Source: a virus
IMG/VR virus record: IMGVR_UViG_3300045988_012220
Coordinates: 38,228 to 102,227 of that record
Strand: one strand, 5' to 3'
Length of the DNA: 64,000 bases
Shown: one piece after another, positions 1 through 64,000 of the stretch
How the letters are laid out: the number at the start of each line of letters is the position of its first letter
How positions within the stretch are numbered: the stretch's first letter is position 1
Translations under genes and position numbers: made by a program
Notes under the pieces: generated by a model
What the model saw: only the letters and a program-made list of their open reading frames with translations
The model's database searches: none
What the model was told of the DNA's origin: nothing

Positions 1-1925
1 GATGCCTTAACGGTTATACAGCTCCAGATGGAGAGGGTATAACTGGATACAACTACTTCTATCTAAATTATAGTCCAATCATGCGACTTAAGGAAGAAGA
101 GTATACTGATAGAGAGGGTAACCTTAGAAAGAGAAGATAGCGTATACTTGAATTCCCTAGTTTTTGGGACTATGATTACTATTATTTTTGCGCTATAGAA
201 CAAGCAGAGTTAGAAGGTAAACATATGGCTGTGCTTAAGTGTAGACAGAGAGGATACTCATTTAAGGGAGGATCGATGCTAGTTAGAAACTATATGCTTA
301 TACCAGGCTCGAAGAACTTTGCTATAGCATCAGAGTAGAAATTCCTTATAGGTGATGGTTTGTTAACTAAAGCCTGGCAAATAATGGACTTCCTTGATAA
401 ACATACAGCGTGGGCTAAACAAAGACTTGTGTCTACACGTATGGAAAGAACATCAGGTTATAAGATTACCGATGAGTTCGGTAAGTAGACTGAGCAAGGA
501 TACTTATCTAGCATAACAGGTATAACACTTAAGAACGACCCAGAGCGTGTGCGTGGTACTCGTGCTAAACTTGTACTATGGGAGGAGGGAGGTAAATTCC
601 CTAGTCTTCTTGATGCATGGCGTATAGAACAACCTTCAGTAGAAACCGACGATGGTAAAGCGTTCGGATTGATGATAGTTTTTGGAACTGGAGGTACCGA
701 GGGATCGTCTTTCGAAGGATTGAAAGAATTGTTTTATAAACCTAAATCTTACAATGTTCTCAGCTTTCCTAATATATGGGATGAAGGTAGAGAGAGTACA
801 GAATGCGGATTCTTTGTTCCAGCTTATTCAAACCTAGAATCATTCGATGATGATGGTAATTAGGTATATATGGACAAGGATGGTAATAGCTACAAAGAGA
901 AAGCTATAGAGAACCTTATAGATCAGAGGAATAAAGTAAAGGACGGTGGTGCTAGCTAGCAATCTATAGACCGTTTTATATCAGAGCGCCCTATAAAGCC
1001 AGCAGAGGCTGTATTGGAGCTTGGTAAGAACATATTCCCTAGAAAGTTATTGATGGACCAGCTAACAAGAATAAGGACCAATAAGAAGCTTCAAAGCATG
1101 AAGCATATAGTTGATCTAGAATGGGATGGGAATGGTCAGGTAAAGGCTACAGAAAAGCCTAGTGGGGATATAACTAACTATCCTCTTAAGAAGGGCGATA
1201 AGCCTCATGGATCTGTAGTTATATGGGAGTACCCAGTAAAGGATCCGCCGCATGGTTTATATATAGGAGGATGTGACCCATATGACCACGATGATAGCTT
1301 CACAAACTCACTTGGTTCTACATTCATATTTAAGCGTGTGAGAGCTGGTGAAGCTTGGACAGATGTAATAGTAGCAGAATATTCTGGAAGACCAGATACA
1401 GCAGAAGAGTACTATGAGAATGTACGCAAGCTACTTACGTTCTACAATGCTAGATTATTATTTGAGAATGAAAGAAAAGGAATCTACCCTTACTTTACGA
1501 ATAAACACTGCGATTACCTCCTGGCTGATTAGCCAGATAAAATCATATCTGAAGTCTTTAAAGACAGTAAAGTACAAAGAAGAAAAGGATGTCACATGAC
1601 CAAACAGATTAGGGCATATGGCGAAGGATTGATATTAGAGTGGCTATTAGATGAATTTGAAGAAGGTCACCCTAATGTAGAAAGAGTATACAGCGAACCT
1701 CTAATAGAAGAGCTTATAGAAAACGATGGTGTACGAAACGTAGACCGTGTTATAGCTTTATGTATGGTAATGATATACAGAGAGGAGCTCTATTAGGTAA
1801 AGGTGTCGTCTGCAAAAGAACAAAACAAATAGGTTGAACTCTTCGAGATGCCGTTATTTAGCAAACAATGGTTTGAAGAAGATAGCAGCACAAGTGAAGA
1901 CGGTATGCCGATATTCACATTTTAA
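1..1925 (+). CDS. terL: terminase large subunit, 5' end outside window (TAG read as sense)
   Basis: Frame 3 is open from the window edge to TAA 1923-1925 if 8 in-frame TAGs are sense codons. It joins track ORFs 549-863, 1014-1532 and 1596-1796, which share one frame. Content looks like a large terminase: a VLWEEGG segment and an acidic nuclease-type cluster GGCDPYDHDD. It lies directly upstream of a portal-sized gene. Confidence 0.8.
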
Positions 1926-1928
1926 TAC

Positions 1929-4412
1929 ATGGAAGATAACTTATACAATTCAGCTTTCCCCAGACAAAAGCTCCCTCTTTCAAAGAAAGGAAAGAAGTGG
2001 CAAGAAGACTGCGTTAACTATATTATAGGTGAAGGTAACGTAACGTCTGGAGGAAATAGTACATCATATTACGGAGAGCTGTAGACCTATTATAACTTAT
2101 ATAACAGCATCTTCGACGAGAAGGATTTTAAATCAATTACAAACCCATTCAAGGTCGAGGATGGTTTTCCTGCTACTCCTCACGACTTTAATATCATTAG
2201 ACCTAAGGTAGATTTGCTTATAGGTGAGGAGACAAAGAGACCTCTTAATTTCAGAGTCATCAGAACTTCATAGGAGGCTACATCAGAAATGCAGGAGAAA
2301 GAGAAGTAGATGATTCTACAATACATAGAAGCAGCTATCACAGCCAGAATGAGTCCAGAAGAGGCCCAATAGTTTCAGGAGTAGCTACAGTCTGGAGAGG
2401 TTATGCCACCAGAGTAGATAGCTAAGTATATGGACAAAGACTATAAAGATATTGTAGAGAATACAGCGTATCATACGCTTACATATCTGAGAGAGAAACT
2501 TGATCTTGACAATGAGTTTATCAAAGGCTGGAAAGATGGATTGATCTCAGGTAGAGAAATTTATTATGTTGGCGTACTTAATGCAGAGCCATATGTTGAA
2601 AGAGTTAATCCTATATACTTCTCTTATGACAAGAGCCCAGACTTGGAGTTTGTTGAGGATGGCTCATGGTGCTGTAGAAAGATGCGTATGCCTATTACTG
2701 AAGTATACGATAGATACTACGATAAGCTTGAAGAGAAAGATCTTGACAAGCTTGAGGAAATGATTGGTTCTACTCCTGGTAGAAATCTTGGAGATAGAAG
2801 CCCTGTTGATATGGGTATACAATTACGCATATACGATAACCCTATATTCGAAGGAGCCGGTAAGTCCCTTGTAAACGTATGGCATTGTTGCTGGAAGTCT
2901 TTCAAGAAGATCTTCTACGTAACTACTACAGACGATGCAGGATAGCCTCAGATTAACATAGTTGATGAAACGTATCAGCCTGTTGGTAATGAGATTAGTG
3001 TAGAACCAGATTGGATTGTAGAGGTATGGGAAGGATATAGAGCTGGTAGTGACTTGTACTTTGGTATACAGCCTATTGAATACCAGCACGTAAGTATTGA
3101 TAACCCTAATAGCTAGAAGCTTCCTTATTGTGGAGCTATTTATAGTAACACAAATAGTAAGCCTAGATCATTGGTTAGTATTCTTAAGCCATTACAGTAC
3201 ATGTACATTGTATTGTGGTATAGACTTGAGTTAGCTATTGCTAGAGACAAGGGCAAGGTTGTTAATATGGATATTACATAGATTCCTAAGTCTATGAATA
3301 TTAGCCCTGCTAAGTGGATGCATTACTTGTCTAGCGTTGGCGTTAACTTCATTAACCCATACGAAGAAGGCTGGAATATCCCAGGAAGAGAAGGTGGTAA
3401 GCCTGCATAGTTCAATCAGATAACAGCTTTGGATCTTACAATGTCTAACGTCATAGCTGAGTATATACAGCTTATGGACAAGATAGAGGAACTTGCTGGT
3501 ACAATCTCTGGTATCACAGCACAGCGTGAAGGAGCTGTAAGTTCATCAGAAATGGTAGGCAATGTAGAGAGATCAGTTGTACAGAGCTCCCATATTACAG
3601 AGCCATTATTCTGGGTTCACAACCAGTGTAAGCGAAGAGTACTTAACATGCTCCTTAATACAGCTAAGGGTGCTTGGGAAGAGACTGGCAAAAAGAAGCT
3701 CCAGTACATCTTTGACAATGGAGAAAGAGCATTCTTGGACATTACTCCTAAGTTCTACTATGAGGATATGGATGTCTTTGTAAGTGATACATCTAAAGAT
3801 CTTGAGAACATATAGAAGCTTCAGCAGCTTATACAGCCAGCTATGCAGAATGGTGCTAGCTTACTTGAAGCAGCAGAGATTCTTACAAACGATAACTTTA
3901 ACATCATTAAGCAGAAGCTTAAGGATATGTAGACTAGACAGGAGCAGATGCAGCAACAGCAGCAAGAGGCAGAGGCTCAGCAGCAACAGCAGTTGCAGCA
4001 GATGCAGAATGAAGCTAAATAGCAGGAGCTTATGTTACAGGAAGCTCAGATGGATCTTCAGAGATATCAGATTGATCAAGATAATCAGACAAAGATAGCT
4101 GTAGCATAGATTAATGCTTATCGTGGAACTGAAGATATGGATCAAAACGATAATGGAGTACCCGACGTTGCAGAGCTTGGCAAACAGGCTCTTGAGCAGC
4201 AAAAGATTAATCAGGAGGCTTATAATAAGCGTTATGAAGCTAAGTAGAAGCGTGAGATAGAAGATTAGAAGATCTAGCTTGAGAAGGATAAAATGAAGCA
4301 TGAGACAGAGCTGTAGTCTCAAAAAGATAAAGCTGCGATGGAAAGGGAATAGCTTAAAGCTAGAACCGCCATCCGCAATAAAACGAATGCGGAAGCTGCT
4401 AGAGGTAAGTGA
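1929..4412 (+). CDS. portal protein (827 aa; assigned by position and size)
   Basis: ATG 1929, TGA 4410-4412. There are 19 in-frame TAGs and no in-frame TAA/TGA (checked line by line). It joins track ORFs 2430-2945 and 3429-3815. It sits immediately after terL and has a Q/E-rich coiled-coil C-terminus. Confidence 0.65.
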
Positions 4413-4414
4413 TT

Positions 4415-5437
4415 ATGAAGTTTGATAATAAGACATTTTAGCAGAAGTATGAGGCGTGGAAGAATGGCGCTGATTACTGGAAGGATATTAGAGGAATAAA
4501 CTTGGGTGGAGACGCCCAGGCTGAGGAACCTAGCCCAGAAGAGCAGTAGTAGATTGATTAGAATGTATAGTCTATACTTAATGCTTATAATGAAGGTAAA
4601 GATGTTAATATAGCTGAAGATATTATTAAACCATTACCTTTTGATACTCCATTAAATGAAGAACATCCAATACTGCACAAATACAAAGGAGGTAAAAATG
4701 ATTCTATTAATACTTTTGTTAACAGAATGGGCCCTCTTGTAGGACAATAGTTAAATAGATACGGATATGGCGATACTGCGTTTTACAATGTAATGCGTTA
4801 GCTTGCATATGAATCAAACTACGGAAGGTCAAGAGTCGCTAGACAATAGCATAATTATGGAGGAGTAGGATGGAACGGCAAGACTTACACTACATATAAG
4901 AGTGACGCAGATTTTGTTAAGGACTATGTGAGGCTTATGCATAATAGATACGGAGCTGCGCTTAGAGCCAAATCTACATAGGATTATGCAAGAGCCCTCA
5001 AGCAGAAGGGATATTATACAGATTCTCTAGAGAATTATTCTAGAAACCTTCGAGGAATGGATAGTTTAGTAAAGGCGGCTCATTACCACAGGAATGCACA
5101 TAAAGATGCTTACAATTATAATGTTAAGCTTGATGATCTTGTATAGGATTATGAAGACGCAAAGAATACTAGCCCTATAATTATTAATTCCCCTTCTACA
5201 AAGTAGCCTAGTACTGTCAGAGTAGATGTTCCAGCAACTTTACTTGGTCCTACTTAGGAAGAGATTAAGGCTTAGCAATAGCGCGATCTTGATAAGTATA
5301 AACAGTAGATGTATAATAATATAACATAGCCTTCACTTCCGAACATACTTGATCTACTTCCTTAGAATAACTTTGGTAAAGATTCTTATGGCTAGAAGTT
5401 CTGGTAGAGAAGAGGAAATAATCTTAAACTAATGTAA
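4415..5437 (+). CDS. virion-associated peptidoglycan hydrolase, glucosaminidase-like domain (340 aa)
   Basis: ATG 4415, TAA 5435-5437, 19 in-frame TAGs. The segment AYESNYGRS...NYGGVGWNGKTYTTYKSDADFVKDYVRLMHNRYGAAL...DYARALKQKGYYTDSLENYSRNL resembles the FlgJ/mannosyl-glycoprotein endo-beta-N-acetylglucosaminidase signature (GYATDP.Y type). This rests on recollection of the family. Confidence 0.55.
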
Positions 5438-5439
5438 TT

Positions 5440-7332
5440 ATGACACAGATGGAAAGTCCTAAGCGAAAGATGCAGAAGAAGAATGACTATCAGCGTCATA
5501 AGCTCTTTCGTAAGATTAAACGTAGAAGAAAAGCATAGGCTGAAGCAGAATAGCAGGTAGCTGAGAAATAGCTTAGAAAGAAACTTAAACTTCCTAAGTT
5601 TGGTGATGGTAAAGAAATAAAATCAGATGCAGGTGCTCCTTTAGAAGTTAAAGACGGAATGCTTTACTACAAGGAGACAGGGGAGCCATTTTATAATGCT
5701 GGGTTACAGTTACCTGAAGTAGAAGTTGTCGGAGATAAATCAAAAGTTAATCCATGGGCTGCTGCTGGTAGGCACAATACGTCTTCATATTGGGATCCTA
5801 ATGGTGTTGTTCATGGTTTTGATAAATCAGTAGAAGCTGCAATAAAATATCCAGCAATGATTGCAGAACAAAACGGATACGATACATCTGGATATTACGA
5901 CAAGGTCAACAAGATCGGGAAAGCCATGACAGTTTTATCGCCGACTAGATGGATTGGAACTTTGCGCGGAACAGGAATGCCATGGGAAGAGAGCAATTAG
6001 GGACTTTATGGCGGTTATGGAGAAACTGGAAGAGCCGCAGATTAGTTGTTTGATATAATGATAGGATCTAAGATCGGTGAAAAATTTTCTGATAAAATTT
6101 AGAGCACCAAAGAATTGCTTGAATTATCAAAAGAGAATCACAATCCATTTAATAACGCTTTCACTAGATCTGTGTTATATAGTTATCTTCCTCCTGCTTC
6201 TTATTCAGCAAAAAAACTTGTTGCTCCAGCTCTTGCGTGGCCATATTATGTTTTAAAAGGTAGTGCACCAGATATTAATAAAGCGTTTTGGACTTAGAAT
6301 AATTTTGCTGGCAAAGCTCTTAAAAATGTTTTTGAAAAAGCATATAATGTAGATGGAGATGTTGCTTTATAGGCAAGAGCTAACGCATATAGGAGGTATT
6401 TGAAATTGCCGCAATCTGGAGACTATCGATTTACATAGTCTGCAGCTGATGGAACAAAATTAACCAATATAGATGCTTTAAAACAATTAAAAGGAAAAGG
6501 CTATGGTGGTGGAGCTAGAGATATAGAAGTAGTTAACGCTGGAACACCATTCGTTGATAAAGACTTTATTACTAGTGCCGGTGGAAACGTATCTGTTTCA
6601 ACTAAATTGTTAAATAAAAAGCCAATAGAAGGCATTATAAAAGTAAACGATACTTGGGATTTAATGCCTGGATAGAGAATAAATAAAAAGATATCTAATT
6701 TCTTTAATGAGTACAGAACTAAGTCTATAAATAAATTTGGCACGAGATTAAAATCCAAATCAAAAGACTTTATCGGATATAGAAATTAGGACTTATTTGA
6801 TAGAATGGATTACCCAGACTGGATGACAATAAGTCAGAAAATAAAGCTATCAGACATCATAGATAAAGGTGGCGCTACTAGAACGGCTACAAATAATAGT
6901 GGGCTAAGAGGAATGCTTGGTAGATCTGGAATAAAACTTGGAGATTATTTGTAGAATTTCAATTATAAAAATACAAATCTTTATAATTATTTGAATAATT
7001 TGGAGGTTGGTAAATATATTGGCGCAGAACCATTTGATATACAATACGATCTTCCGTTCCATATTTAGGATCATAAAATAAACATTGGTCTTGGTAGAAC
7101 TCCAACTCCACTAGAAAATAAGATATATCCACAGCTTTTGCAATTTCATAATTCCGGTAAAGATATACATATAAAGAAATCTAAGCGTGGCACATTTACC
7201 AAAGCGGCTAAACAACATGGTATGAGTGTATAGAGCTTTGCTAATAAGGTTCTAAAGAATCCAAGTAAGTATAGTTCAGCTATGAGAAAGAAAGCCAACT
7301 TTGCACATAATGCAGCTAGTTGGAAGCATTAA
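5440..7332 (+). CDS. structural-module protein of unknown function (630 aa)
   Basis: ATG 5440, TAA 7330-7332. All 631 codons were written out: 14 TAGs, no TAA/TGA. It joins track ORFs 5659-6000 and 6115-6297. It has a basic C-terminal tail GTFTKAAKQHGMSVQSFANKVLKNPSKYSSAMRKKANFAHNAASWKH. Confidence 0.8.
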
Positions 7333-7338
7333 ACATTA

Positions 7339-7357
7339 CACGGGTTCGACTCCCGTG
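7339..7357 (+). other. tRNA T-arm-like hairpin (cacggg ttcgact cccgtg), not a complete tRNA
   Basis: A 6-bp stem with a 7-nt TTCGACT loop lies 7 nt after the stop of the 5440-7332 gene. Its 17-nt core (7340-7356) matches the T arm of tRNA-like element 1 (58959-58975, - strand) at 16/17 positions. No partner for a 5' acceptor strand was found within 200 nt upstream. Confidence 0.5.
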
Positions 7358-7402
7358 TAGCGTACAACAATTAAAAATATTAACTTAGTTATAATTTAAA
7401 TT

Positions 7403-8599
7403 ATGGCAAGAAAGAAGAAAAATCCATTAGGTGATTTTGAGGACGCTTTGAGCTCTCTCGGGTTCGGTGGCCAGGAAGGTGGCGACAGCGTTACAGACAT
7501 CGATAACCAGGATGTGGTTAATCAGGTGTTAGATGACCCTAATGATGATGTTGAAAATTTAGACAATCCAGATGACGATAAGTCTTCTGAGGATAATAAA
7601 GATAATAAGAATGTAACTGACGATCCTAATGCTCATGATGATGAGACACAGATCCCAGATAATATTTTAAACAATAATACGTCCGACACAACTACAGTTG
7701 ACAACGAATAGGATGACGACGATGATGATAATGATCAGCAGACTGACACTGATGTCGTAGATCCTGGAGAGGCAGAACAGATTGGTGCCTTCTTTGACGC
7801 ATTCGCTGAAGCTAACGGTTGGAGTGTTGATGCAGACGAGAAACCTAAGTCAGTTGAGGATCTCGTAGAGTACATCAAGGATGTCGTAGATGAGAATTCA
7901 ACACCACAGTACGCCGATGATCGTATTGCTAAACTTGATCAGTACGTAAAGAATGGTGGTAAGTTTGAAGACTTCTATCAGATACAGCAGAAATCTATGT
8001 CTTATGACAGTATAGATTTGGAGGACGAATCTAATCAGAAAGCAGCTGTTCGTGAGTTCTACAGATTATAGGGTATGGACGACGAGCAGATTAGTCGCAA
8101 GATTGAGCGCTATGAAGATGCTGACATGCTGGAAGATGAAGCAGCTGATGCTGTTAATTATCTTAAGGCGTACGAGCAGCAACAGCAAGAGTATATGGCT
8201 CAGCAACAGGAAGCTCATAGACAATAGCAGGAGCAGCAAGCTGCACAGTTCATGGACGACCTTACCTCTAGTATCAATAGTCTTACTAATATTAGAGGTA
8301 TTAATATCCCAAAGGAGGATAGAAAAGCGTTGTTCGATTATATTACAAGAACTGATGCAGACGGTTTAACAGAGTATCAAAAGGCTTTTAATAATAATCT
8401 TGTTAACAATTTGATAGAATCAGCCTACTTCACAATGAAGGGTGATGCTCTACTGGGCGAGGCACAGCGCAATGGTCAGACATCTGCTGCGAGTAAACTT
8501 AGACAAATGCTCAAACATCAAACAAAAAATCATACATCATACAATGTTGGGCATGAAAAACAACCTCAGGCATGGGATATCGCGTCAAAATACCTATGA
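7403..8599 (+). CDS. acidic scaffold-like protein (398 aa; assigned by position upstream of the capsid gene)
   Basis: ATG 7403, TGA 8597-8599, 3 in-frame TAGs. It joins track ORFs 7403-7711 and 8252-8599. The N-terminus is D/N/E-rich and low-complexity, with a Q-rich coiled-coil centre. It lies directly before the MCP. Confidence 0.55.
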
Positions 8600-8617
8600 T
8601 GAGACAATTAACATATT

Positions 8618-9637
8618 ATGAATAATTCAAGTTCTTTATTAAATAATCTTCAGCTCTACCGTGGTAAGCGTTTTGCTGACTTGGTAGACGAAAACATGAT
8701 TGCTAATGCAATGCTTACAAAGCCTCATGAAGTAGCAGGCTTGTTGTCATTGGTTTTTGGTACAAAGGATGATGGTATTTCAACTACCATCGACTTGTTA
8801 ACTGGTGGTCTTGGTTCAACCATGACTATCGAAAACAGAGAGTATGAGTGGTCTGTAATGATTGATGCTGACCACGCTGTTAATATCCGCTACGCTAAGT
8901 GGAATGGTAAGGAGATTACTCCTAAGTCAATTACAGATGGTTTGACTCCAGGTATTAACAATACTCCTATTTATCTTGGTCTTGAGGAGAAGTTCTTCGG
9001 ACCTGGAGCAATCCTTGCATTTGATAACATCAACTTCCAGGTACGTGTAAACGGTACTCCATACCAGGATGGTAGCACATGGGTATATGAGACATATGTA
9101 GCAGAAGGCTTCCAGGGTTCTTATATCCCTTGTGAGTATTTGCTTCCAGGTCGTCAGGTAGACCGTATCGGTTCTGCATACGAGGAGTACAGTGATGAGG
9201 CAGATATCATCAACTATCAGACTCCATTTAAGATGCGTAATAGCTTGATGACTATGCGTCTTACTTACGATATCACAGGTGATGCTTACTCTACAGTATT
9301 GGCTATCGCTTTGACTGATCCTGAGACAGGTAAGAAGTCTTATTTGTGGTCTGACTATCAGTATTGGAAGGCTCTTCGTGAGTGGAAGAAGAGAGAGGAG
9401 AAGCAGTTGCTGTTCGCTCACTCTAACCGTAATGCAGATGGTACTTACAATTTGAAGGGTACTAATGGTCGGTTCGTTCCAATCTCTGCAGGTTTGTTCG
9501 AGCAGATTGCTCCAGCTAATGTACGTTACTACACCAAGCTGACTACAGAGTTGTTCGAGGATTACTTGTTCGACCTCTGCTATAACATTATCGGTACTAA
9601 CGAGCGTAAGTTCGTTGCTTTGACTGGTGAGATGGGT
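8618..9637 (+). CDS. major capsid protein, exon 1 (340 codons)
   Basis: This is an uninterrupted ORF with no TAG. It sits after the scaffold-like gene in the head module. The reading frame hits TAA at 9638-9640, exactly where a group I intron-like sequence begins (gggt|taa). Confidence 0.75.
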
Positions 9638-9908
9638 TAACTTTATAGCTCCCTGTAGCAGTAATGTTACTTGAAAATCTATTTAATTTCTGGGAAGCCC
9701 AAACGTTTAAGTCGTGGGTAATCAGAAGCGAAGTCTCGAAAGAGAAACGTTCAACGACTATCCGAAAGGAGTAGGGTTCAAGCGAACCCGAAATGATAGA
9801 CATCCTAATTGGGATGAAGATATAGTCTGATCTCATATGAAAGTATGAGGGCTTTTAATGATCGCAATAAAGCCAATCTGTAGTAGCGATACAGGTTAAA
9901 CATAAATG
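9638..9908 (+). ncRNA. group I self-splicing intron (271 nt, no ORF) in the capsid gene
   Basis: It contains gttcaacgactatc and gaagatatagtctgatctcat followed by a ctcat...atgag hairpin, and ends in aacataaatg. As I remember it, agatatagtctg plus a terminal acataatg matches the 3' core of the phage T4 td group I intron. The 5' junction gggt|taa also resembles td. The flanking ORFs join in frame (…TGEMG|IREFDRILKE…). Confidence 0.7.
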
Positions 9909-10421
9909 ATTAGAGAGTTCGATCGTATTTTGAAGGAGAAGGCAGCTAGCTTTAACATGATTGATACACACTTCATTACAGGTTCTGGTCAGGACTTGAA
10001 GTTGGGTGGTCAGTTCACAACTTACACTATGACCAATGGTATTGAGTTGACAGTTAAGCGTTGCGCTATGTTTGATAACATGGAGATGTTCCGTCAGCTT
10101 CATCCATTGACAGGTAAGCCATTGATGTCTTACACATTCTTGTTCGTTGACCTCGGTCGTCGTGACGGTCAGGCTAACATCGTTAAGGTATGTCGTAAGG
10201 GTCGTGAGTTCGTACAGTGGTGCACTGGTGGTTCTGTATTGCCAAATGGTTATGCAAACAACATCAACACTATGCGTTCTAACAGCCGTGATGGTTACCA
10301 GGTACACTTCCTTGGTGAAGAGGGCATCATGTTGAGAAACCCATTGTCATGCGGTATCTTGTACTGTGATGCTGAAGACCAGGAGTCTATTGCAGTTGAG
10401 AACAGAGCAGCAGAGCTCTAA
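9909..10421 (+). CDS. major capsid protein, exon 2 (170 codons plus TAA)
   Basis: Track ORF 9906-10421. Its apparent ATG (9906-9908) is preceded by in-frame TAA 9903-9905, and its G is the proposed terminal G of the intron. The exon has no TAG. Spliced product is 510 aa. Confidence 0.7.
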   Translation: MREFDRILKEKAASFNMIDTHFITGSGQDLKLGGQFTTYTMTNGIELTVKRCAMFDNMEMFRQLHPLTGKPLMSYTFLFVDLGRRDGQANIVKVCRKGREFVQWCTGGSVLPNGYANNINTMRSNSRDGYQVHFLGEEGIMLRNPLSCGILYCDAEDQESIAVENRAAEL

Positions 10422-10448
10422 TTAATTAAATAATATACAATGTTCAAC

Positions 10449-10468
10449 CCCACCCAATTTAGGGTGGG
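10449..10468 (+). terminator. hairpin after the capsid gene (cccaccc aattta gggtggg); weak terminator candidate
   Basis: A 7-bp GC-rich stem lies 28 nt after the MCP stop. No U-run follows it, so the function is uncertain. Confidence 0.3.
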
Positions 10469-10500
10469 AGCTTGGCATTGCAACAACTAATTGAAAAATT

Positions 10501-11253
10501 ATGGTAGTTGAATTAAAAATCAGAAAGAAAAATCCCTGGGCTGGATTGTTAAAGTACAAGCATTGCTTCGATTATATTGCACCTTACTTTACCAGATCTG
10601 GGTCGATATACACAGGTTTAACACCTGAGGACGAAAAGAAATTTGAAAAGGAGCTTGGCTATCCAGAAGGTCATCTCGCTAAAAACTCCCCATTCTGGAA
10701 TACATTCTGTGTTAAGGTTGGCTCTAAGAGCACAATCCTCGATGACTCATTCCCACGTTAGGCTATGATTATTAAGTTCCTTGAGGGACATAAGAGAGTA
10801 GCTACATCACTTGACAAGCTTAATGCCGGAAAGGATTACCTGCTTATTAATAGACAGGCTGAGGCTATTGAGAAGAATAAGATTAATAAGCTTCGTAGAG
10901 ACGCTATTATTGCTTTTGGTAAGCTTTCTCTTGAAGAGATGCGTAAGTGTCTTAGATTGTTCGGCGTTAGCGCTGATACAATGTCTAATGAGCTTGTAGA
11001 GTCTACATTGTTCTCATTGGTTGATAAGCAGCCACAGAACTTCTTTACTAAGTGGGTTAACAACAAGACAAAGGAAACAGAGTTCTTGATCGAGAGTGCT
11101 ATTGCTAAGGGTATTATCCGCAAGGATAGAACACAGTACTATTATGGTTCTGAGATGCTTGCAGACTCACTTGAGGATTGTATTGCATACTTAGACGCAA
11201 AGAAGAATCAAGACTTAAAGATCTCAATCATTAATCAGGTTGAGAATAAATAA
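10501..11253 (+). CDS. head-module protein, unknown function (250 aa)
   Basis: Track ORFs 10501-10761 and 10765-11253 are in the same frame, separated by a single TAG (10759-10761). The gene ends in TAA. Confidence 0.8.
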
Positions 11254-11267
11254 TAAACTAACGACGT

Positions 11268-11984
11268 ATGACGCACAGTGATATTTATACTAAGTTTATG
11301 ATTGAATATGACAAGGCAAATATAACTTCGTCATATCCGTCGCTAACTGAATATGAAATTGCAACAATATTAGATAAAGCATACTTAGCTTTAATAGCTC
11401 AAAAATTAACAGGGAACAACCCAAGAAGATCTGCTTTTGAATCTGATGTTAAAGCAATTGAAGATTTAAGACCACTAATAAAACAAGCTTTATTGCATGG
11501 AGAACATAGCAATGTTGTTACAAATGAATATATTTATTCATTAAACATACAAGATTATCTGTATTACGTTTCTAGTACAATATCATTAAATGCTAATAAT
11601 AGTTCTATAGATGATCAGAAACATATAATTCAGTCAGTAGATCTCATATCTCACGACAATGCAAATAAGTTCAAGTCTACATCAACTAATTTACCTTGGG
11701 TTAAGAATCCTGTATGCTATATAAATGATAAGCTTATACACGTTTTAATTGACCCGTATGACGTTAAAAATAACAAAGGTGATATGGTGTTAGGCTTAAC
11801 ATATATAAAGTCTCCTGCTAAATTTGTAAAAGGGACAAGTTTGGTTGATTTTGGAGATACTGAATTAGAGATAAACGACACCGTGGCTGAAGAGCTTGTT
11901 AATTTAGCAATTATAATGTCTACTGAGATTGTCGAATCCAGTAGATTATCTACTAAAACAAATACTAGACCACTAGAATCATGA
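11268..11984 (+). CDS. head-module protein, unknown function (238 aa)
   Basis: An uninterrupted ORF with no TAG. Its TGA stop overlaps the next start (ATGA at 11981-11984). Confidence 0.8.
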   Translation: MTHSDIYTKFMIEYDKANITSSYPSLTEYEIATILDKAYLALIAQKLTGNNPRRSAFESDVKAIEDLRPLIKQALLHGEHSNVVTNEYIYSLNIQDYLYYVSSTISLNANNSSIDDQKHIIQSVDLISHDNANKFKSTSTNLPWVKNPVCYINDKLIHVLIDPYDVKNNKGDMVLGLTYIKSPAKFVKGTSLVDFGDTELEINDTVAEELVNLAIIMSTEIVESSRLSTKTNTRPLES

Positions 11985-12739
11985 CGCAAGAACAAACTAG
12001 AAAGCTTGGTATCGAGTTTGAAAGAAGGATAACAGAAATGTATCCACAGTTCGCAATACAAGACAAACTTGATACCGATACAATATATTCTTTTTTAAGT
12101 GAGTATCAATCCTAGTACGTCAAGACTTTATATGTAGCTGAAGGCTAGACACAAAGTGGTACTAGGCAAGATAATAAAATTCACGACATACTGTCTAATC
12201 TTATTAGGCACGAAGATATCAAACCTTCAAATGAAGTAGATAACTGCTAGTTGGAGTTTAATCTACCTGCAGATTATTCAATGTATATTACTTCATACAG
12301 TGTCGTAGATAGAACTTACAAAAGTAATAAAACCTTAAGTACGCCATTATATCTTGATAACGTAAATATTAAGCAGGATTTGGCTGTTAGGTTTTTAGAT
12401 GTAGCCTATAATCAGAAAGGAGTTCTGTAGAAGCCATTGGTAGTATTAGACTAGAATAATCAAAATACCACAATTAGACTTATACATGATACCTATACGC
12501 ATGTATAGAACATAAACCTTACATACTATTGTTACCCATACGCATTCAATGTGATGAAGTTTAACGACTAGGATAAATCAACTGGAGCTGTACATAGTTA
12601 TTGCGAACTGCCTTATGGCTGTTTTGAAGATATTGTTTCTGGAGCTGTAGACATGTACATAACTTAGTATAAGTTCAGATTACAATTAGGTAGTAAACAA
12701 CAATAGTAGAAACCACAACAAGAATAGGAGGATAAGTAA
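11981..12739 (+). CDS. structural-module protein, unknown function (252 aa)
   Basis: ATG 11981, TAA 12737-12739. There are 11 in-frame TAGs and no in-frame TAA/TGA (checked). No ORF of 60 aa or more was reported here because of TAG density. Confidence 0.75.
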
Positions 12740-13434
12740 TGATATATATAGACATATTGGTAAGTCTCGAAAGAGAAATTAATAAGTTTGACGACCCAGT
12801 ACAGAAGCCTTCTACAGATGAATCTTTATTCTGGCTTAATTAGGCTGTAGCCAAGTTTGTTAAAACTAGGTTTAATGGAGATATCGTTCACGGTACATCA
12901 TACGAATAGAATGAGAAGCGTAGAAGCGATTTAATTAAGCTGTATCAAACAATTAACTATCAAAGTGATAATATGTAGGTAGATGAGTCAGAACCGTCTT
13001 ACACTTCATATTACGCGCAATATCCTAGCGATTTTATGTTCGCTCTTAACGAAGATGTTGTTATATCTGATTTGCAAAACCACAATAAGATTAACACGTG
13101 TATGTTTGAGTGTACGCAGGATAGTTTTATGTATAGAATCAACAATAGTTTAACAGATTTCCATTATAGATATCACAGAGCTAGACCATTAAGAATTCGT
13201 GTTAATGATGGATGTAAGCTATTGACTGATAAGCAGTACAAAATATATAAGTATTCTTTAGGTTATTTGCGCAAGCCTAAAGAGATAACCCTCGAAAAAC
13301 CATATGATGAGTACAATGATTTCGAGGATATTATAATGCCTGAGATAATCAAAATAGCAGCACAGATGTATCTTGAAAACAAGAAAGATGAAAGATACAA
13401 AACTATTACTCAGGAAGTTAGTACTCAAGAATAA
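12739..13434 (+). CDS. structural-module protein, unknown function (231 aa)
   Basis: The ATG at 12739 overlaps the previous TAA (TAATG). There are 3 in-frame TAGs. It extends track ORF 13036-13434 upstream. An aggagg lies 7 nt upstream of the start. Confidence 0.75.
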
Positions 13435-13517
13435 GATAAGAATAATTTTAACGTGGAAAGCCCAGCTGGTTAGGTCCAGTATAATTAATTAGGGTGAGTA
13501 GAAAAAATTAATATATT

Positions 13518-14642
13518 ATGATTACATATGTAAATACCGTATTGGTATCAAATAATGGTGGTGATACACTCGCTACAAAGGAAGAGCTTGCAGGCAAGCA
13601 GAAGAAGGGTGATCTCAAAGAGTTGGTTGGTAAGCTCGTATTTATGAATTGCGACCCAGCTGCTCAGGATGGTTCAAACATTGAGGATATTTATGCAGTT
13701 GATGAGAACTGTGATAGATTTAAGATTGGCGTTGTAACTAGTGATAGTTTCCAGAAGGCTGATAAGATGGGTAATGTAACATATATTCCTGTTGTTAAGT
13801 GGTCAAATATTATTAACGCAGCAGACATTAAGTCTATTACAAAGCTCGACTACAAGGACGATACAGAGGATACAATCTCAATTGACTTCTCTACAATTCC
13901 TGCAGAGACTTTAGATATCCTTTCAGCAGGTGGTTGCCCTGTAGTACTTCGTCTTACTTTTAAGGATATGCCTATGCGCTATCGTAAGTGGACTGAGTCT
14001 TATAGCTACGTAACAATGCCTGGTGATGGTATTCAGAAGATTATGCAGGGTCTTGTTAAGGATATTGTACGTGCTTCAAAGCGTCAGCGTGTATACGCAA
14101 AGATCGATGGTACTAAGCTCGTTCTTGAGGCAATGAAGTACGATGATGATGAGCAGGCTGTAACAGAGAATGTTTATGCAAAGGTTCGCTTTGATGCAAA
14201 TGCTTATTGGATGAATCCACAGGCTCCAGGTTGGGCAGCTAATAACAAGTATGATCTTGGTGTTAAGTTTGTTAAGCAGGAAGGTGTAACTTATCCTGCA
14301 TCAGCAAAGCTTGTACGTGATCGCGAGCGTTCAGCATTTGATTATCAGGGTGTACTTCATCGTTGCTGCTGGTATGATCCACAGCCTAACATGGTTACAA
14401 ATATTGACAACCATTACGGGGGTATTACTATCGAGTTCGAGAACCAGTATCATACAGCTGATGATCTCTGGCGTAGAACAAAGCAGACAGTAGAAATTTA
14501 TGCTTCTGACAACGGCACAGAAATTGGTGCCGCAGAGATTGGCAATGGCCTCTTGGCTAAATTGGGCAAGATGGTTGCTAATCGTCAGAACATCGCTAAC
14601 CCAGTTAGCAATTCAACTGCGTACGACGGTACAAAGTATTAA
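13518..14642 (+). CDS. abundant-looking structural protein, unknown function (374 aa)
   Basis: An uninterrupted ORF with no TAG, followed by a strong intrinsic terminator. The TAG-free status plus its own terminator suggest high expression. Confidence 0.8.
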   Translation: MITYVNTVLVSNNGGDTLATKEELAGKQKKGDLKELVGKLVFMNCDPAAQDGSNIEDIYAVDENCDRFKIGVVTSDSFQKADKMGNVTYIPVVKWSNIINAADIKSITKLDYKDDTEDTISIDFSTIPAETLDILSAGGCPVVLRLTFKDMPMRYRKWTESYSYVTMPGDGIQKIMQGLVKDIVRASKRQRVYAKIDGTKLVLEAMKYDDDEQAVTENVYAKVRFDANAYWMNPQAPGWAANNKYDLGVKFVKQEGVTYPASAKLVRDRERSAFDYQGVLHRCCWYDPQPNMVTNIDNHYGGITIEFENQYHTADDLWRRTKQTVEIYASDNGTEIGAAEIGNGLLAKLGKMVANRQNIANPVSNSTAYDGTKY

Positions 14643-14650
14643 TTTAAATA

Positions 14651-14690
14651 CCGGGGTGGGGTTCTTACCCTATCTCGGTTTTTTGTTTTT
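14651..14690 (+). terminator. intrinsic terminator
   Basis: An 11-bp stem (ccggggtgggg / ccctatctcgg, including 3 G-U pairs) with a 6-nt loop is followed by tttttttgttttt. It starts 9 nt after the stop of 13518-14642. Confidence 0.7.
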
Positions 14691-14704
14691 AAACATATTA
14701 TAAT

Positions 14705-16057
14705 ATGCAAAAGATTAGAATTGGAAACGATATTAGATTAAATCTAACTCTTCGTGGTCCTAGAACATACGATTAGGCTAGTATTAAGAAATTAGCTTGT
14801 TATTTGATAAACACATCTGTAGCTGACTTTTATACCGGCGAGACATGCTGCAATGATCCACATATGTATGGTCATCCTTGCTTTAATAGATGTGGCTGTC
14901 CTTCATATCATGTAGAGCCATGTTGTGGTAGACCATATCATCATGATTGCAGATTGAGTGGTAGAGGATGTAATCCTTGTGCAGGAGCTCCTTGTATGCC
15001 ACCTGCTTATTGTAAGCCATTTGATAGGGTGCTTGCTGGTTATGACGATAAGTTCTGTTATACAGCATACTCTAAGGTTCTTCCTAAGGCTAACAGTATT
15101 CAGTGCTATTTCCCTGCTAAAGATCAGCTTTTCTGCGGTGTATACAAGCTTGTAGTTGTAGCTGAGATGTATGAACCAGGTTGGGGTAAGACAGATCTTC
15201 ATACATACACAATGGATTATGGTGAGGTACTTATGCTTGTAAATGACAATACTGGAGCAAGTGGCGATATTACTCTTGATGTAGATAAGGATGATATTCT
15301 TAATAAGAATATTATTGACATAAGAGTAAAGACTCACGACTTGTATTTGTATGGTGGTAATCAGATTAGACTTGGCGAGCAGGATAAAAAAGACCATTAT
15401 TATATCATAGAGGTAGAGCTTGAAAATGGTTCTGTACTCGAATACACTCCTGGTAATTGGCCTTACGAGAAACTTCAGTTTGTTGCTACAAAGTCTAGTG
15501 TTATATCAATCGAGGAAGAGACTGGTATAATTAGAGCTATTAATCAGGAGAACACAAACAGTACTTACGTAACTGTAAAAGCTAAGAACAATGATATTAC
15601 AACTGGATTTAATGTAACTGTAGTTGGTGGAGACTATGATTATATTGGTTATCTCCCAGTTAGACCATTTGCAGCTAATGTAGAGGATGATACAGAAGTT
15701 GGCTTCAACAGAACAGATCAGTCATACGAAGACAAGAGTTAGGAGCATTATACAGCTATAGGCGTAGAGTCTGTTAATACAGACGATCTTAAGAGAGTTG
15801 ACGATCTTACAAAACCAGTACAGGTAGAGAACACAAAAGATGGCCAGTACCTTTGGATTGTTACACGTAGACCTATTGCTTACGCTGCAAACATTACAGA
15901 CAATGGTACAACTGATCTTAACTCAGCTATATATGTACCTCTTACAAAGTATCAGCAGAAGCTGAATGATAGTAAGTACTATTATTGCTGCCCTAACCCA
16001 ATGAGCGCCAATACTAAGTCTGGTGGCGATATTTTCTATATTAAACTTGAAGCTTAA
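14705..16057 (+). CDS. structural protein with Cys/His-rich N-terminal module and Ig-like region (450 aa)
   Basis: ATG 14705, TAA 16055-16057, 2 in-frame TAGs. It extends track ORF 14804-15742 at both ends. The segment CCNDPHMYGHPCFNRCGCPSYHVEPCCGRPYHHDCRLSGRGCNPCAGAPCMPPAYC is Cys/His-rich. A Big_2-like stretch reads ISIEEETGIIRAINQENTNSTYVTVKAKNNDITTGFNVTVV. Confidence 0.75.
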
Positions 16058-16062
16058 TAATT

Positions 16063-17007
16063 ATGGAAGCAAAGAAAGAAGATATTAAAATATACGGTAA
16101 GCTTGTAAATGTTACCACAGAGAATGTTGTAGCTGATGCTGAGCAAATCTGGGATTCTTATTACAGAAAGAACCAGACAGCTGTCAACAGATCTATGCGG
16201 GATGACTTTACAAAGTTTGCCAAGAATCCTACATTTGAATCTGCTGTATTTACAGGAGATTCTACATTCTAGGGCAACATGGCTGTAGAGAAGTCTCTTT
16301 CTGTAAAAGGTTCTTCAACATTCTAGAATTAGGCTACATTTAACGGCACTATTAGAGCTCATGGAACCCCTAATGGTTTAGTTGTAGATCATAAGATCAT
16401 TACAAACGATATTGAGGTTATGGGTACATTCCAGGCTCTTAATATTGATACAAACAATCTTGTAGTTCATAACTTGTTAAAGGTGGAGAATGGAGGTTCA
16501 TTCAGAGTTGATGGAGATACCATTCTTAATAACCTTTCAGTTAGTGGTACTCTTGATGTTCCTAATGCCACTACAGCTAAATACGGAAGCGTTAGACTTG
16601 CTACATCGCCATCAGGTCAGGCTAGTACAGACGTTCTTACAGTAGGTCTTGTAAAGAATATGTTGCAGTATATTCTTCCTGTATCATCGGAGAATAATAT
16701 ACTTATCTACAGTAATGGTAAATGGATTACATCTGCTATTGACTAGGTTATAAATAGTAATCCAACTATTAACGAACATATTAAAAGCATTACCAAGAAT
16801 ACGTCTTATACAAAACAAGAGGTATATACCAAGGATGATGTTTACAATAAGACTGAAGTTACATAGCTGTTACAAGATCTTAAAGAGTAGATCATTAGAG
16901 AGTGTAAGAGTAACTGTTTGTGGGAGGCTAGTGGAACAGAATACATTGTTCCTAAGGGTAATAAGAATATTATTGTCAAAGCTGCTTATAAAAAAGCAAC
17001 ATCTTAA
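16063..17007 (+). CDS. tail fibre-like protein (314 aa)
   Basis: ATG 16063, TAA 17005-17007, 6 in-frame TAGs, all codons checked. It joins track ORFs 16063-16272 and 16420-16746. The motif TAKYGSVRLATSPSGQASTDVLTVGLVKNML resembles a motif common near the N-termini of phage fibres. Confidence 0.6.
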
Positions 17008-17021
17008 TAAAGGAGGTATTT

Positions 17022-18842
17022 ATGGAAGAATCAAGTTATAAACATAATTATGAATACCTCTCTATTGAAGAGGCCAAGTCTATTGTAAACGGAACTTTTG
17101 TACAGGGCACAACAAATATCGGAGGAGAGCTTGTTACTAAATCCGATATTAACAAACTGCTTACTACTGCTGATAAAAAATTAACATCTATAGTTCCTTC
17201 TACTGTTACAGATAATGAGTTCGTATGCTTCTTTGAATGTATTAGCAACGAATAGTTTCCAGATGATGTGGCACACAGATGGATATAGGTTTCTCCAATA
17301 CAGTTTACATTCCCAGCTGATGGTGGCTCTGTAAAGATAACTGGTTCGTACGGATTGACTGGAACACTTGGTACGAGAAAAAAGGTTGGCGATATAAATG
17401 ATACTATAACTGTTGAAAAGAACACAACAACATAGACTAAATCTGGTAGTAAAACATATTATTATAATAATACTCCTGGTACAGCTCCGTCTGCTACAGT
17501 AACTTGGACTCAGGATGCACGTAGCGTGATAGCTCCAACTAGCGTTCATGTTACAAATATTATTCTTCAGGTTGGTTAGAACTAGCAGATACAATATGAA
17601 GTAACTCCATCTAATGCCGATGTTGATACATGCATATATGAAGTAACAAGTGGTTCAGACTATATTCATATAACAGATGGTGTAGTTTATGCTGATGCTG
17701 TTGGAAAGGCAGATTGCAAAATAACTATAAATGGAACAATTGAATCTACATTTTAGGTAAACGTAATTAACGGTAATGTAGAAAGACATAATGGAGATGT
17801 ATTTATTGTACAAACTCCTGGTGGTGGTGGTACTGTGCTTGTTGATTTTCATTCTCCAGAATATTGTGTAAATCCATATACATATTCGCCTCAAAGTAGT
17901 AATTATATGGTATATGATAGTTTTTTTATTTCGGGCATTGATCATGGTGTATTCCATACAAAGTAGAATAGTATTATAGATATTGACCAAATACGCAAAA
18001 CATACAAATATATAAAAGATAGACCTTCATTAATAAAAGGTAAAACTATAGAGCAAGCATGTTCTATTAATGGTGGCCATTATGTATATATTTATCTGTA
18101 CGCTGATTCGTGGTGGCTTGGTAAAATTAATACTGTACAAACTTTAAAATGTAGAGGTTATAAAAAATCTAGCAATTCTAGTATATCACTTGATGGCAAT
18201 TGGCTAAAATTAAACGGATATACAGCTACTGGCGATATTAAAGATATAAATTATTTAGTATACGGAACAAATATTGATTTTTTAACTTATAGTAATGTTA
18301 GCTATTCACCAACTTATGCTGACTCGAATCGTAATATTATATGTGATTATTTTAGTAAATGTGGAACATTATATTCTTATCTATTGATAGATTTAGATTC
18401 TGATGACAAGATATCTGCGTTTGATTTTATATCGACTGATAACGGTTATATTGAAAAAGGATATAATGTAAATAAAAACGATTGGGACAATATTAAAGAA
18501 ATGACAGTTGATTATACTTAGAATAGTTTAGATACAACAGGAGATTATATAAAATTGAATATCACTATAAATAAAATAAACAATTCTACAGATATATCTA
18601 ACTTAAGAGGTAATATGGTAGCATGGTGTTTTTCCGATGGATAGAGTAACGCAAAAGCAGCATTTTACGGAACGGATTCCAATGGAGCATTCTTTAATAT
18701 CACAGACGAATAGACACTTCCTTATACTACTCAAATAAATATACCTAAAAAAGATTTTAATAAAGTTTAGCTATATTTATCAGCTCTCAATACAAATGAT
18801 TCTTTAATTTATAGGTCAGCTCCTATAGAAATTACATTATAA
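17022..18842 (+). CDS. tail fibre / receptor-binding candidate with Big_2-like Ig domain (606 aa)
   Basis: ATG 17022 is preceded by aaggaggt. TAA 18840-18842, 11 in-frame TAGs, no in-frame TAA/TGA (checked). The Ig-like stretch reads VHVTNIILQVGQNQQIQYEVTPSNADVDTCIYEVTSGSDYIHITDGVVYADAVGKADCKITINGT. The C-terminal half is visibly more AT-rich. Confidence 0.6.
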
Positions 18843-19096
18843 TGGAAGTACTTAGTAAAACTGGACTAGATACGCTCTGGTCTAAAATAAAAGCTAAATT
18901 TGCTCTAATATCCGATCTCAATGCATTAACAACAAGGGTTTCTACCTTGGAGGCGTCATTAAAATCTTTAACAAAAACAGTTAATAATCTTCCTACAGCA
19001 GTAACTAATGATTAGAAGTATCTTCGTAAAGACCAAGATGATTCTACAAGTTATAATATAACAGCAAAAGGTGTTTATAAAGCTAAAACAGCATGA
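18842..19096 (+). CDS. small coiled-coil protein (84 aa)
   Basis: The ATG at 18842 overlaps the previous TAA. TGA 19094-19096, 1 in-frame TAG. The stop overlaps the next start (ATGA). Confidence 0.6.
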
Positions 19097-19539
19097 AGTT
19101 AACATTAAAGAGAATAGCTTTAAAACCAACATATACAATTGGTAAGCTATACATAGACGATAATTATTTCTGTGATACATTGGAGGATACCGTAAGAGAC
19201 ATTAATAAAGACGGTAAGTTTGATAACGGAGAGAAAAAGATTAAAGGTAAAACTGCTATTCCGTACGGTACGTACGAGATAACAACAAATGTTGTTAGTC
19301 AGAGATTTAAAAATAGGGTATGGGCGAAGCCATACGGTGGCAAAATACCAAGATTAATAAATGTACCATCGTTTGATGGTGTACTTTTGCATCCAGGATC
19401 GTCATCCGCAGACACAAGCGGTTGCCTTCTTGTTGGGAAAAATACTATAGTTGGTAGATTAACCGACTCGTAGAAAACGTTTCACATGTTAATGCAAAAG
19501 ATAAAAGATTAGAAGAATTTAATTATAGAAATAATTTAA
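19093..19539 (+). CDS. small cell-wall-enzyme-like protein with H..SGC motif (148 aa)
   Basis: It extends track ORF 19093-19473 through 2 TAGs to TAA 19537-19539. LHPGSSSADTSGCLLVGKN resembles the His...Ser-x-Gly-Cys catalytic motif of YkuD-type L,D-transpeptidase folds. Overall it resembles small DUF5675-type phage proteins (recollection). Confidence 0.5.
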
Positions 19540-19541
19540 TT

Positions 19542-20345
19542 ATGGAAAGCGGAGAAAAACTAGAAGAATGGAGAAAAAGAAAATCCTTATCCGACTTAAT
19601 AAATAACAACAAATATCTATTTAACTCTTGGAGAGCTTTTAGATATACACAAAAAGGTAAAAGCATAGGTAATGATCCTTCGTGGAATTCATTTTAGAAT
19701 TTTTATAACGATATGCATGATAGTTATAAACCTGGTTTACAATTATCTAGATTAGATAAAACTAAGTGGTTTTGTAAAGACAATTGCACATGGTTAACTA
19801 GCGAAGAGAATAACCTGCTGAAAGGAAATTATATACGCATTAAATATAACGGAAAGTCTTTAACATTTAAAGAGTGGTCTGCAGAAATAGGTGTTCGCGC
19901 CAGTGCTATAAAAAACAGATATTTTAAACACAAAGATTGGTGTGTAAAAGATATTTTGTATGGCAAACGTAGCAAAAGAGGCGGCAAAAATGTTAAAGAT
20001 TGGAGGGTGTCGTCTATGACAATTCGACAGAAGGCGTCTAAAATGATTTCTGCGTATAAACACAGAGATATGTATAATGGCCTTACAGTGTGTGATATAG
20101 ATATAGATTGGATGATTGAAAACATTATTAAAAAGCCGTGTGTCTATTGTGGCGACACTCACCGTGTAGGTTGTGATAGGATTGATAATCATTTTGGGCA
20201 CACAAAAGATAATGTTGTTCCGTGTTGTTACGAATGCAATTGTGCTAGAAATAATAATTTCACGCATGAAGAAATGCTTATTCTTGGTAAAGCTATAAAA
20301 TAGATTAAAGAGCAACGTGAGCAAAATAACAGGAACATGGCGTGA
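19542..20345 (+). CDS. free-standing HNH homing endonuclease (267 aa)
   Basis: ATG 19542, TGA 20343-20345, 2 in-frame TAGs. The HNH signature reads CVYCGDTHRVGCDRIDNHFGHTKDNVVPCCYECNCARNN. The gene is AT-rich and is followed by 213 nt of non-coding sequence. Confidence 0.8.
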
Positions 20346-20557
20346 GAAAATTTAGTATACAACCGCATGTCTCGCGTTTTTAAGCGGTTAGGCTCTAACT
20401 TGGATATAGTATTTACAATAGGGCGAAATCTCCACAGGAGTACTAGGGTTTGTAGCCCAAACATTAGTTTATTCTGCTAGTATCTATGGAGTATCTATTT
20501 ATATACAAGGCAAGTTTGGAGAAATGAGAACATATTTAAAAGAATATTTAACAAACA

Positions 20558-21208
20558 ATGAAGCAGCTAATTCAAACAATAAAGAAGAACTACAAGCTGC
20601 TGCTTAACGCTGTTTTAGGGCTTCTGATGGCCTTTTGTTTAGCGTCTGGTATATTCTACCACAACAAAGCTAATAGGCTCTCAGAAGAGCTTAAAATGGC
20701 TAATAACAACATCGAAGCCTATTAGGATGCCTTATATGGTGCCTAGTAGGCTTCTGGTGTTTTAAGACTAGATGCAAATAAGCTGTCAGAATATAATGAT
20801 AAGCTTGTATAGTAGATAGACTCTATTAGGAAGATACAGAAAGTCAAAAAGAACGAAATATAGGTAGCAGCAACTCAAAAGTAGATATTAAACGTTAATA
20901 AAAGTAATGGGGTAGGGGGTGATATTATAACAATTATTAAAGACTCTACTTATAAAGATAGTCTATAGTACAACCCTCTAACTAAAGTATACTATACAAT
21001 CGGTAAAGATAGTGTTAATATTAAGCTTGATGTATAGAATACATAGTACCTCTATATTTATAAGCATAGAGAATATAAGAATAAAAAGAACTTCTTTAAG
21101 AGACTTATAACATTTGATTGGAAAAAGAAAGATGTATATAAATACAAGATACATAATACAAACGATTTACTTAAAGAAGATAGTATTAAAATAATAGAAG
21201 CGATATGA
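20558..21208 (+). CDS. membrane-anchored coiled-coil protein, lysis/spanin-like candidate (216 aa)
   Basis: ATG 20558, TGA 21206-21208, 10 in-frame TAGs (checked). It has an N-terminal transmembrane segment LLLNAVLGLLMAFCLASGIFY followed by coiled-coil heptads. Confidence 0.55.
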
Positions 21209-21891
21209 ATTACTTTTCACTTAGAACATTAATAGATGATATTCTTCTTATTGTCCGCAATAACAACATAAGTGAAAGTGAGGATCTTTCAAGGGATTAG
21301 ATAGCGTCTTGGATAATACAGTATAAGACTTATCTACAAAAGAAGAAAGAGGATCAAGATAAAGAAAACGACGAAGACGAACCAGATGATTCACTGTAGT
21401 CGACTGTTGGTCCTATTGAATTAATTGTAGATAAAACAGAAAAGAATATAGACTGTGAAGATTGTTGCTGTGATATAATCAAGCGTACAAAAGATCAAAT
21501 ACATACAGTAAACAAGAGTACTGACGACATAGTTAGTGTATGTGATAAGAATGGTTGTGTTATACAGTATATGCATAAGCTTAGAAAGCATTATCATAAC
21601 TTTAGAAGATACACTTATGCAGAACCTGTATGCTGGTTTGATGACGGTTATATTTATGTAGAAGGAGATGTTGATTCAATAAACTCTGTATACATTACAG
21701 GATATATAGACGAATCTAAAACTGCTAATACAGAAGACGATATAACAATACCAGGTTGGATGATCCCTGACATAAAGAAAGCTATACTTACAAATGAGCT
21801 TGCGTTTATGATTAAGAGACCTAGTGATGATAGTAATAATTCAACATTAGCTAGTGTAAAACCAAATGGTCCTCAAGATAAGGAAGAATAA
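21205..21891 (+). CDS. structural-module protein, unknown function (228 aa)
   Basis: The ATG at 21205 overlaps the previous TGA (ATGA). There are 2 in-frame TAGs. It extends track ORF 21571-21891. Confidence 0.75.
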
Positions 21892-22333
21892 AAAGAGTTA
21901 TACGATCTCAGATATATATAGAGCGTATAATAAAATCAATGAGAACGTGCCATATTTGCGATATAAGCGCATATTGGACGAGTTTAATAAAGTTGTAAAG
22001 GATGAGATTTTAGAGCGCTCACAGCTGTTTAAAATGCCTTATGGGCTTGGTAGTATATGTATAGTAAAATACAAGCCAAAGTCATATACACCTAAATCAT
22101 TATCTGTAGATTACAAAACGTCTAGAGAAGAAGGTAAAAAGATATACCACTTAAACGAGCACTCTAATGGATACAAATACAGATTATACTGGACAAAGAT
22201 ACCTAGAACGTTTCCAAAAAGATATATGTATCAGATACAGTTTGTAAGAGATAACAAAAGGCATCTAGCACAACTTATATTCAATAAACAAGATTATATA
22301 AACATAAATGATATTCAAGTATACAAAATGTGA
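21866..22333 (+). CDS. hypothetical protein (155 aa)
   Basis: An uninterrupted ORF without TAG. It overlaps both neighbours by 26 nt and is basic. Confidence 0.6.
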   Translation: MVLKIRKNKKSYTISDIYRAYNKINENVPYLRYKRILDEFNKVVKDEILERSQLFKMPYGLGSICIVKYKPKSYTPKSLSVDYKTSREEGKKIYHLNEHSNGYKYRLYWTKIPRTFPKRYMYQIQFVRDNKRHLAQLIFNKQDYININDIQVYKM

Positions 22334-23171
22334 ATCTGTTATAGCCAAGATAATGGCTGATGCAGATATGTCGGAAAAGAATATTCGGGTCACAGATATA
22401 CGTGAATGGATATTCGAAGCTGTTGAAAAGATAGGTGCACCAGTATAGTATGTATAGAAGGAATCCGGAGATGATTGTGTTCCTGTATTTGAGATACATG
22501 AAAATCAAATACCTATACCAGATGATCTAGAATCTCTTACATCTGTAGCGTACTCATTAGATGGTACGAATTGGATGTAGGCAAGAAAGGATGAAAGTTC
22601 GTTTAAGCTAAAAGCAAACGCTCATAAGAATCCTAGCTATGATCCACAATAGCCACTTAGATAGCCTTTGATAACACATAGATCTTAGTTGCTAGGTATT
22701 AATGGTTCAACAGCTGTACTAAACGTATTAAACAACAAAAATATTAATGAGCCAACATATTGGATTAAACCTGGCTGGATAGTATTTAACAAAGATAAGG
22801 GCTTTGTAAAGCTTTCGTATAAAGCAATTGCTACCGACGAAAGAGGTTATCCTCTTATCCCTGATTTAGCCTCATATCAAGAAGCAATATACTGGTATGT
22901 AATGATGAAGCTTAGTTTTCCTAAGTTCTTAAAAGGATAGCTTGGCGGTAAAGTAAGATTTAGCTAGAATACTTATTTTTACATACAGCAGCAATGGAAC
23001 TTCTACAGAAATCAGGCATATGCAGAAGCAATGATGCCTAATGAAAGTGAGATGTCTTCAATAAAGAACGAATGGACAAAGCTTATTCCAGATTGGGATT
23101 CTGATGACACGCTGTTTAATAACGTTGGAAAGAGATAGTTAAACTTTAATGATTACTGCTATGGCTACTGA
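22308..23171 (+). CDS. structural-module protein, unknown function (287 aa)
   Basis: ATG 22308, TGA 23169-23171, 9 in-frame TAGs (checked). It extends track ORF 22689-22940. Confidence 0.7.
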
Positions 23172-26100
23172 TAATAATACATTCGTAAATAGCTTTGTGA
23201 CAGGAATAGATAGTGATAGCTCTTTAGATAGAGTAAAAAACACTAGTTACCTAGAAGCTAAGAACATTAGAGTGTTATCCTTTGATTCCGCAAACCAACA
23301 CGGTTCTATTAAACCTATAAACGGAATAAAGTAGGTTGGATCGATAAAGGATGAAAAGGTAGAGAGAATATTGGCTACAGGAGCAGTACGAGATAGAGGT
23401 GTAATTATATACATATCAGAGAAGAGAGGTAAACCAGAGTTCTGTATATCCTGCTTTGATAATAAAATTGGACAAGATAGTGATACAGACAACTCTGTAA
23501 ATGAGATATAGACTATATCTAACATATTTAGATCAGAGTTGATAGATTGGCCTACAGATAGATCTAAGTGGCCTAAGAATGTATCTATTACGTTTAAGTA
23601 TGAAGGTGACGATAATATTAAATTATATGTTGCTACTGGATTTAACCCTATAATGGTGTTTAACATAGCTAAATTGTATAGCTACAACAATACATCATTC
23701 AATACAGTTTAGTCTTATCCAAAGATTATATTTCAGAAGCCTAAGTTTGTTAAGTATGTAGATGGAACCCTTAAGACATCTTATGTAAGCTACTCGTACT
23801 AGATATACAGTAATCACGGAGTATCTACTGATATTTCCCCAGCTTGTTAGTCTATACCTGTTATTAATGTTCCTTCAGACAGAACTGATGTGTTAGGAAT
23901 AAAAACAGATTAGTTTGACAAGAAAACAAACTGCGGTGTTTAGATTCTTATTAAGCCAGAGACTGATTATTCTTTTCTTAACAGAATAAAGATATATAGA
24001 ATCTCAGTACAGATTAATGGTTAGTTACCAACTATTGAGGTTATATACGATTCTGCATACGAGCCAAATAGAAATGGAGATTTCTTTGTAAACGATACTG
24101 GTCAGCAAGCTCTGGATACTATAACAATAGAAGAGTACAACAGTATGTCTGGAGTACATATTATTCCAAAGGTTATAGAAAGTAAGGATAACATATTGTT
24201 CGCTGCAAACATACAAGAAAGATCAACCTTTATAGATACGGAACTTTTTAAGAAGTGGGATGCCAGATCATTTAGAGCTAATGGACAAGGATAGATAATA
24301 TTACAAAATACGTCCGGAAATCAAAAGGTAACATACAAATGGTCTGAGCTTAATGAATTATCTATAAGTAATGGGTACATAGAAAAGGATTCTTATAACC
24401 CATACAACGATGTAAACAAACAGTATTATCTTAGTGATTCGTACTGTATATATGACAAAGATAATTTCTACGGAGGAACAGGAGTAAATGTTTCCTGGAG
24501 ATTTACGGTTACATATATTCCTATTGATACTTGTAGTACTACTGGATCTAATGAGATTGGAACAATGTGGAATGTCCTTAAGGTTAAGAATACGCAGGAT
24601 AGACCAATTCTTTATTTCATTAACAAGGATGGGCTTTAGAAAGCCGATATCGAGATATCTACAGAAGAGGGTAGAATTAATAACTCGTGGGTAACAAAGT
24701 CCCTTAAACGAAACGAATTGTACAGATATGGTATTATATTGTACGATTCTACTGGAAGTCCTAGTCCTGTTAAATGGATAGCAGATATTCGTACACCAAA
24801 CCTGTATGATAAGTATTTTAATACATTTATATCTCACTACAATAATATGTATGATCTTGCATCTATTCCACTTGGTATTGCATTCAATGTTAAAAATTTG
24901 CCAGAAGGATGTACAGGATATGAGATTGTAAGATGCTAGAGAAGAGAGTAGGATATAGCTTCAATAGCGCAGGGTGTTATTAGTAAGCCAATAGTTGGAT
25001 ATAGTACACCTGAATGCCATAGGCCAGATAGAACTACATACTTCCCTACAGGATTACTTACAACAGCAATGGTGGCCCAAGGATCAATATTTAAGTATTT
25101 TACAGAGAATTATAATCCTGCTAACGATGGTAAAAAAGTAGATGCGATCCAAGCTGCTGGTAAAGTATGTGCATCAAATTTTGGTAATACATAGATATTC
25201 TAGTTTGTATCAGCTGAAACAACTTATTAGCCAGAGTCTGTAAAGGTGCTTACAAATAACAAAGATTTCAAGTTAGAGCCCCTTAGATATATTTTTGGTC
25301 AAAGCGGAAAGTTCTAGAAAGAAAAGCATATTGGAAACAAATATTTCATGAGCCCTGGTATTTCAAATACCAATATATATACAAAGCCAGATTAGACTAA
25401 TGATGGTAAATCCTATGAATGGAAATACTATACTAATAAGAGTGGTGGCGGATACACTGATTACCAATACAAGTCTTCTCCATACATTCTTAAGATGCTT
25501 ACAGCACATTTGAAAACAATGTACTACAAAGCTGATGTATCAGATAAGATGTGGACATGTTTAAGCCCTGGTAAGATAGATGAGAATATTAAGTATTCTG
25601 GATCTGATATGAACAAAATAGATGATAAGGTTTTTGCTTACATAAAACTGTATGAACAGGGATGTTCGTTAAGAACAAGGGTATGCGGGACAACTGATCA
25701 TCTTATTGATTACGGCCCAAGCTCAATGGACGAGCATATTGATAACAATACAAAACTTGCTGATATCGATGATATATAGATAGCTTCTGAGTTAAAATGG
25801 AATGAAGTAATTAAAAGAACATTCCTAGAAAAAGGCTCAAATTCAGATGTTAAAGAAAATGGTAAATGGTGGCCAACAATAGAATATAACAATCATATAG
25901 ATTCTGTAGGCAAATACTAGTTCTGCAATACTGTATTTTATGGATGTGATGGAGCTGTTATAGATAGAGGAGGAATTGAAGGAGATGATAACACAACAAT
26001 TGCACACGATATGGTAGATGGTGCAGATTAGGGTGATGTTATAGGAGATGATAATCCCGGATATATCCTAAGATTCCCATTTAGTACTGGAGGTAGATGC

Positions 26101-27810
26101 GCTTTGTTATCAATGAAAAATGATTGCGCAAATATGTTGTTCAATAGTATTATTGGAGCATAGTCTTATTATAAAAACGTTGATAATAATCTATAGGAAT
26201 TCAATTCTTTTTCAAGTTACTACAAGGTCAACATTAATAGTATTCCAGGAACTGTGTTGTGCAATATAAGAAAAACAGTAACTCCATATGATGGGTGTAC
26301 AGAGAAATCAATAACTGCTAGTACATATAGATCTGATGGTCAGTTCTTTACAAAAGAAAATGAATGGAATGCAGTATTCGATGGAGATACTTATATATCT
26401 GTACTTGATTACACATCAATGCATAAAGCTACTTGCAACTTCTTGAAAGGAAAGGATGATAGGGCTAGTAGAGATTATAGTGATTATAGGTCACCTTCAA
26501 TGATGCTTGGATATGCCATACCGGTAGAATCTAATATAAATTGCAGATTTGCATATGGCTACGAATTCTCAAAGAACTCTACAAATGAAGGGGCATCTAT
26601 GATTTAGATTGAGCCTGCTAATGTAAACAATATGTATACTCAAACTGAGCCAGAATACTTGTTTAACACAACATATGCTGCAGAAAACAATAGTAGAATT
26701 CACGCTGCTTTTGATACTACAAATATAGAAGACTTTAATAAGAATGTTGACTATATGTGTAGATATTCTATGTTAAAAGAAGACAATGAGCACATTGATA
26801 GCTGGACTAAGTTTTAGAGCTCAAACTATCTTGATGTAGATAGTAAGTATGGCAAAATAACTGGTTTGAGAACATATAAACAATGGCTTGTATTCTGGTA
26901 GCAGATGGCTACAGGCTTATTGTCTGTCAATGAAAGAGCTATAACAGATAGCACTAATGGAACACAGCTTATTCTTGGTACTGGTGGAGTGCTTAGTAGA
27001 TATGATTATCTAGATCAAACAACTGGTATGCATAATGACGAGTTATGTGATACTTAGTCTAGTTCTACATTGTACTGGTTTGATCACCATAATCAAGAGG
27101 TTAGATCATTTGATGGTTAGGGTGTATATCCTTTAAGTAAGGCGTTATAGGCTTAGAATATATTGTACAAGTATTAGAATAAAGATTCTAATCCATCGTT
27201 ATTCTTTGATAATAGAAACAACGAAGTTATATGCAAAGTAATTGGAGACGACTCATTTGTATATAATGAAGCTGCAAAAGCATTCCCTTCAATCTACACA
27301 ATACCGTTTGATGGTTCTATACAGTTTAGCAATAAAACATTATTGGTAAAGAATATAAACGGAGATATAAAGATTGCATAGTGGGATGCAGATAATAAAT
27401 ATACAACATCTTGGGAAGAGGAAATATTGCCAACATATATCAAGTATGTTGTAAATAGTGTTCCTACAGCGACTAAAGTGTTTGATAATCAAGAGATAAT
27501 TACACCTCAAGACGAGTTCTAGTATATCGATATAAAGGACGATAAGAAAGATAGAGATTCTTATTTCGGCTTATCTAAACAATATAAATGGTCTACAGAC
27601 TCTGGTATGAAGGCAGAGGATGACTTACATGGAAAGATAACTATAAGAGAGCATAATTATAGATATGCTATTCCTAGAGATACTAGAGCAAATGCTTATG
27701 GTTCAAGAATGAGAGGTAAATATCTTGTGTGCGAAATGTAGGATAATAAGCCAAATACTAATGTTGCTATACAGTATATATTAACTAAATTTAGAGCATC
27801 ATGGATTTAA
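23149..27810 (+). CDS. large tail / tail-hub-type structural protein (1,553 aa)
   Basis: ATG 23149, TAA 27808-27810. Every codon was written out: 33 TAGs, no TAA/TGA. It joins track ORFs 23149-23334, 24718-24939, 25495-25779, 26254-26607 and 26632-26817, all in one frame. Confidence 0.8.
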
Positions 27811-28718
27811 GATAGAGAAAAAGAATAAATAACGTTCCAAGATATAAAAGTGGAGCCGATCTTAACTAGAAAGTTGGATTCACTGGACAATCTTAGCAGG
27901 ATGTAGCTAATGATTTAACTAGCATGATTGGTAGTAATGCTCCAGTTGGATCTGTTGTAGCTGGATCTGGTAGCAGTAGTCCATCTTTTAACATTGGATA
28001 GATGGCTCCTAGTAAATGGAACAATAATGGCGGACTAAACACTTCTTCTGCTGCTGGATCTATTATGGGTCAAGTAGGAAATGCTTTTGGTGGAGCGTTT
28101 GATTAGAGCTCTAAATTTACTAATGGCGCATCAAAATCTCTTGGCTAGTTCGGAGATCTTGCTTCGAAGATACCAGGTCCATATGGATAGGCTATAGGGG
28201 GAGTATTTAAGCTTGCTTCAAACTATTCTGGAATGGCAAATTATAGTCACGATAGTTCCGAGATGATGAACTAGGCAGGAACAACAGAAAGTTCAATAAA
28301 TGGTATAGGATACACAAGGCAGAATGTAACTGATACAAAAGCTGCTTATAATGATGTGTCAAAGACTGGTTTAAATAACACAATATCTAGTACTGGAACA
28401 GGTGCAGCTACAGGAGCAGCTATAGGCTCAATTATTCCTGGCTTAGGAACAGTAGCAGGAGGTATAATTGGAGGCATTATAGGTGGCATAGGAAGCTTAT
28501 TTGGAGCAAGAAAAGCTAGAAGAAGATAGAATAGGATTGGAAGAAACGCCATAATATAGACTGATGTTATAAATTCAGCTAATATGGCTTCAGCTGATAC
28601 TATTGGATTAGAAAATAATTATTACGCAAATAATTATGACACAACTGGTGGTATTCTGTATGCCAATAGAGGAAAAGATTTAAAATTAAGAAAACGAATT
28701 AATAGAGCTAAGGTATGA
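27801..28718 (+). CDS. Gly-rich membrane-active tail/ejection candidate (305 aa)
   Basis: ATG 27801 overlaps the end of the upstream gene. TGA 28716-28718, 10 in-frame TAGs (checked). It has a glycine-zipper-like hydrophobic segment GAAIGSIIPGLGTVAGGIIGGIIGGIGSLFGA. Confidence 0.65.
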
Positions 28719-30595
28719 TAAAATAGAAAGTATGGACGCCTAACGGTTATTAGGTTGGTCCAACTAACAGTATGGTAGGTAAAGGTGAGTCAATTATAGA
28801 CTATACAAACGGTACCGGTACACTTGTAACTAAGGGAAAGGTTGGCGTAGATAATCAGCCTAGCTCTGTTAGACAAGACGACAGAAATGTTATAGCTGGC
28901 AATGATATAGACTGGACTAACGGTGTGAAATTTTCACAACAGATAGCTCCTCTTACAGCTAAATTACAGATGTATAATGACATTGAAAAGAAGGCTAATA
29001 AAAAACCTGGAATGAGCTCATTATCAAAGTAGACAATGTAGCTTCAAGCTGCCCAATTAGAGCGCGCTAAAGCCCCTATTTTGCAAGCTATGAAGAATAT
29101 TACAGACAGATAGGAGAAGTAGCATTAGATCGAAGATTACGCTGCTTAGTTTAAGGCTAATTGTGGCAAAGATAGATTCGCTAATGGAAAGAGCATGTGG
29201 GAAGGAGTGAAGGACTCTTTTAATAACTGGACTAAAGCTGGTAAAGGAAAAGTATCAAATGCTATGCTTGATACAGGCTATATGATTCCTGCTGTTCTTG
29301 AAAAGCAAATGCTTAATCATTGGATGAAAGAAAATCCATTGATGCCAAACATTTATGCAGCAAATAGATATGGTTAGTCTGCTTTACAGACACTTAATAG
29401 ATTGAGAGTTAATCCTTACAATTAGTTGTAGGCTCTTAATCAGAATGATAGAGCTGCATATTATAGAATGCAGTAGGATGGTGGATATACTGGAGGATAG
29501 AGACAGGCTGGTAGAGTAGCACTTGCTTTAGGTAATGCTAGAAATGTAGCAGATGTACTTAATAATACTGATTTACAAAATAATAAGTATAGACAAGATT
29601 GGGCTACTGCTGCATTAGCTGAAGGTAATCAAGATGCTGCTAGAAGACAAGCTGCCAACCAGTATGCATGGGAGGCTTATAATAGAGTACACGGTTCTAA
29701 AACTAAAGGTATAGAGACTCATTTATCAAATCTTGGTCTTATTGGTCAGAAGTGGTTGTCTCAACGTATTAAGAACAAGCAATACGGAGACATACTTGAT
29801 ATGTGCCAGTAGGATTTAGATAATAAGAATGCTGCTTTAAAAGCAATATACGGTATAGGAGCAGATGGTAACAAAGGTACAACTGGTAATACTGGCGACA
29901 CAAACAACTCTACAGGAAGTGGTGCAAATAATTCGTATACAAGACCAACTGGATAGCCATACGAAATGAATATGTACCAACGTAGCATTTAGCCGTAGGA
30001 AGATTGGCAGCAGAAAGCTATTTCTGACATCGGCAATTTACCTTTACCAAATTTACCATATTAGTATACAAACTACTTAGACACCATAGATTGGAATAAG
30101 TATTTTGAAGCTTAGAAAAAATACAACAAAATTATTAAAGGTAACAATGGTATCCCCAAATCTTCTTAGTATACGCATTATGACAGTTCCACTGCTACAC
30201 CGAATAATTATTTGTCTAATTTAATACCGCAAATGATACCAAATTTACCAGATAGTAGTAAATATATGCAAACGTACCAAAAGTACATGGGTATACCAAT
30301 GGATCAATTAAGAAAAAATTACAACAAATATCTTGGCGGTGATCTTTTTGCAGAAAATTCTAAAGAGCCACTTGGATTTACTAGAACAAGTACACCTGGC
30401 AACAAAGATACGATATAGAGATACGGATTTCCAATTGATAGAGATCAAATGATTAGGGGTCTTCTGTTATATAATAATAATTTTAAAGTTCCATCTTTAA
30501 TTCCATTTTAGCCTAATGGAACAGGACAAAGTGATAGGTTACCTGGATTTTATATAAATAAGAGAAACAGAACCAATTTTTATACAGGTATTTAA
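28715..30595 (+). CDS. tail/ejection-module protein, unknown function (626 aa)
   Basis: The ATG at 28715 overlaps the previous TGA (ATGA). TAA 30593-30595, about 22 in-frame TAGs (checked). It joins track ORFs 28772-29032, 29195-29377 and 30212-30418. Confidence 0.75.
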
Positions 30596-30597
30596 TT

Positions 30598-32049
30598 ATG
30601 ATAGGAATGTATGACGAACCAGTAGCGGTCCCTATTATAGACCTACTGGACAGCAATATGATGTCGTAGTACATCAGTGCTGCAAGAGAACAATATAACT
30701 AGGCTATACAGGACCAAAAAGAGTTTGCTAAGGAATTTGGTGATCTGTATAGTCCTAGTCCAGAGCTTAATAAAGCATATTACGATTAGACTAAGGGTAG
30801 GGTAAACAAAGCTATTGACTATATGTATTAGAATGGTATAGACCCTCTTAGATCAGCAGAAGGTAGAGCATATATAGCTAAGATTATTAGAGAAACTCCT
30901 TATGATAAGATCTCTAAATGGAAAACAGATGCTGATAATATGAAGACATTCTAGAAGGCTGCAGCATCAATGGTAGCAGAAGGAAAACTTACCCAAGATT
31001 AGCTTAATTGGCAAATGTAGAAATATGGGTTGGATTATGATAAATTTGACCCATATACATAGAATTGGAACACTTTGGCACCTACAAAAATGGACACTCT
31101 CGAAGATCTTACAAAGATTCCATACAGCGTACTTAAACCAAGTAATCTTACATAGAAGCAAGTTGAATCTATGGGTTACAAGTATGATCCAAAGAATGAT
31201 TATACAGGTATCACAGACTAGATGATTATTGATACAGCTGGCAAAGCTATTCCGTCTGTTATGTCTACGGCTGCTGGTGAATATTATTATGATAAAGCTA
31301 AACAGTAGTTACAGTAGGCTGGTGTAACTAATCCTACAGATGACTAGATTAAGCAGCAATTATAGGGTACTGTGGCACAACTTTGGGAAGGTAAGAAGAA
31401 TATAGCATGGGATCCTAACAAGTATTCATTGCTCAACTATTAGAATATACTTGCTGATTAGCTTGATGCTAAGAAGTCTGCTAGAGACCTCGCTAGTCAA
31501 AAAGCACTTTTGGATTACAAGTATGCTGATGACGTTAGAAGATCTGTTAATAATATTGGCAGTAGTTCTTCTGGAAGTAATTATAAAACTATATTTGACA
31601 CTGCTAGAGAATAGCCTTATACTCCAGTATCAACATCAATAGATGATCTTAGAGCTAATGGTGTAACGCTTGCAGACCCAGATGCTCGATGGGATGAATA
31701 CACGTAGTCTCAGTCGTAGGGTGATAGCAATAATAAATAGACACAATCTACCAAATAGCAGATTATTACTGTTAATGATGGACAATATGTAGCTAGATCT
31801 GGAGCATTTAGAAAATTAAATGAAGGCAGGTCTAATAGAGTAAACTATGGACTTTATAAGAAACCTGGAAGAAAGATTACAGCAACGGTAACATCTGGTC
31901 CTACATATAACAAAAAGCTTGGTAAGTATTACATTAAAGCTAATGTTGTATCAGTAAACAATAATCAATCAGCTGGAACAGTTGGACAAACAATCTGGGT
32001 TGAAGTTAAACCTGGATATATAGGAAAAGCACCTAACAAAGCAAATTAA
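30598..32049 (+). CDS. tail/ejection-module protein, unknown function (483 aa)
   Basis: ATG 30598, TAA 32047-32049. Every codon was written out: 21 TAGs, no TAA/TGA. The ORF track reports nothing in this frame because no TAG-free stretch of 60 aa or more exists. Confidence 0.75.
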
Positions 32050-32056
32050 TTAAATT

Positions 32057-35000
32057 ATGGCAAATTACAATTTACTTAAGTCCCCAGCAGAGGACTATTT
32101 TAGAGGGTAGGCTAAAAAATTTGGTACAACATTACCAAATCAACGCAAATCCGTTCCTAATAAAAGGACTTAGGCTAATGTACCAAGTTATATATCAAGA
32201 CAATCTGGTTCAAGATTAGAATCTGATATAATGCCGCATGGAGATTGGTATAAGCCTAGTCAAAAATCTATTCAGAGATAGAAAAACGCTATAGCTGAAT
32301 ATGACTGGAATAAACATATTGACAGCTTATACAAGCAGCAAGAAAGATCAAATAGGCAAAAGATCGATGCTCAAGACGACTCGGAAGGCTTACTTTCTGA
32401 CACAGAGAAAGAGAAGCAATCTAAACTCGAAGAAGATGCCCTTCATCAGGAATATTTAAAGAGTCCGCTGCATGCAATATTCGGTTCTATGGGTTCTCCT
32501 TTGACCGGATCTTATGATGGTCTTGGAGAAACATTATTTAATATTGGATAGAGAGCTGGTCTGTTCTCTGCTTAGTCTAGCGATCTTGGAATAGAAAGCA
32601 CAAAGGGTAAGATTGCTCTCGCGCAAACAGACCAAGCTAAAGCAGATGCGTGGGCTAAACGAGAGCGATTAAAAAGAGATTTAAAATCAAAAGAAGATCA
32701 GTGGAACTATCTTAAAGCTAATCCTAAAGCTTAGGTTAAAGGTGATGCGTGGAAGGATACATATCTTCTCGGATAGGATCTTCTTAAGACTTACGATTAG
32801 TTATAGGATAAAGACCTTAATGAATTAGCAGACGCGTACAAAGCTACATGGATGAAAGATCACACATCTATGTGGGAAGGGTTCTAGGCTGCTGTAACAA
32901 AGATGTTCGCTTCTACAAATGATACATTTGATGGTACTGGTAGATCCAAAGAACAAATGGCTAAAGATTGGCTTGATAATTATAATAAATAGTTGTCTGA
33001 TAGATTCGAGAAAGCTCATCAAGGAATGAGTTTGGATCAAAAAGAGATTGAAGCTAATCAATTTAAAGCTAAACGCGAACAGGATCTCAAGGATTATAAA
33101 GAAACTCTTGATGACCAAATGCGTAGAGCTTCTAAATGGAAGAAGTTCTGGAACGTCAGCAAACATGCTGAGAATCTTGCAAACATACATGCTAATGATG
33201 ACCTTTTAACACCAGATTATTGGTTATGGAATTTACCGCAGCAAATGGGTTCTTCTTGGTCTTCAGACACAGGTAATATTGGTAATCTTATCACAACGGC
33301 TGGTACTATTGGTTCTTTTGCTTTAGGCGCAGCTGGACATCCAGAAGCTGGTTTTGCTTTGTACAACGCCGCTAATGCAGCAGCACTCCCATTTAACTTA
33401 CAAGGTGCATAGGATGAGAACTACGCTGAAATTGCTCAGCGTTGGACATAGAACTACCAATAGAATCTCAACAAATACGAAGTATAGGAAGCGTTCGGTA
33501 AAGCTTAGGGTATTTCTGCATCATATAAAGACTTGCAGAAGCAATCTGTAAAGTTCGCGATATAGAATGGTATGTCTAAAGATGATGCTGAAAAGAGGTA
33601 TGATTTAAAAACGCAGCAAGGTAAAGAAAAAGTTCTCGGAGACTATTTGATGGGCATTACTAAGAGTAACGACCAACGTTTGTCTAAAGCTAAGCTTGGC
33701 ACCACAAAGGGTCTTGAGCAGTAGTTTATGATAGATAATGCTAGAACCATGGGTACTGAAGTTGTGCAAAATGTTATATCATACGTACAGCCTGGTAATA
33801 GTCTTTCTAATCTATATCGACAAGCTGTATATAAACTTCCAACAACCAAACTTGGTGCCAAACTTGCTACAAGTAAAGCTGGTAGACTTGTAATAGGAAC
33901 AGACTACGCTCTTGCTGGTCTTAACGGAGCTGTTGAAAGTAAATTTGCACAGGCTGGGCAGTATATTAATTCTCTTACAAGTACAGCTGGCAAAACTGGA
34001 GCGAAGATTGGTTCTACAACAATGGATATTCTTGGTGGTGGTGTTCTTGGACACTATGTTGGTGCTGGAGTTGGTGCTGCCGCAGGAGAAGTTGCTAGAG
34101 GAGTAAAGGGGCTTGCAAAAGAAATTATGCCTCAGGCTCTTAAAGATGCTGGCGTAATGGCTGGAGAGGCTATATCCAAGAAAGCTGAAGCCTTAGCAAC
34201 AATGGTTGGCGCTAAAACATTAAAAAGGAAATTGTTAAAGGCGGCAGTTAAAAACCCTAACACAATGACTGTTTTAAAGATGCTCAAAAAATACGGAATT
34301 AATACTGTTAGAAGCGGATTGATAGACAGAGCATCTGAGGGTAATGAAGAAATTGTACAGCAGTTGAATGCTAATGCTGCTGAAGAATTTGCTAAGACAT
34401 ATGGATACGGATCAGCCGATTTGCTTAGTCTTGCGTTCCAGGATATGGCTTATAGTAAAGAGGTGTCAGACTTCTATAAAGGTATGTTCGGCCTTGGTGA
34501 GTCTGAGCTTTACAACGATATGGAGATGTTGTCGAACTGGCGAGGCGGTTTTGCTATGGGTGGTATGCACCCTATGGTAGCCATGAACATTTATCACGCT
34601 GTTAACGACATTAAGAATACTGTACAAGTAAAAGACGCCATAATGCATAGTGCACTTCTTGATAGAGAACAAGGAAAGATGAATAGAGCTAGTAATGCTG
34701 TCATCTCAGACCAGATCTCTAAGGGAAGATATAATTAGTTAACTACAGAAATACAGTAGCTCAGAGAAGCTGATTTGAAGCGAGAGAGACCGCGTTTCGG
34801 TGAACAATATTGGAATGACTTACAGTCTAATGTGGAACGTATTTCTGCTCTCGTAAACAATAAATAGATTGAGCAACAATATCGCCTTAAAGGTATCAAC
34901 AAAGGCACAGAGCAATACAATGTAGCTATAGCTGATAGAGCTAATATCGAGCAATAGTTAGCTGCCAATAGAAAAGCTCAGTAGGAAGCTGAAGTTAGGC

Positions 35001-38000
35001 TTCAGTAGATTTACGGACAGTAGGGTTATCAAAACCAGGTAGAATAGGCTGTAAATAGGCAGGAATAGTCAAGAGATCCTATGCTGACTGCTATAAATGC
35101 AGCTACAGCAAAGACTAAGGCTATTGAGTCTTACGTTAACAGAAAGGTAGAAGAGTATAAGAAGTCTCTTGATACAGCAGCTTTACCTCAAGAAGAAGTA
35201 GAAAAATCAGTAGCAAAATATAAAGAGTCAATTAAAGATGAGGCTAACGAATATGGTGAAAGATTTGTAGAAAATTCTTAGAAGGAAGAGCACACTAGGC
35301 ACGTAAATAACTTCCAGAGAAATTCTGAAGCTCACAATAGAATGAAAGCATTGCTTACACTTAAGGCTAAGATGAACTCTATTGATGATATATTTAAGTT
35401 TGCTCACGATAAGCTTGGATTAAAGACCGTTAGACCTGATGCTAAATTGCTGTCAGCAAATATAGATAAACAAATTTCTCGTGCAAAGCAAAGTTTGGCT
35501 AAAGCTTATAAGAATTTTGACGAGAAGTCTACCGATGAACAGACATTGCAATTCTTGAACAACTTTAGCGAATCTATTGGATTTAATGATAATGAGATCC
35601 AGGAGCTCGAACAAGCTAAGGCCATGTATACAGCTAATGAATCATTACTTAACTCTACATTATCAATTCATACAGAAGGTGTTACACGTGATGATAATGG
35701 TAATCTTGAGTATAATCCAGATGAGCTTAGATATCAGAGAAAGCAGGCTGAGTTAAAGTAGAAGCTTGGTGATAAATACAAGCCAGAAGAGCATACTAGA
35801 GCTGCAGCTAAAGATGGATCAAAGAGTAAGCTTAATGAACGTATCACAAAGATTATTGATGCAAATAAACAGAATGAAAATATCGACTGGATGTTGTCTG
35901 ATATATATTCTGGAGACGCTGTAACAAAGCTTACAGAGGATTACTAGAATGATATGCTTAAAGCTGCCGAGGAAGATATAAAAGACATTAATACTCAAGC
36001 CAAATAGGCTGTAGACCCAACAGAAACTTAGCAAAAGCATGTAGCTACTACAGAGGAATTACAGAAACATGCTGAAGAATATAAGCGTCGTAGAGATAAA
36101 GCTAGAGAGCATTATAGAAAGAAGCGTAAGGCTAGAAGGAATAAAGCAAGGGTATCATTCTTACTTGGTTTTGATGAACTCGCAATGCAGTCATTCGATG
36201 GGCTTATGGAAAACGCAAAGGTTGGCTTCTATAAGTTTGAGTAGCTCTACAATGATATAAAAACTATTCTTCAAGAAGAGACTGGATAGGATGGTGGGCC
36301 TTCGGTATTAGCTTTAGCAAAGGCGATGTATATTCGTCATTATCTTACATCTACACGTAAAGAAAAGGAGAATATGAATACTCCTATAGATGTACAATCT
36401 TATGGAGCACAGGTTGCCACACATGCTTCTCAAGATACATCGTTCGATGGATATAGAAAGGCTTTAAAGCGTCAATAGAATAGAGCTATTATACATTGTT
36501 TTCACACAACAATAGCATACGACGATAATGGCGCTCTACATGTATTTGAAAATATAGACGAGATAGACAGACTTGAATATCAGTCTCATTATCCAGAAAT
36601 TGAGGAAAATGTAAATATCTCTGATAAATAGTAGATACTTGGATATCTTGCAGATAATACAGATAGGTTTGGGAATCAAGATTATTCTGATATAATTGAT
36701 ACAATATTTTCTCAGCCAAACAAAGAAGAATTATTATAGGGATTTGCGCATTATTTGGCATCAATAGATACAACTTATTTTAATTCTCAATCTATAAGAG
36801 ATGGAGAAACTATTAGAGAGCTTGCACAGGCTATAATGTTAGGAAATGACGACAGTTTTGCCGATGCACTGTTAGATAATCCGAATGGATTAGAAGATGC
36901 TAAGCAGTACGTTAAATCTGTTAGAGACAGAATGTTAAACGGCGGTCAGTATAGAGTGCTTGATACAGATATTCCTATTTATGGGTATGATGACAAAGGC
37001 AGAGCTATACAATCATAGGCAGATATTGTCCTTGTTGATAATGATGGATAGCTGCTTGTTGTAGATGTCAGGTCTTCATTTAAACCAGATCTAAAAACCA
37101 GAATGCTTGGTAATTAGAAGTCCAACGGTCGAGCTAAAGAAACAATGATCCAGCAGGAATAGAGATAGCTTCAAAGGTTAAATTAGGTTCTTTATGATAC
37201 ATTTGGCTCTAATATTGAAGGTACATACGTAATGCCATTCTATTACGATAGAACATCACGCGGAATTGCAGCAGAGCCTGTATTTAAAGTAGAAATGCTT
37301 GATTTTAACAAGCCTGTAACACCTTATTACAATAAGTCTAATGAAGATATATCTAATGAAGTTGTTAAACCTTTGTAGGATAAAGTAAATGAATTAAAGG
37401 AAGATTATCAGTAGTTGCTTGATAGTATCACAGAAGCTGGCGACAAGAAATACTCAGATTCTCATGCATTGCTTGATACATACAATATCTTTAAAGAAGG
37501 GTCAAATAAGGATGAATTATTGCTTCAGATGAGAGATCTTCACTCAGCTATAGAATCTATCCAGAGCTTAAAAGAAGACGCTTAGATGCGCTTAAATTAG
37601 CTCCTGTAGCCTAAATAGCACGAGAACACTGTGCCAGAATTCTACCCAGAAGATGCTTTTGATCACGTTATTGTAGATGAGCAATATTAGGCTGGTCTTG
37701 ATACAGTTCACGAAATCTGTAAGAAGCTTGATACGCTATTAAGTTCTATCACGGATCTTAACATTACGACAGCAGACGAACGAGCTCAAGTTAATGAACT
37801 CATTTACTCAATATATGATGCCTAGACAGCACTTGATCAATTCTACGGCAGCGATCAGTTTAAAGTTGGTGACACTCTTCCGGAGCAAAAACTTATAGCA
37901 GCTGCTATTAACAAGCTCGTAAACAATAGGATGATGTACGGAGATGCTGCAAATAAGGCTTTACAAATGTGGCAGTCTCAATTTGCATCCAATATTGGCA

Positions 38001-41000
38001 ATCCTAGCTTTACTTATTTCAACAAGATTAAGTCATTTCTTGCTACATTTGATGGCGAGTTTATGAATAGCCTTGTTGGTAATAAGAGCTTATAGAGATT
38101 CTGGAGTACAGTTATAAATGACTAGCTTAAGTTCTTGGCTGATAATGCAAAGAATGTACAGAAGACTAACACAGCTCTTGATAATGCGCTTACTGATACT
38201 ATTTATGATGCAGAAGACTTTATTAGAGAATATAATCAGAGATTCCCTGTGGATCCAAACATTGATGATATACTTGATGCAAACAGCGCGTAGAGTATCA
38301 ACATGATTGACGATCAATGGAGAGAACTGTATAGTGATACTACTAAGCACTTCCCTGCATTCAGAGCTAAACTTGATCCACATTACTTCTCTATAGCACT
38401 TGATCCGCATTTGATTTATCCAGACGCTTCTGGGAAATCTGGTAATGCTGAGCTTATATGGAGAAATAATGAAGTATAGCTTAAGCTTACAGACTCTAAG
38501 GGAAGAACGATCTTTATGACATTTGATCAAGGTAATGATGCTGGTCCTAGAGGTGTCGATCCAGTATATTTTGCTAGAAAGAAAGCTGCAGATTCTGTGT
38601 TTGTATAGAAAGTTAAGTATATGCTCGACTTTATGAAAACGCATCCAGGATACCATATAAGCATGAAATTAAGCCGTTCTAAGGGCTCAATTAAGAACGG
38701 TGGAGAATTATAGCCTGTAAGTAAATTCTTATTCGCAGGAACGCTTAATTAGCATGATTTGTACAATATTACATGCGATGCTGGTAATAGAATAGGTTTC
38801 CTTAAGGCTACGCAAAACGTAAACACCGGTGACGTAACGAAGATGGTATATGGTGGTCCAGAGCTGTCAACTTTAATTAGCGGATTTGATCTTGAATATG
38901 TAAAACGTACAGCTATAACACAATCTGGTAATATCGTATACTTCTACGATACTGGTCAGACTGAGAAGACTGTAGATAATAGATGCATTGGCACACCATT
39001 AATATAGCCTAAGTTTACAGCTGGCCAAGGCGGTTAGGCTAATAAGATTGCAGACCTTATATGGTATAAGTGTTATCAAGGCTTAAATGAGTATCAAGGT
39101 TATTCTATAGATGATTTACTTAAGTAGGTTCTTTATATTAAGGCTGATAATAAAGTATTAAATGAGAAATATAACTCAATAGAAGGTCTTGTTACATTAG
39201 ATCCAGCTAACAAGAGAGTTATTATAGGCAATGTCATTTACCCTACATAGAACCCTAGTGTAGACTACGCTAATATCTATAACGCGCTGTGTAATATGTA
39301 TATGACAAAAGACGCCGCATTTGTTCAGTAGAACATGCAGCAGTATATATAGTCATCACATAATAGTGTATTAGCTAAGCTTAACGCACAATATGCATCA
39401 GACCCTAATCTTGATAAAGTGGAACTTCCAAATGGTCTTACGTTTACAAGAGAAGACTTTACTCACGACGGTAAGGGTACAACTGGTCTTGGTTATATGT
39501 TGCGCAACGGTTATTTAATGTCGTACGCAGCTAAGTTGGAGCCACCTACAGTATATGTAGACAACGTAGAGCTTGTGCAAGATCATCCGGACGAAAGTGC
39601 TCAGCAAGTGTCTAAAACAGTTGCTAAACAAGATGTTCAATAGCAACAAAAGTAGGCTGAAGACACATTTATGGCTTTGTTCTACGAACAAGATTTAAGT
39701 GAGTTTTATGGACAGAAAGAAAAACCTTCGTTTGCTAACGCTGTTGATGAGTGGGTTAGAAAAACCACTGGCATTACTCCACAATGGGTTGAAAACGAGA
39801 GGTTATCTGACGTGGCCTACAAAAAGAATAGTGCAGTACTCGCTAAATGTACAGACGCTGTTATTCAAATATCTAATTCTGTTCCTTACACTATTGGATT
39901 CCACGAAGGATTCCACAGAGCGTTAGAACTACTTGTAGAGCCATCTATTAGAGAATAGATGTATTCAGCATACAGAAAAGCTCACCCAGAAGCTGCCACA
40001 GAAAGAGACGTGGCTGAAGGTTTAGCTGACTTATTTGTTGATTATATGCTTGGCACAAAAGATGCTAACGCCATAAAGAAACAAGGATGGATTAAGAGAA
40101 ATGTAAAGAAAGTAGCTAACAGATTAAGCATCTTATGGCATTATAGAAACAATGCTAAAACAGTTCTTACTTTGTTCAATGATATCAAGTCTGGGAAATA
40201 TGCAGATAAATAGGTAAGTAAAGAACAGTAGGATAGGTTTAAAAAGCTGTTTGGCGAAGACTTGCATTATGAAATAAATGGACGCAAATTCGATCATATA
40301 GGATCAGCTGCCGAGAAAGAGCATATGGCTAGAGCTCTTGGATATATTATAGTAAAGTCAGCTAAAGATGCTACGGATATATATGATGCTGTACATGACT
40401 CTTCTGAACTTCCTATCAAATATATACCAATGAGAGTTATAAATAACCTTATTGGCGAGCCTGGTTCTGTTAAGCCTGTTCTGAATGGATAGTATATGTC
40501 TGTGAATTCGGTTACTCCTACACAGCAAGCGTTTAGAGAAGTGTTTTACGAAGAGTTAAACGATAAAGGTAACATTGTATTCCCTAATTTCTCAGCTATA
40601 TCAAAAGAGGTATAGAAGTATCTTACCGAAATAATGGATGCTTATGACGGCAAATATCAGCATGATGACGATTCTGAGACAAGTGACCAGGAAGAGAATG
40701 ATTATGGAAAGTCTATCGAAAGATACGATAAATCTGCATTCGAGTTCAATAAACTTGATTCTGTAAGTAAACCAGTAAAAATGTTCTTTGCCACAATACC
40801 TTACTACAAGTTTAATGATAATGGCAAACTTACACTTGATATATCTAAGAATATATATGGTATTCCTACATTTATGCCTATTAAGTAGGTATTTAATGTA
40901 ATTGTTAGCAAATTACATGATGTTAAAACACCTTTAGACTTATTAAATAGACTACAAGAGCTGTCTACGTAGAATCCTATGTACATGGCGATCTATTAGA

Positions 41001-44000
41001 AGTATAATGATCTATACAATTCTATATATACATTTAACGACGATGATTAGCTTGAAAAGATAGACTTCGATAAAGAGGCGTTTATGATACAGATATTTAC
41101 AGCTATCAAGGGTCACGAGCATAACTTTATTATTGGTAGGTCTATACGCGATAAGAATGGAGGCGTAGAAGTTAAAATATCTGATGCAAACTTCGATAGA
41201 GACGCAAGAATGTACCCTAAGCTTTGGAATTCATTCTTATCTTCTGGCCAATCTGGCTTATTATAGAGATCAGTTGGGTAGAATGGACAATTACTTCTTT
41301 CTACAAAGTATAACACAAATAATACTTAGGTAGATATGCCTACAACTGTAGCAAGAAATGCATTTAGATTTATATCTCAATTTTTCTCTGATTTACAGTC
41401 GTAGATACTGAATGATTCTACTAGCGAATTTAAGATAAACGGAAGAATTAGAAGCGCAGCGTCTAATAGTGATATCGAAGTACTTAAGGATGATATATGT
41501 AAAGAATTTAATATGCTTGGCATAAACTTTACTAAAGAAATGCTCGACCATATGCTGTCTACAAAGTATAATGGTGTTGGTAGAGAGGCTCTTAAGAAAT
41601 GGATTACATCAACAGGCGTGTCTAACATTAACAGTTTTATTGATGCCGTAGGTAAAGTTGTGCAAACTAATGGTTATACAACATAGAAGGCTATAGACTA
41701 GATATTTAAGACTGGTTTTGTTAGCGAATTAGGTAACTGGGCTGGAGCTTACATGAAGATTACTACAGATAAGATGTCTAATGGTATGGATGGTACTAAG
41801 CTGTATAATGAGTCACAGAACAATAGCATTAGCAATACTACAGAGAATCTTAATAGCCACGATAAGAATAATATGGTAGTAAGGACTATTTTGTAGTCTA
41901 GCTACAATATCATGAACAACAATGGTGTAAATATGGGTTCTATTGTAGCAAAGCAATTACAGAACGGAGAAGATTTCAATATTAGTATTTATACTCCTAT
42001 TGGCTTTAAGTCTGATAATCGCGGTGACAATGGCTCAAAATATAGTAATCTTGCAGAAGCCGAAGATTATATCAATAAGTTCGCAATGCTTTAGAACGGA
42101 TACTGTATATTCCCAACACTTGCCGACAAAGGTACATATATGGTTCTTGGTGGTATAAATATCCCAGGAATGGAGTTTGGGCAGTCAGATAATGGTGTTT
42201 ATACTGTATCTGGTGCTCCGAAGATGGTATTCTTAGATAGTACGCACTATTACTTACAGCCTAATCAATCTGTATTAAACTAGTTTATTGACTATGCTTA
42301 TACAGAGCGTGAAGCTATACTTGATTGTAGAGAACAACTTGGCTTACCTGTAGATAATCCTAAAGGTTTACCAGTACTTAATGATGAAGATAAGATAATG
42401 AATTATCACATCGGTAAGAAAGGGAAATAGCCTGGCGGTATTCAGTTTAAATCACTTACAACACTTAGAGTGTATGAAGATGGATAGATTAAACGTTACG
42501 AAATAAGCAAGATGTCTCCTGATGAATAGCTTAAAACTCTTAATGAGCAATTCTTCGACAGATCTAGAGAAGAGCAAGAATAGATAATGTCATTAACTCT
42601 TTAGGAGCAATATGAGAACGAAGTAGATAAAGCTGTTAGTCTTGGCATTGTTTCAAAGGATGAAAAGCTTGGTTATCTTGGGCTTAATAACATTAACCTC
42701 AATCAGAGCCAAATAGACGCCGTAGAACGCACTTTGTACGCTCAGATGTATAAGGATCTCACAGATAAAGGAATAACACCTAATACGCAAAATTTGCAGC
42801 GTACAGCACATAGTATGGCTATTACTGCTATATTACAAGATGCAACGAATAGAGCTATTATTTCATCTGAGGAAAGTTTGAGATTATATATCGGTAATCC
42901 TGGGTTCTTTAAGAATGTAGAAGATATTCAGAAACGTATTGGCGGTCTTGTATCTACTGGTGATGACAACGTTACATCTTTGTCAAATTACGACGGATCA
43001 GATGGAGAGCTTTATAGATGTGCTGAAATATCAGATTATGAAGTAGCTTCAAATGCTGATATTATGAGCGAACTTCAAGAGAAGATGCGCGATGGTGAGC
43101 TTAGAGAAATTTATGGAAACCGTTACGGATTTAAAGGTGTTGACGATTTAGATATCGGTGCAGTAAGAGCTAGACTTGTAGATGACTTTGGTGAAGATGC
43201 TGTTAAGAAAATAGAAACAAGAGCTAATAACTTCTATGAAGCCTATACGTGCGGCATAAATGTAGCTGATGGTGCATCTTATATTACAGCTGATATGTGT
43301 AAAAGAATGCTTAGAGCTAGAGGTGCATTAACAAACGACGTAGCTAAGGCTATTAACATTCTAGAAAGCTCTAATAAATACTCTTGGATGGACCAGAAAG
43401 ATGCATATAAACTTATATATGATAAAGTAAATCTTGTAACAACCAAGTATACCGCTTATGGATTTAGGGACCATACAACTAATGGGAAGAAGGTTTCTAA
43501 CTTAGCTGTACCATACTACAATAAGTTTGCATTGTTCCCTATATTCGATTGTATAGCTACTGGTAAGCTTAAGAATGTGTATGATAAGATGAAGGAAAGT
43601 AAGGTTGATAATCTTCTTATGACGTCTGCCGTAAAGGTTGGTCTACAAGGTCATTCTGAGTTCGATGGTAATACTATTAGCAAGCCGCTAAATGTTTATA
43701 CACAGAGACTTTCTGCGCTCCGCAGGCAGCTTAATACAGACCCAGAGGAAGGTGATGTTGTAGCAGCTGGTACACAGATGATTAAGGTTTGCTTGTCTAG
43801 TTTGCGACTCGATAGAATGTATGGCGATATGACTGGAGAATAGCTTAGAGATAAGCTTATGGGCTCTATCAATAAACTTTCTAAACTTGGTGTAGATAAG
43901 TTTAAAGACAGATTCTATTCTAATGGTATTATAGACCAAAAGAAGCTTAGCGAATATCTTATAGAACAACTTGGTACAAGAAATGCTAATAAGAATCTTA

Positions 44001-44500
44001 TAGACGCTCTTACGTATAATCCATAGACATGCTCAATGAATGCGCCTATTGCGTCTACTGCTGATGCAAGTTGGATGGAGTCTATGCTTATATCTGCAGC
44101 TAATAAAGATATTATTGACATCATGACTCCTGGTAGCTCATTTATTCAGAGATCAGTCTTTGCTATAGAAGGTAAAAATGGCGAAGGTAATATATAGGGA
44201 CAGGAGATCTATAATGGTAAGAGATTATAGATGATAAATAAAGAGGGCTCTATGGATGCAGTAATATCTATAGATTACTTCCAGGATATTCTTCCGAAAA
44301 ACTTGTCTTACAACGAGGCTAGACAATGGCTCTTGGATCATAATATAATTGGAGAAAGTGCTACATCTAATACGATCGGTTATCGTATTCCTACACAGGC
44401 TCAGTCATCTATACATGCTTTACGTTTTGTAGATGTTGTACCTGCTGTCAAATCCACGGTAATACTTCCAACTGAGTTTACCAAGATCACTGGTTCGGAT
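32057..44500 (+). CDS. giant virion-RNA-polymerase-type protein, exon 1 (4,148 codons)
   Basis: ATG 32057. All track ORFs from 32993 to 44231 (16 of them) share frame 2. A line-by-line scan found no in-frame TAA/TGA, only TAG. It contains HEGFH (39902-39916). The exon ends …EFTKITGSD at 44500, where the intron-like sequence begins. Confidence 0.75.
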
Positions 44501-44761
44501 AAACTATATCAATGTTCAAACCAGTATAATATAAAAAACTCCTTTAATTGCTGGGAACTCCATATCAAGTGGACAATCAGCAGCCAAGCCCATTATGGGA
44601 AGGTTCAACGACTATCGAAATCATAGTATAAGAGAAACACTTATACGAAGAAGAGAGTAGAGTACACGAAAGTGGAAATGGGGAGCTTTTAGTATATGGT
44701 AATAGTATACTAATTGAAGATATAGTCTGATCTCATTGGTAACAATGAGTTAACAAAAATG
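44501..44761 (+). ncRNA. group I self-splicing intron (261 nt, no ORF) in the giant RNAP-type gene
   Basis: It shares gttcaacgactatc and gaagatatagtctgatctcat plus a ctcat...atgag hairpin with the capsid-gene intron, and ends in aaaaatg. In-frame TAA 44711-44713 blocks read-through. The exons join in frame as …ITGSD|FDIDHLY…. Confidence 0.7.
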
Positions 44762-47700
44762 TTTGATATCGACCATCTTTATTTAGCACGTTATAACGTT
44801 AATGAGAGTGGTGGTTATGAATTTGATCCAGAAAGTGCAGAAGGATTACAGAATAGTATTATCGAAAGCATTCTTACAGTACTTAAGGATAAAAAGTCAC
44901 TTAACATCTTGTATAAGTCTATCGATAATGATACTGAGCTTGTAACAAGCATAGCTGATGAAATCCCAGAACAGGGTAATACGAAGAGTGTAGCATACAA
45001 CTTTGGTACATTACATGAATAGGTTACTCGTAAAAATGACTACATTACAGGTAAGACTGGTATCGGTCCATTTGCGTTGAATGTAACAAACCATATTCTT
45101 ACAACATTATATGGCGTTAAATTTAAAGAGTCTAGCTTTACACAAATAACAGGTATTACTGGTTTTGATTAGATTCTTGACGAAGATAATAATCAGATTT
45201 CATCTTGGTTATCAGCATTTATTAATGCCCACGTAGATATTGTGAAAGATCCATATATATCTAAGCTTAATGTAAACGGATTTACGTACAATATGATTAA
45301 CTTGCTTGCTAGAAATGGCAAGGGTAAACAAGGTCTTTATTTCTTGTGTTAGCCTATAATTAGAGAGATGGCTAAAGCTGATATAGATACTAAGTCTCAG
45401 TTTACTAGAGATCCTAAGGTATTTAGATCTGCTTTCGAAATGAGGGATAAGAGATTAGCTGAAATATTCCCTAGCGTTACCGGTAAGACAATAGACGATT
45501 AGTATATTAAAGATGCTACAGAACTAAATAAATCTAAAGGCGAACCTGCTAGAAGGGCTGAGATAGTGAACTCTGTACTCAACAATATGGATATGCTTTA
45601 GAAGATAGCTAAGAATCCGGATTTAGTCTATGCTTAGACAGAAGAGGGAGAAAAAGCTAGAGCTTTCTAGGTTAATTGCTACATAGCATGGAAGTGCCTT
45701 GAAAAGTATTCTAATGCATTAAATAGTTTGGTACAGTACACTAAGATTGACACTCGTAAACAGGGTAAGAATTTCCTTGAAATGCAAGCTTATCTTAGAG
45801 GTTATGAGAATCTTACAAACCCAGAAACTGATTAGCTGTTTGATATGGATTCTATCAACAATCTTATACATGGTACTTGGATTGAGCAGAAAACAAGAGA
45901 CGCTATTCAAGAACCCATGAGAGTTATGGCTGGACAATCATTCTAGGGTACACCTTAGTTTATGGAGTAGCTTATCAATTTATCCGACGACTTTAAGTAT
46001 AAAACAAACGACAGAGAGTCTGATTTACTTAGAAATGCTAAGACTATGAAGAAAATATCATAGGCTGCTAGTAGTTAGATTAAGGCTAGATATGCTGTTA
46101 GATTAGCTAAATCTTTAGGTATTGATATTAAAGGTTTGTTCGACGGGAATGCTACAATATTTGACAGACTTAATTCTATATAGGCTTGCATACAGAGAGA
46201 TGCATATGGTTTAGGTAGATTAAAGGATAATTATCTATTATCGCATCTCGCTCCATATATTTAGGATTAGGATGTTTTCGTAAATGGAAAACTTACCAAT
46301 AAGCCTAAATTTATAAGTGTTATTAATAGTATGGATGAAAGTAAAATGTCTGCTGATATGTTTATAGAGTCTTGGGAAGAACTTCTCAATGACCAATAGG
46401 CTAATGTAAGAAGATTTGCAAATGATCTTATATTGTATGCAATGCTTACATCTGGTGACACAAAAGGCTTTAATAAAATAGCCAAATACATTCCTATGAG
46501 TTGGCTTGAAGTTAGACACGATGAGAGCACCGTACCATTCTCTGATTATATTAGGGAACAACTTGAGGCTCCGGAAATTGATCACGATCTTATAGCTTAG
46601 AACAACTATATGGATAGCGATTTGGTGAGCAGGGCTACATTCAAAGATTACTATTATGCTTTCAATGCTTAGTACTCTCCTGCTGTAATAATTAGTAAGG
46701 ATTCTCACGAACACGACGCTTTGTATATATCAGTACGAAATGATGGAGCGGTATATAGTGATCCAACGTCGTACACATTGTATAAAAAGGTTGGAGAAGC
46801 TATGATTAATGGATCCAAACGTGCTGTATATGCGTTATTACCTAAGAGGGGATGGTCCGATAGAGATGGTCTTAATATATACGAAGCAGGTGATATTAAT
46901 CTTAGTGTAAATGGCATTCCTATGAGTCAAGAAGTCATTGAAAGTCAGCTTGATAAACTTATGACTTACTTGAGCCAGATGAAGCCAAATATTACTGACG
47001 AGTAGCGCAATAACTGGATGTCGTGGTTTAATTAGATGTATTACAATGCTAATTCAGAATATCCTACAATATCACAAGCTGTAGAGCAGCAAAGCACACA
47101 AAGTGTTAGTAATATTAATCTTGATGGCAAAGGCCCTTCTGGATAGACTGTGTACATAAGCAAATAGTTATTCTATAAAGATTAGCCTCAACAACACCCA
47201 AATGTACAGTACGTGTTCACAGATAATGCTTAGTCTTATGCTAAGGCGCAAGGTTTACCTATGCAAGGTTTTGCTAATTATAACCCAGTATTAAATGTAA
47301 GTTCTGGCGCCACTGGTACAAATCAAGCTTGCATTAGAACTGGCAGCGACGGAAAGATTACACCTAACGCGTTTGGTCTTGTAGTAAAAGTTAATCAGCA
47401 AGATGCTTCTGGCAGATGGCTTGCTAAAGATGGTTGTTTCTAGGATAATCAAGGCGACATAATGGCGTTTAAGTCGTGGGTTAACCATATGCTTGCAAGA
47501 ATAGATAGAAATAAGCCAATAGTATTCCCATCATAGATAGCTCTTGGTAAAGCAGCTTTGCCTAGAGAGGCTGCAGAATGGCTTAGTTTACAATTGCTGT
47601 CAAGATTTAACATAAAATCAACAGTTTAGGAAAACACTAAAACTGGTTATACTGGCTATGGATTGTCTATAGAAGGCGTTGTGGATGATAATTATGCTAA

Positions 47701-47812
47701 CACACTAATTAAAGAAGAGTAGTAGAAGTAGGCTTTAGCATAGATTAATCTTACTAAGGAAGATATAGAAGAAGCTGAAAGAATTAGAAAACATTGCAAA
47801 GGAGGTAAATAA
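44762..47812 (+). CDS. giant virion-RNA-polymerase-type protein, exon 2 (1,016 codons plus TAA)
   Basis: It continues frame 2 through track ORFs 44759-45022, 46721-47005 and 47261-47443 to TAA 47810-47812. Only TAG interrupts the frame (checked). The spliced product is 5,164 aa with about 126 TAG codons. Confidence 0.75.
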
Positions 47813-50800
47813 TGAAAGAAATATGTCCTAATTTACATAATAAACAAGTAGCCAAAGAGTTTGGTGAATTAAAAGATTTGTTCGGTGAGGATACTGCGTA
47901 TTTACTCTGGAGCAAAAATAATGGATATAGTATAGATAAGGCACCAAATGGCGCCGACTCTATATTATTTGGAGAGTTGCTGAACGTTACCAATGGAGAT
48001 AGAATATAGGCTCTTATATTAAAAGCCAAAGTTTATTCAAACGAATTCCTTAACTGGTTTGGTGACTGGACATCTGAAGATAAAGAAAACGTATCTAAAG
48101 TTGTAGATAAGAATGGAGAGCCGTAGGTTACATATCACACAGTAAGCCCCGACCACTATTCTAATTTTAAGAAGTTTGACACAAATATCGAGGGGTTTAA
48201 AACAGCTATATATCATACAGATAGTATAGAGATGTCTATATCATATAATAAATATAAAGCAGAGAATTACGAAGAAATCAAAGACTATGATATAAGTACA
48301 TATAATACATATGTAGAAACAGCCAACAAGGAAATATTTGAAGCATTAAACGATATTAATAAAGATGATTTTTTAGACGAACGTAATTATGATTGGTTTC
48401 TAAAAAAGAAAGAAGAATTTTTATACTATATCAAAAACAAAGAACTAGGTAAAGCTGACGATATTCTTAAATCTTTTCGTGGTTTGCTAAAACAAAATAA
48501 AGAAACATTTGTTCTTATTGGCGACCCATTTAGTGACAAAGAACCTGATTTTGATACTTTTTATCAAACGAAGCTAGATGAATTAGAGCGGAGTTTTTAT
48601 ACTTTATATGATGCTGAGAAGAATTATAATCCTTATTATATAGAAAGAAAACTACAAACCCAAACATTCGATTATACTAAAATTGATTTTCTTAATATAA
48701 AGAATCCAAAAATAATTGATGCTAAAGGAAATAATTGGAACCACATTCCTGTTGGAAATAACAAGATTTTATCAACTAGAGATTTAGAGAAGTCGTATAT
48801 TACAACAAATTATTCTGATGCAGAAATAGCCGATTCTAGAGCAGAACTTTATATTAGATACAAAAATAAAGATTTCTCTAAATTCAATCTATATGGTATT
48901 ACTATTAGTATAAATAAAAACGGAGATGCTAATTTTTACACAAGAGACAATGTTATTACTATAAAAGGGTATTTGGACTTAGATACAAATCAGATAAAGT
49001 AGGAATATTAGAAAAACAACATATATTTTTATAATCAGGATTTTCATCGCGATGGCGTTATTATTAATAATGTTACTGATTACGGATCTCCAGTTGGGGA
49101 GTTATTACCACATACGGTATACGAATGCATTGATAATTCTCAAGTGAAATCCGCATTTAACAATGGACAGTTTGCTAATCCAGATGACATGTATGCATCT
49201 TCTCAAGGAGAATCCAATATGGGCGCATCCTCTAGATTATCTAATATTCCTAGTAAAGGGGATATATCTATATTGTAGCAGTATTTAAAGTCTCATAAAA
49301 GCGGTGTATCTAGTACAGCTTTAAAGCTTGTAATGACTGCTGTAAATAGATACTTTAATGATAAATAGACTGGAGTTACATACGAAATAGTAGATAACCT
49401 TCCTGGCGGAGAAGCAGCACATTATGATAGAGTTAACAAGGTTATTCGTATAAATAAGAATGCAAACTTTAGAAATGAAAGCAAATCTACTGCACCTGAA
49501 GTATAGACTATTGTTCACGAAATGCTTCATGCTGTTACAGAGTATGCGATTAGTAACGATTCTAGGATAAGGAAATCATTTACAGACCTCTACTAGAAAA
49601 CAAAGAAAGTTCTTGGGAAAGATGCGTAGGACTACGGTTTGAATGATGTATATGAATTTGTAGCAGAACTTAGCAATGCGCAATTTGTAGAAAAACTAAA
49701 GTCTATACAATATAATCGTAAACAAACGCTGTTTGAAAAGATTAAACAGACTATAAAGAAAATATATTCTTAGATATTTACAAGCTATAAAGACTTTATT
49801 GGTTCAGATAATGTGTACGAAGCTGCTGTTAACGATTTGTTTACAGTTATGTCTCACAACGAATAGAAGGAAGACAATATAACTGATAAAGAAGCTAAAG
49901 ACAGATTAGCTTCAATACAAGCTTCTGAAGACAAGGTTAATCAGATACATCATAGAATAACTGAGCTTTTCCAAGGGTTGTATAAGGACTATAAAAAATA
50001 GCTTAATAAGGGTGCCAATAGACAGCGTAGAGAAGACTAGGTGTGGTCTACAATATAGGAACTTAAGTCACAGGAAAAGAAAGAGTCTTCAAGAATAGCT
50101 ATACAATCTGCTTTAAAAACTATTGGTGTGTTCGCAAGAGATCCAATTAATAATACTATTTTGCAGGCTCGTAGAGATACTATTTTAGGCTTCTTGTAGG
50201 AATGCTAGAAGAATAATTTCGATAGCCTCACAGCTGAATAGATACACGATATGAAGTCTAATATTATAGACTTCTACAACGATCTTGTCAAAACATTGTC
50301 TGATAACTAGATGGATCTGGATGCTAGAGATCAAGCTGACGTCGATACGCTTAATGCCACTGTAAGACAGATTAATCAATTATGGAAAGATGCTGCACAA
50401 ATTGTAGCAGACAAAATAGTCGATGAAAATGTAGATAAATACATCAATGAATCTGAAGAAGAGAAGAATAAGATAAAGACTGTAGCTAAAGACTGGCTTC
50501 ATAAGAATGATATGTATGGAGACGAATCTAAACTTACATTATTCTTTAATTACTCTAGATAGAACAGTCCTATTATTCGCCAAGCGTTCTAGATGATATA
50601 GGATGCTGATCAGTAGACTAGAAAAGAGTCTCTACCGGTTATGTAGTAGATAGCAAAAGCTTTTGATAAAGCTAATTCCATCATAGATGATCTTACTCCA
50701 GGAAACTGGTAGACGATGTTGATGGAAAGGTATACAGACGGTCCTAAGAAAGGAGAGTTTACAGGCTTGTTTAGATCAGCTGTTAATAGAGGTTAGTTTA

Positions 50801-53800
50801 AACAAGACTAGGAAAATTTTAAAGAGAAGCTTAATAATGAATGGCAAGACAAATATGGTTATTTCTATTACAAAGATCCTATTACTGGAGAGACTTTAAG
50901 AAGTGATACAGAGTCATCAGTAGAAGAAGAGCAATGGATCGGAGATCAAGAACCAAACTATGTAACATATCAAAGAAGATACGAGGAATGGCTGTGTGAT
51001 CATGCACATAGAAGATATTCTAAGACATACTTTATGGAGCGCCTTAGTAAACCTTACGACCCAAAGACTAGAACTGGTCACGGTCTGTCTCCAAGAACGC
51101 TTTCTAGACAGCAATATATACAAGATCAACTTAACTATTTATTATAGAAATGTTCAGATAAGCAGACTGGTTTATCTTACCCAGAAAAGCTTAATCCGCA
51201 CGATTATCAGAAACTGTAGATGTGGAAGGATGCTTTACAAGATTTGGGTAATCCATTTGATCAAGAAGGCAACCTCAAAGAAGGCGATGAGTTACAAACA
51301 GCCCTTGAGATACAGTCTTGGAATAACTGGTTAGCTAAACAAACAGACTATTCTACAGATTTTGAGGAGTTTGATAAAGAGTATCAGAATATATTGAATT
51401 AGATTAAAGCAGGAGAAAAAACTGCATAGGACCTATATAAGTTTATTGATGCTAATTCAGAATATGGTATAAATCCAGAATACCTCGAATATATCTTTGA
51501 TAAAAACAAATCCGCTAAAGAAAGTCTATAGAGAATGTTCTAGAACTCAATGAAGAAGCTTATTAAAACAAAGAATGGCTTTGTTAAAGATTTCAGTAAT
51601 GTAATCTTCTCTGAACAGCCTGATGGTACGGTAAAAGTTCCAGATATGTGGTTCTATTCAAGATCTGCCGATATCAAAAATAATGAAGAGAACAATGCTA
51701 CTGGTATAGACCCAGAAGAATTTAGAGACGCTTTTGATATTAGAGAAGTTCCTTATACAGATCCTTCTGGAATGCAATTAGCTAAAGATGGTGTAACAAA
51801 ATTTGATCCACGTAATAATCCAAATGGCGTAGAGCCTATGTCGTGGTTTGAATATATACTTAAACAGTACACGGATGCAGCTCTTGATGGCAGAATGCCT
51901 AGATATGTATCGCTCGATGGTAAAATAGCGATAGACTTCTCTACACTTGGTGGCAATCGGTAGTCGGTAGAGAGATGGATAGCTGAGAATATTCTTATGT
52001 ATACAAAAACATGGGAAGGTAAGGATGGTTCTATGAAATCTAAGCAAGTTCCACTTACAATATTCTCTCAGATAATTCCTAGACACGCTACATTTGGAAA
52101 TAACTAGCCTACATCTAGATATATTCCTAAAGGTCGTTTTACAACAAAGAAAGGATCTTTTGGCTCTTCTATATACGACGACAAGTTCTACGATGGTGAT
52201 AGAAGTGGTTTGTAGCCAGACTTTGATAAGTATGGAGATAAGGATTTTGTTAAGTTTATATAGAAGGGTGACGCTAGAGCCTAGTATTACAATCTTCTTG
52301 TACAAACTATGGAATAGCAATGGGATAAGCTTGGACTTGATCCATCGTATAATAGATTTAAACTTCCGCAGATGGAGGGAACTTCTGATATGAAGAGATC
52401 TAGAGCTTTTGGTAGCCCTAAAAAGTTCATTAAGAATAAACTTCAAAACGCAACTGGTGCTACGTCTGATGATACAAATATGAGAGACGAAGGTGATTTT
52501 GTACAGCGTAATGGTAAGTGGGTTCTTAAGACTGCGCCAACACGCTTTATAAACGAAATGGAAGACCCTTCAATGATTAGCTCAGATTTAGCTTACACTG
52601 TTGGCATGTTTGTAAATATGGCTAACAACTTTGTAAATAAGTCTAAAGTACAAGCTAAGCTTGAGACATTGGGATATAACTTGTCTGATGAAACAAGAGA
52701 TTCTGAACATCAAGGAACTGGTACTAGATAGCAAGAACGATATGCCAAGATGTTAAAACAATTGTTTTATGAGTCTAGAGAAACGAACGATAATCCTGGA
52801 GAAAAGCCTTCGAAAAAAGCTATCGCAGCAGCAAAACTTGTAAATAAGACTAGGGGTGCTTCAGCTTATCTTATGCTTGCAGCTAACATACCTTCAATGT
52901 TTGTTGGTGTATGGGACTCTTTCACACAGATGCCAGCACAAGCTGCTAGAAATGATCAATTTGGTTTTAGAGACCTTATAAAAGCATACCTTTATACAGG
53001 ATTTGATCTTATGAAGGCTTTAGCTAATATTGGTAACCCTATAGCTAATTGTAAAGCTGTAGCTATGATGTAGAAAGATGGTCTCGTTAGAACAAATGAT
53101 GAGACATTTAAAGACATTTATCGCAATAGAATTACAAAGGCTTTAAAGCAATCAGCTACAGGAGGTTATACAATGGGCGATTATATGATGAACATGCTCG
53201 CACAAAGAGCTACATATAATGCCAAGAAATACTATCCAGGAAACACTGTTGTTAAAGAAGGTTTTTATACAAAGGCTGAGTTCGATAGATTAATGGTAAA
53301 TAGTGGTCTTACATAGAAAGAGATTAATAGGGAATGGAAAGATAACCATGGAGAATCTATGTGGAATGCTTACTATTTCGATCATGGTATAGCAAAGATT
53401 AAACCATCGTATACTAATGCCTAGATGTAGGACAGTAAGTTATCTGCTACCATACAGCAAACTATGGCATTGCTTAATGGTAACTCGCCAAAGAATGATC
53501 AATCAGCTGTTAGTAACAATGTCTTGCATAAATTCTTCTTCTTAATGCGTAACTTCTTTATACGTAGAGCAGAACATTGGTTTGCAGGATATACTTCAGA
53601 TAACGTTGTAAGAGAGATTGAATAGATAAAAGAAACTATGCAAAGAGGTGGTACAACAACCATTAAAACTAAAACTGTTCGTAAACCTCTAACAAATGAG
53701 TAGAAAGCACAGAGATGCATGTATGACTATAGTACTGGTGAAGCTAATCCAGCTGTATTAGTAAATCTTATGAGAGGAGCGCATACTCAGCTTAAATGGT

Positions 53801-54504
53801 TTAACCAGCAGATGTTTAATCGTCAAGCCACTATTACAGATCCGGTTAAATTTAACAAAAATGAAGTAAAATCTCTTAGAGAGTTTTTGACATGGGGGCT
53901 TTGTCTAGCATTACTTTCTGTAGGATGGATGGCGTTTCATAGATATGTATAGGACGATACAAAAGATCTTAAACCTAAGACTTATGAAGACTCTTTGCCT
54001 ACTGTAAAGAACTTTATAGACTAGAAGGTTTACCTCAGACTTATAGACCAGTGTATGTTCAGAACTATTGACTCACAATTTCAGTTGTACAATGTTTATT
54101 AGTTTGTAGATATGGTTAAATCCGCAACAACTGTAACATCTGCTGTAGAGAAATTCACGGAAGTACCTACAGCTATTGCTGATGCAGCCGGATTAACAGG
54201 AAATAATCCAACCGACATTATTTCGTCTGACTCAAAGTATAAATACTTCCCACGTTGGCAAAGATCTTTAATGACAGCCTCTGGAGTCCTTAACAATATA
54301 CAAACATGGGGCTCCAGTAGAGGTAACGATAAAGTAGGTAGATGGTACTTTGACAACACAGTGACAGGTACCGTGTTTAAGATGGGTGGATATACATGGA
54401 AAGGTGGCGAAGAAAAGAAATCTAGTTCTGGTAATGTGTTTAAAATGGCTCCAATGTAGCCGATGCCAAAAATGGCACCTATGGCACCAATGCCTGGATT
54501 TTAA
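47812..54504 (+). CDS. giant cargo/ejection-type protein with HEMLH zincin motif and C-terminal TM segments (2,230 aa)
   Basis: The ATG at 47812 overlaps the previous TAA and is preceded by aaggaggt. TAA 54502-54504. Nine track ORFs (47812 through 54112) share frame 1. All gaps were written out codon by codon: about 50 TAGs, no TAA/TGA. HEMLH lies at 49516-49530. Hydrophobic segments are ASAYLMLAANIPSMFVGVW and FLTWGLCLALLSVGWMAF. The tail reads KMAPMQPMPKMAPMAPMPGF. Confidence 0.75.
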
Positions 54505-54547
54505 ACGCGTACTAAAACATTTCACATAAACCAAACCAAACAAAATA

Positions 54548-54578
54548 GGGGAGCAATACCGATAAGGTACTGTTCCCC
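54548..54578. terminator. hairpin at the convergence point of the two modules (bidirectional terminator candidate)
   Basis: ggggagca...tgttcccc forms an outer stem with an inner tacc/ggta stem and a gataa loop, followed by tttgttgtt. It lies between the + strand stop at 54504 and the - strand stop at 54586. Confidence 0.55.
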
Positions 54579-54585
54579 TTTGTTG

Positions 54586-55050
54586 TTATATAAGGTTTTC
54601 TAAAAAGAGTGGAGCCTCGTCTGCCAACGGCATAGCGTAATCCGTTTCTACAGACAAGGTGCTATTACATAGCAATAATCTTCCTATATCTGAAGTAAGA
54701 CCCCAAAACTGCAAAATTCGAGTCCTTTCTTCTAGAGTCGGAGAGATTACTCCATCTTTCATCTTACATATCGATGGCGTCATACTAAGCTTGTACACCA
54801 TATATGGTATATTATTGCACCGTTTAGTATAAACGCCTTTAAAACTAGGTGATTTAATAAAACGTCGTGCTCTATCTATAGATAAAGCATTCCGTACATC
54901 GTCGTTAACAACGAAGTAGATGCTACGATAATCCCCCGGATTGTCAGGGTCATACGTATAGATATCTATAAACCCTGATTTTTCAGAGAAGTCATCTAGC
55001 TTAATATCGTTCATAATCAAAGGCATTGCTACCTTTGCAAATTTACTCAT
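54586..55050 (-). CDS. hypothetical protein (154 aa)
   Basis: An intact ORF under the standard code with a TAA stop. Its start overlaps the upstream TGA (ATGA). Confidence 0.7.
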   Translation of the reverse strand: MSKFAKVAMPLIMNDIKLDDFSEKSGFIDIYTYDPDNPGDYRSIYFVVNDDVRNALSIDRARRFIKSPSFKGVYTKRCNNIPYMVYKLSMTPSICKMKDGVISPTLEERTRILQFWGLTSDIGRLLLCNSTLSVETDYAMPLADEAPLFLENLI

Positions 55051-56087
55051 AGGTTTAAAGTTTCGCTACCGTCTCCAGTGTAATAATCATAGCTATGGTC
55101 CCATTTATCTGTTCCCAAATGCCATAAATACACTCTCATGAAATCATGTATCGTTACACCTCTAGAAGTAACTTGTGGAGTAGCTAATCTGAATACTCTT
55201 ATCTCGTTACTACCTGTTGTATCGATAGCTACGATATAGAATTCAAATCTCCATTTGTTAATTTCACCATTACTTAATTCTAACACATTAGTCAGATACC
55301 AATATACTGCTTCCTGATAAAAACACAACTGCCTACAGTAATCAAATTCTTTCATACTGTCTTCAAAGTGCCATAACTTAGCTGTAGTTTTGATATCCAT
55401 AATTGTACACGTTCTTGTATCAAAGTTAAATGTACAACTATCAAGCAATGATTTGCACGCAATAGAAGTATAAGCTCCGTGATTTAGTTCATCTACAATC
55501 CAGTAATCCCAGTTTATCTGGAATTCGTGGTATATCTGAACATTTTTATAATCACCAGCCCTTTGTACTAGTCGGTTTGCTAACTTATGCTCTTCAACAT
55601 TATGCTGAATCTTCATAAGCTGGTCTAAGTCATACTGAGATATAAGTATCTTCTTAGACTTAATAGCTTCGATATAATCCTTATACTCTACGCTTATTTT
55701 AAGCGCTTCTGAGAGGATTTTATCTTCGCTCTTTCCAACTATACTATAAGACTTGCGATAGGCCTCTGAGAGCTGTTTATTTAGCTCTATTTCAACGGTA
55801 TTTATTAAGTTTTCGCAGAACTTTTGTGCTTGCGCACTTTTAGGCTTATCGCCATCGAACAGAACGTAATCATTCCAGAACTGATCTGGTTGAAGCAGGA
55901 ACTCGTGTATCATTGTTCCTTTACGTAACTGTGGCAAATCTAAGCCTTTCTCTTTACCATCTAACATATTACGAAAATAGGTCGGCCCTTTATTCAAGAA
56001 CCAGCCTATCGCACTATTACTAATGCGCGTATTATCTTCGTAGTATGGAATGTCGTATTCTGGTATTTTGTACTCTGGTGTTTTCAT
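55047..56087 (-). CDS. PD-(D/E)XK (RecB/YqaJ-like) nuclease (346 aa from ATG 56087)
   Basis: An intact ORF. IMDIKTT followed by CRQLCFYQEAVYWY fits the D..(D/E)xK plus QxxxY pattern of RecB-family exonucleases. I prefer ATG 56087 (MKTPEY…, overlapping the upstream TAA) to the track start at 56117. Confidence 0.6.
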   Translation of the reverse strand: MKTPEYKIPEYDIPYYEDNTRISNSAIGWFLNKGPTYFRNMLDGKEKGLDLPQLRKGTMIHEFLLQPDQFWNDYVLFDGDKPKSAQAQKFCENLINTVEIELNKQLSEAYRKSYSIVGKSEDKILSEALKISVEYKDYIEAIKSKKILISQYDLDQLMKIQHNVEEHKLANRLVQRAGDYKNVQIYHEFQINWDYWIVDELNHGAYTSIACKSLLDSCTFNFDTRTCTIMDIKTTAKLWHFEDSMKEFDYCRQLCFYQEAVYWYLTNVLELSNGEINKWRFEFYIVAIDTTGSNEIRVFRLATPQVTSRGVTIHDFMRVYLWHLGTDKWDHSYDYYTGDGSETLNL

Positions 56088-56977
56088 TAGCATCCTGCAC
56101 AACAACCACAACAACAATCATCTGAAGCTGCTTTCTTCTTAACATTCTTCAGACAGTTATCTTTACAAGAGCGAGCATGAGGCTTTATGGCACCTTTTGA
56201 AGAAAGGTTCATATCCTCAAACAACTCTTCGAATGTCGTAGTAGGATAGTTATTAGCTTCCTTTACGAAAGAAACAATGTTATCAAAACTACATACCTCG
56301 AAGTTGTCCTTAATAAAGTCTGTTAAAGACTTTACTTCTTTCTTGTCGTTAAGCTTATCATTCAATACCTCCATTATAAGAGATGGAGACATCTCGTCAA
56401 ACTCACGCCAATAACGTATACGAGAACAACGATCTATCAGATATTCTGATATCTCACTGTCATCGTTACAGGTAAACAAAATCATATGCTTACCCTTGGT
56501 ATCAGATCCATCCAATACCTGCAACAAGAAAGAGTCGTCGTAATCCGCAAGAACTTTATCAAGCTCGTCAAACAAGAAGCAAACACTTGTGTCACCGAAC
56601 TTCTCTACAAGATTTCGAAGGATATGTGGACGTATATTTTTGTCTATGTTCACGATCGGAAGACCGCTCTTATTGGCAATCATCTTAGCCATTACTGTCT
56701 TTCCTGATCCCTTTAATCCTGCGAGCATTACACCAGTAAATCCGCCTTCAGACAGATTATAGCTATTAATAACTTTGTCTATGAAACGTTCGTCACGTTG
56801 TGTACAATATACCTTAGAAGGTAAAGATAATTCACCAGACTCTTCAAGTGTTATGGCATCTGTGAAACGATCTACAATAACATTATAAACCATTCCTGGT
56901 GTCAAATCACACTCAAGTCCTTCTGTGTTAAACTTAAAGTTTACGCTCTTACCTACTTTCAAAAATTTCTTTTCCAT
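56087..56977 (-). CDS. AAA+ ATPase with Cys-rich C-terminal tail (296 aa from ATG 56977)
   Basis: Walker A is GLKGSGKT and Walker B is CFLFDELD. The protein ends …SDDCCCGCCAGC. The track start at 57001 is a TTG; the first ATG gives MEKKFLKVGK. Confidence 0.75.
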   Translation of the reverse strand: MEKKFLKVGKSVNFKFNTEGLECDLTPGMVYNVIVDRFTDAITLEESGELSLPSKVYCTQRDERFIDKVINSYNLSEGGFTGVMLAGLKGSGKTVMAKMIANKSGLPIVNIDKNIRPHILRNLVEKFGDTSVCFLFDELDKVLADYDDSFLLQVLDGSDTKGKHMILFTCNDDSEISEYLIDRCSRIRYWREFDEMSPSLIMEVLNDKLNDKKEVKSLTDFIKDNFEVCSFDNIVSFVKEANNYPTTTFEELFEDMNLSSKGAIKPHARSCKDNCLKNVKKKAASDDCCCGCCAGC

Positions 56978-56997
56978 ATTTACTGATATTATAATAC

Positions 56998-57384
56998 TCA
57001 AATATTGGTTTTTATCTCTTCTATCATCTCGTCTACCTGTTTATGGTTACGGACAAGATAACATTTCATTTTACTTCGATGTCGCTTAAGATAATGCTTA
57101 AACAATTTCCATCTAAGTGGGAACGAATCTCCCATAAGGCCTTTACATTCTACTACAAACCCTTTTCCTATGAAGTCAGGTAGATATGTTAAAGGTCTTA
57201 TTTTTTCGCCTAAATACTCGAACTTATCCAGTAATACGAAATGCTTTGGCTCATATTTAACTGGTATTCCAGCTTTCATAAAAGCTTCATAAGTATAGCA
57301 TTCGAGTTTGCTCCTAAAATGGAGGCCATACTTATCGACTTTAGTCGCATTTCGCACCCTGCCTTTAGATTTCTTGCCTATCAT
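56998..57384 (-). CDS. small PD-(D/E)XK-type nuclease, DUF1064-like (128 aa)
   Basis: FRSKLECYTYEAF…YLPDF…VVECKG matches, from memory, the DUF1064 / restriction-endonuclease-like pattern (SK.E…PDF…E.KG). Confidence 0.55.
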   Translation of the reverse strand: MIGKKSKGRVRNATKVDKYGLHFRSKLECYTYEAFMKAGIPVKYEPKHFVLLDKFEYLGEKIRPLTYLPDFIGKGFVVECKGLMGDSFPLRWKLFKHYLKRHRSKMKCYLVRNHKQVDEMIEEIKTNI

Positions 57385-57679
57385 AATAAAAATTCTTTCC
57401 CCTTATCTTGGATACAGAAGTTTTATTAAAATAGACAATTTCGCCGTCAGTTACTTTTTGTTCACCTTCATGATGGACACATGCACATATACATCCATCA
57501 TCACTATAACTATCCCAGATAGTCATTTGCAATTTATTTGGAAGACAAATGCGCATAAATCCACCTTTGCTAAGGTGAATTTTCTTAGTCAGCTTCTTTG
57601 TAAGCCATTTATGCAATAGAGGAGACATTACTGCACCTCCCAGCACACCAAGCAGGCATCCTATTACTACATCAATCAT
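57365..57679 (-). CDS. small membrane protein (104 aa)
   Basis: An intact ORF with an N-terminal hydrophobic segment VVIGCLLGVLGGAVMSPL. It overlaps both neighbours. Confidence 0.55.
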   Translation of the reverse strand: MIDVVIGCLLGVLGGAVMSPLLHKWLTKKLTKKIHLSKGGFMRICLPNKLQMTIWDSYSDDGCICACVHHEGEQKVTDGEIVYFNKTSVSKIRGKNFYYDRQEI

Positions 57680-58643
57680 ATTTCTGTAACGTTTTTGTTA
57701 ACCAGTCTTTCATGGTGCTAAATCCGTTGTCACGAACAGCATCTGATAGATCTTTGGCTTTAAATTTCTTATTAATGAAAAAAGCATCTATATTATATTG
57801 TTTGCTGTATTGTCTAGCCTTAAGCATACCAGTTTTATCTCTATCATACAGTATAACTATATGTTTCCATTTGGAACGTAGAGATCTAAGTATATCTTCA
57901 GGTATAAACACAGTTTCACTAGCAGCAGCTATTGCATTAAAACCCATCTCGTAGCAACACATGACATCTTTCAATGATTTTGTTATTATGAGTAGGTCGC
58001 CTCCTTCCTTAGGCAATTCGGATAATCCCTGTACGTGCCGATTCGTCAAATTGGTACGCCATTTAGTAAACTTGGAAGCAAGTGGACGATAAATCTTAAA
58101 CTTGTCATACACTTTATATGCATACATAGGACTATTTTCTTTGTAGATACTTCGTACGATACTATTACAAAGAAAGTATTTAATGCTGAATACATTGAAC
58201 TTTTTTAGAGTATCAATATGTATTCCAAACTGTTTCCAGTATTGTTTGTCTACATTAGTAAACGACTGTCGAACTATTCCGATATCGGTATCTCCTTTCG
58301 GTGTATCGTACGTATTTGTCCTTACGATTGTATTAGGATTTATTCTGCGTACGATTCTCAATAATTCTCGTTCAAGTTCTTCTCTAGTCGTTATACCTTT
58401 GTATTCTTTTAGGAACTTCAGAGCATTTCCACACTCCCCAGTTCCAAGGTCTTTCCATAGCAGTCCTCCGGTTTTAGAATGAAATATTCCAAATGACGGG
58501 TTTTTATCTCCAGACCTTAAAGGGCTATTCATAAGCTTTCCAACTTTGAATTGTCCTAAACAATACGTATAGATGTCTAAATCATTTACTTTGTCCAAGA
58601 TGTCTCTCAAGGACATAGTAATTGCTGTTCTAGTACTATACAT
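57672..58643 (-). CDS. DNA primase, Toprim domain (323 aa)
   Basis: The Toprim-like pattern is LLIITKSLKDVMCC…AAASETVFIP…IVILYDRDKTG (conserved E and DxD). It sits within the replication gene cluster. Confidence 0.7.
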   Translation of the reverse strand: MYSTRTAITMSLRDILDKVNDLDIYTYCLGQFKVGKLMNSPLRSGDKNPSFGIFHSKTGGLLWKDLGTGECGNALKFLKEYKGITTREELERELLRIVRRINPNTIVRTNTYDTPKGDTDIGIVRQSFTNVDKQYWKQFGIHIDTLKKFNVFSIKYFLCNSIVRSIYKENSPMYAYKVYDKFKIYRPLASKFTKWRTNLTNRHVQGLSELPKEGGDLLIITKSLKDVMCCYEMGFNAIAAASETVFIPEDILRSLRSKWKHIVILYDRDKTGMLKARQYSKQYNIDAFFINKKFKAKDLSDAVRDNGFSTMKDWLTKTLQKYD

Positions 58644-58950
58644 AACTTATAAGTTAGGTACCTATATAGATTGCAAATCTATTAATATAAGAGATTCTAT
58701 ATATTAGTATGCATACATAAGTACTTTCCATTGGGTTCCGTCGAGTTTTTTATTGTTTTGTTCTAAGCTGTTCAAAAAATCTCGTTTACATGTAGTTTAG
58801 CATGTATTTTACGTACATAATCAATACTCAGCTTTAGCCTCTACACTTTATTAAGTTATATTCGGAGCTATTTAGAAGTACTTTCTTCAAATAGACGAAT
58901 AGCCGTTCTGCCTAGGCTGTTAGCCCCTATACCTAGCTCTTTTTGCATAG

Positions 58951-59030
58951 TGGAGTATACGGGAATCGAACCCGTATTGCCTTCTTTTCCGTAAGAAGGT
59001 CACCATTCTCAGTGCGCACATACATACCCC
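58951..59030 (-). tRNA. tRNA-like element 1 (80 nt, non-canonical; possibly degenerate Arg-ACG-like)
   Basis: On the - strand it has a canonical T arm ACGGG-TTCGATT-CCCGT. The acceptor helix GGGGTAT/ATACTCC has 7 bp including 1 G-U, with discriminator A and no encoded CCA. The anticodon-arm region is 20 nt instead of 17 (CCTTC-TTACGGAAAA-GAAGG). Six extra nt (gtatgtatgtg repeat) separate the acceptor and D stems. Confidence 0.4.
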
Positions 59031-59041
59031 TTATAAATTAG

Positions 59042-59162
59042 TGCTTGCAAAAGGAATCGAACCTTTAAACCGAAGCTTTCGTTAAAACTCATTAGTCGAC
59101 TTCATGAGTTAATGCATATGCACCTACTAACAACCCAGCTTACCAATACTGTGTATACAAGC
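59042..59162 (-). tRNA. tRNA-like element 2 (121 nt, non-canonical, extra arms)
   Basis: T arm is AAAGG-TTCGATT-CCTTT. Acceptor GCTTGTA/TGCAAGC has 7 bp including 1 G-U. Positions 8-9 are TA, and a D-arm-like CACAG-TATTGGTAAG-CTGGG follows. Between the D and T arms are three hairpins: GTTAGT…ATTAAC, AACTCAT-11 nt-ATGAGTT and CGAA-AGC-TTCG. The 11-nt loop contains CTA but not after a U33. Confidence 0.4.
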
Positions 59163-59384
59163 AAATTGAGCAGTTTAATGACATGCTCAGGTCTACGTTG
59201 ACGGACGTAGAATAGTTTACGGACATATTCAGGTCGGGGACTTCATTAGTACATCCCAGATCCAACTTAAGTATGGTTCACTCATGAGATCTGGCACCCC
59301 AGGAGAACCAGGGTGCAATAAAAAGAGTGTGCACCTATTCTCACGGACCGGAGTTTTCTGCATACATTTGTACCAATGAAATTG

Positions 59385-59572
59385 TGGCTATGCTAGGAAT
59401 CGAACCTAGCAGAATGGATAAAAGAAAATACGCCAAAAATAAACCATTCTTGTCATGTGTCTCACGACACCCTGACTAGCCTTATTGGAGGCATTTCACC
59501 TCCAAAGGGTAACTGAATTACCTAGCTCCACCAATACCCTTTCATGGCAGTATTACCTCCCTGGGTATAACC
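59385..59572 (-). tRNA. tRNA-like element 3 (97 or 188 nt depending on 5' partner, non-canonical)
   Basis: T arm is CTAGG-TTCGATT-CCTAG with 3' acceptor strand CATAGCC. Two 5' partners are possible: GGTTATA at 59566-59572 (6/7 pairs, followed by CC and a D-like CAG-GGAGGTAATA-CTG) or GGCTAGT at 59475-59481 (5/7 pairs). The interior has a 7-bp stem AGAATGG/CCATTCT enclosing 26 nt. Confidence 0.3.
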
Positions 59573-59676
59573 ACTTGTTGTATAGTTTGACACTCCTGCT
59601 ATGTAGATCGTATAAGAACCATCTACCGGATTTCATACAGTCAAGTAGTATTTCTATTTCTTCAGGCGTAAATTCC

Positions 59677-60282
59677 TTAAAAGGGAAGGTCAGATGCGCC
59701 TGCTGCATCCGCAGTTTCCGGAGTAACGGTTGGTGGTACGTTAAGCGGATCGTTGTTCTCCTTATCGGCAACAACTGGACGCTCCATAAGATCGTTCTTA
59801 AAGAGCTTAATCTGCGAATTTGTATTAGACATGTCTTCAACGAAGATTCCAAGCTTACTTACTTGAGTATAGCCCTTCTTGTCGTAAATAACCTTCAAAC
59901 GGAGTTTCTTCTTGGTAGCGATCATAGGATCAAGCATTTGCTTTGTCCAGTCGATCATCTCCTTAAATGTAGAAAGCTCTGCATCTGGTCTCTGCGGATA
60001 AAAACAATCGAGAATCTGACAAACTCGTCCAAACTGAGCGTTGTCACGCTTCTGCAGATCTTCGTCTGTCTTAATATACATTCCCTTTGTATTCTTCCAC
60101 TCTGTCATAGTAGCTGTTTGACCATTTTCATTCTCAAATACAATCTCAAGAAAATCGAGACCCTGAGGAGACTTGTTACAGTTTACCTCTTTAAGAGTGA
60201 TATTCTGGTTAATGCCTACTGGCATATAACTACTATTACTAAATTCTTCGTTGTTAATTGCGGCTGTCTTTGTACTAAACAT
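59677..60282 (-). CDS. ssb: single-stranded DNA-binding protein (201 aa)
   Basis: An intact ORF whose acidic C-terminus ends …AAGASDLPF, like the conserved D-(I/L)-P-F tip of bacterial and phage SSBs. It lies in the replication cluster. Confidence 0.65.
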   Translation of the reverse strand: MFSTKTAAINNEEFSNSSYMPVGINQNITLKEVNCNKSPQGLDFLEIVFENENGQTATMTEWKNTKGMYIKTDEDLQKRDNAQFGRVCQILDCFYPQRPDAELSTFKEMIDWTKQMLDPMIATKKKLRLKVIYDKKGYTQVSKLGIFVEDMSNTNSQIKLFKNDLMERPVVADKENNDPLNVPPTVTPETADAAGASDLPF

Positions 60283-60372
60283 AATCTCTATTATTTTAAT
60301 ATACGTAATGCTAATATATCTAATTTACTCTCAGCATAGTATGCTGTTGATCGAATAAACCGATACATCAAT

Positions 60373-61113
60373 TTACTTAAATATTCTATCCCAATGTGTT
60401 GTAAGTGTCCCATCTTCATTACCTTCTGCGATGACAATATCCTTTCCGGCTATGTGTCTTGCACGAGCCTCCATAATGGTATCAGATGTACCACCTTTGA
60501 AGGATATGTGTGTTTCATTTCCTTTGCGATATACATAACCAACCGCATCGGCTAATCCGCACACAATTTTACTCAGTTTACCAACTAAGTCGAGCTCTTT
60601 TGCAGAAACTTCAACACCGTCCTTTTCAGTTACGGTATCTTTAACGTGACCTACAAGAATAAATTCGTCACACAAATCTCGGAACATATCAACTACTTTT
60701 TTTACTGCGTCTCTAAGATACTTATAACCTGCACCATTAGGTAAGGTCGTTACGTCTGTGCCGTCCCATTTCTTACCCATTGGAGTCTGGCGATAGAGTG
60801 TACAAGCATAGCTCATACAAATATCCTCGAGTCGTGTAGCATTGTCAATAGTGATATGTTTATAGAAATTATGACCTACTTCTTTATTCTTGGCACGAAT
60901 GGCACTTGCTGCTTCTCCTAAATCATTGATCGTACGACACTGGATGGCCATCGCATCAACGAAGACAGAGCCTCCCTCAAGGTCTATGATAAGGTTATTA
61001 TCCAGCTGTGCAAGACAAGATGTCTTACCAGCCTTTGGAAGACCATAGAGTATAAGATATCTAGGGTTTTCAGAAACTGCAGGAATTTTACTAGTAGGTA
61101 ATGTTAAACTCAT
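60373..61113 (-). CDS. RecA-fold ATPase, AAA_24 / Sak4-like (246 aa)
   Basis: Walker A is GLPKAGKT near the N-terminus. The hydrophobic strand plus acidic residue FILVGH, and the size and context, fit phage Sak4-type recombination ATPases. This is an inference. Confidence 0.55.
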   Translation of the reverse strand: MSLTLPTSKIPAVSENPRYLILYGLPKAGKTSCLAQLDNNLIIDLEGGSVFVDAMAIQCRTINDLGEAASAIRAKNKEVGHNFYKHITIDNATRLEDICMSYACTLYRQTPMGKKWDGTDVTTLPNGAGYKYLRDAVKKVVDMFRDLCDEFILVGHVKDTVTEKDGVEVSAKELDLVGKLSKIVCGLADAVGYVYRKGNETHISFKGGTSDTIMEARARHIAGKDIVIAEGNEDGTLTTHWDRIFK

Positions 61114-61138
61114 GATACAATGATACTAAAAGTTTTAA

Positions 61139-61591
61139 TTAAAGCTTAATATTAATACTAATGATTGTCTTCTTGATCTCTGGACTAAGTGAAGAGATAA
61201 AGTTGTAATCACTAAAATCAGAATAGCTATAAATGTCGGTACCAATCTGGATCTCATCATTATAGAAAATGATAGGGAGGCCATTCTCAAGACGGTAAAT
61301 CTTACCGAGCTTAATACCCTTCATAGTATTCTTCTTCTTGCCATAGTTAGCAAGAATGTCACAAGCCTTTGCGAACAAAGTGTCGCCCTTCAGAGGCTTG
61401 TAGATATAAGTATGATCCAACTCGTCGAACATGGCATCAATCAGATCGTCCTCCTTCTTTGTGTTAAACAAATAAGAGTTGTTCTTCTTTACAGTAGAAA
61501 GAATAATATCATCGAGAATCTGAGAATAAATGTTACCATTGTTAGTGTTCTTAATGTTGTTGTCAGTAAACTTAATATCGTATGTTGTCAT
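61139..61591 (-). CDS. hypothetical protein (150 aa)
   Basis: An intact ORF under the standard code with a TAA stop, tightly packed in the operon. Confidence 0.65.
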   Translation of the reverse strand: MTTYDIKFTDNNIKNTNNGNIYSQILDDIILSTVKKNNSYLFNTKKEDDLIDAMFDELDHTYIYKPLKGDTLFAKACDILANYGKKKNTMKGIKLGKIYRLENGLPIIFYNDEIQIGTDIYSYSDFSDYNFISSLSPEIKKTIISINIKL

Positions 61592-61613
61592 AATTCAGCC
61601 TAAATTTAATTGC

Positions 61614-62540
61614 TTAACTTTCTATCAAGTTGTTATATGCTAAGTCATTCTGGAATTCAAGTATGCAGGGCTTTCCTGCGTCTCGATTCTTCAAGATGTG
61701 TAGATACACCTTGTTCTGAGTAGGTAAATGGCTCGGGCCGTATTCTTGTATCCCAAGAATTTCAGGCCTATGAATAACTATAACATAATCGCTAGCTTGA
61801 AACAAAGCGTCAGCAGATGAAATGTCGCTTCTCATAGGATAATGCGACAAAAAATTGTTTATTCTTTCTGGTGATTCGATATTTCTATTCATCTGTGCTA
61901 GTTGTAACACTGATGTCATAGGATACTTTTTAGCACTTATGAAAACTCTTTCGAGTTCCTGCATGGTCTCTATAACACTGCCTATAGGCTTTGTCAATAG
62001 AGCGTGATCATACATTATTATAAAGTGTTTATTAGTACCTTTTACATATGTATTATAAAAATACCTAATAATATCTTCTGCTTCCTTGGGAGTTGTAGGA
62101 TTATCTACAAACCATATAGGATACTCCTTTAGTTGATTAGATACTGAGATGACTTTTCTGAAGGTATCGTCATCCAGGTCCGTTTCCGAACTATACAAAG
62201 TCGAAGTCGTTTTCCTAAGCTTACTAGAAAGCGTTCTTCCAACTTGCCTAAATCCAACCATCTCTAACGAGAAAATCAGAATTACTATTTCTTCATCAGG
62301 ATTCAAATCAACAATATCGGTTGAGATTTCGTTTGCAAACGAGCTCTTTCCACTTCCTGAAATACCAGCTATGGTGTAAACGGTATTAGGTTCAATACCT
62401 CCCATACACTGCTTATTAAACTTAGCCCATCTAGTCTTAAGAGAAGTTATAGAATGTTCTCTTCGACCAGATATGTAGTTTATCGCCTCTTGGGCTACAA
62501 CTGACATTGGTCGTATAAGATTAGATAAGTTCTGTTCCAT
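61614..62540 (-). CDS. DnaB-like replicative helicase, RecA-type domain (308 aa from ATG 62540)
   Basis: Walker A is GISGSGKSSF and Walker B-like is FIIMYDHALL. The track start at 62555 is a TTG; ATG 62540 gives MEQNLSNL. Confidence 0.7.
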   Translation of the reverse strand: MEQNLSNLIRPMSVVAQEAINYISGRREHSITSLKTRWAKFNKQCMGGIEPNTVYTIAGISGSGKSSFANEISTDIVDLNPDEEIVILIFSLEMVGFRQVGRTLSSKLRKTTSTLYSSETDLDDDTFRKVISVSNQLKEYPIWFVDNPTTPKEAEDIIRYFYNTYVKGTNKHFIIMYDHALLTKPIGSVIETMQELERVFISAKKYPMTSVLQLAQMNRNIESPERINNFLSHYPMRSDISSADALFQASDYVIVIHRPEILGIQEYGPSHLPTQNKVYLHILKNRDAGKPCILEFQNDLAYNNLIES

Positions 62541-63087
62541 AAGTCGATTCCTCAATTTTAGAGTTGTCTTGCATTTCTTCCTCAGATTCTTCCCATTGGT
62601 GGTCTACGAGCCATCTCCACATCGTCTTCATATAACTTAGTTTACCTTCGTTAGTCTTTTTCTTCATTTCGAAGTCAAGACACTGAATAAGATGTTGAGC
62701 CATGGCCTCACTTTGGCCTACATAGACATTAAATAAATGTCTACATTTGTTAACGTTGGCTCTTAGATAGTTTTTTGTACCATCTGGTCGTAGAACGTAT
62801 ATTGGGTACATTTCATAGAACAGATCGAAATAGTCCTTTTTAGGGCGGACTACATCCTTAAGCGCATCTGTTGCATGATATGTAATTGACTTACCTCTCT
62901 CGATCGAGGTAATAAGTCCCTGAGAAATTAAGTTTGATATTTCTTCGTCGCTAACTAGGCTGACAATTTTGCGGACGTCTTGATTATAAGTTTTTTGATT
63001 CTTATCCAATACCAAACTCAGGAATATTAATTGATTTGAATTTAATCCTGGAATATCCAGGAGTTTTGTGTTTAGTTCAATAATCAT
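62521..63087 (-). CDS. hypothetical replication-module protein (188 aa)
   Basis: An intact ORF between the polymerase and helicase genes, a position typical of an initiator or helicase loader. No motif was recognised. Confidence 0.6.
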   Translation of the reverse strand: MIIELNTKLLDIPGLNSNQLIFLSLVLDKNQKTYNQDVRKIVSLVSDEEISNLISQGLITSIERGKSITYHATDALKDVVRPKKDYFDLFYEMYPIYVLRPDGTKNYLRANVNKCRHLFNVYVGQSEAMAQHLIQCLDFEMKKKTNEGKLSYMKTMWRWLVDHQWEESEEEMQDNSKIEESTYGTELI

Positions 63088-63108
63088 CTTATATACGTTG
63101 ATAAACGA

Positions 63109-64000
63109 TTAATCATCGAAGATTGTCAACTGGCGGTTAACAAACTCACTAGCTATCTTTTTTGCTTTGCTAATGTAGTACTGGTAATCCAGGTGACGGT
63201 TTTCTATTGGTGTGGCATCCATCTTATTAAGAATTCGGACTCCATGTTCTGTTATTTTTGTTTCAGAACGTTTTTCATACATTTTGTCCTTAACCCTTAT
63301 AAGGTAGTAGCCACTATTCGATGCGTAGTATCTATTAATACGTTGAATCAGGTTTCCACCATACTCAACTTTTGATTCCTTATTTACGCTTTGTGACATT
63401 AAGAAATCACGGATATCTCTATCCTTCTTAATAAACTTGTCTATCGGTTCATTGTTCAAAAAATAGTTTATCACAGCTTTGGAGATAACAACTGGTGTCA
63501 TACTATTATTAAGACCAATATCTGTGATAAACTTGCCTTTCTTTTCTATCAGTCTCGGATCTCCAGATTGAGAGTATCCTTTGCGAACACCAAAGTAATT
63601 GTTCACGTCGTACTGATAAAACGACTCATAATCATCGGATTCGAATGTCAACTGGGTTAATTGCTCAACTTCCTTAATTGCATCGGCTATTGCGAAGCGG
63701 GCGGATTTGTCAGCAATGTAGACGACACCATCTGTATTGACTTGTACAATCTTACAATTCAATTCTAGAAGCTTATCCACTAACATAAGTAGTATAAGTT
63801 GCCCATTTATACGTATCTTGTATACGTTAAGTGGATCATATGCCCAGCTACTTTCTTGTTGCATCTTTCCGGTAAGAGCATTAAGAGCCTGTTTGAATGC
63901 CTTAGACTTTAATAACTCTCCATTACGTTTGGCAGACAAGCGCTCCTTGTATAGAGCGTTGTACACATTCCAAAAATCTTCTCCTAAGTGAACTGGAAGC
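63109..64000 (-). CDS. family B DNA polymerase, C-terminal part (N-terminus beyond window edge)
   Basis: The reading frame stays open to the window edge; the track M at 63966 is a GTG inside the frame. KQALNALTGKM resembles PolB motif B (KxxxNSxYG, compare phi29 KLMLNSLYGKF). VQVNTDGV resembles motif C (DTDS). Confidence 0.7.
   Translation of the reverse strand, partial: LPVHLGEDFWNVYNALYKERLSAKRNGELLKSKAFKQALNALTGKMQQESSWAYDPLNVYKIRINGQLILLMLVDKLLELNCKIVQVNTDGVVYIADKSARFAIADAIKEVEQLTQLTFESDDYESFYQYDVNNYFGVRKGYSQSGDPRLIEKKGKFITDIGLNNSMTPVVISKAVINYFLNNEPIDKFIKKDRDIRDFLMSQSVNKESKVEYGGNLIQRINRYYASNSGYYLIRVKDKMYEKRSETKITEHGVRILNKMDATPIENRHLDYQYYISKAKKIASEFVNRQLTIFDD

What the first reader, a model, noticed from the sequence alone, without database searches (positions are those of the whole stretch)
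1..54504. TAG is a sense codon throughout the + strand late module
With TAG as a stop, the + strand breaks into more than 100 short same-frame ORF fragments. With TAG as sense, they fuse into 27 tightly packed genes. Their starts and stops show coupling signatures (ATGA, TAATG). All 27 terminate in TAA (18) or TGA (9), never TAG. By hand I counted about 380 in-frame TAGs. Examples: 8 in the terL fragment, 19 in portal, 14 in 5440-7332, 33 in 23149-27810, about 126 in 32057-47812 and about 50 in 47812-54504. I scanned each frame for in-frame TAA/TGA and found none. TAGs often sit inside Gln-rich runs, such as QQQQEYMAQQQEAHR-TAG-QQEQQ near 8222 and the Q-rich portal tail at 3930-4330. Glutamine is therefore the most likely meaning, as reported for some recoded crAss-like phages. 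Standard-code annotation of this window would be badly wrong.
Basis: partly seen in the sequence, partly recalled or inferred. Interest (0 to 1): 0.8.

Follow-up and report, generated by a model that had tools for sequence, protein, structure and literature searches.

The report
TAG-as-glutamine late genes, crAss-like phage
The late (virion and lysis) genes of this gut crAss-like phage really do read the stop codon TAG as glutamine, but this is a well-documented habit of this phage group and its closest reference genomes are already annotated that way.

Summary
On the + strand of 1-54504 there are 27 tightly packed genes (17,808 codons, 98% coding). They hold 385 in-frame TAG and no in-frame TAA or TGA, and all end in TAA (18) or TGA (9). 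Alignments to 13 phage genomes run straight through the TAG sites. Glutamine is by far the best-fitting residue, also when only relatives without in-frame TAG are used.

The window is a Burzaovirus-like member of Crassvirales (Suoliviridae, the "Delta" group). It is 92% identical in DNA to RefSeq cr124_1 and cr7_1, whose CDS already contain in-frame TAG. TAG-to-Gln recoding of late genes in this group was published by Yutin 2021 and Borges 2021/22, and shown by metaproteomics by Peters 2022. The finding is therefore already known.

One detail was wrong. An in-frame TAA at 44711-13 lies inside a group I intron (44501-44761) that splits the catalytic DFDID motif of the virion RNA polymerase. A second intron (9638-9908) splits the capsid gene.

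The one mildly new point lies outside the window. This genome's own tRNA(CUA), about 10 kb upstream, lacks the canonical D-loop and T-loop signatures and escapes ARAGORN and Rfam. It still keeps a covarying cloverleaf derived from Bacteroidales tRNA-Gln.

The parts
1..54504 (+). Late (packaging, virion, lysis, cargo) module read with TAG = Gln: 27 genes, 385 in-frame TAG, stops only TAA/TGA
3..1925 (+). terL, 5'-truncated by the window edge; 8 in-frame TAG
   Evidence: 98% aa identity to cr124_1 TerL over 640 aa; 51-54% to the non-recoded cr10_1 and cr1_1 over 621-634 aa
1929..4412 (+). Portal, 827 aa; 19 in-frame TAG
4415..5437 (+). Glucosaminidase-domain (lysozyme-type) protein; TAG supplies 19 of 27 Gln codons, among the three highest TAG shares in the window
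   Evidence: Pfam PF01832, E 4.7e-9; codon counts
8618..9637 (+). Major capsid protein, exon 1 (no TAG, no CAA; all Gln codons are CAG)
   Evidence: PF23898 Crass_capsid on the identical contig; alignment to the intronless cr124_1 MCP; codon counts
9638..9908 (+). Group I intron in the capsid gene (271 nt, no ORF of note); exon 1 ends in U, intron ends in G
   Evidence: Rfam RF00028, 93.2 bits, at 9628-9849; boundaries from the alignment to cr124_1
9909..10421 (+). Major capsid protein, exon 2
12739..13434 (+). CrAss_Ring_3_4 tail protein; 3 TAG
   Evidence: PF25710 on the identical or related contig
21205..23171 (+). Ring_2 (21205-21891), a TAG-free 155-aa gene (21866-22333) and Ring_1 (22308-23171) tail proteins
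   Evidence: PF25702 and PF24228 on related contig L141
23149..27810 (+). Muzzle protein (crAss_MUZ), 1553 aa; 33 TAG
   Evidence: PF25731 on related contig L141
32057..44500 (+). Giant 5164-aa virion protein, exon 1 (the spliced gene holds 126 TAG); its C-terminal part is the virion RNA polymerase
   Evidence: PDB 6VR4 (phi14:2 gp66 RNAP), E 2.6e-19
44501..44761 (+). Group I intron (261 nt) inserted in the RNAP catalytic motif TGSD|FDID; contains the in-frame TAA at 44711-13
   Evidence: Rfam RF00028, 87.1 bits; junction from the contiguous cr124_1 and gp66 sequences; a related contig has an uninterrupted 5163-aa gene
44762..47812 (+). Giant virion protein, exon 2
47812..54504 (+). 2230-aa virion or cargo protein; 50 TAG. 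The relatives' counterpart carries ART-PolyVal
   Evidence: PF18760 on related contigs
54586..64000 (-). Replication/early block (DnaB_C, AAA_24 and AAA domains): 12 genes, 2697 codons, 0 TAG among 78 Gln codons, stops TAA/TGA only. It is readable under either code
   Evidence: Pfam on related contigs

Best explanation
The window is about 63% of a roughly 102-kb crAss-like phage genome (Crassvirales, Suoliviridae, Burzaovirus-like). Its late module is written in genetic code 15: TAG is read as glutamine and supplies 39% of the Gln codons there. The mechanism has four steps. (1) The phage carries, on the late-gene strand about 10 kb upstream of the window, a tRNA with anticodon CUA that descends from Bacteroidales-type tRNA-Gln. 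(2) The host GlnRS is presumed to charge it, as it does classical amber suppressors. (3) It out-competes RF1 at TAG once it has accumulated. (4) TAG-containing virion and lysis genes therefore yield full-length protein only then, while the TAG-free replication genes on the other strand are readable from the start. What is shown here: TAG is sense, its meaning is Gln, recoding is module-specific, and the tRNA(CUA) has Gln ancestry and a conserved fold. What is inferred: charging by GlnRS, competition with RF1, and the timing or regulatory role.
For: There are 385 in-frame TAG against 0 TAA/TGA in 17,808 codons, while the off-frames are full of all three. Homologue alignments are continuous through the TAG sites. 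Gln is the dominant aligned residue, mostly as CAA in Dulem42 and cr272_1, so the pattern is not a one-step mutational neighbour effect. The likelihood test favours Gln by at least 44 nats over every other residue. In reverse, relatives' TAG sites align to window Gln (37/87, 12/18 and 11/26). tRNA(CUA) genes are present in cr124_1, cr60_1 and cr125_1. In the window's own genome (100% identical contig) the syntenic site holds a CUA-anticodon RNA whose minimum-energy fold is a perfect cloverleaf. This RNA is conserved with 0-1 changes in 7 contigs whose flanks have diverged. It shares compensatory stem changes with the family: 97.6% of cells paired and 8 pairs with changes on both sides. The same acceptor and D-arm occur in 24 chromosomal tRNA-Gln (UUG/CUG), mostly from Bacteroidales. 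The minus-strand genes have 0 TAG among 78 Gln codons, against a 39% share on the + strand. In the literature, peptides with Gln at TAG were seen in two other crAss-like phages (PMC9523058), and late-gene recoding in Delta-group crAss-like phages is described (PMC7886860; 10.1101/2021.08.26.457843).
Against: There is no peptide evidence for this genome. The window holds no tRNA. The own-genome tRNA(CUA) candidate lacks G18G19 and T-Psi-C, has C33 in this isolate, and is rejected by ARAGORN and by the Rfam tRNA model, so it could be non-functional. About 12 kb of the genome was not sampled for other tRNAs. No phage GlnRS or RF2 was seen in the parts examined. The timing role is a published hypothesis and was not tested here.
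Confidence: 0.93

Rival explanations
1. TAG is sense and means Gln, but the phage's own non-canonical tRNA(CUA) is a decayed pseudogene. Decoding would then depend on another suppressor: a host tRNA, a co-infecting phage, or an undetected gene in the unsampled ~12 kb.
For: ARAGORN and the Rfam tRNA model both reject it. The D-loop has no GG, the T-loop is AUGGACA and position 33 is C. This genome also holds other degenerate tRNA-like elements. Yutin 2021 notes recoded genomes with no detectable suppressor.
Against: The 74-nt element is nearly invariant in 7 contigs whose flanks are 80-97% identical or unalignable. Four stem pairs differ from the cr124_1 tRNA by double compensatory changes, and every stem still pairs. 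The minimum-energy fold is an exact cloverleaf. No other CUA tRNA and no copy of the motif was found in the 8.5 kb beyond the window end in 10 related contigs, nor in the nearly complete cr124_1 genome outside the syntenic site.
Confidence: 0.2
2. TAG encodes an amino acid other than glutamine (pyrrolysine, Lys, Glu, Tyr, Trp, Leu or Ser).
For: ARAGORN labels CUA tRNAs 'Pyl' by default. The own-genome tRNA shares with tRNA-Pyl a 5-nt D-loop and the lack of G18G19 and T-Psi-C (the tRNA-Pyl features are from my own knowledge). Glu and Lys are the next most frequent aligned residues.
Against: Gln beats Glu by 44-378 nats and Lys by 85-418 nats. CAA and CAG are the main replacement codons in close relatives. 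The tRNA has tRNA-Gln ancestry in its acceptor, D-arm and T-arm. It keeps two bases between the acceptor and D stems, a 5-bp anticodon stem and a 4-nt variable loop, unlike tRNA-Pyl. Published peptides show Gln (PMC9523058).
Confidence: 0.02
3. The TAGs are true stops: the module is fragmented, pseudogenised or mis-assembled, or relies on rare read-through.
For: The standard code gives many ORFs of at least 30 aa in the same frames. At least one GenBank record is annotated that way.
Against: There are zero TAA/TGA in 17,808 codons. Full-length homology holds across the TAGs. Thousands of near-identical full-length portals exist in public assemblies, including a 100% identical independent contig. 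A gene with 126 TAGs could not be made by inefficient read-through.
Confidence: 0.01

Closest known systems
Burzaovirus faecalis cr124_1 (NC_055899) and Burzaovirus coli cr7_1 (NC_055895), Suoliviridae / Oafivirinae ('Delta' crAss-like group; Yutin et al. 2021)
   Same: About 92% DNA identity over window 1-11470. Same gene order. Their RefSeq CDS already contain in-frame TAG: 8 in terL, 15 in portal and up to 60 in one gene. The capsid gene is TAG-free in both. cr124_1 has a tRNA(CUA), annotated tRNA-Gln, upstream of terL on the late strand.
   Different: Beyond about 11.5 kb the tail and cargo genes diverge (23-83% aa identity). cr124_1 and cr7_1 lack the capsid intron and cr124_1 lacks the RNAP intron. 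Their suppressor tRNA is canonical, whereas this genome's version lacks the canonical D-loop and T-loop signatures.
[quoted passage not shown] (10.1101/2021.08.26.457843), and the two crAss-like phages validated by metaproteomics in Peters et al. 2022 (PMC9523058)
   Same: Structural and lysis genes form one alternatively coded unit and replication genes use the standard code. A lysozyme-type gene prefers TAG over CAA/CAG; here the glucosaminidase gene 4415-5437 has 19 of 27. A suppressor tRNA is predicted.
   Different: No proteomics exists for this genome, and I did not test whether it belongs to exactly their clade.
Classical amber suppressor supE (tRNA-Gln with anticodon CUA) in E. coli (own knowledge)
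   Same: A tRNA-Gln body with a CUA anticodon, inserting Gln at UAG, presumably charged by GlnRS, which reads U35 and a weak 1-72 pair. The family here has U1-A72 or a mismatch at that pair.
   Different: It is phage-encoded and deployed genome-wide on about 400 sites rather than as a weak suppressor. The variant in this genome has a remodelled elbow.
Group I introns in core genes of Delta-group crAss-like phages (Yutin et al. 2021, PMC7886860)
   Same: An intron in the MCP gene, as that paper reports for the Delta group. Both introns exceed the Rfam RF00028 gathering score.
   Different: Both introns here are short (271 and 261 nt) and lack a homing-endonuclease ORF. The second sits in the RNAP catalytic DFDID motif, a site not named in the passages I read.

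Membership tests
Code-15 (TAG to Gln) late-gene recoding of crAss-like phages | In-frame TAG, but no TAA/TGA, in recognisable conserved late genes (TerL, portal, tail, RNAP) | tested here: met
   385 TAG and 0 TAA/TGA in 27 genes; homology to TerL, portal, MCP, muzzle and RNAP
Code-15 (TAG to Gln) late-gene recoding of crAss-like phages | TAG positions correspond to glutamine in homologues | tested here: met
   Gln is the top residue in 9 of the 10 relatives within Suoliviridae (second to Glu in cr60_1 and ProJPt-Bp1); log-likelihood margin of at least 44 nats
Code-15 (TAG to Gln) late-gene recoding of crAss-like phages | Phage-encoded suppressor tRNA with anticodon CUA | tested here: inconclusive
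   None in the window. A canonical one is present in cr124_1, cr60_1 and cr125_1. The window's own genome has a conserved but non-canonical CUA cloverleaf at the syntenic site, outside the window.
Code-15 (TAG to Gln) late-gene recoding of crAss-like phages | Early/replication genes compatible with the standard code | tested here: met
   12 minus-strand genes have 0 in-frame TAG, and none ends in TAG
Code-15 (TAG to Gln) late-gene recoding of crAss-like phages | Peptides carrying Gln at TAG-encoded positions | not testable with these tools
   Shown for two other crAss-like phages only (PMC9523058)
Crassvirales / Suoliviridae (Burzaovirus-like) | Sequence relatedness of TerL, portal and MCP, and shared gene order, with classified members | tested here: met
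   92% nt identity to NC_055899 and NC_055895; 94-99% aa identity for TerL, portal and MCP; taxonomy lines of those records. Species or genus demarcation was not computed.
Group I self-splicing intron (Rfam RF00028) | Covariance-model score above gathering, U at the end of the 5' exon, terminal G, and an intronless allele in relatives | tested here: met
   93.2 and 87.1 bits against a gathering score of 50; junctions and intronless alleles. Splicing itself was not tested.
Pyrrolysine decoding of UAG | tRNA-Pyl architecture (6-bp anticodon stem, 3-nt variable loop, one base between acceptor and D stems) and TAG aligning with Lys-like positions | tested here: not met
   5-bp anticodon stem, 4-nt variable loop and two linker bases; Lys is 85 nats or more worse than Gln; tRNA-Gln ancestry. 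No search for pylS or pylBCD was made.

The most novel reading that the evidence does not exclude
In this species-level lineage the amber-suppressor tRNA has lost the near-universal elbow signatures yet remains the working decoder of about 400 TAG codons. The G18G19 of the D-loop is gone, the T-Psi-C loop reads AUGGACA, and in this isolate U33 is replaced by C33. A CC (D-loop) with GG (T-loop) kissing pair may replace the canonical G19-C56 / G18-Psi55 contacts. This would be a concrete case of the 'extremely divergent suppressor that escapes detection' that Yutin 2021 and Borges 2021 only postulated. It would help explain why only 35-40% of recoded phages appear to carry a suppressor.
Probability: 0.5. 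Interest if true: 0.45.

Novelty: already known. Interest (0 to 1): 0.2.

Why it matters
For annotation the matter is practical. Anyone calling genes on this window with table 11 gets about 400 fragments instead of 27 genes, misses a 5164-aa RNAP-containing protein, and mislabels the two intron-split genes; such records do exist in GenBank. Scientifically the recoding itself adds nothing new, because it is published, validated by proteomics in related phages, and already built into the RefSeq records of this genus and into the public protein databases. The residual value lies in the non-canonical tRNA(CUA). It shows that absence of a suppressor call by ARAGORN or Rfam is weak evidence that a recoded phage lacks one.

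Tried and rejected
(1) The portal search in the 5.8-billion-protein database gave more than 8000 near-identical 827-aa proteins with Q at 2277 of 2280 TAG positions. I rejected this as evidence because those translations already assume code 15. I used DNA of GenBank phages with my own X-masked translation instead.

(2) I looked for the suppressor tRNA in the window, in L015 and in L016 with ARAGORN and found none.

(3) An exact-pattern walk upstream in IMG/VR found nothing. The walk succeeded through a neighbouring protein.

(4) I tried to reach the rest of the window's own genome from the minus-strand end. One look-up failed because that gene runs off the window. The others returned relatives of 93-97% identity rather than the identical contig. 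About 12 kb of the genome therefore stays unsampled.

(5) A Pfam scan of the C-terminal 2564 aa of the giant protein gave no hit. A PDB sequence search did identify the RNAP.

(6) The pyrrolysine reading prompted by ARAGORN's 'tRNA-Pyl' label was rejected.

(7) I did not build a family-specific covariance model for the variant tRNA. The training set was selected by the same 5' motif, so the score would have been circular.


Full report
**1. Checking the observation**

Treating only TAA and TGA as stops raises the longest + strand ORF from 412 aa to 4219 aa. The summed length of ORFs of at least 100 aa rises from 7,929 to 21,504 aa. No other single-stop reassignment, and neither reassignment on the minus strand, has a comparable effect.

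A curated list gives 27 + strand genes between 3 and 54504. Together they hold 17,808 codons and 385 in-frame TAG. They hold no in-frame TAA or TGA, and coding density is 98.2%. The two off-frames of the same genes contain 443/1249 TAA and 197/799 TGA, so the clean frame cannot be chance.

All 27 genes end in TAA (18) or TGA (9). The ATGA and TAATG overlaps and the Gln-rich contexts are also there. Under the standard code the genes fall into 412 pieces.

**2. One correction: two introns**

The frame of 32057-47812 does contain an in-frame TAA at 44711-44713. Rfam finds two group I introns above the gathering score, at 9628-9849 (93.2 bits) and 44464-44749 (87.1 bits).

- *Capsid intron.* Alignment to the intronless capsid gene of cr124_1 places the first intron at 9638-9908. 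Exon 1 ends in U and the intron ends in G. This joins the ORFs 8618-9640 and 9906-10421 into one capsid protein.
- *RNA polymerase intron.* cr124_1 has a contiguous ...TGSDFDIDKL... where the window has ...TGSD, 261 nt, then FDIDHL.... The intron is therefore 44501-44761 and the TAA lies inside it. The spliced product is 5164 aa, and a related contig carries an uninterrupted 5163-aa gene.
- *Function of the split gene.* The C-terminal part of the giant protein matches the virion RNA polymerase gp66 of phage phi14:2 (PDB 6VR4, E 2.6e-19). The alignment runs across the junction at the catalytic TGSDFDID motif.

**3. What the window is**

Megablast finds about 92% identity over window 1-11470 to RefSeq NC_055899 (cr124_1, Burzaovirus faecalis) and NC_055895 (cr7_1, Burzaovirus coli). 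Both are Crassvirales, Suoliviridae, Oafivirinae.

An ENA contig of 102,161 bp is 100% identical to the window over the 14.4 kb compared. The window therefore covers roughly 63% of a ~102-kb genome.

Pfam hits on identical or related contigs label the following genes:
- the capsid gene and the Ring 1, Ring 2 and Ring 3/4 tail proteins;
- the muzzle protein;
- an ART-PolyVal cargo protein;
- a glucosaminidase at 4415-5437.

**4. What TAG means**

The big protein database already translates these genes with Q at TAG, so it is circular evidence. I instead fetched DNA for 13 GenBank phages, translated it myself with X at TAG, and aligned it to the window proteins.

The alignments run through the TAG sites without breaking. 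For example, TerL aligns over 585-640 aa and portal over 812-859 aa against relatives that have no in-frame TAG at all. These are cr10_1, cr1_1, Fpv1, phi14:2 and crAss001 for both proteins, and ProJPt-Bp1 for portal.

Residues aligned to window TAG positions:

| Relative | Gln / aligned non-TAG sites | Note |
|---|---|---|
| cr7_1 | 16/21 | |
| Dulem virus 42 | 22/30 | 18 CAA, 4 CAG |
| cr272_1 | 16/28 | 12 CAA |
| cr118_1 (non-recoded) | 11/32 | |
| cr10_1 (non-recoded) | 9/32 | |
| cr1_1 (non-recoded) | 8/30 | |

CAA is two mutational steps from TAG, so this is not a mutational-neighbour artefact.

A likelihood comparison used each genome's own substitution profile. Gln ranks first and Glu second, 44 nats behind with non-recoded homologues only (n=183) and 378 nats behind with all (n=403). 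Conversely, the relatives' TAG codons align mostly with window Gln.

**5. Recoding is confined to the late module**

TAG supplies 38.7% of Gln codons in the + strand genes. It supplies 0 of 78 in the 12 minus-strand replication genes, none of which ends in TAG either. From these counts the chance of 0/78 at a 38.7% share is about 3e-17.

Within the late module the share varies strongly:
- The capsid gene has 0 TAG, 0 CAA and 16 CAG. Gene 13518-14642 has 0, 0 and 14. The chance of 0/30 at a 38.7% share is about 4e-7.
- The glucosaminidase gene uses TAG for 19 of 27 Gln codons. Genes 20558-21208 and 27801-28718 each use it for 10 of 14.

This matches the published pattern that a lysozyme-type gene prefers TAG in ~105-kb recoded crAss-like phages (10.1101/2021.08.26.457843).

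**6. The decoder**

The window has no tRNA. Among relatives:
- cr124_1 has a tRNA(CUA), annotated tRNA-Gln, on the late strand about 7.5 kb upstream of terL.
- cr60_1 and cr125_1 have one immediately upstream of terL.

*The own-genome candidate.* I walked upstream in the window's own genome. ARAGORN finds only a tRNA-Met there. Rfam adds one odd tRNA-like element.

At the syntenic spot (L023 6899-6971, about 10.2 kb before window base 1) lies a clear homologue of the cr124_1 suppressor. Its minimum-energy fold is an exact cloverleaf with anticodon CUA. However, the D-loop lacks GG, the T-loop is AUGGACA instead of UUCGAAU, and position 33 is C.

*Conservation.* The element is nearly invariant in 7 contigs whose flanks have diverged. 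In an alignment with canonical CUA and Gln tRNAs, 97.6% of cells pair and 8 pairs show changes on both sides. The slid-partner controls fall to 40-50% paired.

*Ancestry.* The acceptor plus D-arm motif is shared by 94 phage tRNA(CUA) instances in IMG/VR. It is also shared by 24 chromosomal tRNA-Gln (UUG/CUG), mostly from Bacteroidales and Prevotellaceae. Some of these also share the T-arm with the cr124_1 suppressor. The suppressor is thus a tRNA-Gln derivative, which fits Gln insertion by the host GlnRS. That charging step is an inference.

**7. Comparison with what is known**

- Yutin et al. 2021 report TAG-to-Gln reassignment, mostly in late genes, for Beta, Delta and Zeta crAss-like phages. 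They also report suppressor tRNAs, group I introns in Delta-group MCP genes, and the possibility of suppressors too divergent to detect (PMC7886860).
- Borges et al. describe the code-switch model and the TAG bias of lysis genes.
- Peters et al. 2022 detected peptides with Gln at TAG in two crAss-like phages (PMC9523058).
- The RefSeq CDS of cr124_1 already contain in-frame TAG.

The finding is therefore correct but already known.

**8. Verdict**

Novelty is nil for the recoding itself. Two ORF-less group I introns, one of them in the RNAP active-site motif, and a non-canonical but conserved tRNA(CUA) are the only points beyond the published picture. Interest is 0.2.

Noticed in passing
window 44501-44761: A 261-nt group I intron with no ORF sits exactly inside the catalytic TGSD|FDID metal-binding motif of the virion RNA polymerase part of a 5164-aa gene. 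Its length is a multiple of 3, and it carries the only in-frame TAA of that reading frame.
   Followed up: yes
window 9638-9908: A 271-nt group I intron with no homing endonuclease splits the major capsid gene. cr124_1 and cr7_1 lack it, while Dulem virus 42 has endonuclease-bearing insertions in the same gene.
   Followed up: yes
L023 6899-6971 (same genome, about 10.2 kb upstream of window base 1): A tRNA(CUA) homologue forms a perfect cloverleaf but lacks G18G19 and has T-loop AUGGACA and C33 (U33 in two sister contigs). ARAGORN and the Rfam tRNA model both miss it. CC in the D-loop and GG in the T-loop could form a substitute elbow contact.
   Followed up: partly
L023 6451-6524: A tRNA-like gene (Rfam tRNA, 37.9 bits) has only a 3-bp anticodon stem and an 8-nt loop GAUAUAAA. 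ARAGORN does not call it. A normal tRNA-Met(CAU) lies at 6675-6746, between it and the CUA element.
   Followed up: no
window 58650-59550, minus strand: A gene-free 0.9-kb gap next to the primase-side genes holds three GGTTCGATTCC T-arm-like motifs and a weak tmRNA-like hit (58948-59030, E 1.3e-5, below gathering). At this spot relatives carry ordinary tRNAs (tRNA-Val x2 in cr124_1, tRNA-Ser in L138). cr124_1 also has an ARAGORN-called permuted tmRNA elsewhere (L014 34357-34713).
   Followed up: partly
window 8618-10421, 13518-14642 versus 4415-5437, 20558-21208, 27801-28718: TAG use is very uneven. The capsid gene and gene 13518-14642 use only CAG for Gln (0 TAG, 0 CAA). The glucosaminidase gene and two small genes use TAG for about 70% of Gln codons. 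This is consistent with TAG being avoided where output must be highest and favoured in lysis-related genes.
   Followed up: partly
L003 (GenBank PP511876, Dulem virus 42) 1-11198: A deposited relative is annotated in the standard code, with terminase in four CDS, portal in two and the capsid gene in three.
   Followed up: yes
L165, L181, L153, L182 and others (genome contigs): Contigs of about 100 kb carrying tRNA(CUA) are filed inside bacterial MAG bins (Segatella copri, Bacilli, Sphaerochaeta and others). They are most likely mis-binned recoded crAss-like phage genomes. The Segatella bins may hint at the host.
   Followed up: no
window 7339-7357 and 20346-20557: A hairpin with a tRNA T-arm-like sequence (CACGGGTTCGACTCCCGTG) follows gene 5440-7332. 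Separately, a 212-nt gene-free stretch lies between 19542-20345 and 20558-21208 in an otherwise gap-free module.
   Followed up: no

Follow-up and report, generated by a model that had tools for sequence, protein, structure and literature searches.

The gene for the major capsid protein (MCP) in the 64,000-nucleotide stretch of viral DNA analyzed here (the window) is broken into two open reading frames (ORFs), which raises the question of whether the phage carries two capsid genes or a single interrupted one. A 340-codon ORF (8618-9640) closes with TAA at 9638-9640, straight after ...LTGEMG, and a 171-codon ORF opens at ATG 9906-9908. The original prediction held that the 271 nt starting at this stop codon are a group I intron and that the capsid frame resumes behind it. 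The stop codon, the gap, and the compatible frame are all present, and joining 9637 to 9909 gives an in-frame 510-aa protein. As judged from the sequence comparisons described below, the segment 9638-9908 (plus strand, 271 nt) is very probably a functional, ORF-less, td-like group I intron of subgroup IA, inserted between MCP codons 340 and 341 of a TAG-recoding, Burzaovirus-like (Suoliviridae, “Delta”) phage.

The boundaries of the insertion were established by comparison with uninterrupted genes. Exon 1 (8618-9637, plus strand; 340 codons, without an in-frame TAG in the ORF list) and exon 2 (9909-10421, plus strand; 170 codons starting IREFDRIL... and followed by a TAA stop) match a single PHROG profile (11589, major head protein) contiguously, at positions 5-334 and 335-492, respectively. 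The nearest database genomes are those of the crAss-like phages cr7_1 and cr124_1 (Suoliviridae, Oafivirinae, Burzaovirus), in which the MCP genes are uninterrupted. Exon 1 is 99% identical to residues 1-340 of the cr7_1 and cr124_1 proteins, and the conceptually spliced 510-aa product aligns with both at 99% identity without gaps. Alignment of the DNA with intron-less relatives, where the target site reads GGTGAGATGGGTATCCGTGAGTTCGAC, places the insertion point unambiguously between GGT and AT(T/C). Moreover, GEMG|IREFDR runs across the site in 82/82 intron-less loci (2 from RefSeq phage records and 80 from IMG/VR), and the structure of the ΦcrAss001 capsid protein gp32 (PDB 7QOF) aligns continuously through the junction. 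In all of these comparisons (PHROG 334|335, cr7_1 and cr124_1, the 82 loci, and 7QOF), the joined protein is continuous and has no extra residues, as had been anticipated for an interrupted gene. The spliced junction is expected to read ...GAGAUGGGU|AUUAGAGAG... in nucleotides and ...ALTGEMGIREFDR... in the peptide, spanning FVALTGEMGIR and EFDR. A further junction peptide expected after splicing is ITGSDFDIDHLYLAR.

The intron begins with the codon TAA, a translation stop in unspliced RNA, and its last three bases are AUG (9906-9908). G9908, the last inserted base relative to the 82 intron-less alleles, is the terminal (omega) G. The ATG of the second ORF does, as proposed, contribute this terminal G; it is missing from all 82 intron-less alleles and is a false start of “exon 2.” Within 9638-9908, the ORF list contains no plus-strand ORF of at least 40 aa. 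A minus-strand ORF of 79 aa (9597-9836) spans the exon-intron boundary and was treated as spurious because it straddles it.

The fold of the inserted RNA was explored with covariance models and energy minimization. In an Rfam scan of the whole window, the group I intron model RF00028 matched 9628-9849 over its full length (model positions 1 to 253) with 93.2 bits and an E value of 1.1e-22, against a gathering score of 50; this strong match is the outcome that the original prediction had looked for. A permissive Rfam scan of the window found no introns beyond the two at 9638-9908 and 44501-44761. The unconstrained minimum-energy fold has a z score of −3.0 versus shuffles and recovers P1, P2, P4-P6, P7, P7.1, P7.2, P8, P9, and two more 3′ hairpins. 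What had been noticed as a gap full of stems resolves into an explicit P1-P9.2 map with only standard pairs and four GNRA loops, and the strings singled out at the outset are in place: gaagatatagtctgatctcat at 9817-9837, the ctcat...atgag hairpin, which is P9, at 9832-9849, and aacataaatg at 9899-9908.

In this map, all of it on the plus strand, P1 (9634-9651) consists of the exon bases GGGU and the intron bases UA (9634-9639) paired over 6 bp with UAGCUC (9646-9651), the internal guide sequence. The U9637·G9648 wobble, present in the covariance-model alignment, the minimum-energy fold, and the pair check, marks the 5′ splice site, a boundary also set independently by the intron-less alleles. 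P2 (9655-9670) is capped by a GUAA tetraloop. The catalytic core (9678-9849), in which every pair is standard, extends from P3 to P9 and comprises P3 (9678-83/9795-9800), P4 (9688-93/9722-27), P5 (9697-9701/9715-19), P6/P6a (9728-50, with a GAAA loop), P7 (9756-60/9823-27), P7.1 (9761-70, GAAA loop), P7.2 (9774-89), P8 (9801-16, with J8/7 next), and P9 (9832-49, GAAA loop). Two peripheral 3′ hairpins (9850-9897) complete the structure, namely, P9.1 (9850-55/9869-74) and P9.2 (9875-82/9890-97). In an established classification that reportedly goes back to Michel and Westhof in 1990, subgroup IA is recognized by two additional hairpins, P7.1 and P7.2, which follow P7 and precede the 3′ strand of P3. 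Since both hairpins are present, the capsid intron was assigned to subgroup IA (T4 type: td/nrdB/sunY, IA2).

The same element recurs in public data. Public assemblies contain the exact 171-aa pseudo-ORF in 114 blocks, and many of these assemblies are genomes of ∼100 kb. Ten other assemblies were fetched, and each has this 271-nt intron inserted at the identical nucleotide, with a score of 94 to 97 bits; copies were found in ENA, Logan, and NCBI assemblies. An exact search of IMG/VR for the 5′ junction gave 0 matches, and the 80 IMG/VR MCP loci are all intron-less at this site. Across the 11 copies, 840/840 pair cells are standard, compared with 36 to 45% in slid controls; a shuffle control is uninformative for this count, because every cell pairs. 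P1 is invariant, and the nine variable stem columns all keep pairing, via G·U intermediates. Double-sided compensatory changes are absent among these 11 near-identical copies.

Compensatory support comes from one divergent lineage. Two loci of a related crAss-like phage (L097 and L098) have a homologous intron of 991 to 992 nt at the identical MCP site (GEMG|F/I-REFDR), and their exon 2 protein (P0006) is 87% identical to that of the window. Of the 68 pairs that can be compared between the capsid intron and that of L097, 47 are the same, 7 have one-sided changes, 14 are compensatory, and 0 are broken. P1, P3, and the P7-P7.2 core are common to both forms, while P2 (two compensatory pairs), P4, P6, P8, P9.1 (three), and P9.2 (three) differ by compensatory changes. 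The longer form contains an HNH_3 ORF of 246 to 266 aa in the P6 loop, with an HNH_3 domain that scores above the Pfam cut-off, and a long P5 extension, neither of which is found in the capsid intron of the window. Rfam at the gathering threshold misses such ORF-bearing introns, which were recognized by eye and from helix tables.

The variability of the intron was compared with that of the exons around it. Among seven intron-plus genomes, 3.3% of the intron columns are variable versus 17.6% of the third codon positions in the flanking exons (P = 7e-10), and the intron evolves ∼7 times more slowly than synonymous sites. Such low variability means purifying selection, recent spread, or both, and does not fit decay. 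A recent spread could account for it without purifying selection; either way, the element would be an active one.

From the fold and the boundaries, we infer that the intron is spliced in vivo. The RNA of the late transcript would fold into P1-P9.2, and an external guanosine in P7 would attack the bond after U9637, a base kept in place by its wobble with G9648 in P1. The 3′ OH released at the end of exon 1 would then attack the bond after the terminal G9908, and ...GGU would be joined to AUU..., giving a single mRNA for the 510-aa capsid protein. On unspliced RNA, translation would halt at the TAA that opens the intron.

Other explanations of the split gene were weighed against this one. Each ORF has its own start and stop codon and is accepted by gene callers, as would hold for a genuinely split capsid gene in which the 340-aa and 171-aa products (the latter from ATG 9906) are made separately and assemble non-covalently, the spacer RNA staying unspliced. 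We regard this arrangement as very improbable, given that the start codon of the second ORF is nothing but the end of the intron, missing from every intron-less allele, and that the solved capsid structure runs without interruption through the conserved segment in whose middle the two ORFs part. Moreover, a mere spacer would not be expected to be a full-scoring ribozyme with helices kept by compensatory changes or to evolve more slowly than synonymous sites. Just as improbable, in our estimation, is a ribozyme that no longer splices, which would make the MCP a pseudogene in defective or helper-dependent genomes. The intron allele is indeed in the minority (64 contigs with the exact exon 2 ORF versus 688 with the intact cr124_1 MCP), which would suit a decayed element. 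However, the allele is present in many complete genomes of ∼100 kb with high coverage (cov 650 and 185 in the contig names), both exons retain 99% protein identity in an undamaged frame, every stem substitution keeps pairing, and the constraint on the intron is stronger than that on synonymous sites.

An assembly artefact or chimeric contig, with a foreign intron-like fragment placed in the capsid gene, has a negligible probability next to either of these, as assemblies made independently from different samples (ENA, Logan, JGI, and NCBI) have the insertion at the same nucleotide and show natural sequence variation. The evidence thus favors a functional self-splicing intron within a single capsid gene.

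The distribution of this intron was analyzed at the level of alleles. Prevalence was taken from cluster look-ups, which give 688 contigs for the intact cr124_1 MCP sequence, 64 for the exact exon 2 pseudo-ORF, and about 130 for the several 340-aa exon 1 variants listed; the search with the exon 2 protein returned C-terminal fragments only and no full-length MCPs. By these counts, the intron allele is a minority polymorphism. Intron-plus and intron-minus alleles coexist among MCPs that are 95 to 98% identical. Over 1530 nt, six of the eight fixed or nearly fixed differences between the two kinds of allele fall at −63 to +21 nt of the site, all synonymous. Those in the first 21 nt of exon 2 are peculiar to intron-plus alleles (ATT AGA ... 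GAT ... ATT), and their AGA and GAT codons are also those of the HNH-bearing lineage. This clustering at the insertion site is the signature expected of co-conversion during homing.

A P10 pairing was considered as an explanation of why the codons ATT AGA follow the 3′ splice site. The candidate P10 (9641-45 with 9911-15) has just 5 bp and an offset of 2 nt, and L097 does not conserve the strand that lies in the intron; with so weak a candidate, the selection of the 3′ splice site is not fully explained. P10 was rejected as the cause of the codon pattern, since L097 keeps AGA even though the intron strand is not conserved there, and co-conversion explains the pattern better.

The route of mobility that we infer starts from a mobile intron. 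The capsid intron would be a derivative of such an element, in keeping with the 991-nt homolog at the same site, where the P6 loop encodes an HNH homing endonuclease, and the short form was probably spread or kept by homing or recombination, co-converting ∼85 nt of flanking exon. A homing endonuclease ORF is absent from the capsid intron, and no endonuclease able to mobilize it was identified in the window. Being ORF-less, the intron would need an endonuclease acting in trans, or plain recombination, to move.

Several other observations concern the MCP genes of this phage group. Three intron-less loci (L078, L026, and L027) share the ATT AGA codons that generally mark intron-plus alleles and could represent either precise intron loss or an ancestral variant of the target. 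A different MCP insertion, of ∼1.1 kb near residue 130, was observed in L088-L091 (at about 1233-2343) and also in the IMG/VR loci L073-L076, L078, L081, and L082; it carries a NUMOD4 plus HNH_3 ORF, and RF00028 matches it weakly (26.6 bits in L088). The MCP fragments returned by the protein search have lengths of ∼154, 171 to 187, 217 to 232, and 288 to 300 aa, which suggest several further split sites in the group.

The second intron of the window (44501-44761, plus strand; 261 nt) is also an ORF-less group I intron. It splits the catalytic motif ITGSD|FDIDH (DxDxD) of a giant virion RNA polymerase (RNAP) gene (32054-47812, plus strand), which has two exons, ∼5157 codons, and 126 in-frame TAG sense codons. 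The spliced product of this gene matches the phi14:2 gp66 RNAP (PDB 6VR4) with an E value of 1e-21. RF00028 matches 44464-44749 with 87.1 bits, and the model misplaces P1 by 27 nt. The P1 that it proposes, which would put the 5′ splice site at 44473, was discarded, as EFTKITGSD precedes FDIDH in uninterrupted homologs. The true site is 44500|44501, and P1 is formed by 44492-44500 with 44514-44522, including a U44500·G44514 pair. The junction is fixed by the uninterrupted genes of cr130_1 and cr272_1 (...EFTKITGSDFDIDHLYLA...) and by PDB 6VR4. The two introns of the window are about 60% identical and end alike in ...AAAUG, which gives rise to false start codons. In cr131_1, the RNAP intron lies at the same site (GSD|FDID) and has similar 5′ and 3′ RNA ends; it contains a 242-aa LAGLIDADG_2 ORF, whereas the window's RNAP intron has none.

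RNAP genes of Zeta-group phages were reported to have unexplained disruptions in the DxDxD motif (PMC7886860). Small ORF-less introns like the one described here might account for some of them, and, for at least some of the RNAP genes that the literature describes as “disrupted,” an ORF-less intron in this motif would be a simple explanation. In RefSeq, homologous giant RNAP genes go by the names “DprA-like protein,” “DNA helicase,” “exonuclease V,” and “nuclear pore complex protein-like.”

The genetic code of the phage was examined across the window. TAG is a sense codon, especially on the plus strand of 1-54504: the longest standard-code ORF has 412 codons, and reading through TAG yields ORFs of 4219, 2231, and 1555 codons. 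Most plus-strand structural and transcription genes have 1 to 5.6 TAG per 100 codons. TAG was not observed in the MCP gene (8618-10421), in a few of its neighbors (11262-11984 and 13512-14642), or in nearly all minus-strand genes (54586-63999); the virion gene with the highest expression appears to do without the recoded codon. The window contains no tRNA gene, suppressor tRNA included, and a suppressor tRNA must therefore lie elsewhere in the genome. A tmRNA-like (tRNA-like) match on the minus strand (58948-59030; 19.6 bits against a gathering score of 47, E value of 7e-4), where ARAGORN finds nothing, is probably due to chance.

Two introns in such genes mean that the capsid protein and the virion polymerase would depend on RNA self-splicing. 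It is conceivable, although we think it unlikely, that the ORF-less introns in the capsid gene and in the DxDxD motif of the RNAP gene, the most critical of the late and virion genes, are not just passive remnants and are kept because they destroy the HNH and LAGLIDADG sites of competing crAss-like phages, a form of immunity during co-infection; they may also make capsid and polymerase output a splicing-dependent timing or host-state checkpoint.

The main value of these results is practical. ORF callers are misled in the way that had been foreseen: in more than 100 public assemblies and in GenBank TPA records, the capsid gene appears as two unrelated “genes,” of 340 and 171 aa, and the 171-aa exon 2 fragment has GenBank entries of its own under the title “MAG TPA: major capsid protein” (DAH54950.1 and DAH97156.1). 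As a consequence, MCP-based detection, phylogeny, and abundance estimates truncate or miss the intron alleles of a phage group that is very common in the human gut. A 306-aa exon 1 fragment is labeled Pseudomonas aeruginosa (MGU0659426.1), which looks like contamination. Furthermore, ORF-less introns escape searches for endonuclease domains, so that the intron load of crAss-like phages is probably underestimated. The occurrence of paired ORF-less and ORF-bearing forms at single sites provides a clean natural system for the cycle of intron gain and loss in uncultured phages.

Among known introns, that of the T4 td gene had been named as a close likeness, and the T4 record agrees. The td intron has the same GGGT|TAA 5′ junction, with an in-frame UAA, and contains AGATATAGTCTG and AACATAATG. 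In pairwise core alignments, its J6/7-P9 core is 78.7% identical (74/94 aligned bases) to window positions 9751-9849. P7 and J8/7 are near-identical in the two introns (AGAUAUAGUCUG), the P7.1/P7.2 regions align base for base, and both 3′ ends are of the ...ACAUAAUG type. The 5′ halves, however, are only about 55% identical. The td intron, of subgroup IA2, is 1017 nt long in the T4 record and has the ORF of a GIY-YIG endonuclease (I-TevI) in its P6 loop, whereas the capsid intron is ORF-less, has a GAAA-capped P6a, and measures 271 nt. The host genes also differ, being a nucleotide-metabolism gene for td and a structural gene here. The core resembles many other phage introns, including those of Bacillus, Staphylococcus, and Vibrio phages. 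Vibrio phage 1.084.O has an unannotated region with 94% identity to window positions 9746-9793 (48 nt, P7 to P7.2), indicating that the IA core is conserved across unrelated phages.

Within the crAss-like phages, group I introns are typical of core genes (MCP, PolB, and primase) in the Delta group, where they were recognized via their endonuclease domains (Yutin et al. 2021, PMC7886860), a finding repeated in a 2023 review (PMC10136315). The capsid intron shares with them the phage group (Suoliviridae, equivalent to Delta), the host gene, the intron class, and TAG recoding; the RefSeq relatives cr7_1 and cr124_1 lack it. Having no ORF, it would be missed by a search for endonuclease domains of the kind used in that work. 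The accessible parts of the text and supplements of PMC7886860, which give no site-level detail, describe neither the codon 340|341 site nor the ORF-less form. MCP group I introns are thus already published for this phage group (PMC7886860), and the present intron is one more case. It stands out by its exact site and its lack of an ORF, by having an HNH-bearing homolog as a counterpart, and by the co-conversion signature and the mis-annotation that results.

Follow-up and report, generated by a model that had tools for sequence, protein, structure and literature searches.

The window analysed here is a stretch of 64,000 nucleotides from IMG/VR virus record IMGVR_UViG_3300045988_012220 and comes from a delta-group crAss-like gut phage (Suoliviridae, near Oafivirinae). 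Positions 32057–47812 of its + strand hold one real gene, which becomes legible only when TAG is read as glutamine and an intron is removed. Exon 1 (32057–44500; codons 1–4148) is open except for TAG, and its last codon, GAT at 44498–44500, specifies the first aspartate of a catalytic DFDID motif. Exon 2 (44762–47812; codons 4149–5164 plus the TAA at 47810–47812) opens with FDID. Between them, on the same strand, lies a self-splicing group I intron of 261 nt without an ORF (44501–44761; Rfam RF00028). The start codon, ATG 32057, is 8 nt past the preceding TAA (32047–32049), and the last A of the terminal TAA is the first base of the next ATG (47812) in a TAATG overlap; both borders are as the first-pass annotation had placed them. 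A muzzle homologue and cargo-sized genes are found upstream. The gene that follows, also on the + strand (47812–54504; 2,230 aa, 50 TAG codons, HExxH at aa 570), is of the RNA polymerase (RNAP)-associated phi14:2 gp65 / crAss001 gp49 type.

Reading frame and the meaning of TAG

In the frame that runs from ATG 32057 to the TAA at 47810–47812, a stop-codon count gave 129 TAG, no TGA and two TAA, one at 44711 and the other terminal (47810). The remaining two frames of the same stretch contain 173 and 621 TAA and TGA codons; base composition predicts approximately 287 per 5,164 codons, and the probability of finding none is ~1e-128. TAG is not depleted: 129 are in frame, the two alternative frames have 113 and 126, and 108 are expected. 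The sole internal TAA falls within the intron, in agreement with the earlier claim that there is no in-frame TAA or TGA outside it. The spliced product comprises 15,495 nt and 5,164 sense codons, 126 of which are TAG, figures identical on recomputation to those first proposed, and the predicted mass of the protein is 583 kDa. Read in the standard code, the region yields only fragments, the longest of 369 aa. Eighteen + strand ORFs of at least 60 aa in that code share the frame of the giant gene; the common frame had been noted in the first-pass annotation and holds, while the figure of twenty ORFs given there came from its own track.

In an alignment of six genomes, glutamine is enriched 6.2-fold and TAG 9-fold at the TAG positions. 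Against relatives that are 90–94% identical, the other codon is CAG or CAA in 25 of the 26 substitutions that involve TAG. This alignment of TAG with glutamine and the exchange with its codons bear out the proposal of one gene with TAG as a sense codon and show, at the level of sequence, that TAG stands for glutamine in the giant gene (genetic code 15). Proteomic validation of TAG recoding in crAss-like phages has been published (PMC9523058). The opposite-strand replication genes contain no TAG.

If TAG were a true stop, the locus would be a decayed pseudogene, a string of short ORFs or a site of inefficient read-through with mostly truncated products. A tRNA search of the 64 kb window found no suppressor tRNA and no tRNA of any kind, which can be cited for this reading, as can the report of a suppressor tRNA in only ~40% of TAG-recoded phage genomes (PMC10136315). 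It is opposed by the run of 5,164 codons without TAA or TGA in which TAG occurs at chance frequency, by protein homology that continues through the TAGs and by the swapping of TAG for CAG or CAA in close relatives. Moreover, if half the ribosomes are to complete the chain, each of the 126 TAGs would have to be decoded with ~99.5% efficiency, which points to full reassignment and not to leaky read-through. We consider termination at TAG to be exceedingly improbable.

The group I intron

The full-length RF00028 model matches positions 44464–44749 with 87 bits (gathering score 50; E = 7.6e-21). The exon junction 44500|44762 is that implied by the codon count of the first-pass annotation, and the intronless homologue of cr124_1 is unbroken across it (...EEFTKITGSDFDIDKLF). 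The base ahead of the 5′ splice site is U, and the intron ends in G. In P1, eight of nine positions of the guide sequence (44514–44522) pair, the pair at the splice site being a U.G wobble, and in P10 all five positions of the partner (44508–44512) pair. Splicing restores the catalytic motif GSD|FDID. The Rfam match, the intronless homologue and the P1 and P10 pairing agree with the earlier suggestion that the sole internal TAA is lost with an intron, and show where these 261 nt would be excised, with exact junctions.

The same intron occupies this site in cr131_1 (Cacepaovirus simiae) and in three further IMG/VR contigs. One of these contigs has a copy of 261 nt; those of cr131_1 and of the remaining two contigs measure 911–912 nt and include a LAGLIDADG ORF. 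At the cr131_1 locus (gp50/gp49/gp48) the group I intron likewise lies between GSD and FDID, and it is 93% identical to that of the window over 113 nt of the 5′ core and 79% identical over 47 nt at the 3′ end; however, it measures 911 nt and encodes a 243 aa LAGLIDADG homing endonuclease, whereas the 261 nt of the window contain no ORF.

RefSeq annotates the cr131_1 locus as three genes. This annotation, and the in-frame ATG 44759 directly ahead of FDID, would suit two ordinary adjacent genes in the window, unspliced, one running from 32057 to TAA 44713 and the next starting at ATG 44759 (MFDIDHLY...). However, the interval in question is a full-length group I intron by its score, with P1, P10, the wobble and the terminal G at the exact borders, and GSDFDID is uninterrupted in the intronless homologues. 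Were the RNA left unspliced, the catalytic triad would end up on two different proteins. What looks like a start codon is the conserved 3′ terminus of the intron; ...AAATG also closes the MCP intron. Two unspliced genes are in our judgement very unlikely.

The catalytic core of the intron resembles 201 phage records by sequence. Other phage group I introns (Twort, AR9/PBS1 RNAP beta, SPO1-like and phiKZ-like) are alike in this core, and in them as in the window an essential gene is interrupted within highly conserved sequence of its catalytic site and the homing endonuclease is optional. The intron of the window differs from these in that its host gene is of the crAss-type single-chain two-barrel RNAP kind and its exons are written in code 15.

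The two halves of the predicted protein

By homology, the C-terminal ~2,350 residues are a predicted crAss-type virion RNAP of the phi14:2 gp66 / crAss001 gp50 family with its DFDID motif. The region of homology (42176–45784, + strand, interrupted by the intron; aa 3374–4489) was delimited by tblastn, blastp, profile and Foldseek comparisons and is the best-conserved portion of the giant protein. The tblastn matches are phi14:2 g066 (3e-9) and a crAss001-like 'putative RNA polymerase'. A profile of the giant proteins of six Suoliviridae matches phi14:2 gp66 with E = 2.7e-42 and a gp50-like protein (2,608 aa) with E = 8.4e-34. Foldseek with a 40%-identical homologue gave a single significant match, 6vr4_A (E = 9.4e-11). 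The DFDID at aa 4148–4152 (44498–44500 plus 44762–44773) aligns with 1361-DFDID-1365 of phi14:2 (bioRxiv 10.1101/2020.03.07.982082). Phi14:2 gp66 (PDB entry 6VR4) and crAss001 gp50 share this motif in the same context (TGSDFDIDK/H), with significant sequence and profile similarity on both sides, and their genes lie, like that of the window, at the late-operon end beside RNAP-associated genes. In contrast, their RNAP stands alone as a protein of 2,180–2,608 aa and is encoded in the standard code without an intron, whereas that of the window makes up the C-terminal ~45% of a chain of 5,164 aa.

Searches of the giant protein against Pfam, PHROGs and NCBIfam recognised nothing, and phmmer gave no match among PDB sequences; the RNAP assignment thus rests on the connections to the crAss family made by tblastn, the profile and Foldseek. 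Two AlphaFold models were of low confidence (pLDDT 54 and 44), so that neither the two-barrel nor a zincin fold was directly seen. The C-terminal ~300 residues (46895–47809, + strand) vary between genera and belong to no recognisable family.

The N-terminal ~2,800 residues (32057–40456, + strand) share homology with the gp47-type virion cargo or 'RNAP-associated' protein of crAss001, as indicated by profile match, synteny and composition. The six-genome profile matches PhiCrAssBcn1_16 (gp47-like, 2,341 aa) with E = 6.2e-23 in two colinear stretches, which include the aligned HExxH; the N-terminal ~1,400 residues have no detectable similarity to the crAss001 gp47-type protein. This half has charged, coiled-coil-like stretches and, by composition, two Gly/Ala-rich, weakly hydrophobic segments (33278–33334 and 34028–34084). 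A PD-(D/E)xK-like block (36764–37249; aa 1570–1731) is common by alignment to gp47-type proteins, with Arg in place of the usual Lys. The region at 39854–40066 is zincin-like by motif, its fold being unconfirmed: HEGFH (aa 2616–2620; 39902–39916) and Glu2654 (40016–40018) are invariant in H, E, H and the downstream E across the six Suoliviridae giants, and the counterpart of HEGFH in the alignment with the crAss001-type gp47 is HEAFH at aa 2157. The HExxH and DxDxD regions that the first-pass annotation had assigned to one protein are thus both present. We rejected an equation of this HExxH with the published Zincin-like protein (phi14:2 gp65), the counterpart of which is the next gene.

The crAss001 gp47-type protein carries the PD-(D/E)xK-like block and a C-terminal HExxH region in the same order, and its gene directly follows the gp45/gp46 cargo genes; the gp47-type region of the window likewise comes after muzzle and cargo genes. 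In crAss001, however, this gene stands by itself and is encoded on the other strand from the RNAP gene, whereas in the window the gp47-type region and the RNAP are joined in frame.

Conservation of the fusion and proposed function

Single ORFs of this kind occur in cr130_1 (gp79, YP_010113266.1; 5,801 aa), cr272_1 (gp23; 6,386 aa), cr114_1 (gp021; 4,272 aa) and cr124_1 (5,198 aa after circularising the record). Their proteins are colinear with that of the window over 3,700–4,800 aligned residues at 27–35% identity, which places the window phage in a different genus at least, and contain no TAA or TGA. All four are TAG-recoded (37–100 TAG per gene), share the HExxH...E and GSDFDID motifs and lie, as in the window, past muzzle and cargo genes and ahead of a ~2,000 aa gene and a strand switch. 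They differ from the window in being intronless at this gene and in the C-terminal ~300 residues. The nearest sequences are unannotated IMG/VR contigs with 90–94% nucleotide identity.

The six-genome profile also finds distinct gp47-like and gp50-like genes and phi14:2 gp66, as expected from the proposal that the parts are separate in better-known crAss-like phages. The fused ORF is not new in kind, and its novelty was overrated in the first-pass annotation: RefSeq relatives already carry it as a single CDS, Drobysheva et al. (bioRxiv 10.1101/2020.03.07.982082) wrote of a 'huge polyprotein' formed by fusion, and RNAP genes of 'up to ~6000 aa', TAG recoding and introns have been described in delta-group crAss-like phages. 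P23-45 (5,002 aa, fused to the tape measure) and N4-like vRNAPs (~3,500 aa) are giant virion-delivered RNAPs for the first phage genes, and that of P23-45 is, as here, joined to another virion protein. The likeness is one of analogy only; the P23-45 partner is unrelated and N4 has a T7-like single-subunit fold.

A single chain might be translated and then, ahead of packaging or in the course of it, be split into a gp47-like protein and an independent RNAP by a protease that could be the HExxH...E motif (aa 2616–2654) or the gp65-type zincin of the next gene. In crAss001 and phi14:2 the two halves occur as distinct proteins of the virion (PMC10172136), the invariant HExxH...E motif is immediately upstream of the seam between the halves, and of the polyprotein produced by fusion Drobysheva et al. 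propose that it 'is likely cleaved'. However, conservation and occupancy are continuous over aa 2700–2900, with no cleavage site or linker seen, the zincin fold of the HExxH region is unconfirmed, and other giant virion RNAPs such as the N4-like vRNAPs are described as single encapsidated proteins. We put cleavage at slightly less than an even chance; it is compatible with the interpretation that we favour and differs from it in the last step only.

That interpretation, which we hold to be very probable, is of a spliced, TAG-decoded late gene for a fusion of gp47-type cargo and virion RNAP that is packaged and transcribes early. The gene would belong to a + strand late operon written in genetic code 15. 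The intron would splice itself from the transcript, reuniting the catalytic Asp codons, and translation through the TAGs would yield the giant protein, a covalent fusion of a gp47-type cargo protein (PD-(D/E)xK-like block, HExxH...E) and a two-barrel virion RNAP (gp50/gp66 type, DFDID). In crAss001 virions, gp47, gp49 and gp50 have been detected by mass spectrometry (PMC10172136). From homology and the literature, we infer that the protein of the window would be packaged as capsid cargo, be ejected into the Bacteroidota host before or alongside the DNA, and there transcribe the early genes, which would be the standard-code genes of the opposite strand.

Reading frame, ends and splicing of the giant gene

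The first-pass annotation had proposed a single gene of 5,164 codons (15.5 kb spliced) with about 126 TAG codons at 32057–47812 (+), and these figures were reproduced exactly when the spliced frame was recomputed. Read from the ATG at 32057, the frame contains 129 TAG, no TGA and two TAA codons, one of which is terminal (47810–47812). The other, at 44711, sits within the intron in the RNA polymerase (RNAP) part of the gene, in agreement with the earlier claim that there is no in-frame TAA or TGA outside this intron. In the remaining two frames, this 15.8-kb stretch carries 173 and 621 TAA and TGA codons, and from the base composition some 287 are expected among 5,164 codons (probability of none ∼1e-128). 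TAG is not depleted in the frame of the giant gene (129, with 113 and 126 in the two alternative frames) and therefore acts like an ordinary sense codon. With TAG read as glutamine, the spliced gene measures 15,495 nt, retains 126 TAG codons and encodes a protein of 5,164 residues with a mass of 583 kDa; the standard code gives pieces of no more than 369 residues in this region. Both of the gene ends originally described were also seen: the ATG lies 8 nt past the TAA of the preceding gene, and the terminal TAA overlaps the ATG of the next gene (TAATG).

Two full-length group I introns were found in the window using Rfam, at 9628–9849 and 44464–44749. The second matches positions 1–253 of the RF00028 model with 87.1 bits, above the gathering score of 50, and has the internal TAA inside it. 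Taking the covariance-model ends 44464–44749 as splice sites yields a protein of 5,159 residues in which the DFDID motif is destroyed, and comparison with cr124_1 (NC_055899.1), a related genome from the Suoliviridae (delta crAss-like phages), favours 44500/44762. This genome was indicated by a megablast search of the giant gene against phage genomes (INPHARED), in which the only match was 122 nt in length at the end of exon 1; there is therefore no close relative in INPHARED. Because the intronless cr124_1 gene reads ...LPEEFTKITGSDFDIDKLF at this site, the junction is placed at 44500/44762, giving an intron of 261 nt (44501–44761) between exon 1 (32057–44500) and exon 2 (44762–47812). The 5′ cut follows a U, and the intron ends in G. 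In P1, exon GGUUCGGAU pairs with intron GUUCAAACC at eight of nine positions with a U·G wobble at the cut (nine of nine in three relatives), and in P10 all five positions of AUCAA pair with UUGAU of exon 2. These features are consistent with a self-splicing group I intron. The intron interrupts DFDID directly after the first aspartate, GSDFDID is uninterrupted in cr124_1, in the related genomes cr130_1, cr272_1 and cr114_1 and in the homologues P0001–P0003 and P0005–P0007, and excision restores the frame and sequence of the intronless homologues.

We note that the major capsid protein gene (8612–10421) is split by the other group I intron (Rfam 9628–9849, 93 bits). From the phrog_11589 alignment (positions 5–334 and 335–492) and the sequence, exon 1 of this gene ends at 9637, the intron occupies approximately 9638–9908 (271 nt) and exon 2 begins at 9909. 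At its 3′ end (...GTTAAACATAAATG/) this intron is similar to the RNAP intron. A capsid-gene intron and TAG recoding have been described for the delta group (PMC7886860).

Homologies of the giant protein and its gene neighbourhood

The sequence TGSDFDIDH is located at residues 4145–4153 of the spliced product (DFDID, 4148–4152) and aligns with TGSDFDIDK of phi14:2 (1361-DFDID-1365; bioRxiv 10.1101/2020.03.07.982082) and SGSDFDVDK of crAss001-like phages. In a tblastn search of a 2.3-Gb database, the C-terminal 2,765 residues match 104 phage records, the highest ranked of which is cr130_1 (39% identity over 88% of the query) followed by cr114_1, cr109_1, cr118_1 and cr124_1. After the Suoliviridae come a crAss001-like ‘putative RNA polymerase’ (8e-12) and phi14:2 g066, a ‘catalytic RNA polymerase subunit’ (3e-9). 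In an hmmsearch (Z = 1e5), a profile of six giants from Suoliviridae matches g066 (2,180 residues, E = 2.7e-42), PhiCrAssBcn1_13, which is the gp50-type protein of a crAss001-type phage (2,608 residues, E = 8.4e-34), and the gp47-type protein of the same phage, PhiCrAssBcn1_16 (2,341 residues, E = 6.2e-23). By homology, the C-terminal half of the giant is a predicted crAss-type virion RNAP (phi14:2 gp66/crAss001 gp50).

AF2 models were made of two homologues, P0005 and P0012, rather than of the window's own sequence, and both are of low confidence. For the homologue with 40% identity (pLDDT 54, below 50 in the catalytic part), the sole significant Foldseek match in the PDB was 6vr4_A, the virion RNAP of phi14:2, which has a fold with two double-psi β-barrels (E = 9.4e-11 over 596 columns for this low-confidence model). 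No significant family was found when the whole giant was searched in pieces against PHROGs, Pfam and NCBIfam, and a phmmer search of PDB sequences with the RNAP part returned nothing; these blank searches are as expected for proteins that have been described as extremely divergent (PMC7886860). The C-terminal ∼300 residues had no family match and no support was found for the ‘DprA-like’ label of the relatives.

The match to gp47, a cargo or RNAP-associated protein in crAss001, consists of two colinear stretches, a PD-(D/E)xK-like block and an HExxH region. The first, placed at 36764–37249 (+; residues 1570–1731) by alignment with crAss001-type gp47, pairs ...QADIVLVD...LLVVDVRSS with ...EVDILSVD...KIYDVKTS. 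The expected catalytic lysine is an arginine in the window and a leucine or tyrosine in cr130_1, cr131_1 and cr272_1, and some family members may thus have an inactive form of the putative nuclease. No profile match was obtained for this block. In the second stretch HEGFH at residue 2616 aligns with HEAFH at residue 2157 of crAss001-type gp47, with His2616, Glu2617, His2620 and Glu2654 invariant across the six giants. An HExxH and a DxDxD motif do occur in one protein, as first proposed, the former as this HEGFH and the latter as DFDID. The HExxH region matched no zincin family in Pfam, NCBIfam or PDB profile searches, and its AF2 model (pLDDT 44) was excluded from the fold search. In the literature, the protein of this gene block termed ‘Zincin-like’ is phi14:2 gp65, the counterpart of which is the gene downstream of the giant and not the HExxH region of the giant itself. 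The N-terminal ∼1,400 residues gave no link to any protein outside the Oafivirinae. No similarity was detectable between phi14:2 gp67 and the N-terminal half of the giant; gp67 does match crAss001-type gp47. Two Gly/Ala-rich, weakly hydrophobic segments resembling glycine zippers are present at 33278–33334 and 34028–34084 (residues 408–426 and 658–676), and these might insert into membranes during ejection.

The organization of these genes differs between phages. In crAss001-type phages the muzzle gene gp44 is followed in order by gp45, gp46 and gp47, with gp50 and gp49 on the opposite strand, whereas in phi14:2 the large genes g067, g066 and g065 are colinear yet separate. In the window, three ORFs of 309, 627 and 495 residues lie between a muzzle homologue (23143–27810, +; E = 2e-14) and the giant gene. 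The giant is followed by a gene of 2,230 residues with 50 TAG codons (47812–54504, +), which has an HExxH at residue 570 and matches phi14:2 gp65 around this motif (E = 2e-9); the strand then switches to genes for an exonuclease, an ATPase, a primase and a DNA polymerase. The transcription block contains two separate HExxH motifs (putative peptidases), in the giant and in the gp65/crAss001 gp49-type gene. The earlier suggestion that functions encoded separately elsewhere are fused here is supported by the profile matches of the giant to separate gp47-type and gp50/gp66-type genes. On this homology, the giant combines a gp47-type and a gp50/gp66-type protein in one frame, with the gp65/gp49-type gene still separate.

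All matches covering at least 80% of the query are from Suoliviridae, and the N-terminal half matches Oafivirinae only. The gene order is also shared with Suoliviridae (muzzle, small cargo genes, giant, a gene of ∼2,000 residues and a strand switch to exonuclease/ATPase). Judged by best homologues and gene order, the phage is assigned to the Suoliviridae (delta-group Crassvirales). By analogy with characterized relatives, the giant would be expressed late, packaged as capsid cargo and ejected, and would transcribe standard-code early genes. Packaging in the virion, ejection and early transcription are known for phi14:2 and crAss001 only (bioRxiv 10.1101/2020.03.07.982082; PMC10172136), and crAss001 gp47, gp49 and gp50 have been detected in virions by mass spectrometry (PMC10172136). 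Cleavage of the 583 kDa chain is a real possibility, slightly less likely than not. If it is packaged and ejected uncleaved, the chain would rank among the largest polypeptides that virions deliver in one piece.

Decoding of TAG

With TAG read as a sense codon, long ORFs on the + strand can encode 18,630 residues instead of 4,320, and they form a tight, overlapping operon that spans 1–54504. When the six giants are aligned with MAFFT, glutamine and TAG are found opposite TAG in well aligned columns at 6.2 and nine times background, respectively. The codons at the positions of the window's TAGs in two close IMG/VR relatives are 40 TAG, nine CAG, five CAA and one AAG; in the reverse direction, TAG codons of the relatives correspond to eight CAG and three CAA codons in the window. 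The assignment of TAG to glutamine has been validated by LC-MS/MS in crAss-like phages (PMC9523058).

No tRNA of any kind was found in the window with ARAGORN or Rfam, a search which covered 64 kb of the ∼100-kb genome, and the agent that decodes TAG is therefore not encoded within these 64 kb. A tRNA with anticodon CUA was not found in the loci examined from relatives. Most recoded genomes are reported to be without a suppressor tRNA (PMC10136315), so that a phage suppressor tRNA is common but not strictly required. With 126 TAG codons, we infer that half of the ribosomes would reach the end only if each of them were decoded with ∼99.5% efficiency; this favours a complete reassignment late in infection. 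The minus-strand genes at 54586–64000 (exonuclease, ATPase, primase and DNA polymerase) have almost no TAG and the late operon on the + strand is TAG-rich. On the + strand, TAG is absent from the capsid protein exons and from a few other ORFs (11262–11984, 13512–14642).

The intron in related phages and the standing of the giant gene

In the related genome cr131_1 (NC_055902.1), the identical site holds a 911-nt intron that has not been annotated. The annotated gp50 of this genome runs on into translated intron after ...EEFTKITGSD, gp49 is a LAGLIDADG protein of 243 residues and gp48 starts with M/FDIDHLY. The first 113 nt of the cr131_1 and window introns are 93% identical and the last 47 nt are 79% identical, while the host proteins share only ∼35% identity. 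A scan of IMG/VR for exact matches to a 26-nt intron core found four contigs, in all of which the intron lies at GGTTCGGAT/...ATG/TTTGATAT. The ORF-less form of 261 nt occurs in one contig (93.7% identity to the window); a 912-nt form is present in a second contig (90% identical) and in a third, and the fourth is cr131_1 itself. P0004, a homologue with 55% identity, also ends in intron read-through, and six other homologues are intronless. The closest relatives of the window, contigs 3300045988_007353, _039200 and _100073, share one IMG sample and are 90–94% identical in nucleotide sequence over the parts covered; they differ in having the RNAP intron with or without an endonuclease insert of ∼650 nt. 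The intron core resembles those of common phage group I introns, including Twort, AR9/PBS1, phiKZ-like and others.

The identical site despite ∼35% host identity, the 93% identity of the 5′ core of the intron and the presence or absence of LAGLIDADG in genomes 90–94% identical would suggest an active homing cycle that operates on the RNAP active-site sequence across Suoliviridae. Without splicing, the product would be 4,218 residues long and its catalytic motif incomplete, and splicing could gate or time the output of active polymerase. That the intron is more than a passenger, combining active homing with splicing that could gate the polymerase, we nevertheless consider improbable. In our view, the pattern is that of a usual homing intron on a conserved active-site sequence, with its endonuclease gained and lost. 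ORF-less introns escape endonuclease-based searches, and it is conceivable, though again improbable, that small introns of this type lie behind some of the otherwise unexplained disruptions ‘within the DxDxD motif’ described for Zeta-group RNAP genes (PMC7886860).

The same single ORF is present in cr130_1 (gp79, 5,801 residues, labelled ‘DprA-like DNA recombination-mediator’ in RefSeq, NC_055901.1), cr272_1 (gp23, 6,386 residues) and cr114_1 (gp021, 4,272 residues). The cr124_1 giant has 5,198 residues once the linear record is corrected for a 55-nt terminal duplication; in RefSeq (NC_055899.1) it is broken by linearization, with one half unannotated and the other labelled ‘DNA helicase’. In RefSeq (NC_055902.1), the unannotated intron leaves the cr131_1 giant divided among three CDS. 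The giant gene is invisible to standard pipelines since code 15 and removal of an ORF-less intron are both required.

We regard the gene model, the intron with its splice junctions, the reading of TAG, the homologies and the family-wide fusion as established here. The literature already covers every element: late genes recoded at TAG, core genes of the delta group with group I introns and, within the transcription block, a LAGLIDADG intron element were described by Yutin et al. (PMC7886860), and the giant is a new, fairly divergent relative of known giant ORFs. Modestly new are the exact boundaries of an intron that lacks an ORF and lies within the codons for DFDID, the polymorphism between ORF-less and endonuclease-bearing introns among near relatives and an explicit gp47–gp50 homology map of the fusion. 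The main value of these results is for annotation rather than for any new biological principle; the intron borders and the presence of gp47 and gp50 types in one chain provide a clean annotation template for the Suoliviridae, which are abundant gut phages, and the natural fusion could help to show how the RNAP-associated cargo proteins of crAss phages assemble.

Follow-up and report, generated by a model that had tools for sequence, protein, structure and literature searches.

The genomes of Delta and Zeta crAss-like phages are densely populated with group I introns and inteins, which have been reported in the genes of the major head protein (MCP), PolB and the primase (Yutin et al. 2021, PMC7886860). 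In the same paper, the legend of Fig. 3 refers to a LAGLIDADG intron endonuclease within the block of transcription genes, while the breaks of the RNA polymerase (RNAP) gene of Zeta phages that occur 'within ... the DxDxD motif' are put down to 'additional, yet unknown expression mechanisms'. The introns described there were found via the protein domains of their endonucleases, so ribozymes without an open reading frame (ORF), such as the 261-nt copy that we describe here, would escape that search; the text of the paper describes no intron specific to the site between D and FDID. The virion RNA polymerase (vRNAP) gene is a hallmark of crAss-like phages (PMC7886860); gp66 of phage phi14:2 is such a polymerase (PDB 6VR4), and according to the paper on gp66, its DFDID sequence is the catalytic motif, with an alanine at any of the Asp positions abolishing the activity. 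Packaging into the virion and transcription of the early genes by the polymerase are known for the phi14:2 protein only.

Introns have also been described in the vRNAP genes of other phages: the vRNAP beta gene of AR9 is a six-piece join with an HNH endonuclease, and PhiKZ, whose vRNAP gene has no intron, is attacked in this gene by the endonuclease of the PhiPA3 RNAP-subunit intron (Birkholz et al. 2024, as related in PMC12908238). The latter source also states the principle that introns occupy the most conserved target DNA, where imprecise loss is lethal.

Here, we have analysed a stretch of 64,000 nt from the IMG/VR virus record IMGVR_UViG_3300045988_012220 (positions 38,228 to 102,227), which we refer to as “the window”, and we describe an insert of 261 nt (34% GC) at positions 44501-44761 of its plus strand, between the exons of a giant vRNAP-type gene. 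We consider this insert, with a probability of roughly 0.9, to be an ORF-less copy of a selfish homing group I intron, the splicing of which is needed for an active polymerase. Both crAss-like phages and phage vRNAP genes are already known to contain introns; we have not found the intron at the D/FDID site, its ORF-less forms or its recurrence over many RNAP lineages described in the accessible literature.

The locus resembles the introns of the Delta (Suoliviridae) and Zeta crAss-like phages (PMC7886860) in the phage group, in the recoding of TAG and in the presence of introns in core genes, the MCP gene being interrupted in the window as well; it differs from them in that the window copy has no ORF. 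With the vRNAP introns of AR9/PBS1 and PhiPA3, it shares the occurrence of a group I intron in a virion RNAP gene, with a homing endonuclease in some of the copies, and the ribozyme core of the window copy is 79% identical to that of one AR9 intron; in those phages, however, the RNAPs are multisubunit enzymes and the endonucleases are of the HNH type, whereas here the polymerase is a single-chain, QDE-1-like two-barrel RNAP, the endonuclease of the related alleles is a LAGLIDADG enzyme and the intron interrupts the metal-binding triad of Asp residues. The classic phage introns (T4 td/nrdB/nrdD, Twort orf142, and SPO1/Bastille DNA polymerase) share with the window copy the U-G pair at the 5' splice site, the terminal guanosine (omega-G), the P1 and P10 pairings, the P3-P9 core, the extra hairpins between P7 and P3', the location at conserved codons of an essential gene and the optional endonuclease ORFs, but they are found in other host genes and in another phage order, and the window intron has no recognisable P2.

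The frame that hosts the insert is open between 32054 and 47812 only when TAG is read as sense, with the gene extending from the ATG at 32057 to the TAA at 47810-47812 and containing 126 in-frame TAG codons. At conserved columns, the in-frame TAGs are mostly located opposite a Gln of the relatives, which agrees with the TAG-to-Gln recoding of delta-group crAss-like phages (PMC7886860); no tRNA, hence no suppressor tRNA, was detected in the window by ARAGORN. Exon 1 ends with ...EFTKITGSD, its last codon being the GAT at 44498-44500, and exon 2 starts at 44762 with TTT GAT ATC GAC CAT, i.e. FDIDH; the intron is inserted in phase 0, after the codon of the first Asp and before the FDID codons. 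Removal of the 261 nt produces GGT TCG GAT/TTT GAT ATC GAC, which encodes GSDFDID; the predicted spliced junction (44500/44762) reads ...GGTTCGGAT/TTTGATATC..., and the peptide that spans it is ...ITGSDFDIDHLY... / ITGSDFDIDHLYLAR. The spliced product comprises 5,164 aa with TAG as Gln, and its single DxDxD is the DFDID that the junction creates (residue 4149 of the translated frame).

When the 800-aa segment around the junction was compared with chain A of PDB 6VR4, homology was detected at E=5e-20, with an alignment that is ungapped at the junction and with TGSDFDID being identical in both proteins; a family profile built from 13 sequences matched residues 1064-1725 of the same chain at E=2e-66. 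The aligned span covers the Connector, the DFDID-bearing barrel, the bridge helix and the trigger loop of gp66, where the counterpart of the motif is 1361-DFDID-1365 after the 14-residue tag offset has been applied. Scans of the 800-aa region against Pfam and PHROGs returned nothing useful, the gp66 family being absent from both libraries. In contrast with the window gene, the gene of phi14:2 is intron-less and encodes 2,180 aa, the protein of the window having an N-terminal extension of ~3,000 aa. From the homology to the solved structure, we infer that the region of the junction forms a double-psi beta-barrel, and, as judged from the sequence, the host gene is a TAG-recoded, virion-type two-barrel RNAP of a Suoliviridae-like (delta-group) crAss-like phage.

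An initial annotation of the same DNA had already proposed these exon ends, the 44500/44762 junction and an insert of 261 nt, a multiple of three, all of which are exact; its further proposals, i.e. that splicing creates a DxDxD motif, that the protein is a two-barrel crAss-like vRNAP and that the intron splits catalytic-site codons, have been upheld by the single GSDFDID of the spliced protein, by the in-register alignment of the catalytic DFDID with 6VR4 at the junction and by the position of the insert after the first Asp of DFDID. Two outcomes for which checks had been set beforehand, namely a DxDxD that aligns elsewhere in the protein and a lack of covariance-model support for an intron, did not arise. 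As far as the homology to the solved structure of gp66 can tell, the same holds for a third, a flanking protein that does not model as a double-psi beta-barrel.

A search of the whole window with the Rfam covariance models placed a match to RF00028 at 44464-44749 (87.1 bits, against a gathering threshold of 50 bits), with high posterior probability across P3-P9; its E-value of 7.6e-21 over the whole window indicates a match far beyond chance, confirming the group I identity that had been suggested. Three sister copies of the intron (L010, L021 and L055) score 88-91 bits, while the long, ORF-containing alleles give only partial, sub-threshold matches of 33-46 bits, and are missed by Rfam at the gathering threshold. 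The intron core is 77-86% identical to the cores of introns from Twort, AR9/PBS1, phiKZ-like, SPO1-like and Lak phages, and the intron may belong to subgroup IA, given its two hairpins at 44615-44679 and a core that is 77% identical to that of the Twort intron. The window copy contains no endonuclease ORF. As had been noted initially, the in-frame TAA at 44711-44713 blocks read-through: it is the only TAA or TGA within the 15.7-kb frame, and the insert contains further in-frame TAGs at 44624, 44690 and 44723. The other RF00028 match of the window, at 9628-9849, splits the MCP gene; the description of the insert as a “second group I intron” is therefore correct for the window, but not for the giant vRNAP-type gene, which contains one intron only. 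On the grounds of its family and its pairings, 44501-44761 is predicted to undergo guanosine-dependent self-splicing. The features of the locus are listed in the table.

Table. Positions, in the window, of the exons, the splice-site pairings and the predicted helices of the intron; MFE, minimum-free-energy.
Feature	Position	Strand	Evidence or remarks
Exon 1 of the giant vRNAP-type gene	32057..44500	+	4,148 codons, 94 in-frame TAG; ATG 32057; homology to gp66/6VR4
Group I intron without ORF	44501..44761	+	RF00028 87.1 bits; precisely absent in close relatives; same intron in L010/L070, L021/L048, L055
Exon 2, begins FDIDHLYLARYN	44762..47812	+	1,016 codons and TAA stop, 32 in-frame TAG; aligns to the bridge-helix/trigger-loop region of gp66
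P1 5' strand, last 12 nt of exon 1, ACUGGUUCGGAU	44489..44500	+	11/12 pairs with 44514-44525; unconstrained MFE fold; covariation
P10 guide strand AUAUCAA	44506..44512	+	7/7 pairs with exon 2 nt 44763-44769
Internal guide sequence, P1 3' strand, GUUCAAACCAGU	44514..44525	+	pairs with 44489-44500; covaries with the exon
P3 5' strand CUCCUU	44539..44544	+	6/6 pairs with 44680-44685
P4-P5-P6 domain	44549..44604	+	Rfam alignment, MFE fold, compensatory P6a variants
P4	44549-54/44577-82	+	
P5	44559-63/44569-73	+	
P6	44583-85/44602-04	+	
P6a	44589-92/44596-99	+	
J6/7 and P7 5' strand (UCAAC GACUA)	44605..44614	+	same sequence in every allele; pairing partner 44723-44727; conserved Rfam core
Peripheral insertion from P7 to P3', two hairpins	44615..44679	+	P7.1 44626-32/44640-46; P7.2 44665-67/44672-74
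P3 3' strand GGGGAG	44680..44685	+	pairs with 44539-44544
P8 hairpin	44689..44713 (44689-97/44705-13)	+	compensatory variants in L070, L048, L055; contains TAA 44711-44713
J8/7 and P7 3' strand GAAGAUAUAGUC	44716..44727	+	invariant; part of the 21-nt core
P9 hairpin CUCAUUG GUAA CAAUGAG	44732..44749	+	7/7 pairs
Terminal guanosine (omega-G), last intron nt	44761	+	read from the sequence; all alleles end ...AUG or ...UUG, followed by UUUGA

The pairings that would bring the two splice sites together are formed between exon codons and guide strands of the intron, and the comparison of ten alleles has revealed that both sides change in concert. U44500 and G44514 form a wobble pair at the 5' splice site, and such a U-G wobble marks the 5' splice site of group I introns; the P1 of the window contains one C-A mismatch, while the pairing is perfect in some of the sister alleles. 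The third base of the exon Gly codon occurs as T, G or C, with the guide base being A, C or G, respectively. In P10, exon 2 UUGAUAUAG is accompanied by the guide CUAUAUCAA, UUGAUAUUG by CAAUAUCAA and UUGACGUU by AACGUUAA, with the exon-2 codon variants ATA, ATT and GTT each being matched; a shuffle control for P10 alone gives 5%, and the pairing is backed by four covarying P10 variants. The P1 that is drawn by the Rfam alignment consists wholly of exon-1 sequence and contains non-canonical pairs, and was rejected in favour of the covarying P1.

In the ribozyme of the window copy, all the core helices from P3 to P9, including the P3/P7 pseudoknot, pair fully, and when the intron was folded with short flanks and no constraints, the MFE structure contained P1, P3, P4, P5, P6, P8, P9 and the two hairpins between P7 and P3'. 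Across the alleles, P3 occurs as CUCCUU/GGGGAG, UCGUGU/GCACGA and UAUUGU/ACAAUA, each complementary at 6/6 positions; P9 has at least three compensatory variants, each 7/7 paired, and P6a and P8 also change in a compensatory manner while retaining full pairing. No variation is seen in P4 or P7, which are thus uninformative with regard to covariation; the 21-nt core, to which the 3' strand of P7 belongs, was found at 46 viral-contig loci. The covariation of the guides and of the helices is a pattern that only selection for folding, and for splicing at exactly these sites, explains.

The distribution of occupied and empty sites among the relatives of the window has been explored at several distances. 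A megablast search with the 3.5-kb region against annotated phages returned a sole match, of 122 nt, to cr124_1 (Suoliviridae), where ITGSDFDIDK is contiguous and the intron is absent. A contiguous GSDFDID is present in 29 of 33 related IMG/VR contigs; this survey, which relied on the junction-spanning peptide DFDIDHLY, is biased in favour of intron-less alleles, and was therefore repeated with a DNA pattern that is independent of the junction and encodes GYRIPTQAQ, ~40 codons upstream of the site. In the repeated survey, 32 of the 38 contigs are contiguous, and six (16%) have an insert at exactly this position, two inserts being 261 nt and four being 895-912 nt long. The initial annotation had recommended a survey for intron-less alleles, and such alleles are those of cr124_1 and of the contiguous contigs in both searches.

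Among the empty sites are those of five close relatives (L002-L006), which have the contiguous motif at 96-97% amino acid identity and flanks of ~90% nucleotide identity; in two of them (L002 and L003), the target is identical and unoccupied (ACTGGTTCGGAT/TTTGATATAGAC), the intron-less type of the site being ACTGGTTCGGATTTTGATATAGAC. These intron-less alleles, together with the covariation of P1 and P10, fix the exact splice sites. When the intron core itself was used for the search, there were 16 contigs in which it precedes an FD[IV]D exon, and these represent roughly ten RNAP lineages; in three of the intron-bearing contigs (L036, L059 and L075), the exons are very close to phi14:2 gp66 (...TKTGSD/FDVDKMY...). 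A further ORF-less copy, of 273 nt, occurs in contig L121, so that ORF-less copies are present in at least three RNAP lineages, i.e. the window type, L055 and L121. Three other contigs (L100, L110 and L111) that had been considered as insert-bearing were ruled out, being contiguous GADYDVD variants.

Sister alleles of 895-960 nt occupy the same site and, where examined, contain the ORF of a LAGLIDADG homing endonuclease, as seen in six of the eight such contigs; the ORF is present in the sister alleles L011/L040, L014/L056, L067, cr131_1, L036 and L075. In the alleles of 911-960 nt, the enzyme has ~212-242 aa and matches PF03161 (E=2e-21) and phrog_11023 (E=4e-19). Its ORF begins at the place that corresponds to 44615-44679 of the window; in the Suoli-type long forms, it extends from just after the 5' strand of P7 through P3', P8 and the 3' strand of P7 to the TGA in GUCUGA, and it contains recoded TAG codons. 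We regard this enzyme as a candidate new homing endonuclease, with GGTTCGGAT/TTTGATAT as its defined target.

The elements of the intron are more alike than the exons that host them. Between the Suoliviridae-type and the gp66-like lineages, the endonuclease is ~67% identical, while the RNAP exons around the site are 25-28% identical; the introns of the window and of L055 are 94.6% identical, with the exons being 66% identical in nucleotides (or not alignable) and 48.5% in amino acids, and the window intron is 95-97% identical to those of L010 and L021, the flanks of which are ~90% identical. Together with the patchy distribution of the intron, this points to horizontal spread by homing among crAss-like phages. 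The window copy, which has no ORF while its sister alleles do, is a non-autonomous relative that either lost the ORF or never had one. The segment of the short form from P7.1 to P8 has no similarity to the ORF of the long form, which rules out that the short form arose from the long one by a simple deletion; the P7.2-P3' stretch of the short form recurs in the intron of L119 and in that of L121, the latter being ORF-less and 273 nt long.

According to the mechanism that we propose, the last 12 nt of exon 1 pair with 44514-44525 to form P1, placing U44500-G44514 at the cleavage site, as the sequence and the covariation show. By the chemistry of the family, an exogenous guanosine bound at P7 would attack after U44500; P10 (44506-12 with 44763-69), a pairing that the sequence shows, would position exon 2, and G44761 would enter the G site in its turn. 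The exons would then be ligated at GAT/TTT, a junction read from the sequence, restoring GSDFDID, and the translation of the mature mRNA would also need the suppression of TAG. A selfish element would be expected in the most conserved target DNA, from which it could not be lost imprecisely without lethal effect.

We have weighed this reading of a selfish, ORF-less homing intron against several others. The initial annotation had described the active site as conditional on RNA splicing, which holds in the trivial sense that applies to any intron, but nothing indicates that the splicing is regulated. It is improbable that the intron has been kept as a useful device that ties the active virion polymerase to the GTP level, to timing or to a TAG read-through switch, even though it resides in a late, TAG-recoded gene and ORF-less copies have been kept in at least three RNAP lineages. 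The frame of exon 1 has no TAA or TGA until 44711, so that, with TAG read as Gln, ribosomes could traverse the ribozyme core, continuing for 70 codons to the TAA at 44711, while under the standard code they would stop at the TAG at 44624, and the state of translation and the folding of the ribozyme could therefore interact; the passage of ribosomes through a ribozyme core impairs splicing in other phage introns. On the other hand, close relatives manage without the intron, its sporadic distribution and its greater similarity between phages than that of the exons are the signature of horizontal spread, its sister alleles bear a homing endonuclease, and no feature specific to regulation was found. 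A fully paired core also speaks against a decayed, inactive intron in a polymerase pseudogene of a defective genome, or in a misassembly, a reading that we find hard to credit: the missing endonuclease ORF and the single mismatch of P1 would fit it, but the 261-nt form is 95-97% identical in three other independent contigs (L010/L070, L021/L048 and L055) with changes that are compensatory and not disruptive, the rest of the 15.7-kb gene contains no TAA or TGA, and a vRNAP gene is characteristic of these phages (PMC7886860).

The guide covariation bears on the idea of a truly split gene, where an N-terminal polypeptide would end in the insert and a C-terminal one would start from the ATG at 44759, the two assembling non-covalently; the RefSeq annotation of cr131_1 implies such a split. 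The last three bases of the intron are indeed an ATG in frame with exon 2 and preceded by an A-rich stretch, gp48 of RefSeq cr131_1 begins at that terminal ATG, and the two barrels of cellular RNAPs are located on separate subunits; this arrangement is nevertheless very unlikely, since it would part the first Asp from the other two inside a single loop, each Asp being essential in gp66, and since the insert is a high-scoring ribozyme, the ATG is the conserved ...AUG intron end with omega-G, and only selection for splicing explains the covariation of P1 and P10 with the exon codons. Removal by another route, i.e. as an intein, by translational bypassing or by a programmed frameshift, has next to no likelihood: although the length of the insert is a multiple of three and unknown expression mechanisms have been invoked for the broken Zeta RNAP ORFs (Yutin et al. 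2021, PMC7886860), the in-frame TAA and the three in-frame TAGs preclude a translated intein, no Hint/intein domain turned up when the 800-aa segment around the junction was scanned against Pfam and PHROGs, and the RF00028 match with U-G, omega-G, P1 and P10 accounts fully for the insert.

With the homing-intron reading, the locus provides a family of site-specific introns in a metal-binding triad, with ORF-bearing and ORF-less forms, covarying guides and signs of spread between polymerases that are ~25% identical, and it offers a testable lead for the RNAP ORF breaks that were earlier called unexplained in other crAss-like groups; ORF-less introns are an obvious candidate for the DxDxD breaks of the Zeta-group RNAP. 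Beyond this, we suggest two linked readings, both tentative and rather doubtful: ORF-less introns may be general, and under-counted, in the RNAP genes of Crassvirales, which may explain at least part of the Zeta DxDxD breaks, and an occupied site may render its phage immune to the LAGLIDADG endonuclease that a co-infecting relative brings in. If the site did confer immunity, the catalytic-site codons of the virion polymerase would become the ground on which crAss-like phages of the gut compete by interference, in analogy to PhiPA3 and PhiKZ.

The correct annotation of the giant polymerase gene in these abundant gut phages requires that the intron is recognised, and pipelines that use the standard code and protein domains only miss the 261-nt ORF-less form entirely. 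In RefSeq, the two halves of the cr131_1 gene (gp50 and gp48) and the endonuclease (gp49) are listed as three unrelated hypothetical proteins.

The intron family to which the 261-nt intron of the giant RNA polymerase-type gene (44501-44761) belongs is widespread, its 21-nt core occurring at 46 loci in IMG/VR, and a second member interrupts the major head protein gene in the same window. The two introns are of the same subfamily and have the core GAAGATATAGTCTGATCTCAT in common. The head-gene intron probably extends past its RF00028 match, as far as about 9906; once its exons are joined, the product matches phrog_11589 (E=3e-118) across the inferred junction, between …LTGEMG and IREFDRIL…. The 21-nt core is also seen in other viral contigs of 140-190 kb (L042/L058, L052, L054 and L069), which is the size of the Zeta group of crAss-like phages, within genes other than the RNA polymerase-type gene.

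Coordinates of two further group I introns
Feature	Record	Position	Remark
Second group I intron	window	9628-9849	RF00028 match, 93.2 bits
911-nt intron of cr131_1 (L081)	NC_055902.1	about 60203-61113	

In the window, TAG occurs 126 times in the reading frame of the giant gene (32057-47812), which has neither TAA nor TGA internally, and the frame of the 6.7-kb gene that follows it on the + strand (47809-54504) is open only with TAG as a sense codon. In the whole 64-kb window, no tRNA gene was detected, and hence no suppressor tRNA either. The frame of exon 1 continues into the intron, where the first TAA or TGA is located at 44711 (44501-44713), in the 3' strand of P8; under the standard code, the first stop is TAG 44624. 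With TAG read as Gln, ribosomes could pass through helices P1-P8 of the ribozyme, and such passage might interfere with its folding.

At the same insertion site, the long introns of the Suoliviridae type (L040 202-1114, L056, L067 and L081) carry a LAGLIDADG ORF that spans P3', P8 and the 3' strand of P7, and ends at the TGA within GUCUGA. This ORF contains two in-frame TAG codons, one of which aligns with a Gln of the enzymes of L036 and L075; from this alignment, the recoded genetic code seems to be in use in the homing endonuclease gene itself. In the gp66-like lineage (L036, L059 and L075), the intron is 954-960 nt long, with P5 extended by ~70 nt and, besides this extension, an endonuclease ORF after the 5' strand of P7.

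The final three intron bases in the window (44759-44761) are an ATG that is in frame with exon 2. In RefSeq cr131_1, the start of gp48, the downstream half of the RNA polymerase gene, is placed at the corresponding ATG, while gp50, which is the upstream half, and gp49, the 243-aa endonuclease, are listed as separate hypothetical proteins; the 911-nt intron is thus unannotated. Product names of RNA polymerase-type giant genes in RefSeq and GenBank crAss-like genomes are also misleading: DNA helicase, DprA-like recombination mediator, exonuclease V and nuclear pore complex protein-like protein. Three related RNA polymerase genes (L100, L110 and L111) have the catalytic motif GADYDVD in place of GSDFDID, contiguous and without an intron.

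What the first reader, a model, noticed from the sequence alone, without database searches (positions are those of the whole stretch)
58951..59572. Three tandem tRNA-like modules that do not fold as canonical tRNAs
Three perfect T arms (GGTTCGATTCC-type) occur on the - strand within 450 nt. Each is followed by a 7-nt strand that finds a complementary 5' partner. That closes molecules of 80 nt, 121 nt and 97 or 188 nt. Elements 1 and 2 are only 11 nt apart, like a tRNA array, and elements 2 and 3 have plausible D arms. The interiors are aberrant. Each has a 7-bp stem where the 5-bp anticodon stem should be, with loops of 6, 11 and 26 nt, plus extra hairpins. Element 1 has a gtatgtatgtg insertion after the acceptor. 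No loop presents U-CUA-R. Possible readings are intron- or insertion-bearing tRNAs, decayed tRNAs, or tRNA-like RNAs with another role such as RNase P/Z processing punctuation, decoys for tRNA-targeting host defences, or part of the recoding machinery. The last group is speculation. In a TAG-recoded phage any tRNA-like gene deserves scrutiny.
Basis: partly seen in the sequence, partly recalled or inferred. Interest (0 to 1): 0.65.

Follow-up and report, generated by a model that had tools for sequence, protein, structure and literature searches.

The report
Anticodon-less tRNA-like RNA gene array
Three tRNA-shaped RNA genes that keep the acceptor and T arms but have no anticodon loop lie in a fast-changing cassette site upstream of the primase gene of a crAss-like gut phage; the structures are real and conserved, they are neither ordinary tRNAs nor the phage's stop-codon suppressor, and their function is still unknown.

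Summary
Three canonical T arms, against 0.03 expected by chance, lie in a noncoding gap of about 900-1030 nt between a hypothetical gene and the DNA primase of a TAG-recoded Burzaovirus-like crAss phage. ARAGORN (default, intron and relaxed modes) and Rfam/Infernal do not call them tRNAs. All three fold into four-way junctions with a 7-bp central stem and loops of 6, 11 and 26 nt.

Comparison with about 90 related loci shows that this gap is a hot spot. It holds 180 T-arm elements. Only 11 of 48 sequence clusters are canonical tRNAs. One relative carries a true tmRNA in the array.

Elements 1 and 2 are mobile cassettes, at least 96-97% conserved in different neighbourhoods. Distant family members have fully compensated acceptor, T and central stems. 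Element 1 carries the alanine/tmRNA identity set (G3:U70, A73).

Element 3 is different. It is the tRNA-like 3' domain, with a 5-bp acceptor, of a clade-wide conserved RNA, and its covariation is strong. It is preceded by a conserved leader (UUGGUGGAG plus hairpins).

The sister genome cr124_1 has a normal tRNA(CUA) suppressor and a permuted tmRNA elsewhere, so the array is not the recoding machinery.

Best reading: tRNA-derived "top-half" RNAs matured by the tRNA-processing enzymes and acting as tRNA mimics. The function is inferred, not shown.

The parts
58951..59030 (-). Element 1: an 80-nt tRNA-like cassette. Acceptor GGGGUAU/AUACUCC with G3:U70 and discriminator A73. A 4-bp D-like stem. 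A 7-bp stem CCUUCUU/AAGAAGG with the 6-nt loop ACGGAA. T arm ACGGG-UUCGAUU-CCCGU. Trailer CUA.
   Evidence: Sequence. MFE fold z = -2.5. tmRNA model matches the two ends at 19.6 bits, below threshold. 96% identical copies in L025 and L030 in other neighbourhoods. Distant relatives L040 and L045 have a different but paired 7-bp stem.
59042..59162 (-). Element 2: a 121-nt tRNA-like cassette. Acceptor GCUUGUA/UGCAAGC with A73. Canonical D arm CAGU-AUUGGUAA-GCUG. An extra hairpin UGCAUAUGCA. A 7-bp stem AACUCAU/AUGAGUU with an 11-nt loop. A variable-arm-like hairpin CGAA-AGC-UUCG. T arm AAAGG-UUCGAUU-CCUUU. Trailer CUAA.
   Evidence: At least 97% identical copies in 5 gut metagenome contigs in 3 different contexts; the substitutions keep the pairs. 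Family members L016 and L007 share the D region but have wholly different, fully paired acceptor and T stems.
59385..59481 (-). Element 3, tRNA-like 3' domain (97 nt). A 5-bp acceptor GGCUA/UAGCC with A73. A D-like interrupted hairpin (GUCA..GUGUC-GUGA-GACAC..UGAC). A 7-bp stem AGAAUGG/CCAUUCU closing a variable AU-rich 26-nt loop. A 6-bp T arm GCUAGG-UUCGAUU-CCUAGC.
   Evidence: RNAalifold and pair counts on 18 sequences: 99.8% of cells paired, and 14 of 29 pairs with changes on both sides against 5.5 in shuffles. MFE z = -4.8. Homologues in L056 and L065, with acceptor GCGGU/ACCGC in L065. L107 has a minimal version that lacks the D-like and central arms.
59482..59534 (-). Leader domain of element 3. 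Invariant single-stranded UUGGUGGAG (59534-59526). Hairpin 1 GGUAA-UUCAG-UUACC (59522-59508). Hairpin 2 UUGGAGG-UGAAAUG-CCUCCAA (59505-59485) with an invariant loop.
   Evidence: Invariant columns and compensatory changes in both hairpins. The UGGUGGAG-plus-hairpin motif recurs ahead of tRNAs and tRNA-like genes in distant relatives: 53 occurrences on the sense strand and 0 on the antisense strand. No Rfam family matches it.
59163..59237 (-). Conserved 75-nt block between element 3 and the cassettes. It has two hairpins (CUACGU-CCGUCA-ACGUAG and UGAGCA-UGUCAUUAAAC-UGCUCA) followed by a U-rich run. It marks the upstream edge of the variable cassette slot.
   Evidence: 84-89% identical in all Burzaovirus-like loci, whereas the sequence on either side is replaced. 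Sequence read.
59238..59384 (-). Variable noncoding spacer after element 3. It exists in two unrelated versions across the clade. The 44-codon ORF in it is not conserved as coding.
   Evidence: window-type sequence only in L015, L018, L019, L021, L026, L028 and L029. (stop codons, indels and no third-position bias).
58644..58950 (-). AT-rich module of about 300 nt between element 1 and the primase start codon. It is shared only with L004 and L059. It contains a window-specific acceptor-like closure GGGGCUA/UAGCUCC (58927-58863) that relatives do not keep.
   Evidence: Alignment A2, 87% mean identity; the closure is broken in L004 and L059.

Best explanation
The three elements belong to an accessory array of tRNA-derived "top-half" RNAs. 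The array occupies a fixed, hypervariable slot upstream of the primase gene in Burzaovirus-like and related crAss-like phages.

Shown:
- Each element keeps a paired acceptor stem, a canonical T arm and T loop, a discriminator, and a trailer that starts with C.
- In place of the 5-bp/7-nt anticodon arm there is a 6-7-bp stem capped by an arbitrary loop or insert. They therefore cannot decode codons.
- Elements 1 and 2 are self-contained cassettes that move between genomes as units.
- Element 3 is the tRNA-like 3' domain of a conserved RNA that opens the array.

Inferred:
- The array is transcribed with the early/replication operon.
- RNase P cuts at the 5' end of each acceptor stem. RNase Z or exonucleases cut after the discriminator. 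The CCA-adding enzyme completes the end.
- Element 1, with G1-G2-G3:U70-A73, is then a substrate for alanyl-tRNA synthetase, like tRNA-Ala and the tRNA-like domain of tmRNA.
- The mature RNAs act as tRNA/tmRNA mimics. They engage host factors that read the acceptor/T-arm minihelix or the CCA end. The most likely role is as decoys against tRNA-end-directed defence or toxin activities.
- Their excision also cuts the transcript just ahead of the primase gene.

They are not the amber suppressor.
For: - T arms far above chance, and cloverleaf-like MFE folds.
- Not tRNAs by ARAGORN or Rfam.
- The same slot in 83 sources holds 180 T-arm elements. They fall into 48 clusters, and ARAGORN calls only 11 of these as tRNAs.
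- In relatives, Infernal aligns some as tRNAs with 22-86-nt inserts replacing the anticodon loop. It also finds a 91-bit tmRNA inside the array in L066.
- Minihelix-only versions of 46-68 nt exist. Selection therefore acts on the top half.
- Element 3 covaries strongly.
- In the families of elements 1 and 2, the acceptor, T and central stems are fully compensated.
- Element 2 is at least 97% conserved in three different neighbourhoods, and element 1 in three.
- Cassette content differs between genomes whose primase is 98% identical.
- 8 of the 37 non-canonical clusters carry G1G2G3:U70 plus A73. None of the 11 canonical clusters does.
- Canonical phage tRNAs and the tRNA-like elements share the trailer N73-C-[A/U]-A.
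- The suppressor tRNA(CUA) and a permuted tmRNA are encoded elsewhere in cr124_1.
Against: - There are no expression, end-mapping, CCA or aminoacylation data. Every processing and function step is inferred.
- The fold of element 2 is not more stable than shuffles (z = -0.9).
- Elements 2 and 3 lack G3:U70, so a single identity-based mechanism does not cover all three.
- Anticodon-less RNAs would be poor decoys for anticodon nucleases, the best-known tRNA-directed defences.
- No phage protein partner was found; the upstream gene has no Pfam match.
- Hypervariability also fits neutral cassette turnover at a recombination hot spot.
- Covariation for elements 1 and 2 rests on few, distant family members aligned by eye.
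Confidence: 0.5

Rival explanations
1. Processing punctuation only. The tRNA-like folds exist only to recruit RNase P/Z, so that the long early transcript is cut and the primase mRNA gets a defined, short 5' leader. The excised RNAs have no role of their own.
For: - In most relatives, the last element ends about 15 nt before the primase ATG, with ...N73-CUAACUUAUAAGUUAUG.
- Minihelices of 46 nt are enough there.
- Only the top half, which is the RNase P/Z substrate, is conserved.
Against: - One cleavage site would do, yet arrays hold up to 4-6 elements.
- It does not explain why cassettes are exchanged between near-identical genomes.
- It does not explain the conserved D regions and central stems.
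- It does not explain the excess of G3:U70 plus A73.
- In the window, about 300 nt separate the last element from the primase gene.
Confidence: 0.2
2. Decaying tRNA and tmRNA genes. These are neutral remnants of horizontally acquired tRNAs whose anticodon arms have been destroyed by insertions and deletions.
For: - Canonical tRNAs and a tmRNA occupy the same slot in relatives.
- Internal deletion variants exist (L107).
- Inserts are variable and AU-rich.
Against: - Acceptor and T stems stay perfectly paired, and T loops stay canonical, in nearly all 180 elements.
- Element 3 shows 99.8% paired cells with 14 doubly changed pairs.
- Family members have completely different yet fully paired stems.
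- Cassettes are at least 96-97% conserved across different contexts.
Confidence: 0.15
3. Cryptic decoders. These are intron- or insertion-bearing tRNAs, possibly non-canonical amber suppressors, that become functional after splicing or decode with expanded loops.
For: - The phage is TAG-recoded.
- Published work notes recoded crAss-like phages without a detectable suppressor (PMC7886860, read).
- Infernal accepts some family-mates as tRNAs with inserts.
Against: - No U-CUA-R or other plausible 7-nt anticodon loop can be made in any of the three elements.
- The inserts are 6-45 nt, too short for self-splicing, and no group I hit lies here.
- ARAGORN in intron mode finds nothing.
- cr124_1 and other contigs of the clade have a normal tRNA(CUA) elsewhere.
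Confidence: 0.04
4. Mini-tmRNA-like rescue or interference. The G3:U70 elements, element 1 here, are tmRNA tRNA-like domains without a tag reading frame. They bind SmpB and modulate trans-translation, which read-through of TAG stops would load heavily after the code switch.
For: - G1G2G3:U70 plus A73, and a tmRNA-like T arm and 3' end, in element 1.
- A true tmRNA in the array of L066, and a permuted tmRNA in cr124_1.
- None of the G3:U70 clusters is a canonical tRNA-Ala.
Against: - Element 1 scores 19.6 bits against a gathering score of 47, and the match covers only its two ends.
- It has a D-like stem, which tmRNA lacks.
- It has no resume codon, tag frame or pseudoknots.
- Elements 2 and 3 lack G3:U70.
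Confidence: 0.1
5. attP-type fragments of host tRNA genes used for integration.
For: Phage attachment sites often carry the T arm and the 3' acceptor strand of a tRNA gene (established knowledge).
Against: - Each element has both acceptor strands and its own interior.
- The neighbouring genes are replication genes, and no integrase lies next to the array.
- Several elements sit in tandem.
- There is covariation at the RNA level.
Confidence: 0.01

Closest known systems
Phage T4 stable RNAs C and D (species 1 and 2 RNAs) in the T4 tRNA gene cluster
   Same: They are small phage RNAs encoded among tRNA genes, with tRNA-like ends that the tRNA-processing enzymes mature (own knowledge). They are not decoders, and their function is still unknown (PMC9697503, read).
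   Different: There is no sequence relationship. T4 has two fixed genes, not a hypervariable cassette array. No G3:U70 theme or conserved leader motif is known for them.
tmRNA tRNA-like domain, including one-piece (RF00023) and permuted (RF04321) tmRNAs and the reduced mitochondrial tmRNAs of jakobids
   Same: Element 1 shares G1-G2-G3:U70-A73, the T arm, and a long helix where the anticodon stem would be. Real tmRNAs occur in the same array (L066) and elsewhere in the sister genome.
   Different: There is no tag reading frame, resume codon or pseudoknots. A D-like stem is present. The Rfam score is far below threshold. Elements 2 and 3 lack the alanine identity pair.
Viral and cellular tRNA-like processing modules: murid herpesvirus 68 vtRNAs, and MALAT1 mascRNA
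   Same: They are cloverleaf-like RNAs with intact acceptor and T arms and defective anticodon arms. They are made to be cut by RNase P/Z and receive CCA, but they are not used in decoding (own knowledge).
   Different: Those are eukaryotic systems tied to pol III promoters or lncRNA 3'-end formation. Here the setting is a bacteriophage operon with many exchangeable cassettes.
Accessory tRNA arrays of lytic phages (such as T5 and T4) that replace or shield host tRNAs attacked by defence nucleases
   Same: They are clustered and strain-variable, and they are expressed early. Relatives carry canonical tRNAs (Leu-UAA, Gln-UUG, Trp, Thr, Val, Asn, Lys) in the same slot.
   Different: The window's three elements have no anticodon loop. 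They cannot replace a tRNA in translation and could act only as mimics or decoys.
Bacterial Y-RNA-like YrlA RNAs
   Same: They are non-coding RNAs with a tRNA-like module that includes a canonical T arm, and some are phage-encoded (own knowledge).
   Different: The topology is the opposite. In YrlA the RNA ends form the Ro-binding stem and the acceptor-like stem is capped. No Rfam hit was found here.

Membership tests
tRNA (Rfam RF00005 / ARAGORN cloverleaf) | 7-bp acceptor stem with a discriminator base | tested here: met
   Elements 1 and 2 have 7/7 pairs and A73. Element 3 has only 5 bp.
tRNA (Rfam RF00005 / ARAGORN cloverleaf) | 5-bp T stem with a UUCRANU T loop | tested here: met
   All three have GGUUCGAUUCC. 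The T stem of element 3 is 6 bp.
tRNA (Rfam RF00005 / ARAGORN cloverleaf) | 5-bp anticodon stem with a 7-nt loop carrying U33 and a purine at 37 | tested here: not met
   The central stems are 7 bp, with loops of 6, 11 and 26 nt. No loop has U33 in the right register.
tRNA (Rfam RF00005 / ARAGORN cloverleaf) | Detected by a standard tRNA finder at its normal threshold | tested here: not met
   ARAGORN default finds 0 and intron mode finds 0. At an 80% threshold it gives only mispaired calls. No RF00005 hit at E<=10. tRNAscan-SE was not available.
Amber suppressor tRNA (recoding machinery) | CUA anticodon in a 7-nt anticodon loop | tested here: not met
   None of the three elements has one. The genus's suppressor, with loop CUCUAAA, lies elsewhere in cr124_1 and in other contigs of the clade.
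tmRNA (RF00023 / RF04321) | G3:U70 in a GGG-start acceptor stem, A73, and a tRNA-like T arm | tested here: met
   Met for element 1 only: GGGGUAU/AUACUCC-A. Elements 2 and 3 have U3-A70 and C3-G70.
tmRNA (RF00023 / RF04321) | mRNA-like domain with a resume codon, a tag reading frame and a stop, plus pseudoknots | tested here: not met
   Element 1 is 80 nt, and its central helix is capped by a hexaloop. The tmRNA model aligns only the two ends, at 19.6 bits against a gathering score of 47. ARAGORN finds no tmRNA.
tmRNA (RF00023 / RF04321) | Alanylation and SmpB binding | not testable with these tools
   This needs charging and binding assays.
Group I intron-containing tRNA | Group I catalytic core inserted in the anticodon loop | tested here: not met
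   The window's two group I introns are at 9628-9849 and 44464-44749, not here. The inserts here are no longer than about 45 nt.

The most novel reading that the evidence does not exclude
crAss-like phages of the Suoliviridae lineage may carry a large, undescribed class of anticodon-less tRNA mimics. They would be exchangeable cassettes that keep only the acceptor/T-arm half, often with alanine/tmRNA identity. A conserved leader RNA (GGUCAGUGGUGGAG plus a hairpin) launches them, and its invariant core is complementary to the CUCCACCA 3' end of G3:U70 RNAs. They would act as decoys or regulators for host factors that read tRNA 3' ends: CCA-end-modifying defence toxins, AlaRS, or SmpB/trans-translation. 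That would link them to the phage's take-over of host translation.
Probability: 0.2. Interest if true: 0.8.

Novelty: new variant of a known kind. Interest (0 to 1): 0.6.

Why it matters
crAss-like phages are the most abundant viruses of the human gut, and their non-coding RNAs are almost unexplored.

This locus shows that standard annotation, which found 0 tRNAs in the window, misses a family-rich set of structured, conserved, tRNA-derived RNAs at a defined hot spot. A conserved leader motif and phage-encoded tmRNAs go with them.

If these RNAs are processed and charged as predicted, they would be a natural example of tRNA "top-half" mimicry in bacteriophages. They would also give a new handle on phage-host conflicts over the translation apparatus.

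The negative result matters too. These elements are not the "missing" suppressor of TAG-recoded crAss-like phages.

Tried and rejected
1. Canonical tRNA, intron-bearing tRNA or tmRNA. ARAGORN in default, intron, relaxed, tmRNA and mitochondrial modes gave nothing credible. Rfam at the gathering and E-value thresholds also gave nothing credible.

2. Permuted tmRNA made of element 1 plus downstream sequence. The RF04321 match is 17.6 bits (E = 0.46). The downstream GGGGCUA pairs with only 4 nt of element 1's 3' strand, and it is not conserved.

3. The 188-nt closure of element 3. It is 6/7 in the window and worse in relatives. Part of that stretch (59678-59553) is probably coding.

4. A fourth element (58927-58863). 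Its closure is broken in L004 and L059.

5. A small protein gene in the spacer (59363-59229). It shows no coding-type conservation.

6. A short ORF starting at the AUG in the loop of hairpin 2. A 1-nt indel in cr124_1 shifts the frame, and the changes are compensatory in the stems.

7. Pattern scans for homologues of elements 1 and 2 in IMG/VR gave almost nothing. One hit, L204, was a chance match. The viral scan also missed a known copy (L025), so those counts are lower bounds.

8. The GGTGGAGC...GTGAAATGC scan returned mostly chance hits.

10. The literature search found no description of this array or of the leader motif.

11. The gene upstream of the array has no Pfam domain.

12. The sigma-70 promoter and terminator scan was uninformative.
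Full report
Context. The window is a crAss-like phage. Its closest GenBank records are Burzaovirus (Suoliviridae, Oafivirinae) cr124_1 and cr7_1. The + strand late genes are TAG-recoded: ORFs of at least 150 aa total 4,320 aa under the standard code and 18,630 aa if TAG is read as sense. The finding lies on the - strand, in the standard-code replication block. It sits in a gap between a 201-aa hypothetical gene (59677-60282) and the DNA primase (57672-58643). Rfam at gathering thresholds finds only two group I introns elsewhere in the window, and ARAGORN finds no tRNA or tmRNA anywhere in it.

Checking the observation. GGTTCRANTCC occurs four times in the window, against 0.03 expected. Three of the four are the reported T arms.
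- Element 1 (58951-59030) closes with seven pairs, and so does element 2 (59042-59162). They are 11 nt apart.
- A 7/7 partner turns up by chance in 6-11% of shuffles. The closures therefore need outside support, which the comparative data give.
- Unconstrained folding returns a four-way junction for each element, with a 7-bp central stem and loops of 6, 11 and 26 nt. The z-scores are -2.5, -0.9 and -4.8.
- ARAGORN finds nothing in intron mode, and at an 80% threshold it gives only mispaired cloverleaves.
- Infernal gives no tRNA hit at E<=10. It gives a 19.6-bit match of the tmRNA model to the two ends of element 1, against a gathering score of 47.
The description is therefore accurate, with one correction. 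Element 3 is closed by five pairs (the 97-nt form), not by the 188-nt pairing.

The locus in relatives. Eighty primase-anchored loci from IMG/VR plus the two GenBank genomes show that this gap is a hot spot.
- Across 83 sources it holds 180 T-arm elements.
- The closures of 135 nt or less fall into 48 sequence clusters, and ARAGORN calls only 11 of them as tRNAs (Leu-UAA, Gln-UUG, Trp, Thr, Val, Asn, Lys).
- Infernal adds members that align as tRNAs whose anticodon loop is replaced by inserts of 22, 42 or 86 nt. It also finds a bona fide 282-nt tmRNA inside the array of L066, at 91 bits.
- Some members are bare minihelices of 46-68 nt.
- Nearly all elements, canonical or not, are followed by N73-C-[A/U]-A. 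So are the phage's tRNA(CUA) and tRNA-Met.
- Within Burzaovirus-like genomes, three stretches are conserved: the first 245 nt of the gap, a 75-nt block (59237-59163) and the primase start. The cassette slot between them is replaced from genome to genome, even where the primase is 98% identical.

Elements 1 and 2 are cassettes. Element 1 recurs at 96% identity in L025 and L030, next to different neighbours. Its few changes lie in loops or give a U.G pair. The distant relatives L040 and L045 keep the architecture with a different acceptor stem and a different 7-bp stem, UAAUGGU/ACUAUUA, again capped by a 6-nt loop.

Element 2 has no copy in IMG/VR. It does occur at 97% identity or more in five gut metagenome contigs, in three different contexts, and its substitutions keep the pairs (U.G to U-A, and A-U to G.U). 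L016 (128 nt) and L007 (83 nt) share its D region, UACACAGUAUUGGYAAGCUGGGU. Their acceptor and T stems are completely different but fully paired, and their central stems are 6-7 bp with loops of 21 and 6 nt. This pattern argues against neutral decay. It shows that the acceptor/T-arm half and a long central helix are what selection keeps.

Element 3 is a different object. An alignment of 18 distinct sequences gives five helices: two leader hairpins, a 5-bp acceptor GGCUN/NAGCC, a D-like hairpin and a 6-bp T arm. In these, 99.8% of cells are paired. Fourteen of 29 pairs have changes on both sides, against 5.5 +/- 1.2 in shuffles (0 of 500 shuffles reach this), and controls with the partner slid by 1-3 columns give about 40% pairing.
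- The acceptor's fifth pair is A-U, C-G or G-C in different phages.
- L065 has GCGGU/ACCGC.
- L107 lacks the D-like and central arms altogether.
- The central 7-bp stem closes an AU-rich loop of 26 to about 80 nt that is not conserved.
Upstream lies an invariant single-stranded UUGGUGGAG, followed by the two hairpins. The loop of the second hairpin, UGAAAUG, is also invariant.

The same core, usually in the form AAAGGUCAGUGGUGGAG(G) followed by a hairpin and CCCC, precedes tRNAs and tRNA-like genes in distant relatives. It occurs 53 times on the sense strand and never on the antisense strand in 553 kb. Rfam has no family for it. UGGUGGAG is the exact complement of CUCCACCA, the mature 3' end of RNAs with G1-G4 and G3:U70. 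I note this as a lead only.

Relation to recoding and tmRNA. In cr124_1, ARAGORN finds a canonical tRNA with anticodon CUA (loop CUCUAAA) at 47896-47967, at the head of the late genes. It also finds a tRNA-Met. Infernal confirms a permuted tmRNA at 34448-34683 (RF04321, 63.3 bits), whose acceptor GGGCGUG/CACGUCC carries G3:U70. These regions correspond to the part of the genome outside the window. The suppressor's anticodon arm recurs in at least five other contigs that also hold this clade's array or element-3 leader. The array is therefore not the suppressor.

The alanine/tmRNA identity set is over-represented among the non-canonical clusters: 8 of 37, including element 1. It is absent from the 11 canonical clusters. 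This ties part of the array to tmRNA-like or alanine-accepting chemistry.

Mechanism. The structures, their conservation and their cassette behaviour are shown. Everything that follows is inferred from established knowledge. RNase P, RNase Z, the CCA-adding enzyme, EF-Tu and AlaRS all recognise the acceptor/T-arm minihelix, and G3:U70 is sufficient for alanine identity. From this I infer that the RNAs are excised from the early transcript, receive CCA and, for element 1, are alanylated. Because they cannot decode, I infer that they act as mimics.

I favour a decoy or titration role, for two reasons: the cassettes turn over like an arms-race locus, and only the top half is conserved. Pure punctuation, neutral decay, a mini-tmRNA role and cryptic decoding are the rivals. 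The last of these is the least likely.

Limits. There are no expression data, and tRNAscan-SE was not available. The family alignments for elements 1 and 2 are small and partly made by eye. The collection scans were capped and demonstrably incomplete. The suppressor was seen in sister genomes, not in the window's own genome.

Noticed in passing
window 59678-59553 (-), overlapping the end of the gene at 59677-60282: The upstream gene ends CCC UUU UAA G. The +1 frame then runs on for 41 codons (KEFTPEEIEILLDCMKSGRWFLYDLHSRSVKLYNKWLYPGR*). Between the window and cr124_1, 6 of 8 differences there are synonymous third-position changes. This suggests a programmed +1 frameshift of the RF2 type (UUU_U slip at a stop codon) or a separate small ORF. 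L056 lacks this segment.
   Followed up: partly
window 59534-59482 (-); also L031, L032, L036, L038, L040, L041, L044-L046, L051, L063, L065, L072, L078 and L082: A conserved leader motif, (A)AAGGUCAGUGGUGGAG(G) followed by a hairpin of variable sequence and CCCC(UAAC), lies 5-70 nt upstream of tRNAs and tRNA-like genes. It occurs 53 times on the sense strand and 0 times on the antisense strand. It has no Rfam family and was not found in the literature. Its core is complementary to CUCCACCA.
   Followed up: partly
window 59497-59488 (-), hairpin 2 of the leader: The invariant GGUGAAAUGC is identical to the 10-mer of the 16S rRNA helix 23 '690 loop' region (GCGGUGAAAUGCGUAG). I recall that sequence from memory and did not check it with a tool. 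The pairing register differs by one base, so this may be coincidence.
   Followed up: no
window 9628-9849 (+) and 44464-44749 (+): Two group I catalytic introns (Rfam RF00028, 93 and 87 bits) lie in the TAG-recoded late-gene block.
   Followed up: no
window 1-50000 (+): The late genes use TAG as a sense codon. Total ORF length rises more than four-fold when TAG is read through. The - strand replication block reads well in the standard code.
   Followed up: partly
window 7338-7358 (+): A fourth T-arm-like hairpin (ACACGGG-UUCGACU-CCCGUGU) lies just downstream of a TAA stop codon in the late region. It is followed by AGCGUACAAC. No acceptor partner was sought.
   Followed up: no
L202 (NC_055899 cr124_1) 34448-34683 (-); L066 2550-2831 (+): Phage-encoded tmRNAs. 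cr124_1 has a permuted two-piece type (RF04321, 63 bits; ARAGORN tag GNVNNIVDYTNVA*). L066 has a one-piece 282-nt tmRNA (RF00023, 91 bits) inside the primase-upstream array. This could be relevant to ribosome rescue after stop-codon read-through.
   Followed up: partly
window 59237-59163 (-): A 75-nt block is conserved in all Burzaovirus-like loci. It has two hairpins and a U-rich tail. It may be a weak terminator or a processing signal at the edge of the cassette slot.
   Followed up: no
window 58950-58644 (-): An AT-rich module of about 300 nt is shared only with L004 and L059. About 30 nt upstream of the primase ATG it contains TAGATTTG, which fits the Bacteroides -7 promoter consensus TAnnTTTG (consensus from my own knowledge). 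In most relatives a tRNA-like element abuts the primase start instead.
   Followed up: no
window 59013-59020 (-) in element 1; L040 and L045 equivalents: The 5' part of element 1 holds the perfect palindrome GUGCGCAC. The distant family members hold a different palindrome, GUGUGCACAC, at the same place. Palindromy is thus kept while the sequence changes. This could be an RNA dimerisation site or a DNA-level site.
   Followed up: no
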